A stretch of DNA of 42,926 nucleotides from Candidatus Cerribacteria bacterium 'Amazon FNV 2010 28 9' (lineage in GTDB: Bacteria > Patescibacteriota > Microgenomatia > UBA1400 > UBA12028). The position numbers and the translations under genes are program-made. This document shows, in pieces, positions 1 to 42,926 of this stretch. Below the pieces are notes generated by a model, which had not been told where the DNA came from, ran no database searches, and worked only from the letters and a program-made list of their open reading frames with translations. Numbering within the stretch: position 1 is the stretch's first letter; each line of letters opens with the position of its first letter. The stretch spans positions 1 to 42,926 of the forward strand of contig PSRQ01000032.1 of assembly GCA_003176165.1 (NCBI GenBank). Direction: 5' to 3'.

Positions 1-497
1 CTTTTTGATACGGCGATGGCTGCTGCGTGCGCCATTTCATTCGTTGTCGAGACAGCAAAATTATCAAACGTGAAGTCGGGGCGTAGTTTCGCCTTGAGAA
101 GAGCTGCTTTGAGCGCATCAATCGTTGGTGCTACTGGAAGACTAGCAAAAAGAGGTGGTTCAGTTTTCGTGGGCAGATGATGAGATGCAGACACCTCTTG
201 TGAATTATTCTCTAGTTGAGGTTGCGGAGTGAGGGTTCCTACTTTGAATTGGAGTTCTACTTTTCGTCCGGTTACTCTATCGAGAGCCTCTTTGATAGAG
301 GCATAAAAGCGGCCTTCGACCATCTGTAGGTGCATAGCAGATTGTGCGAAGAGCACACCTATTGCTCGATCGTCCCCGACTTCTCGCAGTTCTCCGAGTG
401 TTACTTTCTCTATCCACATATGGTAATGCTGTGATGACATTCCCACAGCCATGTCAGAAAGAGCTCGAGACCAGACTGTAGAAGTGTCCAATTGCAT
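1..497 (-). CDS. dnaA: Chromosomal replication initiator DnaA, N-terminal part (runs off the left edge)
   Basis: Manual translation from ATG 497: MQLDTSTVWSRAL...HMWIEK...LRPDFTFDNFAVSTTNEMAHAAAIAVSK, matching the start of DnaA domain III. Divergent from rpmH. Not in the ORF track. Confidence 0.95.
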   Translation of the reverse strand, partial: MQLDTSTVWSRALSDMAVGMSSQHYHMWIEKVTLGELREVGDDRAIGVLFAQSAMHLQMVEGRFYASIKEALDRVTGRKVELQFKVGTLTPQPQLENNSQEVSASHHLPTKTEPPLFASLPVAPTIDALKAALLKAKLRPDFTFDNFAVSTTNEMAHAAAIAVSK

Positions 498-721
498 AGT
501 ATTGATATCTTTCACATGGGGCAGAAGAGCGAAACAGTGATCTTAGTTTAATCATGGTTTTCCACATTTGACAAGTAGAAATCCACTTTTGTGTATTTCT
601 CTCAAGCAAAGTTTTCCACGACTGTGGATTATGTATGGGGAAAAGAGGTGGAAAGCCCCGTCTTTTCTTTTTCTTGGTACTCTGGTACAATACAATTTCT
701 AACGATATTTGTGGAGTTTAT
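498..721. promoter_or_regulatory. DnaA-box cluster, probable oriC / dnaA-rpmH regulatory region
   Basis: TTTTCCACA at 558-566 is a perfect TTWTNCACA. One-mismatch boxes at 612-620 (+), 623-631 (-) and 636-644 (-), plus weaker copies, all in the dnaA-rpmH intergenic region. Confidence 0.75.
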
Positions 722-865
722 ATGGCAAAAACATTCCGTACCTGGCAACCTCGCAAAAAGAAACGCGTTCGTACTCATGGATTTCGCGCTCGTATGAAAA
801 CCTATGGTGGTCGAAAAGTGTTATCCGCTCGCCGAGCTCATGGGCGCAAAAAACTGACCGTTTAA
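722..865 (+). CDS. rpmH: 50S ribosomal protein L34
   Basis: [47 protein letters not shown], a classic L34 sequence. Confidence 0.97.
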
Positions 866-902
866 GCCCTGTCTGGGGTTGAGTAGCAAATACTGTCTTT
901 TT

Positions 903-1226
903 ATGCCTCGCACACGTCGATTCGATCTTCGGCATCACAGAGAAGTTTTTACACAGTCTCGTTGGAAACGGGGAAAACTCATTGACATTCTCCTCTTTCC
1001 CTTTCCGGTTTCCTCCTCTGCAGTTATTGTGGGAAACGTGAGTGGATATCCTTTGGTAAAACGGAACAGATTGAAACGTCAATTGAGAGAACTTGCCCGC
1101 GAAGAAATAAAAAATAAAAACAATTCTCCTGTTATTATTATTCGAGCAAAAAGAACGACCTATGATGCAACTTTCCAAGACATCAAAACAGAACTCTCTC
1201 ACTTGGTTTCAGCGGCTCGCCATTAA
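903..1226 (+). CDS. rnpA: Ribonuclease P protein component
   Basis: RNR motif (VKRNRLKRQLRE) and conserved position after rpmH. Start uncertain (879 TTG or 903 ATG). Confidence 0.88.
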   Translation: MPRTRRFDLRHHREVFTQSRWKRGKLIDILLFPFPVSSSAVIVGNVSGYPLVKRNRLKRQLRELAREEIKNKNNSPVIIIRAKRTTYDATFQDIKTELSHLVSAARH

Positions 1227-1410
1227 AGGTATTCGGGGGTATCAACTCTTCCGTCCTTTTTTTCGTCAAATCAATCTAAGTATCTTTGGAGTCCATTCAG
1301 AGTGTCCCCAAACGCCTAGCTGTAGTGAATTTACTCTGCACGCGATCAGGGAACATGGTACAATAGCAGGACTGTCTATGGGGATGAGGCGCATCCTCGC
1401 TTGTCGATAA
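1162..1410 (+). CDS. yidD: Membrane protein insertion efficiency factor YidD
   Basis: IRGYQ...CPQTPSCSEF...AIREHG...RRILAC pattern, located between rnpA and yidC. Confidence 0.85.
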   Translation: MMQLSKTSKQNSLTWFQRLAIKGIRGYQLFRPFFRQINLSIFGVHSECPQTPSCSEFTLHAIREHGTIAGLSMGMRRILACR

Positions 1411-1415
1411 CTCAT

Positions 1416-2204
1416 ATGCAACAACTTGCCCAAACCCTTCTCATTGTCCCTATTTATCAATTCTTGAAGTTTCTGACTCTTGAAACAGGAAGTTTTGGAT
1501 TCGCTATTATCTTACTCACACTCATCATGCGAGCGATTTTGCTTCCCCTTTCTTTGCCAACCATGAACTCTCAAAAGAAGCTGCGAGCACTGAAACCAGA
1601 ACTAGATAAATTGAAAGAACAATTTAAGGGAGATCGTCAAAAATTACAGCTTGCTCAGATGGAATTGTACAAGAAACACAATATTAATTTATTTTCTGGG
1701 TGCCTTCCTCAAATTTTACAAATCATTGTTTTAATTGCCTTGTACAATGTCCTTCGCACCTTTGTCACGATGGCTGCTAAAGACGGGATTACGGTTCAAA
1801 CCCTGTTTTACGGTCTTGATTTAGCAAAACCCGATACTACCCACATCATTCCTCTAGTTGCTGCGGTTTCTCAGCTTGTATTATCCATCATGATCTTGCC
1901 GGGAAAAGAAAAACATGATCTTGTTCCCAACAATGCAAAAAGTAAGAAAGTGAAAGAAGAAAATAAAAAAGAGACCAATGAACAAGAAATGGCTGAGGCG
2001 ATGCAGCAACAAATGGTGTTCATGATGCCACTGATGACGGCTCTTTTTGCTTGGAGTTTCCCTGCTGGACTTGGTGTGTACTGGATTGTTACAACCCTGT
2101 TTACCTTGGTTTCTCAATATGTTTTGGTTGGTCCAGGAGGACTAGTTGATGTAAAAGATCAAGTCTTGGCTTTTATGAAGAAAAGTCAACAAAACGTGAA
2201 ATAA
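1416..2204 (+). CDS. yidC: Membrane protein insertase YidC/Oxa1 (short form)
   Basis: FGFAIILLTLIMRAILLPL, GCLPQILQ and FPAGLGVYW motifs. Confidence 0.95.
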   Translation: MQQLAQTLLIVPIYQFLKFLTLETGSFGFAIILLTLIMRAILLPLSLPTMNSQKKLRALKPELDKLKEQFKGDRQKLQLAQMELYKKHNINLFSGCLPQILQIIVLIALYNVLRTFVTMAAKDGITVQTLFYGLDLAKPDTTHIIPLVAAVSQLVLSIMILPGKEKHDLVPNNAKSKKVKEENKKETNEQEMAEAMQQQMVFMMPLMTALFAWSFPAGLGVYWIVTTLFTLVSQYVLVGPGGLVDVKDQVLAFMKKSQQNVK

Positions 2205-2210
2205 AAGGAG

Positions 2211-2660
2211 ATGACTATGACTACACAAGATTTTGTGCAGCAGCTACTTGCCCATATGGGAATTGACGATGCCGTTCTTTCTCAAGAGGAACAGGATGAT
2301 ACTATTGTGTTAACGATCTCAGTTCCTGAAGAAGAATCTGGGCTTTTGATTGGTCATCATGCCGAGACGCTTGACGCACTGCAGCGTGTTGTTCGCCTTG
2401 TTTGCCAGAAGGATGATGATAAAGCAATCACTTTGAATGTGAATGACTTTAGACAGCGCCGAGAAGATCATTTACGCGAAGTTGCTGCTCGAGTCGCTGA
2501 ACATGTCGTTGCTACACAACAACCTCAATATCTGCGCCTACCAGCCAGTGAGCGTCGTGTTATCCACATGGCTCTTTCCGATCATCCAGAAGTTGAGACA
2601 GTTTCTGAAGGCGAAGGAGCTTCTCGGGTCCTGTATGTGCGGTTGAAGCAAACTGCATAA
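2211..2660 (+). CDS. jag: Jag/KhpB-like KH + R3H RNA-binding protein
   Basis: GLLIGHHAETLDALQ (KH), ERRVIH (R3H) and SEGEG motifs; downstream of yidC; AGGAG upstream. Confidence 0.9.
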   Translation: MTMTTQDFVQQLLAHMGIDDAVLSQEEQDDTIVLTISVPEEESGLLIGHHAETLDALQRVVRLVCQKDDDKAITLNVNDFRQRREDHLREVAARVAEHVVATQQPQYLRLPASERRVIHMALSDHPEVETVSEGEGASRVLYVRLKQTA

Positions 2661-2663
2661 TGT

Positions 2664-2801
2664 ATGCGAAGAAAATACTTCTTAACGGTTTTATTTATTA
2701 TGACCATATTCGGACTCTCATTATTAATGAGAGCGACACACACTTTGTCGTATGTTCAACCCAAATGTGGAATGACAAACCGAGGCTGGATGTGTCTTTA
2801 A
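2664..2801 (+). CDS. Small (45 aa) membrane-anchored or secreted peptide
   Basis: MRRKYFLTVLFIMTIFGLSLLMRATHTLSYVQPKCGMTNRGWMCL. It fills the jag-rnhA gap almost exactly and is below the ORF-track cutoff. Confidence 0.55.
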   Translation: MRRKYFLTVLFIMTIFGLSLLMRATHTLSYVQPKCGMTNRGWMCL

Positions 2802-2805
2802 ATAT

Positions 2806-3213
2806 ATGCACGTAACTGTTCACACAGATGGTGGTTCTCGGGGAAATCCTGGAAAAAGCGCTATTGGTGTGGTGATTGAACATGAAGGGACTTCCCTCCT
2901 CTCTTTGGGACAGTATATTGGCGTTGGGACCAATAATCGCGCCGAGTATATAGCTGTTATCGAAGCCCTCCAATGGTTGGTTGAACATGTAGCCACACTT
3001 TCTGGTGCGTCTTTTTTCTTGGATTCTCAACTTGTGGTTTCTCAACTCAATGGTGTTTATCAGGTGAAACATCCGGATATGATTGCGCTAAAAAAAAATG
3101 TGGATCAGTTACGCTCTTCCCTTCCCTTTCGAATCACGTTTTCGTATGTCCCTCGTGCTCAGAATGCCGCTGCGGACGCACTTGTGAATAAAGCATTAGA
3201 TGAACATCTCTAA
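2806..3213 (+). CDS. rnhA: Ribonuclease HI family protein
   Basis: TDGGSRGNPG, TNNRAEY, DSQLVV and RAQNAAADALVN motifs. Confidence 0.93.
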   Translation: MHVTVHTDGGSRGNPGKSAIGVVIEHEGTSLLSLGQYIGVGTNNRAEYIAVIEALQWLVEHVATLSGASFFLDSQLVVSQLNGVYQVKHPDMIALKKNVDQLRSSLPFRITFSYVPRAQNAAADALVNKALDEHL

Positions 3214-3441
3214 AAGAGGTTATTTTTTTGGGTTAAAAATCTTTGTTTTTTCTCGAAAAAAAAACGAATTTTCTTCAAGTCCCTAGTTGAAGTCGCACGT
3301 TATTTCGTTTCGCATCAAAATATATAGTAATAGAATAAAAAATATAAAAGAATATCTTTTTGTCTGGATGGTGAACGATAAGAACTTGACAAGACTCTTC
3401 TTGCAATCTGATCCACTTTTTAGGTACGCTAAAAGCACTCT

Positions 3442-6078
3442 ATGAGCAGGCGCTTTGTCACGGAGCAAATTCGTGAAACTCCTCGAGTGGTAGTGTGTGG
3501 CCCTGTCCGTCCTCTTCAAAAGGCGTTAGTACAGCTGCTGTCTGCTGCTCATTTATATGGAGGTGTTATTCACGTGCAGAACGCTCAACGCTGGGAACCT
3601 CCGTTATTGCGTGAGGGGGAATATCTCTTGATCCTCTGGATAGGTGAGCCTGGCATATGGACGGGGAGAGAAAGGGCCCAGACACAAGTTCTTGCCCAGA
3701 CACTCGCAAAGCATAGTCCACACCTGATATACATATCGTTTGATCCGCTTTCTAGGGTGGAAACGGAAATTGAACGCCAATGGAAACTTGATCAAGAGCA
3801 GGGAAGGCAAGTGCTTATCTCACTTTTTAGCCCAGTACATATGCTTTCCTATACACATGTCTTTGAACCGTCCCTCCCTCCGCTTTCTCTAGTGGACACG
3901 CAGATAAGAACACTGATTTCGCAGAAGAAACGCTTGTGTATGGATTCACAAAGCCAGATCAACCCCATATGGCATGAAGATGTTGCGGCGGATATCGTAT
4001 CCCGCGTGCTTTCTGGAGTGAAAGATGACATGTGTTTGGAAGGGAATACCCCTATTGGCGGCGAAGCGCTGGTACGTTCTCTTGAGCCCACAACATCATC
4101 TAGAATGGACCCAATTCAAGTAATCGTGCCTCATGTATGCACAGGAATATCGATTGTTTCTCGTCCGTTTATTTCATTTGTGGAAGTCATGAGGGGGAGT
4201 TATCAATCTCTTTTGCCAGTCGATCTACAAAAGCCCAAGGTGGTGAAGAAGCGTTCTCTCTCTATTAAAAAAATTGGAATGATGGCAGGAATTGTGTGCA
4301 GTTGTCTAGTGTGCGGGTTAGTTTTGTTATGGGTAAGTAGTGGATTTGCTCTTCGTAGCCTTGCAACACAGATTCAACACATCCATGATAAACAGCTTTC
4401 AGCAGAAGATTTGAATACACTGTCACAAGCTCTTGGTGTGGTGACGTTTCTCAAACGGACTCAAGGAAATATAGAAGACACCATCGGGGAACAATCGGAT
4501 GGGGTGGTGGGTTCTCTCTCTATTCTTTCTTCTCAAGTGCAGGCAGTTCAAGATTTACGCAGTGCCCAAGAAAAGCTCGCTTTGTCGTATGAACAAGTCA
4601 TGGGAAAAGGAAAGGGAAGCTCTCTGCAATCAATAGTGGAGGCAGAGGCTCTTTTAGATCGCTCCTATCAAAGCATGTCCTTGGTTCAAGCCCGATTATC
4701 TCAAGATCCGAATGCGATTTCTGTTGTGTTGGGGGGAAGCGTCCTACAGGATGAATTGACCGAGGAGGTAAGTAGTGAGCGTAAATTGATTACGATGCTG
4801 CGCTCTATTCTTACCGTGCTACCTGACATGCTCGGAAAAAATGATGTGCATACATATGCTTTTGTTCTGCAAGACTCTTCTGTGCTTCGCCCAAGTGGAG
4901 GAAAGATTGTAAGTGTGGCTTTGGTTTCGTTTAATCAAGGAACATTAACGGGAGTACACATATATCCTGTGTCTTCACTTGACACTCTTTTACCCGGAAC
5001 TGTGAAAGCTCCTGCTGAAGCTGCTTCTGCTCTAAAGACGACAAATTGGCAACTTGATGATGCAAACTGGGATCTCCAGTTTAAAAATAATGCAGCACAA
5101 ATTTCTTGGTTTATTGGGAAAGAGTTGAATACGACTGTGAATGGTGTATTTGTGGTGAATAGCAGAGATTTGAACATTCTTCTTTCTTCAGTTGGAGATG
5201 TCCATCTTTCAGATGGGACTGTTGTACAGTCAAGCTCTGTAGACCAACATATCAATGCTCTGATCACAGATCAAACGCAGCATGTGGGACAGCTTCCCAT
5301 TTTCTTGAATCAAGTTTTCTCTGGTTTACTCTCCAGCATGCAGACACTATCAACAGATAAGGTTTCTTCCTTTGCTCAAACGGTTTCAGATCTATTTACG
5401 GCGCGAGATCTTCTCTTTTTTGCAGGCGATCAAGATACACAGCAAGTTTTTGCAGCACTGGATTTTGATGGAAACACATTGACACCCACCTGTCCTTCAC
5501 TTTTTGCCGATTCAACGTGTGCTGTAGGGACGTTTTTCTCTCAAGAGCTTTCTATTGGTGGAAATAACGTGAGTCAATTGATCGCTCGAACGCATGCCCA
5601 CACAATCCACGTGGGAGAAACAGTACTCATTCATGAGTATGTTGAAACGATTAAAAATAACGCACTGACTGTGTCTTGGCCCTTTGGAGATGATCAATCT
5701 CTCATGCGGATGGCATTTGAAAATGGGGCTGCAGTTCAAGAGATTATGGTCAATGGACTGTCACTTGCTCCCAATCAGTTTTCTGTGGCCACCCAAGACG
5801 GGTTAAAAGTAGTTTCCCTTCCTACCGACACTCCAGCAGGAGCGACGACCACCATCAAACTCATTTATACAACTCCAGGTATTCCCTCGAGCAATAGCTC
5901 TATCGCTTTCTTTGAACAAAAGCAACCCGGAACTGGAAGCGATCCTTTTACTCTCACGGTCACGTACCCAGATACTTATACTCCAAAAACTGTGGCACCC
6001 AAAGCAACGTTTGGGCATAATAGCATTATCTTTTCAGGGTCACTTGATCAGGACAGGCTCTATGCCGTGGGTTTTTAA
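3442..6078 (+). CDS. DUF4012-type membrane protein with a degenerate epimerase-like N-terminus
   Basis: Single TM helix near aa 280-300. QDSSVLRPSGG, DANWDLQF and QKQPG motifs resemble CPR DUF4012 proteins. Confidence 0.7.
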   Translation: MSRRFVTEQIRETPRVVVCGPVRPLQKALVQLLSAAHLYGGVIHVQNAQRWEPPLLREGEYLLILWIGEPGIWTGRERAQTQVLAQTLAKHSPHLIYISFDPLSRVETEIERQWKLDQEQGRQVLISLFSPVHMLSYTHVFEPSLPPLSLVDTQIRTLISQKKRLCMDSQSQINPIWHEDVAADIVSRVLSGVKDDMCLEGNTPIGGEALVRSLEPTTSSRMDPIQVIVPHVCTGISIVSRPFISFVEVMRGSYQSLLPVDLQKPKVVKKRSLSIKKIGMMAGIVCSCLVCGLVLLWVSSGFALRSLATQIQHIHDKQLSAEDLNTLSQALGVVTFLKRTQGNIEDTIGEQSDGVVGSLSILSSQVQAVQDLRSAQEKLALSYEQVMGKGKGSSLQSIVEAEALLDRSYQSMSLVQARLSQDPNAISVVLGGSVLQDELTEEVSSERKLITMLRSILTVLPDMLGKNDVHTYAFVLQDSSVLRPSGGKIVSVALVSFNQGTLTGVHIYPVSSLDTLLPGTVKAPAEAASALKTTNWQLDDANWDLQFKNNAAQISWFIGKELNTTVNGVFVVNSRDLNILLSSVGDVHLSDGTVVQSSSVDQHINALITDQTQHVGQLPIFLNQVFSGLLSSMQTLSTDKVSSFAQTVSDLFTARDLLFFAGDQDTQQVFAALDFDGNTLTPTCPSLFADSTCAVGTFFSQELSIGGNNVSQLIARTHAHTIHVGETVLIHEYVETIKNNALTVSWPFGDDQSLMRMAFENGAAVQEIMVNGLSLAPNQFSVATQDGLKVVSLPTDTPAGATTTIKLIYTTPGIPSSNSSIAFFEQKQPGTGSDPFTLTVTYPDTYTPKTVAPKATFGHNSIIFSGSLDQDRLYAVGF

Positions 6079-6182
6079 CAAGATCACGAGACCTCATGAG
6101 TCAGGAATAGCCGTCTCCTCTCTTGTTCCTCTCTCGAGATGTGTTATAATAAAAACCTTGATTATTTCAGTGGAAATTTCCT

Positions 6183-6872
6183 ATGACGACACAACGAACT
6201 CAATTAACTGTTCAACCCCGTATTATCTTGGGGAAAAAGGTAAAACAACTGCGTAAAGCAGGGATTATCCCAGCTTCGGTGTATGGAAACGATAAAGCAT
6301 CTGTAAATGTACAGGTTCTTCAAAAGAATTTTGCCCAAGCTGCAAAGGTGGCTGGTGATAACGGTTTGATTGATCTCCTTGTTGAAGGGGAGTCGAAGCC
6401 ACGTCCAGTTTTGGTTGATGACGTTCTTATCCACCCGTTATCTGACGCTACGCTTCATGTGACCTTCCGTGAAGTGAACTTGAACGAAAAAGTGAAAGCA
6501 AACATTGCTGTTGAAACAATTGGCGAATCTGAAGCGGTGAAGAATGGTGGTGTATTGGTTGTTGCCTACAATGAACTCGAAGTCGAAGCTCTTCCAACCG
6601 ATCTTCCAGAGAAATTTGAAGTCGATATTAGTAAACTCAAAGCGATTGGTGACGATATCAAGGTTTCTGACTTGGTCTTCGATCGCAATAAAGTGGAACT
6701 TCAAGGTGTTGAAGCAGACACTGTGCTTGCCACGATTCAAGCTCCAAAGGAAGAAGTTGTGGAAGAAACAACCGCTCCAGCAGAAGTTGAGATTACCAAG
6801 GGTGCGACGACCGAAGAAGGTAAAGCTGCCGCCGCTGGTGAAGCCGCTCCTGAAAAGAAAGAAGAGAAATAG
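6183..6872 (+). CDS. rplY: 50S ribosomal protein L25/Ctc
   Basis: GKKVKQLRKAGIIPASVYG, HVTF and LEVEALPTDLPE motifs, with an acidic tail. Confidence 0.95.
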   Translation: MTTQRTQLTVQPRIILGKKVKQLRKAGIIPASVYGNDKASVNVQVLQKNFAQAAKVAGDNGLIDLLVEGESKPRPVLVDDVLIHPLSDATLHVTFREVNLNEKVKANIAVETIGESEAVKNGGVLVVAYNELEVEALPTDLPEKFEVDISKLKAIGDDIKVSDLVFDRNKVELQGVEADTVLATIQAPKEEVVEETTAPAEVEITKGATTEEGKAAAAGEAAPEKKEEK

Positions 6873-6874
6873 AA

Positions 6875-6925
6875 AATATCCAATAACCAATCCGTCAGCT
6901 GACGGATCAATATTCAATGAATAAT
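6875..6925. repeat. AAT-N4 heptamer array containing a perfect 18-bp palindrome
   Basis: AATATCC AATAACC AAT...AATATTC AATGAAT, with ATCCGTCAGCTGACGGAT at 6890-6907. Confidence 0.7.
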
Positions 6926-7271
6926 GAAAGCCTCGGAGAAATCCGGGGCTTTTTTGGTTGGTTATCTTGCATTTGCCACCGAGGAAGATAGTGGACAGAT
7001 TTCTCTCATTGAGGAGGTTACAGCACATCAAGCGCGAGTAGCAATGGAACAGGAATTCCTTAAGCAAAGAAATTTATTTATTGCTGAAATGAAAAAACAA
7101 TACTCAAGCTTGTCTCTAGAAGCTATGCAAAAAGAATTGGATAAAACTTTAGAAGAAATTAATGAGATTGAAGAGGGAAGAGAGCCATACAACGACAGCC
7201 CCTTTCTTGTTGCAAGAGTATTTCAGGAACTCATTGCAGAAAACAATACACATCTAGCTGATTCGAAGTAA
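6924..7271 (+). CDS. Hypothetical acidic helical protein (true start probably downstream of the terminator)
   Basis: Open frame with coiled-coil-like composition. The annotated 5' end overlaps the rplY terminator. Confidence 0.5.
   Translation: MKASEKSGAFLVGYLAFATEEDSGQISLIEEVTAHQARVAMEQEFLKQRNLFIAEMKKQYSSLSLEAMQKELDKTLEEINEIEEGREPYNDSPFLVARVFQELIAENNTHLADSK
6927..6955 (+). terminator. Intrinsic terminator after rplY
   Basis: AAAGCCTCGGA-GAAA-TCCGGGGCTTT hairpin followed by a T-run. Confidence 0.8.
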
Positions 7272-7285
7272 TAATCTTCTAACGC

Positions 7286-7310
7286 CGGAGCAATGTTGTA
7301 CGTTGCTCCG
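7286..7310. terminator. Hairpin between convergent genes
   Basis: CGGAGCAATG-TTGTA-CGTTGCTCCG. Confidence 0.5.
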
Positions 7311-7347
7311 CATAGTTCCTTGCAAAAAATCGTTACTGTTCAGAGGC

Positions 7348-7821
7348 TTATTTTCCTACTTCCTGAAGAGCGTTTTTGGTGATGGGGCTGTTGGGATCGA
7401 TTTGTTGAAGTTGCGCTGCGATTTGTTGTACTTCGTCGGTATTTCCCAATTCGTACTCGAGTTTCATTTTTTGGATGAGTACATCTCGTGCTGTTGGGTG
7501 GGCCGACAAAATAGTATCAAGTGCTGCGATTTCCGTTTTAATATGGTCTCTTGCTGTAGTTTGCAATGTGTATTGTGTTTGAAATGATGCGAATGTTGTC
7601 GCATAGATCGTACTGCCAATACCCAACCAGATCAAAACCACTACTCCGATCAGAACGACAAGAAATGAGATGCGTCGTGCAACAGGAGTACAAATCACGC
7701 GCAACAAAGACACGGTCCATATGAATACAAACGAGATTTTCTGAAGCGGGGAAAGCCCCTCGCTTTTTTCAACAGGTGAAGTGTCGCGGGTTATTGATGG
7801 TGAAGTTTTACGTTTGGCCAT
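7348..7821 (-). CDS. Membrane-anchored protein with a TPR-like C-terminus
   Basis: Likely start MAKRKTSPS overlapping the valS end. Hydrophobic helices followed by HPTARDVL...LQQIDPNS. Confidence 0.6.
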   Translation of the reverse strand: MAKRKTSPSITRDTSPVEKSEGLSPLQKISFVFIWTVSLLRVICTPVARRISFLVVLIGVVVLIWLGIGSTIYATTFASFQTQYTLQTTARDHIKTEIAALDTILSAHPTARDVLIQKMKLEYELGNTDEVQQIAAQLQQIDPNSPITKNALQEVGK

Positions 7822-10151
7822 GAAATAGTGATGAGTAATTGCTCTGTTTCTAGAATACCAGCTGCACTCCATTCTTGCCAAATTGCTTCGGTTACAAATG
7901 GCATGACTGGATGGAGAAGTTTCAGACAAGTTGAGAAGACATGGATGAGAACTGCCAACACAACTTCCTTATCTTCCCGCCCCTTTGTTGACTCCAGGTA
8001 GTCACTCGCTACTCGATTCCAAATAAAATCGTAGAGATTCTGCGCATAATCGGAAAAGCGGAAGTGTTCAAGATTGGAGGTGGAGGTTTCGATGAGCGTG
8101 TTGAGTTCGTTCAAGATTTGTTGATCCTCAGGAAGAAGAGGTAAGAGGTAAGAGGTAAGAGGTAAGGAATTTTCCTTCAACTTTTTTCTTAACTCGTAAC
8201 TCTTATCTCTTATCTCTTCGTTTTGTGATAACAAAACGATAAAACGGGCGATATTCCATAGCTTGTTTGCGAAGTTGCGATAGCCTTTTACTTTGTTCTC
8301 AGAAAGTGCGATTGGATTACCGGGTGCACTCCCAGCAATTAACGCTATTCTGAGCGCGTCAGCACCGTATTTTTCGGTGAGATCGATAGGATTGATGACA
8401 TTGCCTTTACTCTTGCTCATTTTGGCACCTTTTTCGTCCGTCACCATGGAGTGCAAGTACACCGTTTCAAACGGTACGGTGTTTGTGCGATACAAACTCA
8501 ACATGATCATGCGTGCGACCCAAAAGAAAAGAATGTCCCACATCGTATCAAGTACTTGTGTGGGGAAGAAGCGTTTGAAATCAGCAGAGTCTGGAAACCC
8601 AAGTGTCGTGAGTGGCCACTGGCCTGATGAAAACCACGTATCGAACGTATCAGTTTCTGGAAGATAGTCATCTCCTGGGCATTCGTTGCTGACGCGATAT
8701 ACAGCATCGACAGGTGCTCGCAGTGTTTGAAGACCCGCTCGGATGGTGTTCAATTCATACTGATCAAGAAGATCGGCAACACGTCCAATCACTCGTTCGT
8801 GATTCTCGTCCAAAAATGTTACTTCCAAATGAGGATTTTCATTGATGCTGTACCACACCGGGATGCGAATACCCCACACAATCTGGCGTGAGATCGGCCA
8901 GTCACGAATATTTTCCAACCACTGATAGTATTGTGTTTCAAATCGAGAAGGAACAAATGTCACGTCTTTATTTTTAGCGGCGGCAATGCCTTTTTGCGCC
9001 AGTGGTTTCATCTTCACAAACCAGTTGGGCATGACCATAGGCTCGATGTCACCACCGGTTTTGTAATCAACAGTCACGTTGTGTGTATATGTTTCATCGA
9101 CTTTCACAATCGTTCCGTCTGCACTCATATCTGCTGCGACAAGTTTGCGCACTTGCGCAACCTTTTTCCCATGATACTTCTGTACTCGCTCTGTTTGTGT
9201 GGGGGAATTTGGTGAAAATGCAGATAGATCAATCTTTCCAAAAAAGTCGATGAGCGGGCGGACGCGCAAGTTATGTTTTCTCCCAAGTGCGAAATCATTG
9301 GCATCGTGGGCGGGTGTGACTTTCATGACACCCGTGCCAAACTCCATGTCGATCGAGTCATCCCAGATGATTCGCATCTGTTGTGATCCAAGGGGACCGT
9401 TGAAGATCACTTCAGTCGTATCTTTCCAATCGTTGTAACGCCCGTCATTGGGGTTGATTGCAATGGCTTCGTCATAGAAAATGGTTTCGGGGCGCACGGT
9501 GGCGACGACCAAGTCGTGTGTATGTGATCCTTTGTCCGCGATATTGATGTAGTAGAGTGGGTCAATGCGTTCGACGTGCATCACTTCGAGCTCGGAAAAT
9601 GTGGTGCCATTTTTGGGTGAGTAGTTGACGATGTAGTTGTCGCGATAAATAAGGCCGTCATCGATCATGTGCTGAAATGTGTCGTACACGACCTTAATCA
9701 CTTTTTCATCGAGCATGAATGTGGCGCGTGACCAATCACATGAGAAGCCGAGCTGCTTCAACTGGTTAAAAATTGTGCCTGAGTTATCTTGCACGAATTG
9801 ATAAATGTCGTTGTACAAGGTTTGTCGGTCAAACTGAAACCGTGATTTACCTGCTTTACTCAAGTGTTTCTCGTACACGTACTGCGTCTCAAAGCCTGCG
9901 TGGTCTGTCCCGGGAATCCAGACTGTCGGATCTCCCATCATGCGATGCCAACGGATGAGAATGTCCTCAATCACAAACATCGCATGCCCGGCGTGTAGGG
10001 AAGCGTTCGCATTGGGCGGAGGAAGCAAAATTGTGAATGGCCTCTTACTCGAGTTAACGTTTTTTTGCGTGTCAGGATTAAACGCTCCGGATTCTTCCCA
10101 GAGTTTATAGATGTTTGCTTCGTGGTTTTTGTGATTGTAGGTCGAGTCCAT
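7791..10151 (-). CDS. valS: Valine--tRNA ligase (786 aa, no C-terminal coiled coil)
   Basis: PPPNANASLHAGH, PGTDHAG, DWPISRQIVWG, DTWFSS, DILFFWVARM and KMSKS motifs. Confidence 0.96.
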   Translation of the reverse strand: MDSTYNHKNHEANIYKLWEESGAFNPDTQKNVNSSKRPFTILLPPPNANASLHAGHAMFVIEDILIRWHRMMGDPTVWIPGTDHAGFETQYVYEKHLSKAGKSRFQFDRQTLYNDIYQFVQDNSGTIFNQLKQLGFSCDWSRATFMLDEKVIKVVYDTFQHMIDDGLIYRDNYIVNYSPKNGTTFSELEVMHVERIDPLYYINIADKGSHTHDLVVATVRPETIFYDEAIAINPNDGRYNDWKDTTEVIFNGPLGSQQMRIIWDDSIDMEFGTGVMKVTPAHDANDFALGRKHNLRVRPLIDFFGKIDLSAFSPNSPTQTERVQKYHGKKVAQVRKLVAADMSADGTIVKVDETYTHNVTVDYKTGGDIEPMVMPNWFVKMKPLAQKGIAAAKNKDVTFVPSRFETQYYQWLENIRDWPISRQIVWGIRIPVWYSINENPHLEVTFLDENHERVIGRVADLLDQYELNTIRAGLQTLRAPVDAVYRVSNECPGDDYLPETDTFDTWFSSGQWPLTTLGFPDSADFKRFFPTQVLDTMWDILFFWVARMIMLSLYRTNTVPFETVYLHSMVTDEKGAKMSKSKGNVINPIDLTEKYGADALRIALIAGSAPGNPIALSENKVKGYRNFANKLWNIARFIVLLSQNEEIRDKSYELRKKLKENSLPLTSYLLPLLPEDQQILNELNTLIETSTSNLEHFRFSDYAQNLYDFIWNRVASDYLESTKGREDKEVVLAVLIHVFSTCLKLLHPVMPFVTEAIWQEWSAAGILETEQLLITISWPNVKLHHQ
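8136..8218. repeat. Inverted heptamer arrays inside valS
   Basis: (AAGAGGT)4 at 8136-8163 and an opposite-orientation TC(T/G)TA(A/T)C x4 at 8187-8214. Confidence 0.85.
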
Positions 10152-10157
10152 AAATAG

Positions 10158-10188
10158 AGCGTTTTAGGGTTTAGCGGTTAGCGTTTAG
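10158..10188. repeat. Heptamer array upstream of valS
   Basis: Minus strand reads CTAAACG CTAACCG CTAAACC CTAAAAC. Confidence 0.7.
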
Positions 10189-10397
10189 TGACGAATTGGT
10201 GGTCGTTGTCCAACGGCAAAATTTACAACATACTCTTTTTTTAACCCATCAAGCCTCGAATCGTTTATGTAGGAATTATAGTTGCTTCCTTCCCTAACTG
10301 CATTTGCGAGGTTAGTTAAAGCTTCAATTTGTGGCTCCGATGCCTCAGGAAAAGCTATCTTAGCTGATTCTTTTGCAGATGGTCTTTCATTTTGCAT
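10185..10397 (-). CDS. Hypothetical protein (70 aa)
   Basis: ORF with AAGGAGA upstream of the ATG. Confidence 0.6.
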   Translation of the reverse strand: MQNERPSAKESAKIAFPEASEPQIEALTNLANAVREGSNYNSYINDSRLDGLKKEYVVNFAVGQRPPIRH

Positions 10398-10408
10398 ACT
10401 TTCTCCTT

Positions 10409-10654
10409 TTAATTGTTTTTGTACTGTTCTGGATCTGTTTTGGATTGTTCTTCTACCCCTGAATAAAATGTGATATGCGTCGTCTTTTCTCCGCGTGCCC
10501 CTGGCTCATATCCCAATTCATCTGGCTTTTGACCAAACTTGAGTCGACCATCATCTAAGCGTTTTTTTGCTTCATCGAGAGCACTTTGTAGCATAGGTGG
10601 AACATCGCTATCCTTGCCCAAGGGCCCTTTTCCATAAAAAGTGAACTCAGTCAT
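10409..10654 (-). CDS. Hypothetical protein (81 aa)
   Basis: ORF with AAGGA upstream, tandem with the previous ORF. Confidence 0.6.
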   Translation of the reverse strand: MTEFTFYGKGPLGKDSDVPPMLQSALDEAKKRLDDGRLKFGQKPDELGYEPGARGEKTTHITFYSGVEEQSKTDPEQYKNN

Positions 10655-10745
10655 GACATTTCCTTTCGCTTTTCTTGTATTTTAACATCTTGATGTGTGT
10701 GTACGCCAACGGTAGGATACGAGGTAAAGAGAAAAAGGAGCGTCT

Positions 10746-11507
10746 ATGGCTTTATTTCTACTAATCTTACTTGTGGTTTTAATCGTCTTTTGGCTCAGTT
10801 CGTTGAAGCAAATCAATGAGTATGAGCGTGGCGTGGTGTACTCCTTTGGTCGGTTTACCGGCATCATGCAGCCTGGGTGGCGGTTTATGTGGCCATATTT
10901 TCAGCAGGTGACCAAAGTGGATATCCGTACCAAAACGGTTGAGGTCCCTAAGCAAGAGGCAATCACGCATGATAATGTGCAGGCAAAAATCACTGCAGTG
11001 GTGTACTACAAAGTTGTGGATCCAGCCAAGGCTGTCAATGAAGTGGAGGATTTTTACTATGCAGTGTCACAGTTGGCACAAACCACAATGCGTAATGTTA
11101 TCGGGGGAGTGACGCTCAATGACCTCTTGGCAGAGCAAGCACAGATTGCCGACAAAATTCAAAAAGATATCGATCGGATTTCGGAAGGGTGGGGTGTGGA
11201 TGTCCAGGCTGTCGAGCTCAAAGATATTGAACTTCCAGACTCAATGGTACGTACGATGGCGAAGAAAGCCGAAGCGGAGCGTGAAAAAGAAGCGACGATT
11301 ATTGCTTCTGAAGGAGAAGTCGTCGCAGCTCAAAACCTCGCCAAAGCTGCTGAGACTATGGCTAATACTCCAGGTGCTATGCAACTGCGTACTCTCAATA
11401 CGCTCGACAGCGTGAGTGGAGATCAAAATACCACGATCATCTGGACACTGCCTTTGGAAATCCTTCGCGCTATTGAAGGATTTGGACAGATGGTGAAAGG
11501 AAAATAA
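10746..11507 (+). CDS. SPFH/band 7 (stomatin/slipin) family protein
   Basis: EYERGVV, VDIRTKTVEVPKQEAITHDNV, AQTTMRNVIG and AEAEREK motifs. Confidence 0.92.
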   Translation: MALFLLILLVVLIVFWLSSLKQINEYERGVVYSFGRFTGIMQPGWRFMWPYFQQVTKVDIRTKTVEVPKQEAITHDNVQAKITAVVYYKVVDPAKAVNEVEDFYYAVSQLAQTTMRNVIGGVTLNDLLAEQAQIADKIQKDIDRISEGWGVDVQAVELKDIELPDSMVRTMAKKAEAEREKEATIIASEGEVVAAQNLAKAAETMANTPGAMQLRTLNTLDSVSGDQNTTIIWTLPLEILRAIEGFGQMVKGK

Positions 11508-11513
11508 TTCTTT

Positions 11514-11789
11514 TCAACCTGACCTTTTTTGTTGAGAGCTCAGTTTATTAAGAGTTTCAATGATAAATCCATCTAGTACTTCATCACTTTTTCCAGATTC
11601 AATACGGTGACTTATTATGTCAACCAATCTCTGACGATCATTGGGAGACAGTGATGCTGTTTGTTGCTTTATATACTTTTCAAAAGTTGCCATGTTTTCA
11701 TTTCCAGCTGTTGGTCTCGTTTCTCCTTTTGCAGTCATGCCCGTGGCATATATATTGTCTACGAGGAGTCGAAGGTCTTTTTCTTCCAT
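11514..11789 (-). CDS. Hypothetical protein (91 aa)
   Basis: ORF with AAGGA upstream. Confidence 0.55.
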   Translation of the reverse strand: MEEKDLRLLVDNIYATGMTAKGETRPTAGNENMATFEKYIKQQTASLSPNDRQRLVDIISHRIESGKSDEVLDGFIIETLNKLSSQQKRSG

Positions 11790-11831
11790 AGAATTCCTTT
11801 CTACTTTATTTTGTACTATATAAAAACTTTC

Positions 11832-12197
11832 TTACTTTTTCACTGTCTCTTTTACTGCAGAAACAATAGTATTCAGCGGTGTATTAGCTTTCACAAAGTA
11901 TCCTTGAATGCCAATTTTTTCTGCCACAGTTTTTTCGCTATCAAGATTACTTAAGATAATAACGGGGAGATCTTTGGTTTTTGGGTCTTTGCGAATACTC
12001 TCCAAGAAATCAAATCCATTTTTTCCGCCGGGAAGCATGATATCTAAAAGAACAAGTTGTGGTTGTGAAGTCTGAAGACAAGTCATGGCCTGGTCAACCG
12101 AGGTGGCTTCCTGGATTTCGTACCCTTCTTGTTGCAACAGTTCTTTGAGTGTTCCACGTAAATCATTGTCGTCTTCAATGAGAAGAAGAATGCTCAT
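11832..12197 (-). CDS. Single-domain response regulator (receiver)
   Basis: IEDD, LLDIMLPG and YFVK motifs; ATGA-coupled to the kinase. Confidence 0.92.
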   Translation of the reverse strand: MSILLLIEDDNDLRGTLKELLQQEGYEIQEATSVDQAMTCLQTSQPQLVLLDIMLPGGKNGFDFLESIRKDPKTKDLPVIILSNLDSEKTVAEKIGIQGYFVKANTPLNTIVSAVKETVKK

Positions 12198-13855
12198 ACT
12201 GTTGATCCTTTCGCGATGGGTAAGTGAATACAGAAGGTGCTTCCTTTTCCAAGTGTGCTCTCAAGAGCCACATCTCCACCCCACCGTTTTACAAACGAGC
12301 GTACCACAAAAAGTCCGAGACCGGAACCTTGTGCTGAGAGCGTGTTGGCATTGTGTCCACGGTAGAATTTTTCAAACACGTGTGGTTGGTCTTCGGGAGA
12401 GATGCCGATCCCCGTGTCTTGAACGCAGATTTGCACTTCTGAAGAAGTTGTAGTGATTTGAATGTATATATCTCCTCCATCAGGAGTGTAGTTAATTGCA
12501 TTGCTAAGGAGATTTTCTAAGATGGTGGGGAAGTACTGCGGATCGACACGAACGAGGGCTTCTTGTGTTGAAAATGGAGTATGAAGAGTAAGATGCTTCT
12601 GATCAGAAAGAGACTTTATCTGTTCAATAAGAGGTTCGAGTGCCGTTTTGACATCGGCAATTTGGAGATGTTCTTCCACTGTTCCTTGAGTTAGGGCAGA
12701 GACGCTCAACAAGTCATTGACGAGTTTTGCCATTTTTTGAGCACGACCATTGACTCGCTCAAGTACGGTTTTAACGTGATCATCACGCGTATCGCGAAGG
12801 AGAAGTTCAGTGTCCCAGCGCATACTCGAGAGCGGTGTGCGCAGTTGATGTGCTGCGATAGCCAAGAATTCATCTTTTGCGTTGTCCAACTCTTTTTCTT
12901 TGGTAATATCGCGAGCTGTTCCAAGTTTGCCGACAATACCGTTCTCATTCTTGTACGGAACACTACTAAATTCCCCAACTCGATATGTTCCGGCTTTTGT
13001 GCGAATGCGCAATTGGAATCGTTGAATAGGATCTCCAGATAATCCTTTGAAGAATTGTTCTTTCGCGCTCGCTTGATCGTCGGGATGGACTAATTCAAGA
13101 AATGGTTTGCCAATCCACTCGTCTCGTTTCCATCCCGTGATTGACTCGAATGCGGGATTGAGGGTGACAAATTTGCCATCAGGAGCACTGATGCTGTAGA
13201 TGACCTCGGGAACAAGATTAAAAATAGTCTCGTATTTTTCCTCGCTTTCTTCAAGTTGTGCCTGAGCTAGATGTCGATCTGTGACATCGCGAAAATTGAT
13301 AACGACGGCATCGATTGTTGGATCATCCAAAAAATTGGTGGCTACACCCTCTATCCATCGCCAACTTTCATCTCTGTGCTTGATTCGGTTGGTTCCAATG
13401 ATTGTTTTGCCAGGGTGATGTATGAGTGACAAAAGATTTTTTTTTGCGGTGTCTATGTCATCGGGATGGATGAATTGAAGAGGTGAGGTGCCAATGAACT
13501 CCTCCGGTGAATAGCCCAAAATTGGCTTGATTGAAGCACTTGCGTACGTAGTCGTCCCTTCCTTGTCAATTAAGACGATCGCGTCATTGCTGTGTTCAAT
13601 GAGAACTGCAAATTTATGTTCTAGGTTTTTATAATCTTGAATACACACTTTTTTTTCTGCGTGAACTTGGGTGTTCTGTTCGTATAAATAGATTGTTATG
13701 GCTAGAAGGCTAAACAACAGTGCGCCATCTACCGCAAGATTACTTCTCCAGATATACCACCCATAACAGAGCACGAGGAGGAGCGGAACGCTCAAGATAG
13801 CCAGGAAAAGTGAAGGGGTATGGTGTGGGTGAAGAGCGGGGCGAGATGGCTCCAT
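12194..13855 (-). CDS. Membrane PAS-PAS sensor histidine kinase
   Basis: Two TM helices, two PAS domains (HPDD), H-box AHQLRTPL, N-box NLLSNAINY, DTGIGI and GSGLGL. Start placed 6 nt after a TACAGT -10-like box. Confidence 0.93.
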   Translation of the reverse strand: MEPSRPALHPHHTPSLFLAILSVPLLLVLCYGWYIWRSNLAVDGALLFSLLAITIYLYEQNTQVHAEKKVCIQDYKNLEHKFAVLIEHSNDAIVLIDKEGTTTYASASIKPILGYSPEEFIGTSPLQFIHPDDIDTAKKNLLSLIHHPGKTIIGTNRIKHRDESWRWIEGVATNFLDDPTIDAVVINFRDVTDRHLAQAQLEESEEKYETIFNLVPEVIYSISAPDGKFVTLNPAFESITGWKRDEWIGKPFLELVHPDDQASAKEQFFKGLSGDPIQRFQLRIRTKAGTYRVGEFSSVPYKNENGIVGKLGTARDITKEKELDNAKDEFLAIAAHQLRTPLSSMRWDTELLLRDTRDDHVKTVLERVNGRAQKMAKLVNDLLSVSALTQGTVEEHLQIADVKTALEPLIEQIKSLSDQKHLTLHTPFSTQEALVRVDPQYFPTILENLLSNAINYTPDGGDIYIQITTTSSEVQICVQDTGIGISPEDQPHVFEKFYRGHNANTLSAQGSGLGLFVVRSFVKRWGGDVALESTLGKGSTFCIHLPIAKGSTV

Positions 13856-13911
13856 ACATTCACTGTAGCGTGAAGGGAAAGAAGGAGTCAATGGATCCAA
13901 TAAAATAATGA

Positions 13912-14691
13912 TTATGTAAATGCATTAAATCCTTGCGCAAGAAGGTTTTGTGTGGGGAGAAATAATGGTTGTGGTAAGTGATCCCATGAGAACCATTTCC
14001 ATTCGCTACATTTGTTTGGTTCCATGACAGTTGGTTCTCCTTGTTGTGAATAAGTGACGATAAAAAGGGTGATGTACTGTTTGTGTTCTTGCTCAAAAAT
14101 ATCGTTGGTATATGGACCAATACGAAGATCCCTAATTTCTAATCCAGTCTCTTCTTTCACCTCACGAATTGCACATTCTTGTGGTGTTTCACCTCCTTCT
14201 AAGTGGCCTCCTGGGAAATTCCATGTTCCGTCGCCATGCGAATTTTTACGTTTGCCCATGAGGACTTTTCCATCACGGATAACAATGACGCCCACTCCAA
14301 CCTTAGGATGAGGGAGTAGTTGTTGTTTAGGGATTGTTCCAAGTTCTTCTTGAAGTTTGTGAACTAACATTGTTGGGTTGCTGTATTCAACAAACAGTGA
14401 AGACACTTCATGAAGAGAAGTTGAAGGTTTGATTCCTTTTTTATGTAGACAGACAATTGTTTTGTTTACATCACTTGCCCAGCCAAGTTCAATCCCTTGT
14501 CCTGTGGAAGGAGAGGAGACTTCAGCGAGAACAAGATCACAGCTTTCAATTACCTTTTTTGTATTGAACCGTTGCTCAGTTGTATGCGGAAAAATAAAAA
14601 TATGATCTTTGGTGAGAGGAGAATCTTGTAGTGGACGATATAACTCGTTGTGAAAATCAAAGTGAGTCGAATGGGAAACAAAAATCACCAT
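13912..14691 (-). CDS. Fusion of a nucleoside deoxyribosyltransferase/DNPH1-like domain and a NUDT15-like Nudix hydrolase
   Basis: N-terminal CDLVLAEVSSPSTGQGIELGWA; C-terminal PKVGVGV...PGGHLEGGETPQECAIREVKEETGL...MEPNKC. Confidence 0.8.
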   Translation of the reverse strand: MVIFVSHSTHFDFHNELYRPLQDSPLTKDHIFIFPHTTEQRFNTKKVIESCDLVLAEVSSPSTGQGIELGWASDVNKTIVCLHKKGIKPSTSLHEVSSLFVEYSNPTMLVHKLQEELGTIPKQQLLPHPKVGVGVIVIRDGKVLMGKRKNSHGDGTWNFPGGHLEGGETPQECAIREVKEETGLEIRDLRIGPYTNDIFEQEHKQYITLFIVTYSQQGEPTVMEPNKCSEWKWFSWDHLPQPLFLPTQNLLAQGFNAFT

Positions 14692-14698
14692 AGAATGT

Positions 14699-15523
14699 TT
14701 ATTCTTCAATTTCAAACGTCAGCTGGTCCTGTGGAATGCCAATCGATATTCCGTACTCAACAGCTTCCTTCCATGTTTCTTTGCTTGTATGTGAAAAAAT
14801 GAATAACTTATGCGGAAAGACTACGATGATCCTGTCGCCGGACCAAAAATGGGCATACCATTTTTGAGGTTTGAGATTATTCACAAGTTGCTCAATTTGT
14901 TTGTTCGTGCCTTCGACGAAATAGAGATGCCAACGTTGTGTTGGATCTTCTTCTGTTGTAACTCTGACTTTTTTGATCGAAAACTCATTGAGCATTCTAT
15001 TGTCTATCAAACTTTCTTCGATGATGATGCCGTGAAAAACCATTTTTTGCCGGAGATAGTGTTTGATGAGTGTGTCCACTTGTGGAGAAACGGAAAGTGG
15101 ATAGACGCTTCCTATTTCTTCTAGAGGAATAAATCTTGCTTGCTCGATGTCTGGATCAGTGGGTGATTCTATGTCCCTGACGATTTGTGCTTCGTAGTAG
15201 AGTTGTAAGGTCTCATGAAAATTTCCTTTGCGGTGATAAAACCAATCAGTGGCGGCAAACAGTAGTTTCCCAATTTTAATAGTTACTCCGCCTTCTTCGA
15301 GAGCTTCACGATGCAATGCTTCTTCAATGGTTTCGCCAAGTTCAATTCCTCCACCGATGACATCATAGTGTTTCTCAAATTTGCTTTTACCGATAAGTAA
15401 TTTCCCATCCTTGATAATCAAAGCGTAGGCAGAGATACGCCAGGTAATGGGTGAGCCGTCGTATTCAACTGGTTCAAGATTAGCATTGATGAAGTGATGC
15501 TGTTTGGGAAGCGTGGAGTTCAT
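14699..15523 (-). CDS. Nudix hydrolase fused to an uncharacterised C-terminal domain
   Basis: Nudix box GGGIELGETIEEALHREALEEGG, then a separate domain (GIIIEESL...WYAHF...GIPQDQL). Confidence 0.78.
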   Translation of the reverse strand: MNSTLPKQHHFINANLEPVEYDGSPITWRISAYALIIKDGKLLIGKSKFEKHYDVIGGGIELGETIEEALHREALEEGGVTIKIGKLLFAATDWFYHRKGNFHETLQLYYEAQIVRDIESPTDPDIEQARFIPLEEIGSVYPLSVSPQVDTLIKHYLRQKMVFHGIIIEESLIDNRMLNEFSIKKVRVTTEEDPTQRWHLYFVEGTNKQIEQLVNNLKPQKWYAHFWSGDRIIVVFPHKLFIFSHTSKETWKEAVEYGISIGIPQDQLTFEIEE

Positions 15524-15627
15524 TTCGCCATTATAGCAAGAGAGTTTTCCCAAGATCTGGTTAGTTGAATTTGTTGCAAAATGTCTTATAATAATTCTGT
15601 CGTTCTCAGCGTAAGTAAGGAGTAAAA

Positions 15628-16116
15628 ATGAAGAACTTAGCGGGCGACCGGAACTGCGACGAATCTATTCGTCGTGAACTCGAACGAGCGCGTATTCCCG
15701 CTGTCTCGATTGAGAAGAGGAACACCGAGGTTCCATATACCGTCATAGGTCAGCTTAGTGATTTTACATTCACCAGAGCTTGGTACTACTGGGTAGTCAC
15801 TGGCCGAGTACCTGTGTCGGTCGCTGAAGAGCTTTATCAAGATCCTGTAGGGAAGGACGATGTTCGAGCCGGAGGGCATGCTGGTGGGCACCCAATCGAA
15901 GGATATGTTGTTGCCTACTTGGATGTTGAGGGAAATAAAATCCTTCCGCTTACTCAACGGCAACAGTTTCAAGAACTCGAGCTTTCTACAGAGGGATACG
16001 TGTTTTATGAAAACCCGAAGGAAATGGGAAGCGGGTTTGTTACCAGCTACCACATAGATAGTGAAGTGGGGCTACGGCTTTTTGCCCATACGCTCCGCGC
16101 TCATGGTCTTGTTTAA
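15628..16116 (+). CDS. Hypothetical protein (FTRAWYYW / YHID motifs)
   Basis: AAGGAG RBS, its own TATAAT and a downstream terminator. Confidence 0.7.
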   Translation: MKNLAGDRNCDESIRRELERARIPAVSIEKRNTEVPYTVIGQLSDFTFTRAWYYWVVTGRVPVSVAEELYQDPVGKDDVRAGGHAGGHPIEGYVVAYLDVEGNKILPLTQRQQFQELELSTEGYVFYENPKEMGSGFVTSYHIDSEVGLRLFAHTLRAHGLV

Positions 16117-16129
16117 GGGCTTTGTTCAC

Positions 16130-16160
16130 AATCCCCATCTCTTCAGGTGGGGATTTTTTT
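16130..16160 (+). terminator. Intrinsic terminator
   Basis: AATCCCCATCT-CTTC-AGGTGGGGATT followed by a T-run. Confidence 0.8.
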
Positions 16161-16632
16161 ATCTTTTTCCTTCATTTTTAGTACTCTTTCTTTGCTGTAT
16201 ATACGCCATAACTCCACGCATCGCCACCCATCCGATAAGCAGGATATAGATTGTCATCGGAATGAGCGAAAGAGCTTTGGAAAGTTGATCTTGTCCTGCA
16301 AAAAGGCCCGCCCGATACAAATTGAGACGAAACCAAGTGACGCTATTGTACCCATGTCCGACAAGCAGAGCCATCGCAGCCCAGAGATTCAGGGGTTCTT
16401 TGAGTTTTTTGGTGAGCCAATATGTGAAGGTCAACCAGACGAGCAAAGAGGGGATGATAAAGGCAAGCGGATGCAGTTGCAACAATGGATAGATTGGGAC
16501 AGCTTCGTTGAATACTTTGTATCCACTTGTCCAATACTCTTTGGGTTGTCCGAGCACGGTGCCGACAACATCCACAATAACAGGAATGAAGAATATCGTA
16601 AAAAGAGGGTTGGAATGAAAGATTTTTTTCAT
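16159..16632 (-). CDS. Hypothetical integral membrane protein
   Basis: About four hydrophobic helices; ATGA-coupled to the VanW gene. Confidence 0.7.
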   Translation of the reverse strand: MKKIFHSNPLFTIFFIPVIVDVVGTVLGQPKEYWTSGYKVFNEAVPIYPLLQLHPLAFIIPSLLVWLTFTYWLTKKLKEPLNLWAAMALLVGHGYNSVTWFRLNLYRAGLFAGQDQLSKALSLIPMTIYILLIGWVAMRGVMAYIQQRKSTKNEGKR

Positions 16633-18293
16633 CGTGATCCTGTTCCGCGTAAGTACACCGCTTGCCAGGGAGTATATGTGGTTGTGTAATTGGTTTGTTT
16701 CACTGTGCCATCCGCATAGGTCACTTTGTAATCGAATGAAGTTTTTAAGCCACCGGCTGCAAAATCAACTTGCTTGATAGTTCCCGTGGGGAGAGTCGGA
16801 TCGTCTTGATACAAAGCAGGAGGAGCTGGGGTTTCATCCCATTTTTTGTAATTGAGGACCTCTGCTGTTCGTCCATCTTTTTTTCCGTAGAAATCAACAT
16901 ACATCGACAATGTTTTGGGATCAGCATAGGCGTTGACAAGTATAGGAGAGCCAGTGTCGTTGACAAATGTGAGATCAGGGTGAGGAGCATAGACAGTCGC
17001 ATCAAATCCGGGTTGACTATTTTCTTCGTAATACTCAACGCGGTATGCATGACCACGGCGTTCGGTGATCGGTAATCCAGCATTTAATAGCGCGCGAAAC
17101 ATCGTGCTACTGACCTGGCACACGCCGCCACCATCTCCCAGCACTGTGTGCCCTTGGGAGATCACATATGCTTGTAAAAATCCTGTCGCTTCCGATACGT
17201 CGCCAATCGTCTTGTTAAATGAAAATGTCTCTCCTGGCATGACTATGTGAGCGTTGATTTTTTGAGCAGTAAGAACGACATTGTGAATACGGTTCGGAAT
17301 CGAGTACTTAAACAAGCTATCTCCATGTCCGATGAGTTCATCAATTCCTAGATTATTCGTTGATGCAAGCGAGTGGGTGGGGGCTGTTGTGGTAACGATG
17401 AGTGTGACGGGAGTAGTTGCTGGCGCTTTTTCGCGCTGTGTTAGTGCATCAATGATTGCCTGTGTGCTTTGATCTTCATCAAGCGTGATTCCATCGCGTG
17501 GGGGAGTAAAGGAGAGCACTGCTGTTCCCTTGAGTTGCAAATCAGGTTCTTGCGGAGGGCTATTGATTGTCTTTGCCAATTTTTCCAAATATGTGTGAAT
17601 TGCAGATTGATTGTATCCAGAGGGGAGGGCAATAAATGAAAGCAGATCTGTGGTGGAAACAGTTTGGGTCTGCGTATTTGAGGCTACTATCAATGGTTTG
17701 GCAAGAATATTTTTAATTCGTGCTGACGCGCTTGCGAGATCGGTTGCTGAAAGGACTGTTCCTACTGGTTGAAGCACTGCCTCAATGGTTTGTCCTGTGC
17801 GTGAGTTCTCCACCTCTTTGGTGGTTGAATCCTCGTCCACCTCGCTTCCAACTGTCCCAGCTTTGATGACAAATCCAGGTGCTTTTTTTTGAACGAGAAT
17901 TGAAGAAGGTGTGGCCGGTGTATTGGTCTCGAGCGCAATGGTGTGAATCCAAGTCTGCACTCGTTGTGTATCAAATACAACTGTCGTTTGTGGCTGTGGA
18001 AGAAAAGAAAGATGCAGAAAAGCGAATCCATCAAATACAGATGAAACAGGAACTTTATTCATCAACGATGCACTTGGTGTCGCAAAGCTTTGAGAACCTA
18101 TGTGTAAAGTAATTGTTGAAGCTAAAGAAGCTTGCTGTGGCTGTGTTGTTGGTGACGGTGTGTGCAGAATGGTAGCCAGCTTTGAGGGAGTATGTGTTTG
18201 CCACACAAGGGCAAGCGTTGAAAGTATGAAAAAGAGAGAGACGAGTGCTAGTCCCGTGATAACGATGGCGTGAAACAGATGAAATAACTTCAT
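16629..18293 (-). CDS. VanW family protein with an N-terminal anchor and peptidoglycan-binding-like repeats
   Basis: NRIHNV, PGETFSFN, GGGVCQVSSTMFRA and GFDATVY motifs. Confidence 0.9.
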   Translation of the reverse strand: MKLFHLFHAIVITGLALVSLFFILSTLALVWQTHTPSKLATILHTPSPTTQPQQASLASTITLHIGSQSFATPSASLMNKVPVSSVFDGFAFLHLSFLPQPQTTVVFDTQRVQTWIHTIALETNTPATPSSILVQKKAPGFVIKAGTVGSEVDEDSTTKEVENSRTGQTIEAVLQPVGTVLSATDLASASARIKNILAKPLIVASNTQTQTVSTTDLLSFIALPSGYNQSAIHTYLEKLAKTINSPPQEPDLQLKGTAVLSFTPPRDGITLDEDQSTQAIIDALTQREKAPATTPVTLIVTTTAPTHSLASTNNLGIDELIGHGDSLFKYSIPNRIHNVVLTAQKINAHIVMPGETFSFNKTIGDVSEATGFLQAYVISQGHTVLGDGGGVCQVSSTMFRALLNAGLPITERRGHAYRVEYYEENSQPGFDATVYAPHPDLTFVNDTGSPILVNAYADPKTLSMYVDFYGKKDGRTAEVLNYKKWDETPAPPALYQDDPTLPTGTIKQVDFAAGGLKTSFDYKVTYADGTVKQTNYTTTYTPWQAVYLRGTGSR

Positions 18294-18389
18294 ACAGAAT
18301 GTACTCTGAAACTCAAACCCATCCTTTTTGCACAATAGCGTATAATACAGATCAATCCCTATTGTATTGTACGATATTTGGAACACCGT

Positions 18390-19844
18390 ATGGAACCTGT
18401 TTCCCCAAACACAACCCAAACCCCACAACAAAACTCCTCTGTCTCCGAGTCAATTCCGAGTTTCAACCAAACGACGACACCCCCTCCTGCTCAAAAAGCA
18501 AAATTCTCTTTACCACTGCCATTGATTGGAATTGGCGTGGCAGCTTTAGTTGTGGCAGCTGTGATCTTTTTTATCGTGCGCGGTGCTCTTTCTCATGTGA
18601 CATCTTCTTCATCAAATGCGCCAACTAAAAATGAAACCCTCACGTGGTGGGGATTGTGGGAGCCAAGTGATGTGTTGCAGTCAGTCATTACCCAATTTGA
18701 ACAACAAAATCCCGGTGTAACGATTCAATATGCTCAGCAGTCACCCAAAGACTATCGCGAACGCTTGCAAAGTGCATTTGCACGAGGACAAGGGCCAGAT
18801 ATTTTCCGTTTCCACAATACGTGGGTACCGATGCTTGCAGAAGCTGGTGTGTACTCAGCACTTCCGTCATCCGTGATGACGACAGCAGAGTTTAATCAAA
18901 CCTTTTATCCAGTCATGCAAAAAGACATGAAAACGAGTGCGGGTTATGTAGGAATTCCTCTCATGTACGACGGATTGGGGTTGTATATCAATAAAAAAGC
19001 ATTGGCTGATGCAGGCCAATCTGTTCCGACGACTTGGGAAGATCTTTCGACGCTTGCTAAGAGTTTGACGATTCGTGACTCCTCAGGAAAGATTGCGCGT
19101 GCAGGAATTGCACTGGGAAGTAGCAATAACGTCGATCATTTCTCGGACATTCTGGCACTTCTCATTTTGCAGAACGGTGGAAGTCCAGGGAATCCAAGTG
19201 TGACTGATTCCAATGGCAACAATCTGGTGGGTGATGCTCTGACGTTTTATACGCAATTTGAAAAAGTCGATAAAGTATGGGATGAGACATTGCCAAATTC
19301 AACGTATGCATTCGCGACAGAAAAAGCTGCAATGATGTTGGCTCCTTCTTGGCGCTCGTTTGAAGTCAAGCAAATCAATCCAAATATTGATTTTGAAGTC
19401 GTTCCTGTTCCTCAACTCCCAGGGACCCCAGTCACATGGGCTTCGTATTGGGCCGAGGGAGTGAGTAAGACGGCGAAGGATCAAGTGACTGCATGGAAGT
19501 TTTTGAAGTATCTTTCGTCCGCTGCTGTATTACAAAAGCTCTATACGAGTGAATCAAACACTCGGTTGTTTGGCGAAGTGTACCCACGTGTGGATATGGC
19601 CAGCCAACTTTCGACTGATCCGTATGCGGGGGCCTTTGCAAAAGAAGCACCTAACGCCGCCAGTTGGTACATGGCATCCAATACGTTTGATAACGGGATC
19701 AATGATGAGATCATCAAGTACTATCAAGATGCGGTGAATAGCATGAATAATGACCGACAAGCATCTGACGTGTTACCTACACTTACTTCAGGTGTTACGT
19801 CGGTACTGCAGAAGTATCAACTCGCGCCTCAGTCTGCACAGTAG
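18390..19844 (+). CDS. Membrane-anchored extracellular solute-binding protein (sugar ABC family 1)
   Basis: TM helix followed by LTWWGLWE, GPDIF, GIPLMYDGLGLYINK and PTTWEDL. Confidence 0.88.
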   Translation: MEPVSPNTTQTPQQNSSVSESIPSFNQTTTPPPAQKAKFSLPLPLIGIGVAALVVAAVIFFIVRGALSHVTSSSSNAPTKNETLTWWGLWEPSDVLQSVITQFEQQNPGVTIQYAQQSPKDYRERLQSAFARGQGPDIFRFHNTWVPMLAEAGVYSALPSSVMTTAEFNQTFYPVMQKDMKTSAGYVGIPLMYDGLGLYINKKALADAGQSVPTTWEDLSTLAKSLTIRDSSGKIARAGIALGSSNNVDHFSDILALLILQNGGSPGNPSVTDSNGNNLVGDALTFYTQFEKVDKVWDETLPNSTYAFATEKAAMMLAPSWRSFEVKQINPNIDFEVVPVPQLPGTPVTWASYWAEGVSKTAKDQVTAWKFLKYLSSAAVLQKLYTSESNTRLFGEVYPRVDMASQLSTDPYAGAFAKEAPNAASWYMASNTFDNGINDEIIKYYQDAVNSMNNDRQASDVLPTLTSGVTSVLQKYQLAPQSAQ

Positions 19845-19861
19845 TTTTTCTCGAGAAAAAG

Positions 19862-19892
19862 AAAACCCCATACCTATATGGCGTGGGGTTTT
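19862..19892. terminator. Bidirectional terminator
   Basis: AAAACCCCA...TGGGGTTTT hairpin between convergent genes. Confidence 0.7.
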
Positions 19893-19906
19893 GAAGATTT
19901 TCTTTA

Positions 19907-20104
19907 TTAGGCCTTGCGTATCCAGATTGCAGCAACCATAAAAAAGATTGCTGTTAATATCGTTACGGTCGCTCGCAAATAATCTACAACTGCCGTTGGT
20001 GATGCTGTATTGACAAACATTCCTTCGGCTGTGCCTAAAAGAAGATTAAGGCAAGCCAAGCCTAACAAAATAATCTCATGAGTCGACAATTCTTTCTTTT
20101 CCAT
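19907..20104 (-). CDS. Small two-TM membrane protein
   Basis: AAGGAGG RBS and two hydrophobic helices. Confidence 0.65.
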   Translation of the reverse strand: MEKKELSTHEIILLGLACLNLLLGTAEGMFVNTASPTAVVDYLRATVTILTAIFFMVAAIWIRKA

Positions 20105-20216
20105 GATATTTCCTCCTTTGGAGTCATGGAATCAGAACGACTTGAATATTATAAGCCTATATTGGGTGGGTTGCAAGAGATGAGAGGGAAGAGCCCGTCC
20201 GTGTTAAGATCAGGCT

Positions 20217-21086
20217 GTGAAATACACAAAACTTCAGTGCGACATTCTTTCCCATCTTTGCTATGCCGCAGTTTTTGATGCAGGGCTGTCAATGGCCGAG
20301 TTGGGTGGAAATAGAGAAGTACTTCAATTTCTCGTTGAACAAAAGAAAATTATTCACAAAAACAGTTTATATGCCTTGCCAACCGTCAACCTCGCCACAT
20401 ACGACAAGCGACGAGTGATCAGTCAACGGAAATTGAAAGCAATTCAACAAGATATTGGTTTGATTGGATGGATTCCAACAATCTTAGGAATTGCTCTGAC
20501 AGGCAGTGTAGCTGCCAAAAACGCTTCCAAAGATGATGACATCGATCTCTTTATCGTGACAAGAAAAAACACGCTGTGGATGACTCGTATGTTGGTTGAG
20601 CTTCTTGTCTTTCTCAACGGGAAATTACGCCGTCCTAATTCAATACATGTGAACGATTTGTGGTGCTTAAACATGTGGGTGGATAGTGATCATCTCGAAA
20701 TGAAAAAACATGATCTCTACATCGCTCATGAGATTGTGCAAGCTCAGTGGATTGTCGATAAAACAGGGATTGAACAGAGATTTATAGAAGAAAACAAGTG
20801 GGTGAAAAAATTCATGATGGGAGAAGTATCAAAGAAATTTTCAATCCGTCAGCTAACGGACAATTTACAATTTTCAAAACTTACACTTCTTATCTCTTAT
20901 TTCTTATCTCTTATTTCTCGTATTCTTGATTGGTTTTGTTATCGTGCGCAACTTGCATACATGCGTTCGCGATTAACAACGGAATATGTGACACGGCATA
21001 CAGCTTTTTTTCACCCACATGATGTGCGGGCTGATGTGTTGAAAAAATATGAGAGAATAATGTCCGAGATAAGAAATAGGAAATAA
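20217..21086 (+). CDS. Pol-beta-like nucleotidyltransferase domain protein
   Basis: ALTGSVAA...DDDIDLFIV (GS...DxD); GTG start 6 nt after TGtTAAGAT. Confidence 0.75.
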   Translation: MKYTKLQCDILSHLCYAAVFDAGLSMAELGGNREVLQFLVEQKKIIHKNSLYALPTVNLATYDKRRVISQRKLKAIQQDIGLIGWIPTILGIALTGSVAAKNASKDDDIDLFIVTRKNTLWMTRMLVELLVFLNGKLRRPNSIHVNDLWCLNMWVDSDHLEMKKHDLYIAHEIVQAQWIVDKTGIEQRFIEENKWVKKFMMGEVSKKFSIRQLTDNLQFSKLTLLISYFLSLISRILDWFCYRAQLAYMRSRLTTEYVTRHTAFFHPHDVRADVLKKYERIMSEIRNRK

Positions 21087-21095
21087 GAGATACGA
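20836..21095. repeat. Compound heptamer arrays with an embedded palindrome in and after the nucleotidyltransferase gene
   Basis: AATTTTC-AAT[CCGTCAGCTAACGGAC]-AATTTAC-AATTTTC at 20836-20875; (TCTTATY)4 at 20888-20915; inverse array GAGATAA GAAATAG GAAATAA GAGATAC at 21066-21093. Confidence 0.8.
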
Positions 21096-21099
21096 TTTT

Positions 21100-21615
21100 A
21101 TGTTTAACTATCCAACATATTTGAAACCATTGTCGTATTATTCTCAAGAACCACAAGTAAGTGTTATCGCGCGTGCCACAACTGCGAAAGAGGCAGGAAA
21201 AAAAATTGTCATTGCCTCGGGAGTGTTTGATTTGTTGCATGATGCACATAAACGCTATTTGCAAAAAGCCAAAGAAGCGGGGGATTATCTTATTGTTCTT
21301 CTCGAGTCAGATGCACGTGTGAAAGAGTTAAAGGGTGAAGGTCGTCCGGTATGGGATCAAGTTCGCAGAGAAAAGGAAGTACGATCTCTCCCGTTTGTAG
21401 ATGATGTGCTTGTATTGCCTCCTGAGTTTAAAAATCCGCTGCGCTATGAAGAAATTGTTATTCTTCTTGGTCCAGATATCTATGCAGAGTCCAGCAATTC
21501 TGTCGCGCTTGATCACAAAAGGAAACTCATGGAAAAATACGGTGGAGAGATGAAAGTGGTCTTGGACGAGATAGCTGGAATTTCAACCACAACTCTCTTG
21601 GCAAGTGCCCGGTAG
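21100..21615 (+). CDS. Cytidylyl/adenylyltransferase family protein (RfaE-II/TagD/FAD synthase-like)
   Basis: SGVFDLLHDAH (HxGH variant), KGEGRP and ISTT motifs. Confidence 0.85.
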   Translation: MFNYPTYLKPLSYYSQEPQVSVIARATTAKEAGKKIVIASGVFDLLHDAHKRYLQKAKEAGDYLIVLLESDARVKELKGEGRPVWDQVRREKEVRSLPFVDDVLVLPPEFKNPLRYEEIVILLGPDIYAESSNSVALDHKRKLMEKYGGEMKVVLDEIAGISTTTLLASAR

Positions 21616-21656
21616 TGTGGTATTCTCCCTTTTTCTTACAATCGGAGGAACCATAT

Positions 21657-22037
21657 ATGGCGGTGCGAGTTGAATGGAAAAGGTCGGGGAGTGAACGAGA
21701 ATCATCTTGGTTTCAGACAGGGATGCGAGGAGAAAAAATACAAACAGTGTTAGAAGATAAACAAGGATCTTGTATAGTCTTACAAAACAAAATAGTTTTG
21801 TTTCGTGTGTTGACTCCTTCTCGGCGAGAGGGTGAACCTGATCTCAAAGGTTATCTTGAAATAACAGGAACAAATAGCGGTGGAGTGATCGAAGTATTAG
21901 CTGTAGGCGCGCAAGCGCCCAAGAGGTTTGTTGCATTAGAGAATGGGATGCACAAGAGAATTCATCTAGATGGTCTTACATTTGATCTTACTGCTCTCAA
22001 CTTAAGTGGTCGGCGGGGTGAGGACAAACAAGAATAG
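21657..22037 (+). CDS. Hypothetical protein
   Basis: GGAGG RBS before ATG 21657. Confidence 0.55.
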   Translation: MAVRVEWKRSGSERESSWFQTGMRGEKIQTVLEDKQGSCIVLQNKIVLFRVLTPSRREGEPDLKGYLEITGTNSGGVIEVLAVGAQAPKRFVALENGMHKRIHLDGLTFDLTALNLSGRRGEDKQE

Positions 22038-22095
22038 CTCTTTCGCCCTTTCTTCTCCTTGCGAAAAACAGCTTTCTTTTTTAGGCTAAGTGGTT

Positions 22096-22686
22096 ATGCG
22101 ACAAGTCTTTTTCGATGTCGAAACCAAAGATACATTTGATGATGTCGGTGGATACTTCCCCGATCGACTCCATCCCTCGTTCATTGGAGTATGTGTGCGT
22201 GAAGGATATGAAGGAAGAGGTGAGATGATTGAGATTTGGGAACAAGATCTTTCAAAACTTTGGAAAATTTTTGAGTCTGCAGATGTGATTGTCGGATTTA
22301 ACAGCATTGGGTTTGATATGGAAGTGATGCGACCCTTGTATCCTGGCAATGTGGATGATTTACCCCAGCTTGATCTCATGTTGCAGTTTAAAGAAGCGAC
22401 AGGTCATCGTATTTCTCTTGAGAGTATTGCACAGGAGACATTGGGACGGGGCAAAACAGGACATGGACTGGATGCTATCAAGTACTACAAAACAGGACAA
22501 TTAAAAGAGCTCGCTTCGTATTGCTTGATGGATGTGGAACTCACACGCGATTTGTATGATGTGGGACGCACCAAAGGCAAGCTTTCTTTCATGAACAAAT
22601 GGAACCGTCGGATCGAGACAGCCATTGATTTTAGTTTTAAACCGAAGAAGTTTCCAGGGACACAGATGACGCTGTTAGGGATATAG
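22096..22686 (+). CDS. RNase H-like (YprB-type/DEDD) exonuclease domain protein
   Basis: FFDVET, VGFNSIGFD and YCLMDV motifs. Confidence 0.85.
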   Translation: MRQVFFDVETKDTFDDVGGYFPDRLHPSFIGVCVREGYEGRGEMIEIWEQDLSKLWKIFESADVIVGFNSIGFDMEVMRPLYPGNVDDLPQLDLMLQFKEATGHRISLESIAQETLGRGKTGHGLDAIKYYKTGQLKELASYCLMDVELTRDLYDVGRTKGKLSFMNKWNRRIETAIDFSFKPKKFPGTQMTLLGI

Positions 22687-22693
22687 TTTTCTG

Positions 22694-22798
22694 GTCATCC
22701 CGTACGGCATAGTGTGAAGCACAAGGCGGATACGGGATCCAGGCGCAAAAAACACTTGTATTATTGATGAACTGGATTCCCGCCTGCGCGGGAATGAC
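22694..22798. repeat. Palindromic REP/RS3-like intergenic element
   Basis: Left arm GTCATCCCGTA...TACGGGATCCAG; right arm CTGGATTCCCGCCTGCGCGGGAATGAC, containing ATTCCC-N8-GGGAAT. Confidence 0.8.
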
Positions 22799-22843
22799 AA
22801 AGAAAAGGTTTCTTTCTCCGCATATTTACCGTACAATCACCGC

Positions 22844-23326
22844 ATGACCCTTTCAGATCAAAAAGTAAAACGTTGTCTCGTCGTTGCCGGATGGACGGTC
22901 CACAAAGGAAAAACGTTATTGGTGAAGCACAAAAAACTTGGGATGTGGTTGGCCCCAGGGGGACACATCGAAGAAAATGAGCTGCCTCATGAGGCAGCGG
23001 AGCGTGAGTTTTTTGAAGAAACAGGTGTGATCGTGCGAGCTGTTGATGCGCTTCCTCATATCGAGATGAAACAAAGCCGATCCCTTCCAAGTCCCTTCTA
23101 CTCAAATCTTCATACGATCAATAAACATCGAGGTGATTCTTTTTGCGAGCAACATGTTGTATTTTGCTATTTTGTGAAAGTCATAGATATTTCTTCGTTT
23201 AGTCGTCAAGAAGAGGAGACGGATGACTTACGATGGTTTACGCGCGAGGAAGCGATGGGAATATTGACCCCAGATTTACAGCAAGAAGCGGCGTTTGTGT
23301 TTGATTATTTTCCTTCGCAGGAGTAG
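22844..23326 (+). CDS. Nudix hydrolase
   Basis: WLAPGGHIEENELPHEAAEREFFEETG. Confidence 0.9.
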   Translation: MTLSDQKVKRCLVVAGWTVHKGKTLLVKHKKLGMWLAPGGHIEENELPHEAAEREFFEETGVIVRAVDALPHIEMKQSRSLPSPFYSNLHTINKHRGDSFCEQHVVFCYFVKVIDISSFSRQEEETDDLRWFTREEAMGILTPDLQQEAAFVFDYFPSQE

Positions 23327-23352
23327 CTTCACGTTCCTGATATAATTGCTTC

Positions 23353-24102
23353 ATGCATAAGCTTGTTATTTCCAACCTGCACGCCCGCATTGAACAAAAA
23401 GAGATTCTCAAGGGGGTGAATTTAACAATTCAGTCCGGTGAAATTCATGCGATCATGGGGCCCAATGGAAGTGGAAAAAGCACGCTTGCCAATACGCTTG
23501 CCGGACACCCATCGTATGAAGTGACTGAGGGAACAGTTCATCTGGATAGAAAAAATATATTAGAGATGTCTCCGGATGAGCGGGCTCATTCGGGGTTGTT
23601 TTTAGCTTTTCAATATCCGTCGGAAGTGAGTGGTGTACGTGTTCACAATTTCTTGAAAACAGCGTACGAACAGCGTTTTGGCCAACTTGGAAAAGGAAGT
23701 AAGTTTGCCTCAGTGCTCGAATTTCGCAAACACGTGGAAGAGTTGGCCTTGCAGTTGGGAGTGAAAAAAGAGTTGCTCTCGCGTGGATTAAATGAAGGCT
23801 TTTCAGGAGGAGAAAAAAAAAGACTAGAGATTTTGCAAATGGCTCTCCTGGTTCCATCCTACGCCATCCTTGATGAAACGGACTCTGGACTTGATATCGA
23901 TGCAATAAAGACTGTGGCAGAAGGTGTGAAGCAGATCATCACCATGCACAATACTGGTATTATCGTCATCACTCACTATCAACGTATCTTGAAGTACTTG
24001 GAACCAGACGTCGTCCACATCATGCGAGAAGGAAAGATTGTGCAAGATGGTGGTACGGAACTGGTACAAGTATTGGAAGAAAAAGGGTATAGTGGGATGT
24101 AG
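23353..24102 (+). CDS. sufC: Fe-S cluster assembly ATPase SufC
   Basis: GPNGSGKST, FLAFQYP, NEGFSGGEKKR and DETDSGLDIDA motifs. Confidence 0.97.
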   Translation: MHKLVISNLHARIEQKEILKGVNLTIQSGEIHAIMGPNGSGKSTLANTLAGHPSYEVTEGTVHLDRKNILEMSPDERAHSGLFLAFQYPSEVSGVRVHNFLKTAYEQRFGQLGKGSKFASVLEFRKHVEELALQLGVKKELLSRGLNEGFSGGEKKRLEILQMALLVPSYAILDETDSGLDIDAIKTVAEGVKQIITMHNTGIIVITHYQRILKYLEPDVVHIMREGKIVQDGGTELVQVLEEKGYSGM

Positions 24103-24114
24103 TAAGGAGAACGA

Positions 24115-24603
24115 ATGGATTTGGATATATATCCTGGAGCATCTACTACTAAAGAAATTTCTGTTTCGATTTCTTTTCAACATCCTGATACCACCGGAGA
24201 GATACACACCTTTCAAGTGAAGGAGATGCCTTTGGAAGAAAAAAACGGAGAAATAACATTAATTTTTTCTATTACGGATGAAAATAATGAAGAGCAGGGA
24301 GCCATCATAGGTACTATGCGTAAGAAAAAGGGAAAAAAAGAATTTTTTGTATTTCAGAGTAAAAATAATACAACAGAAAAAGACCTTGGAGGAAAAATTA
24401 CCAGTAAGTCTGTATATAAAGGATTAGTTGGAGAAGCAATCGCAAATTTAATAGAAAAAGGTATTGTAGATATATGGCACTCAGATGTTCAGATTTCCGA
24501 TGGGGCGGTGAAAATGTATGAAAACCTTTTAAAAAGGCATGGGAACCTTGAGTATATTGAAAATGATAATTTTCCATATGTTCTTCAGAGAAATCGTGAT
24601 TAA
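24115..24603 (+). CDS. Hypothetical AT-rich protein inserted in the suf operon
   Basis: AAGGAGA RBS; visibly A-rich compared with the suf genes. Confidence 0.65.
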   Translation: MDLDIYPGASTTKEISVSISFQHPDTTGEIHTFQVKEMPLEEKNGEITLIFSITDENNEEQGAIIGTMRKKKGKKEFFVFQSKNNTTEKDLGGKITSKSVYKGLVGEAIANLIEKGIVDIWHSDVQISDGAVKMYENLLKRHGNLEYIENDNFPYVLQRNRD

Positions 24604-24646
24604 TTTATTTGTATTGAATATATTTGTTTCTTAGAAATGGAGAGAT

Positions 24647-25030
24647 ATGCCTGAGTATGCAAGTGGAAGTTTGCGCGAATTCATCGTTCAACTGGTTGAA
24701 GTCGATGATCTGAAAGAGAAATCACATCGATTTGTACAGCAGCTTCAATCACTGGAAGGATTTGTTAATTTCCATGCAGACTTAGGTGAAGATTTTATCA
24801 GCGGGACTGCAAAAGATTGGGGAAATTACAAAGAGACTGTCGAAGAAATATTAGATGGTATTGCGGAAAGTGAAGGAGGATGGGAGTTTGTCCAGCAAGA
24901 AATAGCGAAAACACATGAGGCACATCTTCAAAAGATTGCACATGAGAGTAGGTCTCTCATCGATTTCTGGGAAAAAGTGAAGAATGACGTCGATAAGTCC
25001 CAACTTTTTCGCCCACGGCCTCGCAAGTAA
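24647..25030 (+). CDS. Hypothetical helical protein
   Basis: GGAGAG RBS and a 127-aa ORF. Confidence 0.65.
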
Positions 25031-25071
25031 CCTGTATAATACAGGCAAGATTATTTGTGGTCTCTTCACCT

Positions 25072-26502
25072 ATGTCACGTTTTGCAGCAAAACACGCCAG
25101 TGCATTGGACGATTCTCTCACCGACGTTTCGTATGAGATGGGTTTTTCGTACCCAACCTCTGGGTATTCCTACATTACCAAGGCAGGTTTAAATGAAGGT
25201 GTGGTGCGCGAAATTTCACATATCAAGCTCGAACCTGCGTGGATGTTGGAGAAGCGCCTTGAAGCGTTGAAGATTTTTGAGAGTAAGCCTACACCGACTT
25301 GGGGAGGTGATCTTCTCTCCATCAATTATGACAAGATTCACTATTATTTGCGGCCTACAGATAAACAAGTGGAGAATTGGGACGATGTGCCAACTGATGT
25401 AAAAAAGACGTTTGAAAAGTTGAAAATTCCTGAGGCTGAGCGTGCTGTGTTGGCTGGTGTCAAAGCCCAGTACGACAGTGAAGTCGTGTATGGATCGCTC
25501 AAAAACGTATGGGAAAAAGAAGGCGTGATTTTTTTGTCGATGGATGAGGGATTGGCTCAATATCCAGAACTCATTAAAGAATACTTTGGCAAACTCATCC
25601 CAGCTGCAGATAACAAGTTTTCAGCTCTTAACACTGCGGTATGGAGTGGAGGAAGTTTTGTGTATGTGCCCAAGGGAGTCAATGTTAAACTGCCATTGCA
25701 GGCGTATTTCCGTATCAATGCGGCCAATGCTGGACAGTTTGAACGTACGCTCATCATCGTGGACGAGGGAGCGTCGGTTCATTACATTGAAGGGTGTACC
25801 GCCCCTGCCTTTTCATCATCATCCCTGCATTCTGCTGTCGTGGAAATTTATGTCAAAAAAGGGGCACGATGTCAGTACACCACTGTGCAAAATTGGTACA
25901 AAAATGTGTACAATCTCGTCACAAAGCGGGCTCGTGTCGACGAAGAAGGGACGATGATTTGGACGGACTTCAACATGGGGAGCAAGTTGACGATGAAGTA
26001 TCCGTCATTTTTGCTTGCTGGAAAAGGAGCAAAGGGTGAGACGCTCTCGATGGCGATGGCAGGGAAGGGACAGCATCAAGATACCGGAAGTAAAGCGATT
26101 CATTTGGCACCCTACACGAGTTCGACGATTGTCAGTAAATCAATTAGCAAAGATGGGGGACGGACAAGTTACCGAGGTATGGTGACGGTTGATCCCCGTG
26201 CGCATCATAGCAAAAACACGGTTATTTGTGATGCGCTCCTCCTTGATCCACTTTCTCGCTCAGACACATATCCGCTCGATCGGATTATGAATGATCAAGT
26301 GGAAATTCAACATGAAGCGACGGTGAGTAAAATTGGTGATGAACAGTTGTTTTACCTTATGAGCAGAGGGATTACCGAAGAAATGGCGCGCAAGATGATT
26401 GTCAATGGATTTGTGGATGACTTGGTGCGGAAATTGCCTTTGGAGTACGCAGTCGAGATGAATCGGTTGATCGATCACGAGATGGAAGGGAGTATTGGCT
26501 AA
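25072..26502 (+). CDS. sufB: Fe-S cluster assembly protein SufB
   Basis: [32 protein letters not shown] and LPLEYAVE motifs. Confidence 0.97.
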
Positions 26503-26511
26503 AGCCAGTAC

Positions 26512-26602
26512 AATTTACAATTTACGAATTTTCAATTTTCAAATAATTGATCATTGTGACATTGAATATTCAATGAAAATTGGAAATTGAGAATTGAAAA
26601 TT
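26512..26602. repeat. Inverted AATTT(A/T)C heptamer arrays between sufB and sufD
   Basis: AATTTAC AATTTAC GAATTTTC AATTTTC ... GAAAATT GGAAATT GAGAATT GAAAATT. Confidence 0.85.
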
Positions 26603-26610
26603 ATCGTTTT

Positions 26611-27096
26611 ATGACCACATTTACTGTTAAAAAAGAAAACGAGCATATTACATTGGATCACTCGGATGAATACCGTATTGAGATCGTGGCTGAAGGGGTG
26701 CAGGTCAAGATCGTCGGGGCATTTGCAACTCATGAAAAAGAGCAGATTGATATTCATTTGACGATTGTGCATAAGGCCGCGCATACGCGAGCCAACACAA
26801 TTCTGAAGGGCGCGGCGTTTGACAACAGTTCGATTCGTTTTTTTGGTCGCATTATCATTGAACCAAATTGTCCGGACACACAATCCTTCTTGGAAGAAAG
26901 AGTGTTGGTGCTTTCAGACAAAGCCAAGGCAGAAACTGTACCGGAACTTGAGATCAAAACTGACGATGTGAAGTGCAGTCATGCAGCAAGTATCAGTCGT
27001 ATCCCCCAAGAACATCTCTTTTATCTCCAGAGTCGCGGGATTCCAAAAGCAAAGGCTGAGGAAATGATTGTGGAGGGTTTTTTGAAACTTGAATAG
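26611..27096 (+). CDS. sufD: Short SufD-like protein (C-terminal SufBD domain only)
   Basis: PELEIKTDDVKCSHAAS and LFYLQSRGI...AEEMIVEGF motifs. Confidence 0.88.
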   Translation: MTTFTVKKENEHITLDHSDEYRIEIVAEGVQVKIVGAFATHEKEQIDIHLTIVHKAAHTRANTILKGAAFDNSSIRFFGRIIIEPNCPDTQSFLEERVLVLSDKAKAETVPELEIKTDDVKCSHAASISRIPQEHLFYLQSRGIPKAKAEEMIVEGFLKLE

Positions 27097-28144
27097 TGAT
27101 ACTATTATTTCCATGGGAAATATTGCTGAGTTTGCCGAACCTCCTTTGCCGATCTATTCTTCTCAAGATCTTGAACGTCGATATCAACGGATAGGAACGT
27201 TGTCAATCTCTGGGGGATTAGGAACCGTAGAAAAAGCTTTGGATATAGAATTGCAACGATTTGTGGCAGTAAAACACCCAACAATAGATCCCTCCTATGA
27301 CGCAAGTGCGATGCAGCGTGAGGCGAAACAGCATGCGAGGGTTGATTCCATCCCTGGTATTGCCAAAATTTATGCATATGGATTAGAAGAAAATGTCCCA
27401 TTCATCGTCATGGAGTGGATTGATGCCCCAACAATCGCGGATCGATTAAAAACAGGAAGCCCCCTTTCTCTTATCGAATCAGTCATGCTCGCGTCAGATA
27501 TGTCTTGGTTGGCTGAAGAGATGGCAAAGCGAGGTGTCATTCATGCTGATTGGAACACTAAGAATGTGTTTTGGTCAAAAGAAAATAGAATCCGACTGGT
27601 CGATTTTGGTATTGCTGTCGGTGTGATCGATCGGCAACAGGGAGCTGCTGGAACGCTGTCGTTTGTTGCTCCTGAGGTTCTCGATCAACGGACTCCAAAC
27701 TTATTTTCCGAACAATGGAGTATTGCTGCTGTTGTCTATGCGAGCCTGGTAGGCAGAGGGCCATTTGATCAACTTGAATCTTCAAGCCTTCCTCTTTTAC
27801 GCGGGAAAATATCAGGAAAAAGAACACGAGATGCAATTATAGAAGGAAAGTACACTCCCTTAGCTAACAATGAGGAGTTTGTTCAACGTCTTCGTAGGAT
27901 AGACGAACCACTCTCGCAGGCACGTGAGCGTGCGCGAGCAATTGATGCAGTTTTTACACAAGTATTTTCTCAAGATTCCAGAGATCGTTTTCCAACCATA
28001 CAAGCTTTTGTACAAGCGCTACAAGATGCATGTGGATTTACCGATGAAGAAATACGAACGCCACGTTTTCCTCTCGAAGAGTCAGATGATCGTGTTCATC
28101 TTGCGCACATAGTCAAAACGTTTTTTCCAAATCAGCGTGAATAA
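27089..28144 (+). CDS. Hanks-type Ser/Thr protein kinase
   Basis: GGLGTV, VAVK, REA, IVMEW, IHADWNTKNV, DFG and GTLSFVAPE motifs. Start uncertain. Confidence 0.88.
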   Translation: MNSDTIISMGNIAEFAEPPLPIYSSQDLERRYQRIGTLSISGGLGTVEKALDIELQRFVAVKHPTIDPSYDASAMQREAKQHARVDSIPGIAKIYAYGLEENVPFIVMEWIDAPTIADRLKTGSPLSLIESVMLASDMSWLAEEMAKRGVIHADWNTKNVFWSKENRIRLVDFGIAVGVIDRQQGAAGTLSFVAPEVLDQRTPNLFSEQWSIAAVVYASLVGRGPFDQLESSSLPLLRGKISGKRTRDAIIEGKYTPLANNEEFVQRLRRIDEPLSQARERARAIDAVFTQVFSQDSRDRFPTIQAFVQALQDACGFTDEEIRTPRFPLEESDDRVHLAHIVKTFFPNQRE

Positions 28145-28147
28145 CTA

Positions 28148-28921
28148 TTAATTTCTCTTTTTCTTTGACTGTTTTTGTGAATTGCTGTTGGGTGCTATGA
28201 AATCAGTGCGAGCAATATTACTTTCGATGCCTGTAATTTCGAGATTATGGTAGACTGTGTGATCCTTACATTCTTTCTTTGTGAATGTTTCAACGGCTGA
28301 CGTGATAACCACGCTTCCTCCATAATCGAGATGTAGTTTTCTGTTTGCAGCAAGTGGAATATCACGATATTCCACAAGTTCGTGATTTTCATCTGAAATA
28401 CGAACATGTGCCACATATTTTGCTTTCGCATCTGCTTCTGGGACCAACACCCCGAATAGATAAGAGAGAAGTCGGGCTTGCTCTGTCGTTATAACGATTA
28501 GCTCTTCTTCACCTTGAATGACTCTAGTGTGTAAGAGAATGCTCGGTTGTGCATCCTCACGAATATGAAGTTCATCGAAAAAGTAAGAAATAAAGGAAGG
28601 CAAAAGGTTTTCCTGGTTTTGAGGTGCAAAAATAATGTCACCAACTGTGGAGTCAATTCCTTCCCAAAATTCATCAGAGTTTTGCTCTTCTATTGCCGCT
28701 TCTTCCCACTTATTGAGTGTATCTATCGCACAGATGAGCGGAACGCAGAAAAAGGGGTCGTATGATTTTAAAATGTCACGAAAAAGATCATCGTTTGCAA
28801 ACGAATCATCGAAGGGAACGGAGTCTTTTGATTTGGGAATGTAGTCGCCTTCAAATTCTGATCGATGATCTGGTTGAAGTGTTTCGGCATCTGCCATAGC
28901 GGCCTTTCTTTTTTCTTTCAT
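28148..28921 (-). CDS. Hypothetical acidic protein
   Basis: 257-aa ORF convergent with the kinase; alternative start at 28897. Confidence 0.65.
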   Translation of the reverse strand: MKEKRKAAMADAETLQPDHRSEFEGDYIPKSKDSVPFDDSFANDDLFRDILKSYDPFFCVPLICAIDTLNKWEEAAIEEQNSDEFWEGIDSTVGDIIFAPQNQENLLPSFISYFFDELHIREDAQPSILLHTRVIQGEEELIVITTEQARLLSYLFGVLVPEADAKAKYVAHVRISDENHELVEYRDIPLAANRKLHLDYGGSVVITSAVETFTKKECKDHTVYHNLEITGIESNIARTDFIAPNSNSQKQSKKKRN

Positions 28922-28930
28922 CCTACACCA

Positions 28931-28960
28931 AAAAAAGAGCCGATGGGAAACCCATCGGCT
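28931..28960 (-). terminator. Intrinsic terminator
   Basis: Minus strand AGCCGATGGG-TTT-CCCATCGGCT-CTTTTTT. Confidence 0.8.
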
Positions 28961-28965
28961 TGTTG

Positions 28966-29295
28966 TTACTCGTTATATGACCATGGCCCACCAGGAACCG
29001 GTGGTTTGAAAGCAGAATGATCAGCGAGCTTAAAGTGCTGTTGCAATGGATGTCTTTTGGCAAATATCCCTGTGGGTGTTTCGTAACACCACAGATATCC
29101 ATCGTTGTCCATTCTCACTGGCCTTTTCCACTCAAGTTGCAGTCCTATCTCTTGTCCTACTTTGTAGTGTAAAAAAGACCGAATAGTAGTGAGTGCGAGT
29201 TCGCGTAGGATGGCATCAATTCCCTTGGGAACGTAACTCTCCAGTTTTTCACGTTCTTCATCAAGCGCGGAACGTAACGCTGGCCATGACGTCAT
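28966..29295 (-). CDS. Hypothetical protein
   Basis: MTSWPALRSAL... with a terminator directly downstream. Confidence 0.55.
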   Translation of the reverse strand: MTSWPALRSALDEEREKLESYVPKGIDAILRELALTTIRSFLHYKVGQEIGLQLEWKRPVRMDNDGYLWCYETPTGIFAKRHPLQQHFKLADHSAFKPPVPGGPWSYNE

Positions 29296-29409
29296 TCTTG
29301 ACTTCTTTTCTCTATCAATACATCCAACGGTGTGTTGAGTATGTACTGTTCGAACGATGTGTTTATTATACACCAGAGAAAGAATTGAGAATTTTGGTAC
29401 AATATACAT

Positions 29410-30672
29410 ATGTTTGATCCGCACATGCTTCAACAAGACTTTCCCATTCTTTCCACGCCGTTAAAAAGTGGGAAAAAGTTGATTTATCTAGACAACGCCG
29501 CCACAAGCCAAAAACCTCAAGTAGTGATCGATGCTATTACTCAGTATTACAAGCGTGACAATGCCAATGTCCATCGTGGTATTCATGAACTTGGTGATCG
29601 ATCTACTCGGAGTTGGCATGAAGCCAGAAAGACAATTGCGACTTTTTTTGGAGCCACTCCAGAGGAATTAGTCATGACGCGCAATACAACTGAAGGGTTA
29701 AACATGGTGGCATATAGTTATGGTGAAGCATGTGTGAGAGAAGGGGACCTCATTCTCACGACCGTCATGGATCATCATAGTAATCAAGTCCCATGGCAGG
29801 AATTGGCACGACGCAAAAAAGCACGACTAGAGATGATCCCAGTAACTAGGGAAGGGATGTTGGATTTGGAATGGCTAGAACGCAAGGTAAAAGTTGAAGG
29901 TGAAAAGGTAAAGATCGTTGCTTTTCCACACGTGTCCAATACCTTGGGGACGCTCAATCCAGTTGAGAAGATTGTTCGCCTTGTTCGTGCGTTTACTAAA
30001 GCGGTTATCGCCCTCGACGCGGCTCAATCGGCTCCGCATTTGCTCATCAATTTTGACAGACTCGGTGTTGATTTCATGGCTGTCTCGGCTCACAAGATGC
30101 TTGGGCCAATGGGAATTGGAGCATTGTTTATTCGCCAATCACTTCTTGAAAACGTCTCACCTTGGTTATTTGGAGGAGGAATGATTGGTGAAGTGACGAA
30201 GGAACGAGCAACATTTGCTGATGATCTTGAAGATCGGTTTACGGCAGGGACACCGGATGTGGCGGGAGCTGTTGGGTGGGCAGCAGCCTGTGAGTATCTC
30301 TCCAAGTTGGATATGAAAAAAGTTGAGCAACATGATAAAGAATTAGTCAACTATACGTTGGAAAAATTACAAGCAATTCCCGAAGTTGAGATTGTTGGAC
30401 CCGTGGAAAGAGTTAAGAGGTATGAGGTAAGAGGTAAGCGTTGTGGTTCCGTGGCATTTTTGTACAAGGGAGTCCACGCCCACGATGTTGCGCAAGTGCT
30501 CGACAGCGAAGGTGTTGCGGTACGCAGTGGGCATCACTGTACGATGCCACTTCATGCTGCGTTTGGATGGGCGGCGACCACACGGGTTAGCTTCAATGTG
30601 TATACGAGTAAAGAAGATATTGATGTATTTGTAAGAGCATTGGGAAAAGTGAAAGAGGTATTTGAGAAATAA
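29410..30672 (+). CDS. sufS: Cysteine desulfurase SufS
   Basis: YLDNAATSQKP, NVHRG, SAHKMLGP (PLP Lys) and RSGHHC motifs. Confidence 0.97.
   Translation: MFDPHMLQQDFPILSTPLKSGKKLIYLDNAATSQKPQVVIDAITQYYKRDNANVHRGIHELGDRSTRSWHEARKTIATFFGATPEELVMTRNTTEGLNMVAYSYGEACVREGDLILTTVMDHHSNQVPWQELARRKKARLEMIPVTREGMLDLEWLERKVKVEGEKVKIVAFPHVSNTLGTLNPVEKIVRLVRAFTKAVIALDAAQSAPHLLINFDRLGVDFMAVSAHKMLGPMGIGALFIRQSLLENVSPWLFGGGMIGEVTKERATFADDLEDRFTAGTPDVAGAVGWAAACEYLSKLDMKKVEQHDKELVNYTLEKLQAIPEVEIVGPVERVKRYEVRGKRCGSVAFLYKGVHAHDVAQVLDSEGVAVRSGHHCTMPLHAAFGWAATTRVSFNVYTSKEDIDVFVRALGKVKEVFEK
30408..30438 (+). repeat. AAGAGGT-type heptamer array inside sufS
   Basis: AAGAGTT AAGAGGT ATGAGGT AAGAGGT AAG. Confidence 0.7.
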
Positions 30673-30695
30673 TGTACAGTTTTATGGATAAAAAA

Positions 30696-30737
30696 ATCCT
30701 GAACAATTGGCTGCTTCGCGCCAGCTTTCAGGATGAC
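30696..30737. repeat. Palindromic element between sufS and sufU
   Basis: ATCCTGAA-N23-TTCAGGAT-GAC; ends like the 22694 element. Confidence 0.55.
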
Positions 30738-30749
30738 AAGACAGGAAAT

Positions 30750-31100
30750 ATGGACGATCTCTATAAAGAAATTATCTTGGATCACTACCACCATCCGCGC
30801 AACGTTGGAAAGTTAGAAGGTGGGCACATTGTTCACGTTCATCTGGCCAATGCTGGATGCGGTGATGTCTTTGATGTCACATATCAAGTTGAAAATGGGA
30901 AAATAGCCAACATTGCCTGGCAGGGAGAAGGGTGTGCGATCAGTACAGCATCAATGAGTTTAGTAAGTGAATGGTTGAAAGGAAAGACACTTGAAGAAGC
31001 GAATGGGCTTGATCAAAAAACCATTCTCTCGTTGTTGGGATTGGATGAAATTGCACCCGTACGCGAAAAATGTGCTTTTCTTCCGTTACAGTTGTGGTAG
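30750..31100 (+). CDS. sufU: SufU/IscU-family scaffold or sulfur-transfer protein
   Basis: LYKEIILDHYHHPRN, CGD, GCAIS and REKCA motifs. Confidence 0.92.
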   Translation: MDDLYKEIILDHYHHPRNVGKLEGGHIVHVHLANAGCGDVFDVTYQVENGKIANIAWQGEGCAISTASMSLVSEWLKGKTLEEANGLDQKTILSLLGLDEIAPVREKCAFLPLQLW

Positions 31101-31358
31101 CTGTTCTTCTTGAGTTTCTTCAACTGGTTGAGCAATGTTGTATGTTACTTTTGCGTCCTTTAACAGAGAAAAAAAAGCAGACGCGACTGCCGGGACAATC
31201 GTATAAATAAGCCATACTTTTTTTTCTCCATTGGAAGTAATTTTTTCCTCGAGATGAGAGCTTTTTGCAAATCGCCGTATCTGAGAAAGGATAATGCTCT
31301 GATCATGTGCTGTGCAGCCGGAGAGTAACATTTGGTACGTTTTGGTTTCAGTAAGCAT
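31086..31358 (-). CDS. Hypothetical protein (90 aa)
   Basis: ORF with GAGGA upstream. Confidence 0.5.
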   Translation of the reverse strand: MLTETKTYQMLLSGCTAHDQSIILSQIRRFAKSSHLEEKITSNGEKKVWLIYTIVPAVASAFFSLLKDAKVTYNIAQPVEETQEEQLPQL

Positions 31359-31367
31359 AGTTTTTCC

Positions 31368-31577
31368 TCAGGCTCTAGTTGATGATAAGTGATGTGCTGC
31401 CAGTAAATTGTTAACGGGGGCACACTGATCTGTATCTGTTGTGTACGCAAGGCGTGTGGGCTTCTTGTCTTTCCCATATTCCAAGTAAAGGATGTGGACA
31501 TAGGGTTGTAATGTAGTCAGCACTTGATCTGGATTTGTATCGTGTAGATCAATAATATATTTTTCTTCATTTGCCAT
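31368..31577 (-). CDS. Hypothetical protein (69 aa)
   Basis: GGGAGGA RBS before MANEEK. Confidence 0.55.
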   Translation of the reverse strand: MANEEKYIIDLHDTNPDQVLTTLQPYVHILYLEYGKDKKPTRLAYTTDTDQCAPVNNLLAAHHLSSTRA

Positions 31578-31777
31578 ATATCCTCCCAACCCAAAAGAAC
31601 TTCACATCTAATGTGAAGGTAGTAAAAAAATAAAAAGACACAAGGAAAAAGAACCTTTCGTACACTCCTTTACGTATAGAGATATTTTCCACCTGGATTT
31701 TGGGCTTGTCAATCCAATTACCAGGAATTTCTCAACTCCAACGTGGTACACTACATTTTGGTTTTACCGTTCCCTAT

Positions 31778-32347
31778 ATGTATATCGCTGTTGGAAGTAC
31801 TAATCAGGTTAAAATTCATGCCGTCATGGCAGGAGTGGAACATATGTGGCCGACCGCTCAAGTGGAGGGGTTTGAAACGTCCAGTGGCGTGAGTGAGCAA
31901 CCAATGACCGATGAAGAAACCAAGATTGGTTCTATGAATCGTGCTATCCAGGCACTCAATATTTTGGAACAGGTCCACGGAGGGACACTCTTCGGACATG
32001 ATGAAATTTTCTTGGGAGTAGGATTGGAAGGTGGAGTTGATCTAACCCCTGATGGCCTCATGAATGTGGTGTGGTGTAGCGTGGTTGACCAGAAAGAAAA
32101 TATGTACTCAACCAGTGGCGCGCGTTTTGTATTACCCAAGATTATTGCGGATCGAATTAGTGCGGGTGAAGAAATGGGACCCGTGATGGACCATCTCGTG
32201 AAAGATGCAAATGTAAAGAAAAAACAGGGAATGATTGGGGTGGTCACTGATGGCTTTTTTAATCGTACCGATGAGTATGCGAGTATCGCACGACTCACAA
32301 TTGGGTTATGGTATGGGAGAACTTGGGAAGAAAAAGTGGGACGATAG
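31778..32347 (+). CDS. yjjX: Non-canonical purine NTP phosphatase (ITP/XTPase, YjjX family)
   Basis: VGSTNQVK, SGVSEQPM, GLEGG, GEEMGPVMD and KKKQGMIG motifs. Confidence 0.88.
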   Translation: MYIAVGSTNQVKIHAVMAGVEHMWPTAQVEGFETSSGVSEQPMTDEETKIGSMNRAIQALNILEQVHGGTLFGHDEIFLGVGLEGGVDLTPDGLMNVVWCSVVDQKENMYSTSGARFVLPKIIADRISAGEEMGPVMDHLVKDANVKKKQGMIGVVTDGFFNRTDEYASIARLTIGLWYGRTWEEKVGR

Positions 32348-32404
32348 AGAGTTATCAACTTTCCCTATGTCTTCTGAGAATGCTTGTTATTATAATGACG
32401 ACTT

Positions 32405-33121
32405 ATGGCTATCTCACAATACACCGCACGTTTGAGTGAAAAAACACAGCTCAATGAAACATATATTTTTTTGCGTTTTGAGTTGCTTTCTCCAGATCGT
32501 ATTGATTTTAGTGCTGGTCAGTATCTTTTGTTAAATACACCCACGACCCCGCAAAAGCGGCAGTACTCGATTGTATCGGCGCCTCGACTTGATCATGCTA
32601 TTGAACTACTAGTTGAAGTCATCCCGAATGGACAAGCAAGTGGGTATCTCAATTCTCTTGCGATTGGAGATGAAGTAACTTTTTATGCTCCTGCTGGTGA
32701 GTTTTTTATTAAACCAGAAGTTATTCAAAGTGATGAACCACTTGTTTTTATTGGTACTGGCTCTGGACTTGCGCCGTTACGGGCAATGATCTTGGATCTC
32801 TTGCGCACTAAAGAATGCAAACGTCCAATTAGGTTGTACTGGGGGATGCGTCATGCGAAAGACCTGTTTTGGTTGGAGGCATTTGAAGAGTTGAAGTCAA
32901 ATTTTCCCAATTTCTCATATCACATTACCATTTCCCAACCAGAGGAGGAGTGGACTCTTTGTAAAGGCCATGTGACGAACTGTCTTTCACTTCATGGTAT
33001 TCCAGAAAATGCTTCGTACTATATTTGCGGAAGTCCTCATATGATTGAGGATGTGATGAAGGTGCTGACTTCGCTTGGAGTCGATGCAGCACACCAACAT
33101 CACGAGAAGTTTACAGTGTAA
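32405..33121 (+). CDS. FAD/NAD(P)-binding ferredoxin reductase-type (FNR-like) oxidoreductase
   Basis: AGQY, RQYSI, GQASGYL, GTGSGLAP and YICGS motifs, ending in EKF. Confidence 0.9.
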   Translation: MAISQYTARLSEKTQLNETYIFLRFELLSPDRIDFSAGQYLLLNTPTTPQKRQYSIVSAPRLDHAIELLVEVIPNGQASGYLNSLAIGDEVTFYAPAGEFFIKPEVIQSDEPLVFIGTGSGLAPLRAMILDLLRTKECKRPIRLYWGMRHAKDLFWLEAFEELKSNFPNFSYHITISQPEEEWTLCKGHVTNCLSLHGIPENASYYICGSPHMIEDVMKVLTSLGVDAAHQHHEKFTV

Positions 33122-33147
33122 AAGTTTTCAATATAGAGAGGACATGT

Positions 33148-33447
33148 ATGAGTGATTCAACAATTCAGCAATCAACCGTCCAGTCGTCTGATATTTCTGT
33201 AGCGCCTGAGGACAAAGCAAAAGGGCCAGGGAAATATCGAGTAAAAGTCAATCGCCCCAAATGTATTGGAGCGGGATCGTGTGTAGCGATTGCTCCCAAA
33301 GTTTTTGGGTTGGATGACAAACAATTGGCGTTTGTCATTTCTGAAGATGAGCTTGATGATATTAAATTATTGGCGGCGCAGAGTTGTCCAACCGCCGCGA
33401 TCATTGTGGAAGATATTGAAACAGGGACGCAAGTATGGCCTCAATAA
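33148..33447 (+). CDS. Single-cluster ferredoxin, predicted [3Fe-4S]
   Basis: CIGAGSC...AAQSCP (CxxAxxC...CP). Confidence 0.88.
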   Translation: MSDSTIQQSTVQSSDISVAPEDKAKGPGKYRVKVNRPKCIGAGSCVAIAPKVFGLDDKQLAFVISEDELDDIKLLAAQSCPTAAIIVEDIETGTQVWPQ

Positions 33448-33501
33448 GAGAGGTATAAACCTTCTTTTGCCTTGTGTTCCCACAGGAGGTATACTAACCA
33501 C

Positions 33502-34134
33502 ATGAAAAATCTTCCGCTTCTTCTTGGATCATTGGCTGTGACGATCATTGCCGTCGTTGGGGTGGCAGTATTTTTTACCAAACAAGCAAATGCTCCTGTG
33601 AAACCAGTAGATGATACGCTCCTTATTTCTCATGCAAAACACAGCGAAGGACCAACTGACGCGAAAGCCACACTGGTCGAATTTTCTGATTTTCAGTGTC
33701 CAGCTTGTGGGGCGGCAGAGCCATATGTTGAACAAATCTTGCAAAAATATCAAGGAAAACTGCGTTTTGTGTATCGTCAATTTCCACTAACGAGCATTCA
33801 TCACAATGCGGCGGCTGCGGCTCGTGTGGCAGAAGCAGCTGATAAACAAGGGAAGTTTTGGCAGATGCATGACCTTCTCTTCCAAAAACAATCTGAGTGG
33901 GCTGATGTGCTGGACCCAACACCCAATTTCTTGAGTTATGCCCAAGTAGTGGGTTTGAATGTTGATCAATTTAAGAAAGATGTTGCCGATAATGTTACCG
34001 ATGCACAAGTCACGATCGATGAAGGCGATGGGAATGCGTTGGGAGTGAATGCCACACCCACGTTCTATGTGAACGGTGTGCAGACGGATTTGACCGCACT
34101 TCAAACGTCTATCGATACCGCACTTGCAAAATAG
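33502..34134 (+). CDS. DsbA/BdbD-like thiol-disulfide oxidoreductase
   Basis: N-terminal anchor, EFSDFQCPAC and cis-Pro ATPTF. Confidence 0.9.
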   Translation: MKNLPLLLGSLAVTIIAVVGVAVFFTKQANAPVKPVDDTLLISHAKHSEGPTDAKATLVEFSDFQCPACGAAEPYVEQILQKYQGKLRFVYRQFPLTSIHHNAAAAARVAEAADKQGKFWQMHDLLFQKQSEWADVLDPTPNFLSYAQVVGLNVDQFKKDVADNVTDAQVTIDEGDGNALGVNATPTFYVNGVQTDLTALQTSIDTALAK

Positions 34135-34144
34135 GAGGAACCCT

Positions 34145-34645
34145 ATGCGTAAAAATGCCTTTGCCATCTTTGTCTTGGTTGGAATAGTGCTTTTGGGTTG
34201 TATTTTGTTCACACACTGGTGGAAAGAACATACTCTGGCACCTTCATCCTCTTTGCAAGCTGCTACACCGACCCCCGTGGCCACATTTTCTCCCGTTGTT
34301 ACCTCGATGTTAGGACGATTGCAACCACTGAAAGGTGATGTTCAAACACAAAGTCTTTTACCTCAAAATGGAAATACGCTTTCTGGGGCGGTGCGATATT
34401 CTTTGGTCGGTGACGTGGTCTCGTTTACTATTCTGGTCGATCCGACGGATGAACCATTAAATGCTTGGTTGGTTTCCAGTGAAGGACAAGTAAACTTAGG
34501 GACACTCCTGCAAAGCAAAGGTGGTTTACTCATCAATGGTCAAGCCAAACAATCTGTTTTCCCGATTCAACTGTATGTGACCAAACAAGGGAAAAAGATT
34601 GATGAGACCGGTGGTGCAGTTCTGCAAGGGAGTATTTCTCTGTAG
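34145..34645 (+). CDS. Hypothetical membrane-anchored protein
   Basis: AGGAGG RBS and an N-terminal TM helix. Confidence 0.65.
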   Translation: MRKNAFAIFVLVGIVLLGCILFTHWWKEHTLAPSSSLQAATPTPVATFSPVVTSMLGRLQPLKGDVQTQSLLPQNGNTLSGAVRYSLVGDVVSFTILVDPTDEPLNAWLVSSEGQVNLGTLLQSKGGLLINGQAKQSVFPIQLYVTKQGKKIDETGGAVLQGSISL

Positions 34646-34743
34646 AGATCACTCTTGACTTGCTTCTCAAGACTCGCTATAGTGAAGCTCACGTACGCCT
34701 GGTACCAGATGGACAGGCAACTAGTACACAGGAGGAGGAGCCA

Positions 34744-34944
34744 ATGGCATACTCATACAAAAATTCAAAAGGACAAACTTATTACCTTCACACCCGTGAT
34801 GTGGTGTTGAAGAATGGTCGCAAGCAAACCATTTTCTTCTTTGCTCGCGATGTCCGTGCCGGTTCGATGGATGATGTTCCAGCTGGATACAAAGTCGTCG
34901 AAACCAAGCGCACCGGTATGCCAGTACTCAAGAAGGCAGCCTAA
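34744..34944 (+). CDS. Small basic protein (66 aa)
   Basis: MAYSYKNSKGQTYYLH...QTIFFF...TGMPVLKK, with a strong GGAGGAGG RBS and a downstream terminator. Confidence 0.75.
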   Translation: MAYSYKNSKGQTYYLHTRDVVLKNGRKQTIFFFARDVRAGSMDDVPAGYKVVETKRTGMPVLKKAA

Positions 34945-34967
34945 TTGTTTGTTGAAATGAAAACGAT

Positions 34968-34994
34968 AAAAGCCCTGGGATCCCAGGGCTTTTT
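34968..34994 (+). terminator. Palindromic intrinsic terminator
   Basis: AAAAGCCCTGGGATCCCAGGGCTTTTT. Confidence 0.75.
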
Positions 34995-35016
34995 GGGAGT
35001 GGGGTACAATACGTAT

Positions 35017-35343
35017 ATGGAATTGACCTCGGACATGGTGTATCAAGAACTGAAAACAGTGCTCGATCCAGAATTGAATATCAATATCGTGGATTTAGGA
35101 CTTGTGTATGATGTAATTGTTAGACCTTCTCTAGAGGAGAAACGCAGCAATGTGAAGATTCTTATGACCTTGACCACTCCAGGATGTCCTTTAGGAACCA
35201 CTATTATCACGATGGTTCGGGATGCTTTGGCCGTTTTTCCAGATCTGAATCCTGAGCGAGATGTGAACGTAGAAATTGTGTTTGATCCTCCGTGGACGAG
35301 CGATATGATGAGTGAAGAAGCGAAGGCGGCGCTGGGATTTTAG
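35017..35343 (+). CDS. sufT: SufT/MIP18 (DUF59) Fe-S maturation protein
   Basis: DPELNINIVDLGLVY, MTLTTPGCP and FDPPW motifs. Confidence 0.9.
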   Translation: MELTSDMVYQELKTVLDPELNINIVDLGLVYDVIVRPSLEEKRSNVKILMTLTTPGCPLGTTIITMVRDALAVFPDLNPERDVNVEIVFDPPWTSDMMSEEAKAALGF

Positions 35344-35369
35344 TTCCGTGATATAATAAATCCTCTGGA

Positions 35370-35444
35370 GCACCCATAGTTTAATGGATAGAATAGCGGT
35401 TTGCGGAACCGTTGATCCAAGTTCGATTCTTGGTGGGTGCACCA
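35370..35444 (+). tRNA. tRNA-Arg(GCG), CCA encoded
   Basis: Acceptor GCACCCA/TGGGTGC, anticodon arm GCGGT-TTGCGGA-ACCGT, T arm CCAAG-TTCGATT-CTTGG. TGaTATAAT lies upstream. Confidence 0.93.
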
Positions 35445-35513
35445 CGGTATTGACTTCGTAAGGGGAGGTGGCTGCGCGGCGTACGCAGCAGTTTCGAATC
35501 CTGTATCGAGTGC

Positions 35514-35602
35514 GGAGGGGTGCCTCGAGTGGTTTATGGGCCAGGTCTCGAAAACCTCGGGGAGGCTTCGCTTCCACATGGGTTCGAATCCCATCCCCTC
35601 CG
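35514..35602 (+). tRNA. tRNA-Ser(CGA)
   Basis: Acceptor GGAGGGG/CCCCTCC, loop CTCGAAA, long variable arm, ATGGG-TTCGAAT-CCCAT, G discriminator. Confidence 0.9.
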
Positions 35603-35806
35603 CTCTGGTACAGGACGAGTCTTCCGGCAAGTCACCGATGAGTTGACCTGCCCCATCCCGCCAAGCGGGACTGTACCCTTCGCTCGCTTGAGAAACGAGA
35701 AGGTTATTCTAGAGCTTTCTATCCATTCTCCCATGTAATCATTACTTTTTCTTGATACTTCTTACGTTCTTTTCTTTCATACTTTCTTTTCAGGAAAGGA
35801 AATTGT

Positions 35807-36115
35807 ATGGCCCTTCAAGAAGAAGATATGCTTGTGAATATTCGTATGAATGGTACAGAAATACTGGAAGGGGAACAGGAGAAAGCCCTACAAACCCTCC
35901 GAAAAGCTGCTTGGTTTATCGAAACAACCCAACAGCACATTGAGAAAGATCTGTATGCAAAAGTGACAGAGGGTGAGCGTACTCTTTTTCAAACAATGAT
36001 TGAAGAGTTAACCACCCATGCTCTAGAGCTTGGTATTGACAACGGACGCATTGTTGAAGTAATCCAAGCAGGGATGAGATATGCGGAAATGGAATGGGTT
36101 CTGCGCCATGTATGA
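35807..36115 (+). CDS. Hypothetical protein
   Basis: AAGGA RBS; 102-aa helical ORF. Confidence 0.6.
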   Translation: MALQEEDMLVNIRMNGTEILEGEQEKALQTLRKAAWFIETTQQHIEKDLYAKVTEGERTLFQTMIEELTTHALELGIDNGRIVEVIQAGMRYAEMEWVLRHV

Positions 36116-36162
36116 AGTGTTTTCTGCTGTACGTTCACTCCAACTTGCGCTAGAGTATACAT

Positions 36163-36735
36163 ATGAGTGATTCTGCATCCCTACCTCCTGTAGCAAATCA
36201 ACCCTCCTCTCAATCAAACCAGCATGATCAGCATGAGGAAAAGATGTTGGTATCTTGGCAGGCAGCATCGCGCCCATTCAAAAAACGTGATCGTGAGTTT
36301 TATACGACAATCGCTATCATTGTGTTCTTGTTGACTCTCATTCTCTTTTTTGCAGGGCAATTCTTGCTGATTGCGGTGTTGATTTCGCTCGCATTTGTCA
36401 CCTACGTGCTTAATTCTGTGCCTCCAGAGCCTGTTCATAACGCCGTGACGACGTTTGGTATTCGGACAGGGGATCAGTTGTTTTATTGGCAGGAATTGGG
36501 TCGTTTTTGGTTTGGAGAGCAGTATAAGTCGCAATTATTGTATATTGAAACAGCACGTGCATTTCCAGCACAGTTAATTCTCATCATTGATGGAGTGGAT
36601 CAAGAAAACTTAAAAAAAATTCTTCTTAAGTACACAGTCCATGAAAAACCAAAAGCGACGTGGTTGGATAATGCCGCTAACTGGATGCAAGAAAAGTTTC
36701 CCTTAGAAAAAGAAGAAAAACCTTCACAAAAATAA
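36163..36735 (+). CDS. Two-TM membrane protein of unknown function
   Basis: WQAASRPFKKRDREFY, two TM helices and YWQELGRFWF. Confidence 0.75.
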   Translation: MSDSASLPPVANQPSSQSNQHDQHEEKMLVSWQAASRPFKKRDREFYTTIAIIVFLLTLILFFAGQFLLIAVLISLAFVTYVLNSVPPEPVHNAVTTFGIRTGDQLFYWQELGRFWFGEQYKSQLLYIETARAFPAQLILIIDGVDQENLKKILLKYTVHEKPKATWLDNAANWMQEKFPLEKEEKPSQK

Positions 36736-36780
36736 CTTTTCTTCGTTTTGTTCTCCCGATGATACAATACTTCTGAATTT

Positions 36781-36852
36781 GCTCCCGTAGTCTAATGGAT
36801 AGAACATTGGCCTCCGAAGCTGAAAATGTGCGTTCGATTCGCACCGGGAGCA
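36781..36852 (+). tRNA. tRNA-Arg(CCG)
   Basis: Acceptor GCTCCCG/CGGGAGC, loop CTCCGAA, GTGCG-TTCGATT-CGCAC. Confidence 0.92.
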
Positions 36853-36864
36853 CTGTTCGACTTG

Positions 36865-36957
36865 CCCTTCTGTAGTCCTGAGCTTGTCGAAGAACGAAGG
36901 AGGGTTCCCACCAAAGACACCGAAGAAATTTTCAATTTACGAATTTACAATTTTCAA
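36865..36957. repeat. Palindromic element plus AATTT(A/T)C heptamer array after tRNA-Arg(CCG)
   Basis: CCCTTCTGTAGT[CCTGAGCTTGTCGAAGA]ACGAAGGAGGG, then AATTTTC AATTTAC GAATTTAC AATTTTC. Confidence 0.65.
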
Positions 36958-36978
36958 ACGATAAGGAGTATAGAAAAT

Positions 36979-37404
36979 ATGGAAAACAAAAATGAAACAT
37001 CAGCCGGAGGGGTGGTCTTCCGGAAAAAAGGAAAGAACTACGAAGTATTAATCTCCAAGCACTCTGGATACCACAAGTGGGTATTGCCCAAAGGATTGGT
37101 TGAACAAGGGGAAACGCACGAGCAAACAGCGGTTCGCGAGGTAAAAGAAGAAGTAGGGGTCGAGGCACGCATTATCAAGCCTTTGGGTGAACCTGAATCA
37201 TATATCTATACACTGAATGGTGTTCGTATTTTCAAAAAGGTCTATTATTTTCTTATGGAGTATGTGGGAGGAAGTGAACAAGAACATGATTTTGAGATGG
37301 AGGATGTTGTGTGGGTGAGCATTGACGAAGCAATCGAACGTATGGGATTTGAGGGAGCGAAAAATGTGCTCAAACAGGCTAAAAAAGAGTTAGAAAAGGA
37401 ATAA
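36979..37404 (+). CDS. Nudix hydrolase (Ap4A hydrolase-like)
   Basis: ETSAGGVV and WVLPKGLVEQGETHEQTAVREVKEEVG. Confidence 0.9.
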   Translation: MENKNETSAGGVVFRKKGKNYEVLISKHSGYHKWVLPKGLVEQGETHEQTAVREVKEEVGVEARIIKPLGEPESYIYTLNGVRIFKKVYYFLMEYVGGSEQEHDFEMEDVVWVSIDEAIERMGFEGAKNVLKQAKKELEKE

Positions 37405-37405
37405 T

Positions 37406-37762
37406 ATGTTGTCACAACCAAAGAAAAAAACAAGGCGCCAGTTGCATAACACGCCATTTCGGCAGTACTTCAATTTACTCAGTGATATTGATAAGGGGCA
37501 GCGCTATAGTCACGAGTATGGTTCGGTGCTCATCCTCTCGTTAGTTGAAGAAGTAGGAGAAATGGCACGTGCATATCTGGCAGAACATGGCCGAAAGAAA
37601 TTAAATTTAGCGGCACAACATGATGAAACATATGAACAAGAACTGGGTGATTTACTTTTAACAATCCTGCGCATCGCGCGTATCAAAAATATTAACCTTG
37701 ATGAGCGGCTCATGTATTCACTTGAGAAAGTGAAGAAGCGAAAACTCAAGCCAAAAGAATAG
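37406..37762 (+). CDS. MazG-like nucleotide pyrophosphohydrolase
   Basis: LVEEVGEMA...EQELGDLL motif. Confidence 0.82.
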   Translation: MLSQPKKKTRRQLHNTPFRQYFNLLSDIDKGQRYSHEYGSVLILSLVEEVGEMARAYLAEHGRKKLNLAAQHDETYEQELGDLLLTILRIARIKNINLDERLMYSLEKVKKRKLKPKE

Positions 37763-37794
37763 GTGTCGCTCTTCGTGCTACACTTGACACAGCG

Positions 37795-37971
37795 ATGTCA
37801 CTCAAAACATTTATTTATGGTGGGGTATTTGTAGGGTCGATCATTGGAGGATATATTCCTGTCCTCTGGGGAACAGGTCTCCTTTCGTTTAGCAGTGTGT
37901 TGTGGAGTGCTATCGGAGGATTCGTCGGTCTCGTTATCGCATACAAGATTGGAAAGAACTTATTTTTGTAA
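37795..37971 (+). CDS. Small Gly-rich membrane protein (58 aa)
   Basis: MSLKTFIYGGVFVGSIIGGYIPVLWGTGLLSFSSVLWSAIGGFVGLVIAYKIGKNLFL with TGcTACACT upstream; below the ORF-track cutoff. Confidence 0.7.
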   Translation: MSLKTFIYGGVFVGSIIGGYIPVLWGTGLLSFSSVLWSAIGGFVGLVIAYKIGKNLFL

Positions 37972-38023
37972 ATTTGTGGATTTATCTTGCCCGCCTTCGC
38001 TCTATGAGCTTTGGCGAGGTGAA

Positions 38024-38187
38024 AGCGGAGAGGGTGGGTATCCCAGGTTGCTATCGCACCTGGGTCCATTTCTCATGTCGCCTCATTGGTGACTTGATGT
38101 GCAGATTCGTAAAGCGACATCGCGCTCTACTCCCTTGTCTTTGAAAACTCAGAAATTGAGTTTTCAAAAGTCAGCGGAGAGGGTGGG
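38024..38187. repeat. 15-bp direct repeat of the tRNA-Ser 3' end (att-like)
   Basis: AGCGGAGAGGGTGGG at 38024-38038 and 38173-38187. Confidence 0.7.
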
Positions 38188-38259
38188 ATTCGAACCCACG
38201 GTGACTTGCGCCACAATCGCTTAGTAGGCGATCGCACTAGACCACTATGCGACCTCTCC
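38175..38259 (-). tRNA. tRNA-Ser with ACT anticodon
   Basis: GGAGAGG TC GCA-TAGTGGTCTAG-TGC G ATCGC-CTACTAA-GCGAT T GTGGC-GCAA-GTCAC C GTGGG-TTCGAAT-CCCAC CCTCTCC G. Confidence 0.9.
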
Positions 38260-38299
38260 AGAGGAAACTCATCGTTTTCTGACGGTTCCTTGTTAGTAT

Positions 38300-38321
38300 A
38301 GTATACCAGATCTGGTATACT
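38300..38321. promoter_or_regulatory. Perfect 22-bp palindrome made of back-to-back extended -10 boxes
   Basis: AGTATACCAGATCTGGTATACT, giving TGgTATACT on each strand, between divergent genes. Confidence 0.65.
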
Positions 38322-38332
38322 TTCTCCTATAT

Positions 38333-38557
38333 ATGACAGAGCAGGATAACCCATATCGCCAATTGCAGGAGCGACTGACAGTACTAACCAGGGAAATGCC
38401 TTGTCCGGCTTGTGGCGAACGGAAGCTGCAATTGCGAGGTAACAGTCAGCTTGTGTGTTCCAATAGAGATGGACATCAAAATCACGAGCCGCGAACAGTT
38501 ACGGCGGGGGAAATCGCACAGTTTTTGCGCATTCATCAAATTTCAGCGTCACGATAA
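38333..38557 (+). CDS. Small zinc-ribbon-like protein
   Basis: CPACG...CSNRDGH. Confidence 0.55.
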   Translation: MTEQDNPYRQLQERLTVLTREMPCPACGERKLQLRGNSQLVCSNRDGHQNHEPRTVTAGEIAQFLRIHQISASR

Positions 38558-41338
38558 GACATCTTCCTGAGGTTTTTCCTTGATAAATTCTGCAAGTTCT
38601 GCAATCACGGCAGTGGTGCCATGTTGAACATATCCATCTTGTTGCAATGCCGTGATGCGATCCTGTACATTGAGAGAATCAGGATGAACAAGAATACTCA
38701 AAAATGCTCCATTTACTTCTTTTTCAAACACCAACAGGGTTTGGAAGTATGTAGGATCCCCTGGTTTTTGATATTCTTGCAATATGTGTTGAGCGAGAGG
38801 GTTGCCGCGAAGATCTGAGACAACCCATGACTCTCGCAGCGCATCTTCAGGGAAAAGAAGCGATGTTCGTCGGATGATCGCAGCGATGGCCTGTTCCATT
38901 CGGGTGTATTGATCTCGTTGCTGAGTATCAGATTGTATGTCAGTGTTTGAAGGAAAACGGATAGCCACACACACTTCTCGAGTTCCGCTAATAGTCATTT
39001 GTTCGTGCGTATTGAAGTTCTCAACAGGGAGATCTTCTTCATACTGTGGGTTTAGGTCCCATTGTCCCTTACGATCGACCATTGATTTTTTTGAGTAAAA
39101 AGAAATGTCATCAGGGTGAAAAAGCGAGTCCCCATTCCCATCCTTGAGTGCAAAAAGATCTTGGAGAAGTGCTCCAATATGCTCTTCATTTTGGACGTAC
39201 ATGTTGTAGGTAAGGGTGGGGATATGGCTGTTTACAATCTCTTCAACCTTTGCATGGCTTGCTGCCTCAAAAATGTTGACTCCAGAGGTATACTCGCGGC
39301 GTATGATCTCGAGACCTTCTTGAGCAGCCTGTAGATTTTTACTAATCCTTTCTGAAAATGTGCCACTATTTTTGATCTCATTTGCCAATTCCATACGTTT
39401 AGCATGTCCTTCTTGTCGAGTTAAAAAGGGAAGAGCAGAGAGCTCATACATATTCCCATTTTTGACTAATTCGAGTACTTGAGCACCTCGTTCTCCTAGA
39501 TGTTGTTCAACAAATCGATCGGCGTTTTGTGGAATTTCAGCGACAAAATAGAGCGTTTCTTGCTCTGTTGGGTAGCGAATGATGCGAATTGCTCGAAAAA
39601 TAGCCCCATACGGTATGGTATCTGAAGGGTGTATGAAAGAAATTTCTTGCTGGAGGCGATTGATAAACTCTTCATTTACCCCACCCATGATTCGAATATT
39701 ATTTTTGAGGAAGAACTCATCAATTGATTCTCCACTGCGTTCATCACGTTTTTCAACTTTGGGAAGAAGATTTTTTGTTTCTTTGTGCACCGATTCTGAA
39801 AATACATCAGCATCGGATTCCATAAACACTGTTCGTGCATGTGTCCCTGCAGGGATAAGGCTCATTTTTGCTTGAGCTCGTGCCATGGCGATTTTTAAAA
39901 ACACACGATTTCCAAAGTTCTCTTTGATCCACTGCGCAGCTTCTTTTTCAACTTCTGTTCCGGATGTCATTTTGTCATCCACGAGTTGATTCCATGAGGC
40001 GGACAACGTTTTGATGTAGTCAAGGAATTCAAGTGATGGTGGCAAGATAGAATCAGGAGCCGTGTTAGCAAGTGCAACGAACCCATCGCCTGCAAGTTCT
40101 GAAGGATGCATGTGACGCAGATGTGCACTCGTAACTGCATCCAGGAGCCACTCTCGAAAAAGTGAGGTAATACCTGTCTGCTGTTTGCGGCGCTCGATTA
40201 CTTTTTGTTGTCGTTTCAGTTGATCTTGGGGGCTAAGATGGTGTTGCTCTGTGGAAAATAGTTCATTGAACTCTTTTTCAAATGCGCTTGTGATGGCTGT
40301 CATGCCAGAAATGTCAACATTAACAATTGTTTCTCTCTGGTCTATTGAGATTTCTTGTGTTGCGCGTTTTCCCTCCCGATGTCGGCGAATAGACTGGATA
40401 ATCAGCGATCGTACATCCGTGGGACTTTCATGTGCCTCCTCTGCAATTTCTTCTAGCGTGTACGGAGATTGTCCGATCGTCATCTCTTTGAAGACATCCC
40501 AATGGCTTGTGCAGGTGCGTTCCCATTGATCCCAAGAATCAGGATTAACTCTGGGGTTATTGGTTGCAGATTGTGTCGCTATGATCCCAATGTTGTCAAA
40601 CGTGGCGTTCTTTTTTGTATTTTTGTAACTCTTTTTTTCTAAGAGTGTGGGATCGTCTTCGTCTTGAGTAAGGATAGGAAGAGCCTTCCCGAGTTGGACT
40701 TGTTGTTCAAACGAGGAAAATTCGTTTCCATGTAAAGCAGCCGTTGCCGTAGCTGCAGGGAAGAGAACTCCTTGCGGTGTAACAGAAAGTGCTTGATACA
40801 CAAAAAGCTTTGGCCGTTCATTTCCCTCTGAGGGGATAGCAGCAATGCGTATGGTTGCTGTCTCCTGCGGTTTTCCAATGCTGATCCAGAAGGGAAGGGA
40901 ATTTCCCTTAAGGTTATTTTCTTCCAGTATACGGTTTGCTTGTGCAATGAAACGATCCAATGCTGAGATGGTGTTTGGTGAATCTTTCGTCAATGTGGTA
41001 AATTTGTCACCTTGTTGGAGTGTCCATCCTTGGAGTTGACTAGTCATCAAGCCTGTCAGTTCTCGCTGAAGATGCGGAGGAATATCGTCTCGGAAGGCGA
41101 TGGCAATATATCGATACGGAAGTGTATGGAGATCCACCACAACACGTTTTTTCTCTTGTCGTGCTTTTTCATATGCTCGTGTAATTTGTGCTGCATGCTC
41201 GATAAGTAAGGGACGAATAAATTCCGGTACCGACTCTATAGCCACGGTTCGACCCTGATGTTCACGATCACTCTCGCTCTCTATGAGAGTTTGATTTCTT
41301 TCGTTTATCTGAGGGGAGGGAAAAGAAATGCTGTCCAT
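38549..41338 (-). CDS. Large protein with a divergent class III nucleotidyl cyclase domain
   Basis: IVNVDISGMTAIT and ELAGDGFVAL supply the two metal-binding Asp motifs, followed by FLKIAMA. Confidence 0.6.
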   Translation of the reverse strand: MDSISFPSPQINERNQTLIESESDREHQGRTVAIESVPEFIRPLLIEHAAQITRAYEKARQEKKRVVVDLHTLPYRYIAIAFRDDIPPHLQRELTGLMTSQLQGWTLQQGDKFTTLTKDSPNTISALDRFIAQANRILEENNLKGNSLPFWISIGKPQETATIRIAAIPSEGNERPKLFVYQALSVTPQGVLFPAATATAALHGNEFSSFEQQVQLGKALPILTQDEDDPTLLEKKSYKNTKKNATFDNIGIIATQSATNNPRVNPDSWDQWERTCTSHWDVFKEMTIGQSPYTLEEIAEEAHESPTDVRSLIIQSIRRHREGKRATQEISIDQRETIVNVDISGMTAITSAFEKEFNELFSTEQHHLSPQDQLKRQQKVIERRKQQTGITSLFREWLLDAVTSAHLRHMHPSELAGDGFVALANTAPDSILPPSLEFLDYIKTLSASWNQLVDDKMTSGTEVEKEAAQWIKENFGNRVFLKIAMARAQAKMSLIPAGTHARTVFMESDADVFSESVHKETKNLLPKVEKRDERSGESIDEFFLKNNIRIMGGVNEEFINRLQQEISFIHPSDTIPYGAIFRAIRIIRYPTEQETLYFVAEIPQNADRFVEQHLGERGAQVLELVKNGNMYELSALPFLTRQEGHAKRMELANEIKNSGTFSERISKNLQAAQEGLEIIRREYTSGVNIFEAASHAKVEEIVNSHIPTLTYNMYVQNEEHIGALLQDLFALKDGNGDSLFHPDDISFYSKKSMVDRKGQWDLNPQYEEDLPVENFNTHEQMTISGTREVCVAIRFPSNTDIQSDTQQRDQYTRMEQAIAAIIRRTSLLFPEDALRESWVVSDLRGNPLAQHILQEYQKPGDPTYFQTLLVFEKEVNGAFLSILVHPDSLNVQDRITALQQDGYVQHGTTAVIAELAEFIKEKPQEDVLS

Positions 41339-41380
41339 GCATTTTTAATGATGGGTGAGGGACAGCAGAAAAGCAAGGAG

Positions 41381-41812
41381 TTATGGTTGAGTTTCGACTG
41401 TCTTCTTCAGCGCCTCTAGTACCGTGCTCCAATTTTGTTGAGAGTGTTCCTTATCATCTTCTGTTGCATTGTTGTCTTGAGTGATCGTGAGCAGTGTCCC
41501 TCCATCTTTTTCCTCCAAAGAGTACACGACTTTTTTGTAGTTTTGCGGCTCATCAGGAAGCCCATAGGCAACACTCCAATACGAAGTTTCAATGAGCTTG
41601 TTTGGAATGATCGCGAGAACTTTTCCTTTATCTTCGTATGGTTTTCCGTCCCAAACTCCCGAGTAGGTGATGGAGCTTCCGACGTTCCAATCCGTCTTCA
41701 TCTCTGTCCCAAATAACCATTGCTTGACGAGTGCTGGATTGGTCAGTGCCTTCCAAACTTTTTCTGGAGGAGCGTCGATCTGAAGAGAAGAGGAAGCTGT
41801 GAGATTTGACAT
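41381..41812 (-). CDS. SRPBCC/AHSA1-like ligand-binding domain protein
   Basis: IDAPPEKVWKALTNP...W.FG...NWSTVLEALKKTVE. Confidence 0.88.
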   Translation of the reverse strand: MSNLTASSSLQIDAPPEKVWKALTNPALVKQWLFGTEMKTDWNVGSSITYSGVWDGKPYEDKGKVLAIIPNKLIETSYWSVAYGLPDEPQNYKKVVYSLEEKDGGTLLTITQDNNATEDDKEHSQQNWSTVLEALKKTVETQP

Positions 41813-41944
41813 ACATGTAGTATACATGATTGCTGTCTACTTCACCTATTGACGCTCTTGCCTATTCGTATTTTCTCTGTGTTGTGCTCGCAAAATAGCT
41901 CATGTACGATGAGGAGATTGTTATAGTGTAAAAAGGAGAGACTC

Positions 41945-42926
41945 ATGTCAAAAGAGCGTCGCTTTATGTTTGCAGAAAAAAGACCAAATTATTTACTTCC
42001 TGTAAAGAGAAAGAAGCGTGGGATTCCAGCAGTGCTAGACAACATACAACTTCTCCTCAATTATGAGAAATTAGAAGTATTCTGCCAAGAACTTCTTGCT
42101 GAAAATGGCATTGCTATTGTCGGAAATCAGTTGTATACATCGCGTCCCGATTTCTTGAACATGATTCATGAAGATGAACGAGATATAAATGGTTCTCACC
42201 GGTTTGGACGAGGTGCTGCAGATTCTTTGGGTGAGGGAACTGGTGGAGGCATTGTCTCAATACCAACGGGGTCAGTGTGGGAGCGCATCCGTGATATTGC
42301 GACCCCTGACTTCAAAGCTGGTGCGATTTACAAAAAAGCGATGCCTCACGCGCAAGAAATCTTTTATGCGTATTGTCAAGAGGTAGCAGCCCAATTACAA
42401 CAAGAAGCTTGGCAGGATGGAGAGCTCCCTATGGATGGGGAGGTTCCTATTTTTGCTGATTTGCGTCGTCTGACAGAGGAAGTCGCGACAGCACATTTGT
42501 ATCCTGAGTTTTCATCCGAAATGCACCACAGTGAGTATCAACGGATCTTGGAAAACTTTAAATCTGCAGTTACGGTAGCAGGAGTACCTGCTCTCATAGG
42601 CATTCATCTTCCTCCGTTTTTAGTTGATCAAGCGAGAGAGAAACTTCAAGCAACATGTTTGGAGCTAATGCAACAACCTGCTGTCCGTGCTGCGGAAGCA
42701 AAAGATCCAAGTTTACTTGGAAAGCTTGCCAATGAGTTTTTACTCAATGGTGAGACTGACTTATTTGTCGGGACAGTTACCGAGATTATTTCTGCAGGAA
42801 GTGAAACGGCGTCTGCCATCGCTTCATTTAGCGTGAAAGAACTGACAAGACCAGAGAGTGCCCAGTGGCAACAACAGATTTTACAAGAGATGAAAGACGC
42901 TGGTGTTGTTTTGACAGCATCCCCAA
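41945..42926 (+). CDS. Cytochrome P450, N-terminal ~327 aa (runs off the right edge)
   Basis: Manual translation: C-helix GIVSIPTGSVWERIRDIATPDF (WxxxR), E-helix DLRRLTEEV, I-helix EIISAGSETAS (AGxET), J-helix QQQILQEM. AAGGAGA RBS. Absent from the ORF track. Confidence 0.8.
   Translation, partial: MSKERRFMFAEKRPNYLLPVKRKKRGIPAVLDNIQLLLNYEKLEVFCQELLAENGIAIVGNQLYTSRPDFLNMIHEDERDINGSHRFGRGAADSLGEGTGGGIVSIPTGSVWERIRDIATPDFKAGAIYKKAMPHAQEIFYAYCQEVAAQLQQEAWQDGELPMDGEVPIFADLRRLTEEVATAHLYPEFSSEMHHSEYQRILENFKSAVTVAGVPALIGIHLPPFLVDQAREKLQATCLELMQQPAVRAAEAKDPSLLGKLANEFLLNGETDLFVGTVTEIISAGSETASAIASFSVKELTRPESAQWQQQILQEMKDAGVVLTASP

Follow-up and report, generated by a model that had tools for sequence, protein, structure and literature searches.

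STRR and other long heptanucleotide repeats are known from Calothrix PCC 7601, from Nostoc PCC 7120, with the unit GGGGA(C/T)T, and from Xanthomonas, with the unit GGGAATC. In REPIN-RAYT and MITE systems, a gene is flanked by an inverted repeat that is also dispersed without the gene, as non-autonomous hairpin copies. The Rickettsia palindromic elements are selfish palindromes inserted in frame in essential genes and translated as an extra surface segment. Heptanucleotide repeats are reported to be the most over-represented long simple repeats in bacteria, for which the consulted sections of two surveys give no tested cause (PMC4692102, PMC4679880); the idea of slippage is credited there to Mrazek et al. 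2007. In X. campestris, 70 convergent inverted pairs of heptamer arrays were reported, the repeats being mostly intergenic and, in the same sections, of unexplained function (PMC4692102). No link between heptanucleotide repeats and a gene is drawn in those parts of either survey (PMC4692102, PMC4679880). The 23S intervening sequence of Coxiella burnetii, located in helix 45, contains heptameric stem repeats, the first of which is the site of RNase III cleavage, and the Coxiella S23p homologue forms a pentameric toroid; ORF-bearing 23S intervening sequences are named also for Leptospira and Brucella (PMC4990558, sections consulted). The S23p/IVP four-helix-bundle family has no known function according to the excerpts used here (PMC11270868, PMC4990558), and the Coxiella intervening sequence is the only published connection between PF05635/S23p and heptamer repeats that the literature yielded (PMC4990558, likewise in excerpt). 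PF05635 is also said to resemble Avd (PMC10053308).

Here, we describe heptamer arrays in a 42,926-nt stretch of DNA from a Candidatus Cerribacteria bacterium (the window, meaning the whole stretch that was analysed) and in the corresponding genome (1.06 Mb, 95.3% complete). Our main reading, to which we assign a probability of roughly 0.6, is that the arrays are selfish elements akin to the 23S rRNA intervening sequences, residing in protein operons and accompanied by gene-less and one-arm derivatives. The full form would be a promoter-less four-helix-bundle gene (S23p/IVP, PF05635/TIGR02436) between two inverted heptamer arms. The window would then hold gene-less derivatives, namely two hairpin elements, one split arm pair, and solitary arms of the cassette unit families.

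A sequence-only reading of the window had proposed a dispersed system of period-7 arrays, and their excess is real. In the window, TRF returned 27 rows, ten of them at period 7, and eight period-7 rows had 3.4-4.7 copies (at 8136, 8187, 20888, 21069, 26509, 26574, 30408, and 36927). An autocorrelation scan requiring at least 17 of 21 positions to be equal at lag p found six period-7 loci in the window (8130-8171, 8186-8220, 10161-10190, 20885-20919, 26574-26602, and 30407-30442) and none at periods 4-6 and 8-13. Genome-wide, the scan gave 36 loci at period 7 versus two at period 6 and eight at period 8, with 0-3 loci at each remaining period except period 14; five triplet-preserving shuffles gave 0-0.4 loci, and 0 against the 36 at period 7. 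The TRF arrays with at least four copies were distributed similarly, with 58 at period 7, two at period 6, and seven at period 8. The units are AT-rich, and G-quadruplex formation is not possible. Array lengths peak at 30-32 nt (39 of 129 period-7 rows) and show no monotonic decay, in agreement with the earlier estimate of about four units per array; the arrays are discrete modules of ~30-31 nt, or ~4.4 units of 7 nt. A CRISPR-like array was ruled out by the absence of spacers and by the 7-nt units. An assembly artefact is unlikely, since contig X1 (25874-26579) from a public run, which may be the window's own source, spans the first arm and loop of one of the hairpins described below (sufB-sufD) with 0 differences.

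Six of the seven loci named by the sequence-only reading hold a period-7 array, and the seventh, at 6875..6925, is mainly a 14-nt palindrome. This small palindromic hairpin, for which no strand is assigned, separates the stop codon of an L25/Ctc gene (6183-6872) from an ORF that starts at 6924. The palindrome, at 6892-6905, forms its core and is joined by two or three weak heptamers; neither TRF nor autocorrelation called period 7 at this locus. The RNA is predicted to fold at -10.5 kcal/mol (z -3.3), and the palindrome has 23 genomic copies at up to two mismatches versus 1.65 in shuffles. The heptamer-armed hairpin at 8136..8218 (no strand assigned) is located in frame inside valS (7791-10151, minus strand), which was identified by profile search at 781.5 bits (cut-off 704). 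It has a 21-nt loop between 4.4 units of AAGAGGT (8136-8166) and an inverted TCTTATC-type arm (8187-8218), and it is inserted in the linker before the anticodon-binding domain, where the Pfam domains stop at residue 612 and resume at 676. Its RNA fold has an energy of -40 kcal/mol on the plus strand (z -6.2) and -27.5 on the mRNA-sense strand (z -4.2). A solitary degenerate array of ~3.5 GTTTAGS-type units (10158..10190, no strand assigned; autocorrelation locus 10161-10190) lies upstream of valS and stops 8 nt from its start codon (10151, minus strand); it had no TRF row at score 30 and is unstructured as RNA (z +0.5).

The remaining features were all recorded on the plus strand. Within the nucleotidyltransferase-like ORF 20217-21086, AATTTTC/AATTTAC units at 20836..20876 are broken by a copy of the 14-nt palindrome (20846-20859) and fall in a variable linker, after which homology resumes in an alignment with 13 relatives. 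Next to them, a translated TCTTATC-type array of 4.4 units (20880..20918) has a consensus unit with a stop on the antisense strand only. The GATAAGA-type array at 21043..21092 extends across the 3' end of the same ORF and stops 7 nt short of the gene that follows (start 21100); it is inverted relative to 20885-20918, with 124 nt between the arms and an arm score of 31. The intergenic heptamer-armed hairpin at 26509..26604, between the sufB stop (26502) and a short sufD-like gene (likely start ATG 26611), has a 31-nt loop between an AATTTAC/AATTTTC arm and an inverted GAAAATT arm, with an RNA fold of -21.1 kcal/mol (z -2.3). A solitary AAGAGGT-type module (30408..30438) is translated in frame inside sufS (29410-30672, named by profile search), adding ~9 residues to a surface loop. 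Finally, a solitary 31-nt AATTTWC module (36927..36957; RNA unstructured, z +1.25) lies between tRNA-Arg (36781-36853) and a NUDIX gene (likely start ATG 36979). An Rfam search of the window found tRNAs only. Arrays had been described as often answered by an inverted array, and this holds for the tight hairpins 8136/8187 and 26509/26574 and for the distant arms 20885/21043. It does not hold for the arrays at 10158, 30408, and 36927, which are solitary and fold no better than shuffles, or for the genome at large, where 17 short-loop hairpins were found among 122 arrays and most arrays are solitary. This preponderance of solitary arrays counts against the main reading, since neither a hairpin nor an intervening-sequence model requires it.

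No PF05635 gene was found inside the window, just as the sequence-only reading had reported, and the association of such arrays with IVP genes that it mentioned for other genomes is seen elsewhere in this genome. A profile search identified four PF05635 genes above the Pfam cut-off (at C51, C23, C4, and C31), and all four PF05635/TIGR02436 genes are bracketed by inverted heptamer arrays of unit families seen in the window. With TIGR02436 (cut-off 24), the scores were 116 and 70 bits, and PDB entry 2GSC was matched at E 1e-21. In these cassettes, the start and stop codons of the PF05635 gene abut the two inverted heptamer arms. All four sit in housekeeping surroundings, after dnaB, at nusA-infB, at atpA-atpG, and beside a tRNA, with a TrwB-like gene as a further neighbour; Rfam found one tRNA only and no rRNA at the four loci. 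Their arms are 30-35 nt long, and their inverted-repeat scores are 54, 47, 48, and 29 against a threshold of 33, the 99th percentile of 1500 control positions. The C51 cassette falls just under this threshold, yet it is visibly paired. Among 55 PF05635 genes of this genome and 16 relatives, 33 exceeded the control percentile, with period 7 in 24 of the 33, and 22 cassettes remained under it. In a sample spanning several phyla, with Nostoc and Calothrix among the genera, 29 of 40 loci passed the inverted-repeat test (period 7 in 22 of the 29), and period-7 arrays flank homologues of the four-helix-bundle gene in both Nostoc linckia and Calothrix membranacea. Arm 9-mers were common to 22.6% of cassette pairs at protein identities of at least 55% versus 4.1% of those below 35%, and thus the cassette arms co-vary with the protein.

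The four cassettes have the same build as the 23S intervening sequences, in which a promoter-less S23p/PF05635 ORF lies between inverted repeats with a stem of ~28-30 bp. Unlike the latter, they reside in protein operons or beside a tRNA rather than in 23S rRNA helix 25 or 45, and the genome has many gene-less hairpins and solitary arms, some of them translated. Paired arms in transcripts could form a ~30-bp stem and serve as a substrate for RNase III, a gene for which is present in the genome; unlike for the 23S intervening sequences, we infer such cleavage by analogy with Coxiella. The C23 protein belongs to the fold family of Avd from diversity-generating retroelements. Unlike Avd, it scores 28.6 bits on the NCBIfam Avd model, below the cut-off of 80, and the genome has no matches to reverse transcriptase (PF00078) and no template/variable repeats that could be seen.

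The arrays outside the cassettes are tied to the resident cassettes by sequence. In this genome, 41 of 80 non-cassette arrays contain an 11-mer from the arms of the four resident cassettes, and the other 39 are orphans; this amounts to 10.5 arrays per resident cassette versus 0.58 per foreign cassette. Seven of eight window arrays (10158-10190 left out) have 11-mers from the C23 or C4 cassette: the valS hairpin and the array at 20880..20918 share them with the C23 arms and the sufB-sufD hairpin with C4, and the array at 21043..21092 has none in common with any resident cassette. When the sequences were compared by eye, the sufS module matched a C23 arm at 28 of 31 positions, a variant unit included. 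The C23 arm recurs at up to two mismatches in a gene-less hairpin (C46:18051), and the 31-nt AATTTWC module occurs in 11 genomic copies, 36927..36957 among them, with at most three mismatches and sharp ends. The sufB-sufD hairpin has a paralog at C35:22961-23044, with 89% identity over 84 nt and an identical loop (24/24). The order of unit variants and an irregular 8-nt unit are kept across dispersed copies. Judged from these copies, the modules have been copied as discrete sequences to new sites. In the relatives, 72 arrays were sampled from IVP-positive genomes, of which only 14 match a resident cassette at the 11-mer level, most being orphans, and own-genome matching at k = 11 is weak (15 of 355 own pairs, 4.2%, versus 88 of 3805 foreign pairs, 2.3%).

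The suggestion of a non-autonomous element fits these observations. As in REPIN-RAYT and MITE systems, the inverted arms of the cassette gene recur without the gene. Unlike in those systems, the arms have an internal period and vary from cassette to cassette, the protein they accompany is a four-helix bundle with no known catalytic activity, and no HUH/Y1 transposase was found (PF01797, 0 matches in the 95.3% complete genome); no other transposase was identified. Neither the 11 module copies nor the atpA-atpG cassette showed an evident direct repeat at their borders that would indicate a target-site duplication, the nearest relatives being at ~70% amino-acid identity, at which borders are not definable to the base. 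Spread would require a trans-acting factor, either the four-helix-bundle protein or another nuclease.

The comparison of orthologous sites that the sequence-only reading had suggested revealed that the valS, sufS, and sufB-sufD insertions are missing in relatives. The ~15-17 extra residues of valS in this genome (G000) are found in none of 27 relatives' sequences. The sufS loop is empty in 16 of 17 relatives; the exception, G001, has an independent heptamer hairpin of 23 residues there. The sufB and sufD genes overlap or are at most 6 nt apart in 12 of 17 relatives, and the atpA-atpG spacer is -4 to +6 nt in nine of 19 relatives versus the 430-nt cassette in this genome; G004 and G020 have gene-less heptamer hairpins at this junction. 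The inserted sequences at valS and sufS are unrelated to the local sequence of the orthologues. Since they are missing from orthologous sites of relatives, the arrays are, on this comparison, not fixed ancient sequence. Array distribution is patchy among genera of one family. Arrays were also observed in two genomes with no detected PF05635 gene (G020, four in 40 kb; G007, two), and the IVP-positive genomes G026 and G019 had none among the sampled sequences.

These data bear on the possibility that the arrays are simple-sequence repeats arising in place by replication slippage that favours 7-nt units. Heptanucleotide repeats are reported to be the most abundant class of long simple-sequence repeats in many bacteria, and polymerase slippage has been offered as an explanation (PMC4692102, PMC4679880, sections consulted); the Coxiella intervening sequence varies by one heptamer among strains (PMC4990558, in the part used). 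Among public sequencing runs, the stretch was located in three soil DNA runs, and no RNA run was listed for it. A single low-depth contig from these runs lacks one base of the irregular 8-nt unit at 36941, and three base changes in the loop at 26544-26549 are likewise confined to a single contig. The contigs otherwise show no array or unit gained or lost as a whole, at a depth of only ~2-5, too shallow to bear on polymorphism or expression. However, array lengths, unlike those of slippage contingency repeats, do not follow a decaying distribution. An entire hairpin was duplicated with its loop, and the inserts do not resemble what stands at the orthologous positions. Fixed module length and the conserved order of unit variants at dispersed sites do not fit plain slippage, as the sequence-only reading had argued, and we regard this explanation as very unlikely.

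Many arrays end 0-10 nt from a stop or start codon, including 10158-10190 (valS) and 36927-36957 (NUDIX), and this proximity could also be read as a sign of host-serving signals, that is, of intercistronic RNA hairpins or of repeated binding sites through which the processing, stability, or translation of mRNA is tuned. The paired arms fold well (z -6.2 and -2.3), RNase III is present, and TAACTGA repeats upstream of start codons in Beggiatoaceae were proposed to act in this way (PMC4679880, sections consulted). On the other hand, most relatives have no array at the orthologous junctions, their genes overlapping or abutting there, the distribution within the family is patchy, and 27 arrays are translated deep inside ORFs. 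The folding of 17 hairpins was compared on both strands with a view to G-U asymmetry on the transcribed strand, and the sense strand folded more strongly in six, more weakly in seven, and equally in one, with direction undefined in three. This absence of strand bias provides no support for RNA-level selection or for the RNA-structure signal proposed by the sequence-only reading, and the dedicated mechanism for generating or reading period 7 that it also inferred stays hypothetical; a host-serving role seems quite unlikely. Under the preferred reading of selfish elements, the same positions are those of tolerated insertions. Modules persist where they are least harmful, either precisely at the junction of a stop codon and the start that follows it or stop-free in frame in variable protein loops, as in valS, sufS, and the nucleotidyltransferase-like gene. 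Among the 27 intra-ORF arrays, the consensus unit contains a stop trinucleotide on the sense strand in nine and on the antisense strand in 19 (discordant arrays, 4 versus 14), and in all nine sense-stop arrays the real array departs from the consensus wherever the stop would be in frame. From the Rickettsia palindromic elements, the present modules differ in their much smaller size (31-95 nt), their heptamer composition, and their tie to a specific small gene.

A co-occurrence check across genomes gave a mixed outcome. The genome contains ten small stand-alone GIY-YIG genes and one long ORF of this type, and among 30 related genomes, a small and non-independent sample, array density correlated with the number of IVP genes (rho 0.62) and with the number of small GIY-YIG genes (rho 0.66); the partial correlations were 0.39 for GIY-YIG (p 0.03) and 0.29 for IVP given GIY-YIG (p 0.12). 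The IVP association is therefore present, yet confounded by GIY-YIG, and does not single out IVP at the genome level; the search for HUH genes in the present genome gave 0 matches. It is conceivable that heptamer modules and four-helix-bundle cassettes are both passengers of another enzyme, most plausibly a small GIY-YIG nuclease, and that the gene merely rides between the arms. The slightly better tracking of array density by GIY-YIG number points in this direction, as do G020, which has five GIY-YIG matches and four arrays without a detected IVP gene, and the four-helix-bundle fold, which has no known catalytic activity in the text consulted (PMC11270868). In cis, however, arrays go with IVP genes, whereas no period-7 array lies within 300 nt of any of the ten GIY-YIG genes, and the inverted repeats flanking GIY-YIG genes, where present, are of a different kind (GTCATCC...GGATGAC). 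The correlation also comes from the same 30 non-independent genomes, and we consider a GIY-YIG mover unlikely.

If the arrays are mobile derivatives of intervening-sequence-like cassettes, the period itself may reflect the protein. We speculate, as a doubtful extension, that the four-helix-bundle protein, whose solved homologues are homopentameric rings, reads the arrays, each of its five subunits binding one core 7 nt apart; the ring symmetry would set both the period of 7 and the length of ~31 nt (4 x 7 + ~3), and the unit sequence would drift with the protein lineage. In that case, the missing cause of the bacterial heptanucleotide excess, including the cyanobacterial STRR and the Xanthomonas arrays, would lie in PF05635 cassettes and the gene-less elements derived from them. 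Like STRR, the arrays described here are dispersed tandem heptamers, over-represented relative to other periods. Unlike in STRR, the host belongs to another phylum (Patescibacteria) and is not a heterocystous cyanobacterium, and the units differ, being AT-rich. Apart from the ring model, this genome ties heptanucleotide repeats to the S23p/IVP family in cis, both as arms of a cassette and as free copies, and the elements may help to explain why 7-base repeats are common in bacteria. They have settled in essential operons and, in valS and sufS, even within the reading frame. The annotation of small genomes is affected too, as these insertions displace predicted start codons and give conserved proteins extra low-complexity segments.

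Repeats with a 7-nt period are strongly enriched in the genome to which the window belongs (G000; 1.06 Mb, 65 contigs, 43% G+C, 95.3% complete; the window is contig C19). G000 probably belongs to Patescibacteria, on the indirect evidence of its small size and of the nearest public relatives of one of its genes. Lag autocorrelation, controlled by triplet-preserving shuffles, identified six loci of period 7 in the window, where periods 4-6 and 8-13 gave no locus; genome-wide it identified 36 loci at period 7, two at period 6 and eight at period 8, and shuffled genomes gave 0-0.4 loci. TRF reported 27 rows in the window, 10 of them with period 7 (eight of these with 3.4-4.7 copies), while genome-wide arrays of at least four copies numbered 58 at period 7, two at period 6 and seven at period 8. 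Since period 7 so strongly exceeds periods 6 and 8 and the shuffles, the alternative named by the sequence-only reading, an absence of enrichment, falls away.

The seven loci of that reading are real as a whole. Six carry arrays of tandem 7-nt units, and the one at 6875 is mainly a copy of a 14-nt palindrome, with no array. Two are tight hairpins of inverted arrays: 8136-8218 inside valS (plus strand -40 kcal/mol, z -6.2; mRNA-sense strand -27.5, z -4.2) and 26509-26604 in the spacer that separates sufB from a short sufD-like gene (RNA fold -21.1 kcal/mol, z -2.3). The locus at 20836-21092 is composite, starting with AATTTWC units broken by the 14-nt palindrome; these are followed by an array of TCTTATC type, whose inverted partner lies 124 nt further along. 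The arrays at 10158, 30408 and 36927 are solitary, with folds no better than shuffles. Genome-wide, 17 short-loop hairpins were found among 122 arrays, and the proposed hairpin grammar therefore holds only for a minority. A strand test for RNA-level selection on the hairpins, comparing sense and antisense folds, was null and gave no support to the suggested RNA-structure role. The palindrome itself (CCGTCAGCTGACGG, at most 2 mismatches) has 23 genomic copies against 1.65 in shuffles, two in the window (6892-6905 and 20846-20859) and 21 elsewhere. It forms a constant hairpin tip on stems that vary among copies, including heptamer-array stems on contigs C15 (C15:5113), C33 (C33:3366) and C57 (C57:2494), and looks like a second tiny element inserting into hairpin loops.

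Array lengths peak at 30-32 nt (39 of 129 period-7 rows), a distribution unlike the spread predicted from slippage. The 31-nt module at 36927-36957, found also as the left arm 26512-26542, has 11 copies with at most 3 mismatches, with sharp ends and an irregular 8-nt unit at the identical place. A paralog of the entire sufB-sufD hairpin, with its loop, lies at C35:22961-23044 (89% identity over 84 nt). The length peak, the dispersed sharp-ended copies and the whole-hairpin paralog thus agree with the earlier suggestion that plain slippage is not the source. Passages of PMC4692102 and PMC4679880 already describe heptamer over-representation and the slippage idea, the former with 70 inverted heptamer pairs in one Xanthomonas strain.

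Comparison of orthologous sites at valS, sufS and two gene junctions identified lineage-specific insertions. The nearest comparison genomes belong to other genera (~70% amino-acid identity), and at this distance no target duplication was seen at the 11 module copies or at the atpA-atpG cassette described below; contigs of three soil DNA runs cover the window at a depth too low to reveal polymorphism. At the precise position of the hairpin, the valS product is longer by ~15-17 residues, a segment missing from all 27 relatives' sequences. The sufS product has ~9 extra residues in one loop, in which a relative (G001) carries an independent 23-residue insertion that is itself a heptamer hairpin of a different unit; the remaining 16 relatives have no insertion there. 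At the sufB-sufD junction, occupied by the hairpin in G000, stop and start codons overlap or lie at most 6 nt apart in 12 of 17 relatives. The sufD-like gene (26611-27096) encodes only ~160 residues, the C-terminal core of SufD; this short form is kept in 17 of the 20 relatives searched and is therefore ancestral, not truncated by the hairpin. Three ORFs, a Ser/Thr protein-kinase-domain gene and two unknown-family genes on the other strand, lie between it and sufS (27089-29436), two genes that are 16 nt apart in relative G004; the block is an insertion in the suf operon that is specific to this lineage.

Twenty-seven arrays, a count that includes the 36927 array, which probably precedes the actual start codon and is better left out of the tally, lie deep inside ORFs of at least 150 residues. 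Stop trinucleotides occur in the consensus unit of nine arrays when it is read in sense and of 19 when it is read in antisense (discordant, 4 versus 14), and in all nine arrays with a sense-strand consensus stop the real sequence departs where the in-frame stop would fall. Such stop avoidance is the outcome expected from selection acting on random insertions. In the nucleotidyltransferase-like ORF 20217-21086, the two array sites are the linker and the C-terminal tail. The orthologue in G015 (locus L170) encodes a ~10-residue peptide twice, in these same two places, and the linker of that in G018 (L175) contains a low-complexity segment with a periodic pattern; the two regions seem to have been hit repeatedly in different lineages.

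The sequence-only reading also pointed to similar arrays flanking four-helix-bundle genes in other genomes, with no such gene visible in the window. None is indeed present there, and four genes above the Pfam cut-off for PF05635 (NCBIfam TIGR02436, 'four helix bundle protein') lie elsewhere in the genome; one product matches the solved pentameric protein 2GSC (E 1e-21). Each of the four has inverted short-period arrays on either side, abutting its start and stop codons. One of these cassettes follows dnaB, one separates nusA from infB, one separates atpA from atpG, and one neighbours a tRNA and a TrwB-like gene, with no rRNA at any of the four loci. The atpA-atpG spacer is -4 to +6 nt in nine of 19 relatives, and the gap in G000 is filled exactly by the 430-nt cassette; G004 and G020 carry gene-less heptamer hairpins there (75 and 58 nt). 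In five relatives (G005, G001, G010, G012 and G011; L247-L251) of the same family, this gap is 328-378 nt with a 104-115-residue ORF; these ORFs appear unrelated between genera, except for the G010/G012 pair, and the site seems to be an insertion hot spot, for small genes as well as hairpins.

Two cassettes share unit families with the window, AAGAGGT/TCTTACC on C23 and AATTTAC/AATTTTC on C4. The C23 arm recurs within 2 mismatches in a gene-less hairpin at C46:18051 and, read by eye, equals the sufS array at 28 of 31 positions. Of the 80 non-cassette arrays, 41 have an 11-mer in common with arms of the four resident cassettes and 39 are orphans; sharing amounts to 10.5 arrays per own cassette versus 0.58 per other-genome cassette, and includes seven of the eight window arrays. 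The link to four-helix-bundle genes is thus upheld within this genome. Among 72 arrays sampled in relatives, 11-mer sharing with a resident cassette was seen in only 14.

Bracketing extends to other genomes. Inverted repeats were scored against a threshold of 33, the 99th percentile of 1500 control positions. G000 and 16 relatives have 55 PF05635 genes for which both flanks were available, and 33 of these were above threshold, 24 of them with period 7. Of 40 public-genome loci found with one protein, spanning Parcubacteria, Saccharibacteria, Nitrospirota, Bacteroidota, Nostoc linckia and Calothrix membranacea, 29 were above threshold and 22 of these had period 7. Cassette pairs from different genomes share arm 9-mers in 22.6% of cases at 55% protein identity or more versus 4.1% below 35%; it follows from this covariation that the arms travel jointly with the gene, the arms diverging faster.

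Co-occurrence was assessed in 30 relatives, on 60 fresh regions totalling 1.03 Mb. Rows of period 7 numbered 48 in 588 kb of 16 genomes with a four-helix-bundle (IVP) gene versus seven in 443 kb of 14 genomes without, and period-6 control rows were flat (14 versus 11); at the valS and sufS loci the period-7 counts were 16 in 102 kb versus 0 in 110 kb. G020 is an exception, with four arrays and no PF05635 gene detected. This co-occurrence, strong at first sight, is weakened by the small GIY-YIG genes: array density correlates with GIY-YIG number (rho 0.66) as well as with IVP number (rho 0.62), the two gene numbers correlate with each other (rho 0.71), and the partial correlation of arrays with IVP given GIY-YIG drops to 0.29 (p 0.12) among relatives that are kin and not independent. 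Yet none of the 10 small stand-alone GIY-YIG genes of G000 (81-101 residues; C31:754, C38:741, C61:2154, C23:1117, C31:8918, C63:36123, C46:29749, C9:39, C52:4717, C24:17517) has a period-7 array within 300 nt; several are bracketed by other inverted repeats (GTCATCC...GGATGAC). Searches of G000 for a reverse transcriptase and an HUH transposase found neither. Because the arrays are linked to it in cis, and to no GIY-YIG gene, the evidence points to the four-helix-bundle gene as a candidate agent of copying; a GIY-YIG nuclease or host replication may make the copies instead.

We consider it somewhat probable (roughly 60%) that the arrays are rRNA-intervening-sequence-like elements and their miniature derivatives, residing in protein operons and reading frames. 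Modules of ~31 nt and period 7 bracket the four-helix-bundle gene physically, are dispersed as copies and are inserted lineage-specifically at gene junctions and in permissive protein loops, with reading frames kept open through the arrays. By analogy with established work, the paired arms in a transcript would form a ~30-bp stem, a putative RNase III-type substrate; an RNase III gene is present in G000. RNase III cutting of such stems has been shown for intervening sequences, including the Coxiella element, whose stem likewise has heptamers in tandem, with cleavage at the first repeat (PMC4990558). Unlike rRNA intervening sequences, the G000 cassettes lie in protein operons and beside a tRNA, and none in rRNA. 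Described in PMC11270868 as functionally uncharacterised and as occurring in the rRNA insertions found in candidate-phyla bacteria, the S23p/IVP domain is similar to Avd, a protein of diversity-generating retroelements (PMC10053308); beyond the Coxiella case, no published link of this family to dispersed heptamer arrays was found in the literature. The initial interpretation is supported in part, for non-slippage origin, gene link and non-autonomous copies, but not for a dedicated period-7 mechanism, an RNA role or a general hairpin grammar.

Two further features were observed. The conserved part of the nusA-infB four-helix-bundle gene (C4:6530-6570, L003) lacks an in-frame ATG, a nearby ATG being one base out of frame with a stop after four codons; the gene may be decaying or have an unusual start. 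On the window's minus strand at 38174-38259, ARAGORN predicts a tRNA-Ser with anticodon ACT, which would be unusual in a bacterium, and Rfam confirms a tRNA there.

Follow-up and report, generated by a model that had tools for sequence, protein, structure and literature searches.

In Mollicutes that lack the deaminase TadA, tRNAs with adenosine at the wobble position (A34) keep this base unmodified, among them tRNA-Thr(AGU) of Mycoplasma capricolum. TadA itself recognises the loop U33-A34-C35-G36, and the seryl-tRNA synthetase, SerRS, does not read the anticodon of its tRNA. In the split box shared by serine and arginine, A34 is described as "universally missing" in the available text of a review (PMC8007984), whose bacterial sample contained no CPR phylum. 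An ACU anticodon has also been engineered in E. coli, where reading of AGU reached 9.4% and that of AGG 0.36%, while none could be detected for AGC and AGA (Table 1 in the accessible part of PMC11066159). The locus described here carries the same anticodon in a natural tRNA. It lies in the window, a term that denotes the whole analysed stretch of 42,926 nucleotides, which is contig C19 of its genome.

The tRNA-Ser(ACU) gene occupies positions 38174..38259 on the minus strand according to ARAGORN, which finds four tRNAs in the window, this one (Ser(ACT) in DNA letters) included. It is a type II tRNA with G73 and without an encoded CCA. Over 38175-38259, the Rfam tRNA model RF00005 scores 58.3 bits (E 3.4e-10; gathering score 29), and no non-standard pair is flagged in the alignment; ARAGORN and Rfam together bear out the claim of an earlier note that an intact type II serine tRNA with an ACU anticodon is present. 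The anticodon, A34 (38225)-C35-U36, lies at 38223..38225 on the minus strand, as read from the sequence and from ARAGORN, which puts it at gene position 35. Its loop is C32-U33-A-C-U-A37-A38, within the arm AUCGC-CUACUAA-GCGAU of the minus strand. The D and T loops of the cloverleaf are canonical, with GG in the former and GGTTCGAATCC in the latter, and the long variable arm is a helix of 5 bp in which all five pairs show compensatory changes among 23 homologues. Pairs 1-3 are GC, GC and AU in 23/23 aligned homologues and pair 11-24 is CG in 22/23, with G73 following the acceptor stem. Ser(ACU) carries all of G73, G1-C72, G2-C71, A3-U70 and C11-G24, which we take to be the identity elements of tRNA-Ser.

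The earlier note had also credited the gene with its own promoter, a point not upheld by a sigma-70 scan of 37950-38450, which returned neither promoter-like nor terminator-like sites. By eye, an extended -10-like TGgTATACT, not called by the scan, is visible 41 nt upstream of the tRNA, at 38300..38308 on the minus strand. This motif falls within a perfect 20-nt palindrome, GTATACCAGATCTGGTATAC, at 38301-38320 in the spacer that separates the tRNA from a divergent 74 aa ORF (38333-38557), and the palindrome could be an operator or a promoter element. Starting 5 nt past the 3' end of the tRNA, an A+T-rich hairpin with a 12-bp stem and a 5-nt loop (38140..38168), likewise seen by eye and not called by the scan, is possibly a two-way terminator.

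The three other tRNAs of the window, all on the plus strand and found by ARAGORN and Rfam, are Arg(GCG) at 35370..35444, in place of the usual Arg(ACG), Ser(CGA) at 35514..35603 and Arg(CCG) at 36781..36853. These are cluster members: in two single-contig relatives (L005 and L017), Arg(CCG), Ser(CGA), Arg(GCG), Ser(ACT), Ser(TGA) and Ser(GCT) stand in one cluster, part of which is present in the window. Two large proteins of the window lack a clear family assignment: one of 929 aa, upstream of the tRNA (38549-41338, minus strand), is without a Pfam or PADLOC match, and one of 878 aa (3442-6078, plus strand) has DUF4012 as its sole match. A tblastn search with the 481 aa SufB (L053-L116) gave matches of about 1900-2050 nt in many relatives, as against about 1430, which suggests an insertion, possibly an intein, in many relatives and a copy without it in the window.

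The own genome comprises 1,055,589 bases in 65 contigs (95.3% complete, 0.7% contaminated), and whole-genome ARAGORN finds 43 tRNAs in it, among which Ser(ACT) is the only one with A34. The separate Ser(GCT) for which the earlier note had suggested a search does exist: a canonical tRNA-Ser(GCT) lies at C24:17849-17935. Further serine tRNAs have the anticodons TGA, CGA and GGA. The arginine set consists of GCG, CCG, TCG, TCT and CCT, with ACG absent, in agreement with the statement that arginine is served by GCG. Since the genome has a canonical Ser(GCU), Ser(ACU) is an extra AGY isoacceptor and not the sole decoder, and the proposal that AGY is decoded through A34 alone has to be given up. The acceptor stem, the anticodon stem and the variable arm all differ between the two tRNAs, and Ser(ACU) is not a recent copy of Ser(GCU). 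Both genes also occur together in relatives, with a Ser(GCU)-like gene no more than a few kb from Ser(ACU) in 5/5 near-complete carriers tested and Ser(GCT) present in 12/29 loci of about 3 kb around Ser(ACT).

In the own genome, the profiles PF00383 and PF14437 gave 0 matches at E 0.01, with 12/14 control genomes positive. This sustains the view that TadA is probably absent from this genome, which is 95% complete and in 65 contigs. A search with the ADAR-type deaminase profile PF02137 was silent, and so was its control. The TilS-type domain PF01171 had 0 matches in the own genome as well, with 14/14 controls positive, and a tRNA-Ile(UAU) is located at C23:1816-1891. Two near-universal wobble-base enzymes, TadA and TilS, thus appear to be replaced by direct anticodons in the lineage, a seeming habit into which Ser(ACU) fits. 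A side observation on the RNA genes of this genome is a tmRNA at C5:12566-12963 with an unusually long tag, AKTIRSTVAYVKSLFDFSPVASYAPLVA; a similar one is seen in relative L018.

A BLAST search with the tRNA against 60 relatives yielded 29 loci, and ARAGORN identified Ser(ACT) in 13/29, often beside Ser(GCT). Larger sets of genomes were scanned with a strict pattern, TACTAAN{21,34}GGTTCRARTCC, and with the reversed pattern as control. In the own order, the strict pattern matched 120/286 genomes and the reversed control gave 2 matches, so that the survey of related genomes proposed by the earlier note turns out positive; one of the 120 (G088) looks false, and without a genome flagged as unpublished (G179) the count is 119/285. 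Matches are distributed unevenly over the families of the order (denoted f1 to f19 here): 11/13 genomes in f1, 22/24 in f9, 30/44 in f15 and 50/140 in f13, then 3/8 in f14, 2/9 in f18 and 1/4 in f19, and none in twelve other families, for example 0/14 in f3. The strict pattern undercounts, as a looser pattern combined with ARAGORN found Ser(ACT) in 4/20 pattern-negative genomes.

Beyond the order, the strict pattern matched 41/401 genomes in a sample of the class (control, 3), and 23 of the 41 belong to other orders. Of twelve class loci fetched from outside the own order, ARAGORN confirmed 10 as Ser(ACT), and the other 2 proved not to be tRNAs. A sample of the phylum was noisy, since the looser pattern gave 36 matches in 401 genomes versus about two dozen for the control; ARAGORN confirmed Ser(ACT) outside the class in 10 genomes of 7 families of this sample, 11 random-looking loci that were fetched contained none, and 6 more random-looking ones were left out. 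In an outgroup, the phylum of a Chloroflexia genome, the strict pattern matched 0/251 genomes and the control gave 4 matches. Judged from gene sequences, Ser(ACU) is patchily distributed in the class and phylum of this Microgenomates-type lineage of Patescibacteria/CPR. The earlier note had regarded a canonical Ser(GCT) accompanied by a strain-private ACU copy as damaging to its reading; the canonical gene exists, and the ACU copy is not strain-private, being conserved across families, classes and phages.

The codons concerned keep their usual meaning. In the window, KMSKS of ValS is encoded at 8409-8423 (minus strand) as AAA ATG AGC AAG AGT, the R of GGEKKR in SufC (23806-23823) is AGA, and so is one R of KRNRLKR in RnpA (1062-1079), all three as originally claimed. 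Codon frequencies in 647 long ORFs of the own genome are, per 1000, 15.6 for AGT (the top serine codon), 8.2 for AGC, 5.5 for AGA and 2.8 for AGG. When the own proteins were compared with 800 kb of relatives' DNA (426 HSPs), own AGT aligned to serine in 41% of cases in carriers of Ser(ACU) and 38% in non-carriers, own AGC in 35% and 32%, and own TCN in 46-52% and 39-49%. In both groups, own AGA and AGG aligned to arginine in 33-45%, to lysine in about 20% and to serine in 5-8% of cases. The claim that AGA still encodes arginine holds, and for AGG too, as both align to R or K in relatives. Such alignments indicate that the genetic code is standard, with AGU as serine and AGR as arginine.

On balance, Ser(ACU) is probably a working and selectively maintained fifth serine tRNA, an extra AGY isoacceptor beside Ser(GCU) that has an unmodified A34 and reads AGU. 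With no detectable TadA, A34 most likely stays adenosine in this lineage. It would pair with the U of AGU in Watson-Crick geometry and read AGU selectively, and Ser(GCU) would cover AGC, plus AGU by wobble. Ser(ACU) would be expressed and charged by SerRS; for charging with serine, the alignment of AGT codons to serine in relatives is indirect support. Its A37 is probably t6A, a modification made plausible by TsaD, which is found in the own genome with 257.9 bits. Because SerRS ignores the anticodon, AGY would be the only two-codon NNY box in which a change from G34 to A34 keeps charging intact, and the loss of TadA would mean that there is no danger of I34 also reading AGA, an arginine codon. 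By analogy, a natural Ser(ACU) acting as a selective AGU reader fits the data on the engineered anticodon in the accessible part of PMC11066159.

An imprint of the tRNA on codon usage was also considered. In a comparison of carriers and non-carriers based on 40 genomes with 20 kb each (L133-L172), which are not independent of one another, AGU over AGC relative to the other NNY boxes is higher in carriers, with p 0.0066 in the first grouping and p 0.0019 after four genomes shown to be Ser(ACT) carriers were moved. The shift, however, concerns all NGY boxes (TGY, CGY, AGY and GGY), where U over C is higher in carriers with a delta of 0.23-0.43 (p 0.007-0.04), whereas in the other NNY boxes of these 40 regions of 20 kb the two groups are alike. 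As TGY, CGY and GGY shift in the same way, the change in AGU is not evidence for the action of the tRNA, and codon usage in these genomes carries no signal specific to Ser(ACU); the NGY shift is a clade or dinucleotide effect. In the own genome, the preference for AGU (0.66) does not exceed that of the other NNY boxes.

Ser(ACU) is encountered in viral sequences, too. The strict pattern, applied to IMG/VR, gave at least 119 loci (L212-L330), and ARAGORN identified Ser(ACT) in 73/119 of the matches listed, for example at L223:345-432 and L239:280-370. Among the listed viral Ser(ACT), 67/73 sequences are distinct, contigs reach 391 kb, and the genes lie mostly inside tRNA arrays (median, 5 tRNAs in each locus). 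The listed loci are A+T-rich (median GC 0.37), and in 2/73 of them Ser(GCT) occurs in the same locus. Compared with CPR tRNAs, the listed viral genes reach best identities of 73% in the median and 88% at most. Other A34 tRNAs are seen in the listed loci as well, namely Arg-ACG (6), Leu-AAG (3), Tyr-ATA (1), Gly-ACC (1) and Thr-AGT (1). In cultured phages, a BLAST search with four viral Ser(ACU) sequences found no Ser(ACU) and gave Ser(UGA) homologues only (phages 121Q and RN05-S), one unannotated contig, or nothing.

The viral copies raise the question of why phages carry such a tRNA. One answer is that Ser(ACU) is kept as it escapes anticodon nucleases, whether from defence systems, from toxin-antitoxin pairs or from competitors' toxins, that recognise tRNA-Ser(GCU), which would allow AGY decoding to survive an attack. 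The frequency of Ser(ACU) in contigs of uncultured large phages (73/119 among the matches listed), with Ser(GCT) beside it in 2/73, speaks for this role. So does the anticodon nuclease HepS, which cuts tRNA-Ser(GCT) among its secondary targets, according to the available part of PMC13043305; ACU is without the G, and it is this activity that makes the escape role of interest. Against it, no defence or toxin gene stands beside the tRNA of the window, where PADLOC and PHROGs returned only NUDIX and MazG matches among 9 neighbours, and an A+T-rich phage (median GC 0.37 in the listed loci) may want an AGU reader for its codon usage alone. Moreover, to our knowledge no nuclease targeting Ser(GCU) has been described in these bacteria. 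Escape from nucleases is an unlikely explanation overall; it would supply a selective reason only, and is compatible with the preferred account, as Ser(ACU) would still be an AGU reader.

A different explanation holds that a divergent deaminase, or else some unknown enzyme, turns A34 into inosine or a further kind of modified base, in which case Ser(ACU) would read AGU and AGC, and also AGA if the base is I34. Deaminase matches are common in the order, as PF14437 finds one in 163/286 genomes, and the proteins are of two kinds. The common kind, present in 129/140 genomes of f13, is a protein of about 285-306 aa; in two examples the best NCBIfam matches were ComEB and dCTP deaminase, with no TadA match, and these proteins look like dCMP/dCTP deaminases. 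The rarer kind, with 144-181 aa, is TadA/guanine-deaminase-like. With the TadA equivalog model, whose cut-off is 150 bits, the eight examples scored gave 60-96 bits, all under the cut-off. The search of relatives for tadA that the earlier note had recommended therefore leaves matches that are either under the TadA cut-off or similar to dCMP deaminase.

Several observations argue for the inosine explanation. Short TadA/guanine-deaminase-like proteins do occur in a minority of the order's genomes. In one relative, G126 (L044, contig C21), the tRNA at 1396-1481 is followed 8 nt later by an ORF (1489-1947) for a 152 aa protein of this type; the same genome has three Ser(ACU) copies on three contigs. 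Four carriers in f9 have a TadA-like deaminase (82-96 bits with PF14437 or the TadA model) and no Arg(ACG) match, their arginine tRNAs of this group being of the GCG type only, by pattern, and Ser(ACU) would be the only A34 tRNA found in them. The anticodon loop differs from that of the TadA substrate at position 36 only.

The evidence on the other side is broader. The own genome has 0 matches to the CDA fold, and families rich in Ser(ACU) are poor in PF14437 matches (4/13 in f1, 6/24 in f9 and 6/44 in f15). In the relatives' loci that were read, arginine tRNAs have GCG or CCG, and ACG appears in none. Ser(ACU) is matched in 16/35 genomes with a short, high-scoring deaminase (46%), versus 42% of the order, which is no enrichment, and the two genes adjoin in only 1 (G126) of those 16; a comparison of tRNA and deaminase coordinates revealed no second case in the order. 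None of the eight short deaminases scored reaches the TadA cut-off, and with U at position 36 the loop of Ser(ACU) departs from the U33-A34-C35-G36 that TadA recognises. Furthermore, I34-C35-U36 would put serine at AGA, a codon in normal use as arginine, and AGA use is not clearly different between carriers and non-carriers (p 0.04 after regrouping). Going by this gene distribution, a deaminase may possibly act on Ser(ACU) in a few lineages and cannot be the general rule, and modification of A34 as the explanation of the tRNA is given about one chance in ten.

Conservation of the gene bears on whether the tRNA serves the ribosome at all. Among 23 aligned homologues, 19/28 predicted stem pairs have undergone a double compensatory change at least once, with the reservation that 2 of the 28 fall within the anticodon loop and are probably over-predicted. 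All 23 homologues have U-ACU-AA in the anticodon loop, with U or C at position 32. The combination of an invariant U-ACU-AA with co-varying stems points to selection on the anticodon itself. The nearest neighbour of every Ser(ACT) is another Ser(ACT), at 75-98% identity, as compared with 68-81% for the best non-ACT tRNA and 52-74% for Ser(GCT) of the same locus. In an anticodon-masked ML tree, from which two GCU rows were left out as their anticodon was not located automatically, 39 ACU and 15 other sequences fall on one side and 4 ACU sequences outside, with a support of 0.65. No isoacceptor, ACU included, forms a clean clade in this tree, and Ser(ACU) may have arisen once or several times.

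A role outside ribosomal decoding, such as supplying serine to transferases of the cell wall or of other kinds, or acting as a regulatory RNA, is highly improbable in the light of these data, and so is a decaying duplicate. The anticodon and the rest of its loop are invariant while the stems co-vary, the anticodon is not needed by SerRS, and the D loop (GG) and the T loop (GGTTCGAATCC) have their canonical sequences. In addition, a decaying copy would not persist over orders and classes. In favour of such a role, non-canonical functions have been proposed for 'missing' tRNAs generally in the available text of PMC8007984.

The identity of the base at 38225, which the earlier note had marked for checking, is settled as A by two assembled contigs and by dozens of related genomes. 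Over 38200-38415, the contig of run X3 shows 0 differences from the window, and is weak as independent support since X3 may be the source sample; that of run X6, which belongs to another study, extends over the entire tRNA (38175-38259), again with 0 differences, and has different flanks. An assembly or binning artefact, with a true base G or a contig from another organism or phage, might be suspected because the genome is a metagenome bin in 65 contigs with Ser(GCU) on a different contig, but it is refuted for practical purposes by the agreement of independent contigs with the window, by a Ser(ACU) body unlike Ser(GCU) throughout, by single-contig relatives (L005, which is G044, and L017, which is G027) with ACU and GCU in one Arg/Ser cluster, and by a PHROGs scan of the neighbours in which no phage context was seen around the tRNA.

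Taken further, the findings could be drawn into a wider picture that is itself rather unlikely to be right as a whole. In it, Ser(ACU) would be a real and overlooked natural anticodon, common in CPR and large phages, that breaks the rule of no A34 in a split box and becomes possible once TadA is lost or irrelevant. It would perhaps be kept both as an AGU reader and as an AGY decoder unseen by nucleases directed at Ser(GCU), and passed between phages and small-genome hosts. The literature searched, subscription journals and supplementary tables being outside its scope, yielded no account of Ser(ACU) in bacteria or phages, and an earlier mention in a tRNA survey may exist. Genes of this type may be marked as odd or taken for pseudogenes by annotation pipelines. 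A natural Ser(ACU) offers a system for asking how a wobble adenosine behaves where misreading changes the amino acid, and its lineage one for asking how decoding is rewired without TadA and TilS.

Compared with known systems, Ser(ACU) resembles Thr(AGU) of Mollicutes in having a genomically encoded A34 in a reduced genome without detectable TadA, its unmodified state being the probable one here. Unlike it, Ser(ACU) has its A34 in a split box shared with arginine and in a genome that retains the G34 tRNA, whereas the A34 tRNAs of Mollicutes belong to four-codon boxes, in which it does no harm to read whatever third base, and frequently take the place of the G34 tRNA. With the tRNA-Arg(ACG)/TadA pair of most bacteria, it shares A34 followed by C35 and a loop that is the same except for position 36. 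The differences are that TadA is not detectable, that arginine is read through GCG, UCG and CCG, that position 36 is U, and that inosine would misread AGA. The tRNA-Ile(UAU) of bacteria without TilS is similar in using a direct Watson-Crick anticodon instead of a wobble-base modification enzyme; it concerns another box and another base, and it takes the place of a modified tRNA, whereas Ser(ACU) comes in addition to Ser(GCU).

Leu(AAG) and Thr(AGU) of Leuconostoc and Oenococcus are likewise extra bacterial A34 tRNAs, of which only some are deaminated as far as the available text of PMC8007984 and PMC11066159 goes; unlike Ser(ACU), they belong to four-codon boxes and to hosts with TadA. The orthogonal M. 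jannaschii tRNA of Schmitt, Tittle and Fisk (2024, PMC11066159, accessible part) has the same ACU anticodon, placed artificially in a tyrosine tRNA body in E. coli, whereas Ser(ACU) is a natural type II tRNA in another ribosomal background. As its sequences indicate, a conserved natural Ser(ACU) contradicts the "universally missing" A34 in the available text of PMC8007984. Set against all of these systems, Ser(ACU) adds one isoacceptor to the set, and does not amount to a new way to read the whole AGY box.

Follow-up and report, generated by a model that had tools for sequence, protein, structure and literature searches.

The window, by which we mean the whole stretch of 42,926 nucleotides analysed here, lies on a contig (C19) of a 1.06-Mb genome that is 95% complete in 65 contigs, with an estimated contamination of 0.74%. 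At its 3′ end, a reading frame resembling cytochrome P450 and a gene for an SRPBCC-fold protein are transcribed divergently, as a preliminary description of this DNA had stated. A promoter scan of the 117-bp spacer between them gave no consensus site inside it, and an AAGGAG Shine-Dalgarno sequence is located 7 nt 5′ of the P450 ATG. A 929-aa protein, a supernumerary tRNA gene and a reductase/ferredoxin pair are encoded on the same contig, and the missing end of the P450 is probably located at the end of a second contig of the genome, C24 (Table 1).

Table 1. Coordinates of the P450 pieces and of the features discussed with them (window positions unless a contig is given)
Feature	Position	Strand	Details
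Predicted N-terminal piece of a divergent cytochrome P450	41945..42926	+	327 codons + 1 base, helices A to J
Predicted C-terminal P450 piece	G000:C24:20616-21143	-	175 codons + stop, frame open to contig end
AHSA1/SRPBCC-fold protein, 148 aa	41381..41827	-	PF08327, E 2.1e-27, profile positions 1-125 of 125
Divergent intergenic spacer, 117 bp	41828..41944	.	between SRPBCC and P450 genes
929-aa protein, no assigned family	38549..41338	-	42 bp downstream of SRPBCC gene, co-oriented
Supernumerary tRNA-Ser(ACT)	38174..38259	-	inner edge of non-syntenic segment
FNR-like flavoprotein reductase, 238 aa	32405..33121	+	FAD_binding_6 + NAD_binding_1; candidate first donor
Single-cluster ferredoxin (Fer4_13), 99 aa	33148..33447	+	CIGAGSC...SCP; candidate direct donor to P450

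The frame at positions 41945-42925 (+) begins with ATG and continues uninterrupted for 327 amino acids, with its 3′ end open at the end of the contig. WxxxR, AGSET and a J-helix had been noted here in the order expected of a P450, and closer analysis bears this out. WERIR corresponds to residues 112-116 (42278-42292) and AGSET to residues 284-288 (42794-42808), and LTRPESAQWQQQILQEMKDAG, directly after AGSET, aligns to the J-helix region of other P450s. The B′-C region GxG..W...R..P.F is also present. In a MAFFT alignment AGSET falls on AGFET/AGHET, in agreement with the I-helix pattern (A/G)Gx(D/E)T, and contains the acid-alcohol pair of the I-helix, E287-T288. Alignment with hhalign to a profile of 38 P450 sequences matched residues 45-309 to profile positions 25-284 (E 3e-5, probability 73%) and was colinear across 242 columns. 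With hmmsearch and the 38-P450 profile, the piece ranked second among the 13,050 six-frame ORFs of the genome (E 0.024). BLASTP against the P450 P0002 placed LGEGTGGGIVSIPTGSVWERIRDIATPDF opposite LRELVGDGIL-MSEGEKWRKQRRLIQPTF (E 0.002). All 30 feature neighbours in the ESM Atlas were P450 clusters, with scores of up to 0.95, and the ESM Atlas model of the piece (pTM 0.67) superposed over residues 13-323 on a CYP709B2-like cluster with a TM score of 0.73. The AlphaFold2 single-sequence model was too poor for use (pLDDT 42).

Two results count against a P450 identity: no Pfam family, the P450 model included, matched the 327-aa piece at E ≤ 1, and the top match in the PDB is not a P450 but TauD (E 0.21). 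Nine of the ten weak PDB matches are CYP51 structures in the correct register, at non-significant values (E 0.6; e.g., 3k1o), with AGSETA opposite AGQHTS of CYP51. NCBIfam, PADLOC and PHROGs returned nothing usable. Among 1.84 billion representative proteins no relative was found at E ≤ 0.001 apart from the query itself, and a search for homologous proteins of near-equal length likewise returned the query only.

The ExxR and heme-cysteine motifs had been expected to fall beyond the window. Indeed, both are absent from the window and are found at the end of C24 in the same genome, in a piece with no frameshift or stop within it; the heme-ligand loop appears in a variant of the anticipated FxxGxxxCxG. 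This piece matches PF00067 with 81.5 bits (cut-off 22.8; E about 6e-23 to 7e-23), the only match to that family in the genome, and hhalign places it on positions 308-418 of the P450 profile (E 8e-23). The K-helix EVLR (residues 23-26 of the piece) aligns to ETLRLYP, and the meander FNINRW (residues 86-91) to F.PERF. In the cysteine-ligand loop FNNGSPRDCIG (residues 115-125), the cysteine aligns to P450 structures, as does the arginine two residues before it. The PDB search gave 103 P450 chains at E ≤ 0.001, the best being CYP102-type, CYP11A1 and CYP3A4 (7f3h, 7f3w, 9njw, 5vcd; E 1e-10 to 1e-8), and a search against longer proteins gave a single match, P0002, with 33% identity over 79% of the length. 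The loop exceeds F..G...C.G by one residue. The standard spacing is present in 118 of the 120 P450s compared, and the longer form in none of them. The profile alignment of the N-terminal piece and the intact, in-frame ExxR and cysteine-loop piece on C24 together uphold the original assignment: judged from its sequence, 41945-42926 encodes a true but highly divergent cytochrome P450, of which it covers the N-terminal two thirds.

The two pieces are likely to be parts of a single gene of some 503 codons or a little longer, interrupted in the J-K loop by an assembly gap of 3n+1 nucleotides. They are the only P450-like ORFs in the six-frame set (E 1.7e-20 and 0.024; the next ORF has E 0.87), and together they span the profile a single time (positions 25-284 and 308-418). 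Each is open at a contig end, in an orientation compatible with the other, and the two frames fit the 3n+1 gap. Their composition is alike and is indistinguishable from that of 637 ORFs of the genome (codon-usage z scores -0.14 and -0.05, GC 0.445 and 0.450). The pieces could instead belong to two different P450 genes, or the contigs might not be adjacent, with the other halves unassembled in a genome that is 95% complete in 65 contigs. C19 and C24 share no overlap of 6 bases or more at their ends, no read bridges them, and the spacing from the I-helix threonine to the ExxR glutamate in the joined sequence would be at least 62 residues, some 10 longer than in relatives (median 52, maximum 55 in 114 comparison P450s). 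Against this stands the presence of just one N-type and one C-type piece, complementary in coverage, orientation, frame and composition. P450s were detected in only 3 of 401 sampled genomes of the phylum, so that two in one genome, each broken at a complementary place, are improbable, and we regard separate genes as very unlikely.

Attempts to bridge the gap gave no further link. In the soil metagenome run X1 (Logan contigs, about 3x) the window is covered in four pieces only, up to position 42693; the unitigs of this run have no loose ends and contain nothing beyond 42693, so the part beyond is uninformative. In metagenome contigs, an exact 38-mer taken from the end of the contig had no match, and a protein-pattern scan of these contigs gave 101 pattern matches, among them no relative and no bridging contig. 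Synteny was equally silent on a connection between C19 and C24. The proteins of C24 had no match in the FNR-locus neighbourhoods of four relatives, only 2 of 20 relatives have the glycosylase gene of C24, in both cases on a small contig, and the NUDIX gene of the window (36826-37404) had scattered paralogous matches. With a read depth of about 3x, a break of the assembly within the J-K loop is the likely origin of the split.

The description of the genome as CPR-like proved apt. The closest named records to its leucyl-tRNA synthetase are from Candidatus Woesebacteria (67-68% identity), followed by one record each of the Patescibacteria group (67%) and the Microgenomates group (60%). The enzyme is 67-69% identical to those of family members and is encoded on C19 together with YidC, L25 and SUF genes. 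The P450 gene is likely to belong to this Woesebacteria-like organism. It is conceivable that its pieces derive from another soil organism and were joined or binned in error, since they are located at contig ends, the depth is about 3x in the sole public run found, and the nearest family, still distant, consists of P0002 and kin, with records named from Bdellovibrionales, Cystobacter, Anaerolineales and Haloferax. Several observations speak against such an origin. In addition to the matching codon usage and GC content, the N-terminal piece lies on one unbroken stretch with 42 kb of CPR housekeeping genes, and unitigs of the public run cover 41716-41964, from the SRPBCC gene to the P450 start, at 100% identity, so that the junction recurs in an independent construction, possibly of the same reads. 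C24 holds the only tRNA-Ser(GCT) and tRNA-Ser(TGA) of the genome, which would otherwise lack these essential tRNAs, and its glycosylase gene has relatives at 53-56% in the same family. The estimated contamination is low, and protein searches revealed no close relative of the P450 in a possible donor. Contamination or a chimeric join thus appears highly improbable.

The SRPBCC protein matches PDB entry 2leq ("uncharacterized protein") with E 2.2e-36. The earlier proposal that it forms a module with the P450 fared less well. The N-terminal P450 piece has matches in none of 40 relatives, and the SRPBCC protein has only two in the same set, weak and paralogue-level (29-30% identity), so adjacency in one genome is what ties the proposed module together, and a functional link between the two proteins is no more than possible. 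The neighbouring 929-aa protein belongs to no Pfam, NCBIfam or PADLOC family and has no match in the neighbourhoods of four relatives; the ESM Atlas gave weak adenylate-cyclase-like leads only. The P450, SRPBCC and 929-aa genes are likely to share a non-syntenic accessory stretch. The intact tRNA-Ser(ACT) marks the inner edge of this segment in the window, and a decayed, split copy of the same tRNA adjoins the 3′ end of the P450 on C24. A mobile-element origin found no support: the 4.9-kb segment has no phage match, and plasmids gave a 39-nt tRNA-like match only. A classical tRNA-integrated island was considered but set aside, there being no integrase and the intact tRNA copy being on the unexpected side.

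The reductase/ferredoxin pair at 32405-33447 had been proposed as a redox partner. As a donor it is plausible, comprising an FNR-like reductase and a ferredoxin of [3Fe-4S] type (motif CxxAxxC(x)nCP), the sole Fer4_13 match in the genome. It is the only recognisable P450-type electron donor there, 8.5 kb upstream on the same contig, and neither Flavodoxin_1 nor Fer2 ([2Fe-2S] ferredoxin) was found in the genome. A dedicated role did not stand: the pair is present in all 13 family genomes and in 32 of 40 relatives, nearly all of them lacking a P450, and as a core component of such genomes it is not a dedicated P450 partner. According to a study of Mycobacterium marinum and M. tuberculosis Fdx-CYP pairs (Child et al., 2018; PMC6237146), CxxA/GxxC(x)nCP is the mark of [3Fe-4S] ferredoxins, and ferredoxins with a single cluster act in class I P450 systems. 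The present genome is analogous to these systems in combining a CxxAxxC(x)nCP ferredoxin with an NAD(P)H flavoprotein reductase. Unlike in those pairs, the ferredoxin gene here is distant from the P450 and is 78-86% conserved in P450-less relatives. The reductase also differs, being of the FNR type (FAD_binding_6 + NAD_binding_1), whereas glutathione-reductase-type FdR is usual in class I P450 systems.

The suggestion that the enzyme uses scavenged heme is in keeping with the gene content. None of the ALAD, porphobilinogen deaminase, URO-D and ferrochelatase families was found in the 95%-complete genome, and two other heme-b protein families, Cyt-b5 and Ferric_reduct, are kept. Cytochrome b5 and ferric-reductase genes of CPR bacteria have been described (bioRxiv 10.1101/2021.11.17.468889). 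Their presence here makes heme scavenging by the host of the P450 plausible.

Among known proteins the P450 most resembles the P0002 family (about 448 aa, soluble E-class), with which it shares the order GxG..W...R..P.F, AGxET, ExxR, meander F..x.RW/F and cysteine loop, as well as the L-helix ALAMMEIKL. The identity is far below family level, and the present protein is about 55 residues longer, with an N-terminal extension of about 20 residues and a J-K loop longer by about 10. The heme-binding region and meander of the C-terminal piece align to those of CYP102-type enzymes, CYP3A4 and CYP11A1. Neither a fused reductase domain nor an N-terminal membrane anchor is present, which sets the protein apart from these and from CYP51; hydropathy over 19-residue windows peaks internally, at residue 209. 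The matches to these four groups carry no substrate inference, and the host-derived lipid suggested earlier as substrate is conjectural.

The survey of P450s covered 401 genomes of the phylum and 201 of the order; the three positive genomes in the phylum sample include the present one. Like the P450s of the CPR genomes G010 (414 aa), G337 (444 aa) and G472 (394 aa), the gene is a sporadic single copy in a genome of about 1 Mb. These proteins are 17-18% identical to the present one, no closer than any other P450, and their gene neighbours differ, so that by sequence and context they look like independent acquisitions. With no orthologue in the relatives or protein databases searched, there is no evidence of purifying selection. 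No literature on P450s encoded by CPR bacteria was found in a search conducted partly at title level, by which absence from print is not established; the P450 passages of PMC6064768 and PMC7125106 and the Patescibacteria passage of PMC12416667 do not concern CPR P450s.

Taken as a whole, the data are in our judgement probably explained by one split, divergent P450 of the CPR organism that acts as an O2-dependent monooxygenase with scavenged heme and housekeeping donors. The enzyme would be a soluble heme-thiolate monooxygenase and would take up heme b scavenged by the cell. NAD(P)H would supply it with two electrons by way of the FNR-like reductase and then the single [3Fe-4S]-type ferredoxin, allowing it to hydroxylate a hydrophobic small molecule from the environment or the host cell, and the SRPBCC protein may bind this compound. 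In a more specific and only tentative version, to which we give a minor chance, an ultra-small CPR bacterium, auxotrophic for heme, with a working three-component P450 system and the SRPBCC protein oxidises a lipid or isoprenoid from its host or surroundings, and the P450, with its lengthened cysteine loop, founds a new CYP family.

Both the lengthened cysteine loop and the I-helix-ExxR spacing could impair the function of the predicted enzyme. The gene might instead be a relic, acquired horizontally and intact by chance or only recently, whose product loads no heme or is crippled by the longer cysteine and J-K loops and has no role in the cell. Consistent with such a fate are the lack of an orthologue or close relative in the genomes, proteins and metagenome contigs searched, the deviant loop, the heme-synthesis genes not found and the position in an accessory stretch beside a decayed tRNA copy. 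However, 502 codons over both pieces are free of stops, and WxxxR, the E-T pair, ExxR, the meander arginine and the arginine two residues before the cysteine are all kept. The Shine-Dalgarno sequence is strong, the genome retains other heme-b proteins, and amelioration of the codon usage towards that of the genome is complete, which argues for a long residence of the gene. We therefore consider a relic rather improbable.

The P450 fold could also serve other chemistry, as in the peroxygenase or hydroperoxide-converting enzymes of CYP152 or CYP74 style, with neither O2 activation nor a redox partner. This would suit an anaerobe-like cell, and redox partners are few in CPR cells; the cysteine loop is altered in length, and in CYP74 enzymes this loop contains an insertion. 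But the insertion here is a single residue, and the acid-alcohol pair, a typical feature of O2-activating monooxygenases that CYP152 and CYP74 have lost, is retained as E287-T288. The best PDB matches are monooxygenases and a suitable reductase/ferredoxin pair is present in the genome, so this chemistry seems extremely unlikely, and an O2-dependent monooxygenase is the reading we retain.

CPR bacteria, or Patescibacteria, are generally held to be fermentative symbionts that lack a respiratory chain and heme synthesis and have little lipid metabolism. So far the P450 gene has been seen in a single genome of low coverage, in two pieces on separate contigs and without an orthologue, and the sporadic P450s in other CPR genomes make the present case rare, not unique. 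It is an extreme sequence orphan in one of the best-sampled enzyme superfamilies, and this status, together with the unusual heme-ligand loop, makes it a natural test of how far that loop can vary. If the P450 is functional, some CPR bacteria would import heme, see oxygen and modify hydrophobic compounds that they cannot make, all of which bear on the interaction of CPR bacteria with their hosts. Were the three-component reading true, some "fermentative" CPR bacteria would carry out O2-dependent chemistry on borrowed cofactors and substrates.

The 327-residue frame at the 3′ end of the window is, as judged from sequence, the N-terminal part of a cytochrome P450. A ribosome-binding-type AAGGAG lies 7 nt 5′ of its ATG. 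The WxxxR and AGSET motifs pointed out in the preliminary description were confirmed (WERIR, residues 112–116; AGSET, residues 284–288), as was the SRPBCC gene on the opposite strand. An N-terminal hydrophobic anchor is absent, and the top 19-residue hydropathy window is internal (residue 209). Plain sequence searches were uninformative: Pfam and NCBIfam gave no match at E ≤ 1, proteins of 179–573 aa contained no homologue except the piece itself, and phmmer, run exhaustively over 1.84 billion representative proteins, found none. The AlphaFold single-sequence model (pLDDT 42) was too poor for use. Of ten weak PDB matches, the top one was a non-P450, TauD (E 0.21). The remaining nine were CYP51 chains (E 0.6–0.9), all aligning query residues 153–317 with chain positions ∼126–295 and placing AGSETA on AGQHTS.

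Stronger tests agree on a P450. For these, a profile (A3) was built from 38 sequences: 36 proteins taken from 120 of 609 passing E ≤ 1e-10, the P450 of another Patescibacteria genome (G337), and P0002, a ∼448-aa P450 that is the closest, still distant relative. In hhalign, residues 45–309 were colinear with profile positions 25–284 over 242 columns (E 3e-5, probability 73%). BLASTP against P0002 paired the B′-C region, including W...R..P.F (E 0.002), and MAFFT aligned the I-helix with those of other P450s. All 30 ESM-Atlas feature neighbors were P450 clusters at a score of 0.95, which shuffled proteins reach about 1 time in 100, and the Atlas's own model of the piece (pTM 0.67) matched a CYP709B2-like cluster over residues 13–323 with a TM of 0.73.

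The ExxR and heme-Cys motifs had been expected past the end of the window, and both were found on C24, another contig of the same genome. Searched with PF00067, the whole genome gave a sole match, C24:20706–21095 on the minus strand (E 6.1e-23). The piece scores 81.5 bits against a Pfam cut-off of 22.8, covers A3 positions 308–418 (E 8e-23), and matches 103 P450 sequences in the PDB at E ≤ 0.001, the best being CYP102-type, CYP11A1, and CYP3A4. Since EVLR, FNINRW, and FNNGSPRDCIG all stand in an intact open frame, neither the loss of the heme Cys nor the frameshift raised beforehand occurs in the available sequence.

Coordinates of the P450 pieces, their neighbors, and related features (C19, the window; C11, C22, and C24, other contigs of the same genome; G, other Patescibacteria genomes; L, extracted loci)
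Feature	Location	Strand	Remarks
P450 N-terminal frame	C19:41945–42925	+	ATG start, 327 codons, no stop, runs off contig
P450 C-terminal frame	C24:20616–21143, including stop	−	175 codons, open to end of 21,144-base contig
K-helix ExxR	C24 piece		EVLR
Meander	C24 piece		FNINRW
Cysteine loop	C24 piece		FNNGSPRDCIG
L-helix	C24 piece		ALAMMEIKL
AHSA1/SRPBCC protein	C19:41381–41827	−	148 aa; PF08327 E 2.1e-27; PDB 2leq E 2.2e-36; 5′ of P450
929-aa ORF	C19:38549–41338	−	42 bp downstream of SRPBCC gene
Supernumerary tRNA-Ser(ACT)	C19:38174–38259	−	Inner edge of putative accessory stretch
FNR-like reductase	C19:32405–33121		Directly ahead of ferredoxin gene
Fer4_13 ferredoxin	C19:33148–33447		Single in genome; CIGAGSC...SCP
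Cyt-b5-domain protein	C11:15252–15938 (L007:1402–2088)		228 aa; E 2e-8
Ferric_reduct-family membrane protein	C22:1357–1707 (L021)		Separate gene; E 2.4e-10
Other P450, G010	L004:847–2091		414 aa
Other P450, G337	L005:1402–2736		444 aa
Other P450, G472	L006:757–1941		394 aa

The two pieces are likely to be one gene. In an hmmsearch with A3 against 13,050 six-frame ORFs (≥40 aa) of the genome, they were the only P450-like frames; the N-terminal piece ranked second (E 0.024) and the third ORF had E 0.87. Together they cover the P450 profile once. The frames face one another, each at a contig end. One base is left past the last full codon on C19 and one ahead of the first codon on the C24 reverse complement, so the missing stretch would be 3n+1 bases. 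Codon usage is typical (z = −0.14 and −0.05 against 637 genome ORFs ≥200 aa), and GC is 0.445 and 0.450. The break falls within the J-K loop. Even if no codon is missing, the I-helix Thr and the ExxR Glu are 62 positions apart, against a median of 52 and a maximum of 55 (114 of 121 compared proteins, query piece included, in which both motif patterns matched). Probably, then, just a few codons fall into the gap, and the J-K loop exceeds the usual length. No overlap exists between the contig ends, scans of metagenome contigs found no bridge, and synteny with relatives gave no link. In the one public run found, a soil metagenome (X1, ∼3×), the last 1.6 kb of C19 is contained in four unitigs up to 42693 with no loose ends; this low read depth is sufficient reason for the break. 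Tiling, orientation, frame, and composition favor a single gene, which would place the two contig ends next to each other.

The genome (1,055,589 bases in 65 contigs) is estimated as 95.3% complete and 0.74% contaminated; 40 relatives measure 0.7–1.3 Mb. C19 encodes YidC, a KhpA/Jag-like protein, RNase H, L25, LeuRS, a two-component pair, four NUDIX genes, and a SUF Fe-S assembly cluster. The closest named LeuRS records are Candidatus Woesebacteria (67%–68% identity), Patescibacteria group bacterium (67%), and Microgenomates group bacterium (60%). Several records titled "uncultured Pseudomonadales" or "Gammaproteobacteria" (65%–69%) sit among these Woesebacteria and Microgenomates matches, so those public labels look wrong. 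Among the 43 tRNAs of the genome, which show almost no redundancy, tRNA-Ser(GCT) and tRNA-Ser(TGA) are encoded on C24 alone, and the glycosylase gene adjoining its P450 piece has 53%–56% relatives in two family members. The SRPBCC-P450 junction (41716–41964) is reproduced at 100% identity in an independently built unitig, which may rest on the same reads. No trace of contamination or of a chimera was seen, as far as 3× coverage allows such a judgment.

Among 19 window proteins tested in the neighborhoods of four close relatives, the order NifU, NTPase, FNR-like, ferredoxin, DsbA is kept. Everything from 36826 on (NUDIX, MazG, 929-aa ORF, SRPBCC, P450) is unmatched there, as are 27089–29436, 31160, 34124, and 35807. 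In the 40 relatives the SRPBCC protein is matched just twice, and weakly (29%–30% identity), and the P450 accordingly appears to lie in an accessory stretch. Pfam, NCBIfam, and PADLOC assign the 929-aa ORF to no family. Its ESM-Atlas neighbors are adenylate/guanylate-cyclase-like clusters (score 0.93), a lead only, since the TM is at most 0.24; residues 598–650 weakly match PHROG/DUF5856.

The tRNA-Ser(ACT) is a fifth tRNA-Ser with an unusual anticodon (the others are GCT, TGA, CGA, and GGA). At C24:20330–20560, 150 bp from the P450 stop, a decayed copy flanks the intact tRNA-Ser(TGA) in two parts: its 5′ part matches at 28/29 nt, its 3′ part, with a broken T-stem, at 25/29 nt, and a hairpin-plus-T-run terminator lies between both parts. 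The acceptor stems differ by a compensatory change (GGAGGGG/CCCCTCC versus GGAGAGG/CCTCTCC), and a common 16-mer follows each copy. If C19 and C24 abut, direct repeats would bracket ∼5.3 kb with the 929-aa, SRPBCC, and P450 genes. No integrase was found, nor any similarity to phages or plasmids, and the repeats thus hint, at most, that an insertion or duplication took place long ago. A short repeat at 38067–38109 recurs at 86% over 43 nt on contig C58 (5783–5825), and 19 nt of it recur exactly on C38 (143–161).

Elsewhere in the window, four NUDIX-domain genes and a MazG-like pyrophosphohydrolase (13912–15553, 22844–23326, 36826–37762) share one 43-kb contig; the N-terminal part of the NUDIX gene at 13912–14715 weakly resembles a nucleoside 2-deoxyribosyltransferase. 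In the SUF cluster (25057–27096), the ORF after a SufB/D-type gene of 481 aa has just 169 aa and covers only SUFBD_core positions 95–232; a short SufD, a miscalled start codon, or truncation of the gene may explain this.

Heme scavenging, as first proposed, holds up as plausible. The 95.3%-complete genome gave no match to the ALAD, porphobilinogen deaminase, URO-D, or ferrochelatase families or to cytochrome bd, while Cyt-b5 and Ferric_reduct proteins are encoded. Heme b requires no covalent attachment machinery, so uptake alone would suffice. The Cyt-b5 protein has a hydrophobic N-terminal segment, a MAPR-like cytochrome b5 domain, and a C-terminal membrane part. Cytochrome b5 and ferric-reductase gene types have been described for CPR (bioRxiv 10.1101/2021.11.17.468889).

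Flavodoxin_1 and Fer2 families were not found in the genome and there is one Fer4_13 ferredoxin, which makes the 32405–33447 pair, by elimination, the likely candidate donor. The ferredoxin fits the CxxAxxC(x)nCP form ascribed to [3Fe-4S] ferredoxins in a study that also has class I P450s supported by single-cluster ferredoxins (PMC6237146). The pair named in the preliminary description thus holds as a plausible donor, but it is not P450-specific: it is core in 13/13 family genomes and 32/40 relatives, the ferredoxin being 78%–86% identical.

The P450 would be a soluble, O2- and NAD(P)H-dependent monooxygenase, loaded with heme taken up from outside and supplied with electrons borrowed from a housekeeping chain of FNR-like reductase and ferredoxin. 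All residue classes for classical chemistry are present (C-helix W...R, the E287-T288 acid-alcohol pair, ExxR, the meander Arg, and the Cys ligand), as is an Arg two residues ahead of that Cys. The gene might instead be a relic with no working enzyme, as the long J-K loop, the failure to find an orthologue, and a cysteine loop one residue longer than F..G...C.G would suggest; that spacing occurs in 118/120 comparison P450s, the longer form in 0/120, and two match neither. A relic is judged quite unlikely. That a CPR cell runs a functional three-component monooxygenase with borrowed heme is conceivable, if doubtful. As to the substrate, the SRPBCC neighbor and best matches of lipid type suggest no more than a hydrophobic compound; a P450-SRPBCC "module" and a host-lipid substrate, both part of the original interpretation, are conjecture.

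The N-terminal piece matched in 0/40 relatives. PF00067 occurs in 2/201 genomes of the order and 3/401 of a phylum sample, both counts including this genome. The P450s of G010, G337, and G472, one per genome, are of ordinary length, mutually unrelated, and 17%–18% identical to the present one, with different neighbor genes; they look like separate acquisitions. At the G337 locus, unlike typical CPR DNA, GC content looks high and many long ORFs overlap. Literature searches, screened largely by title, found no publications on P450s encoded by CPR. The present P450 adds a new and highly divergent member to a known superfamily, and such genes are rare, though not unique, in the lineage.
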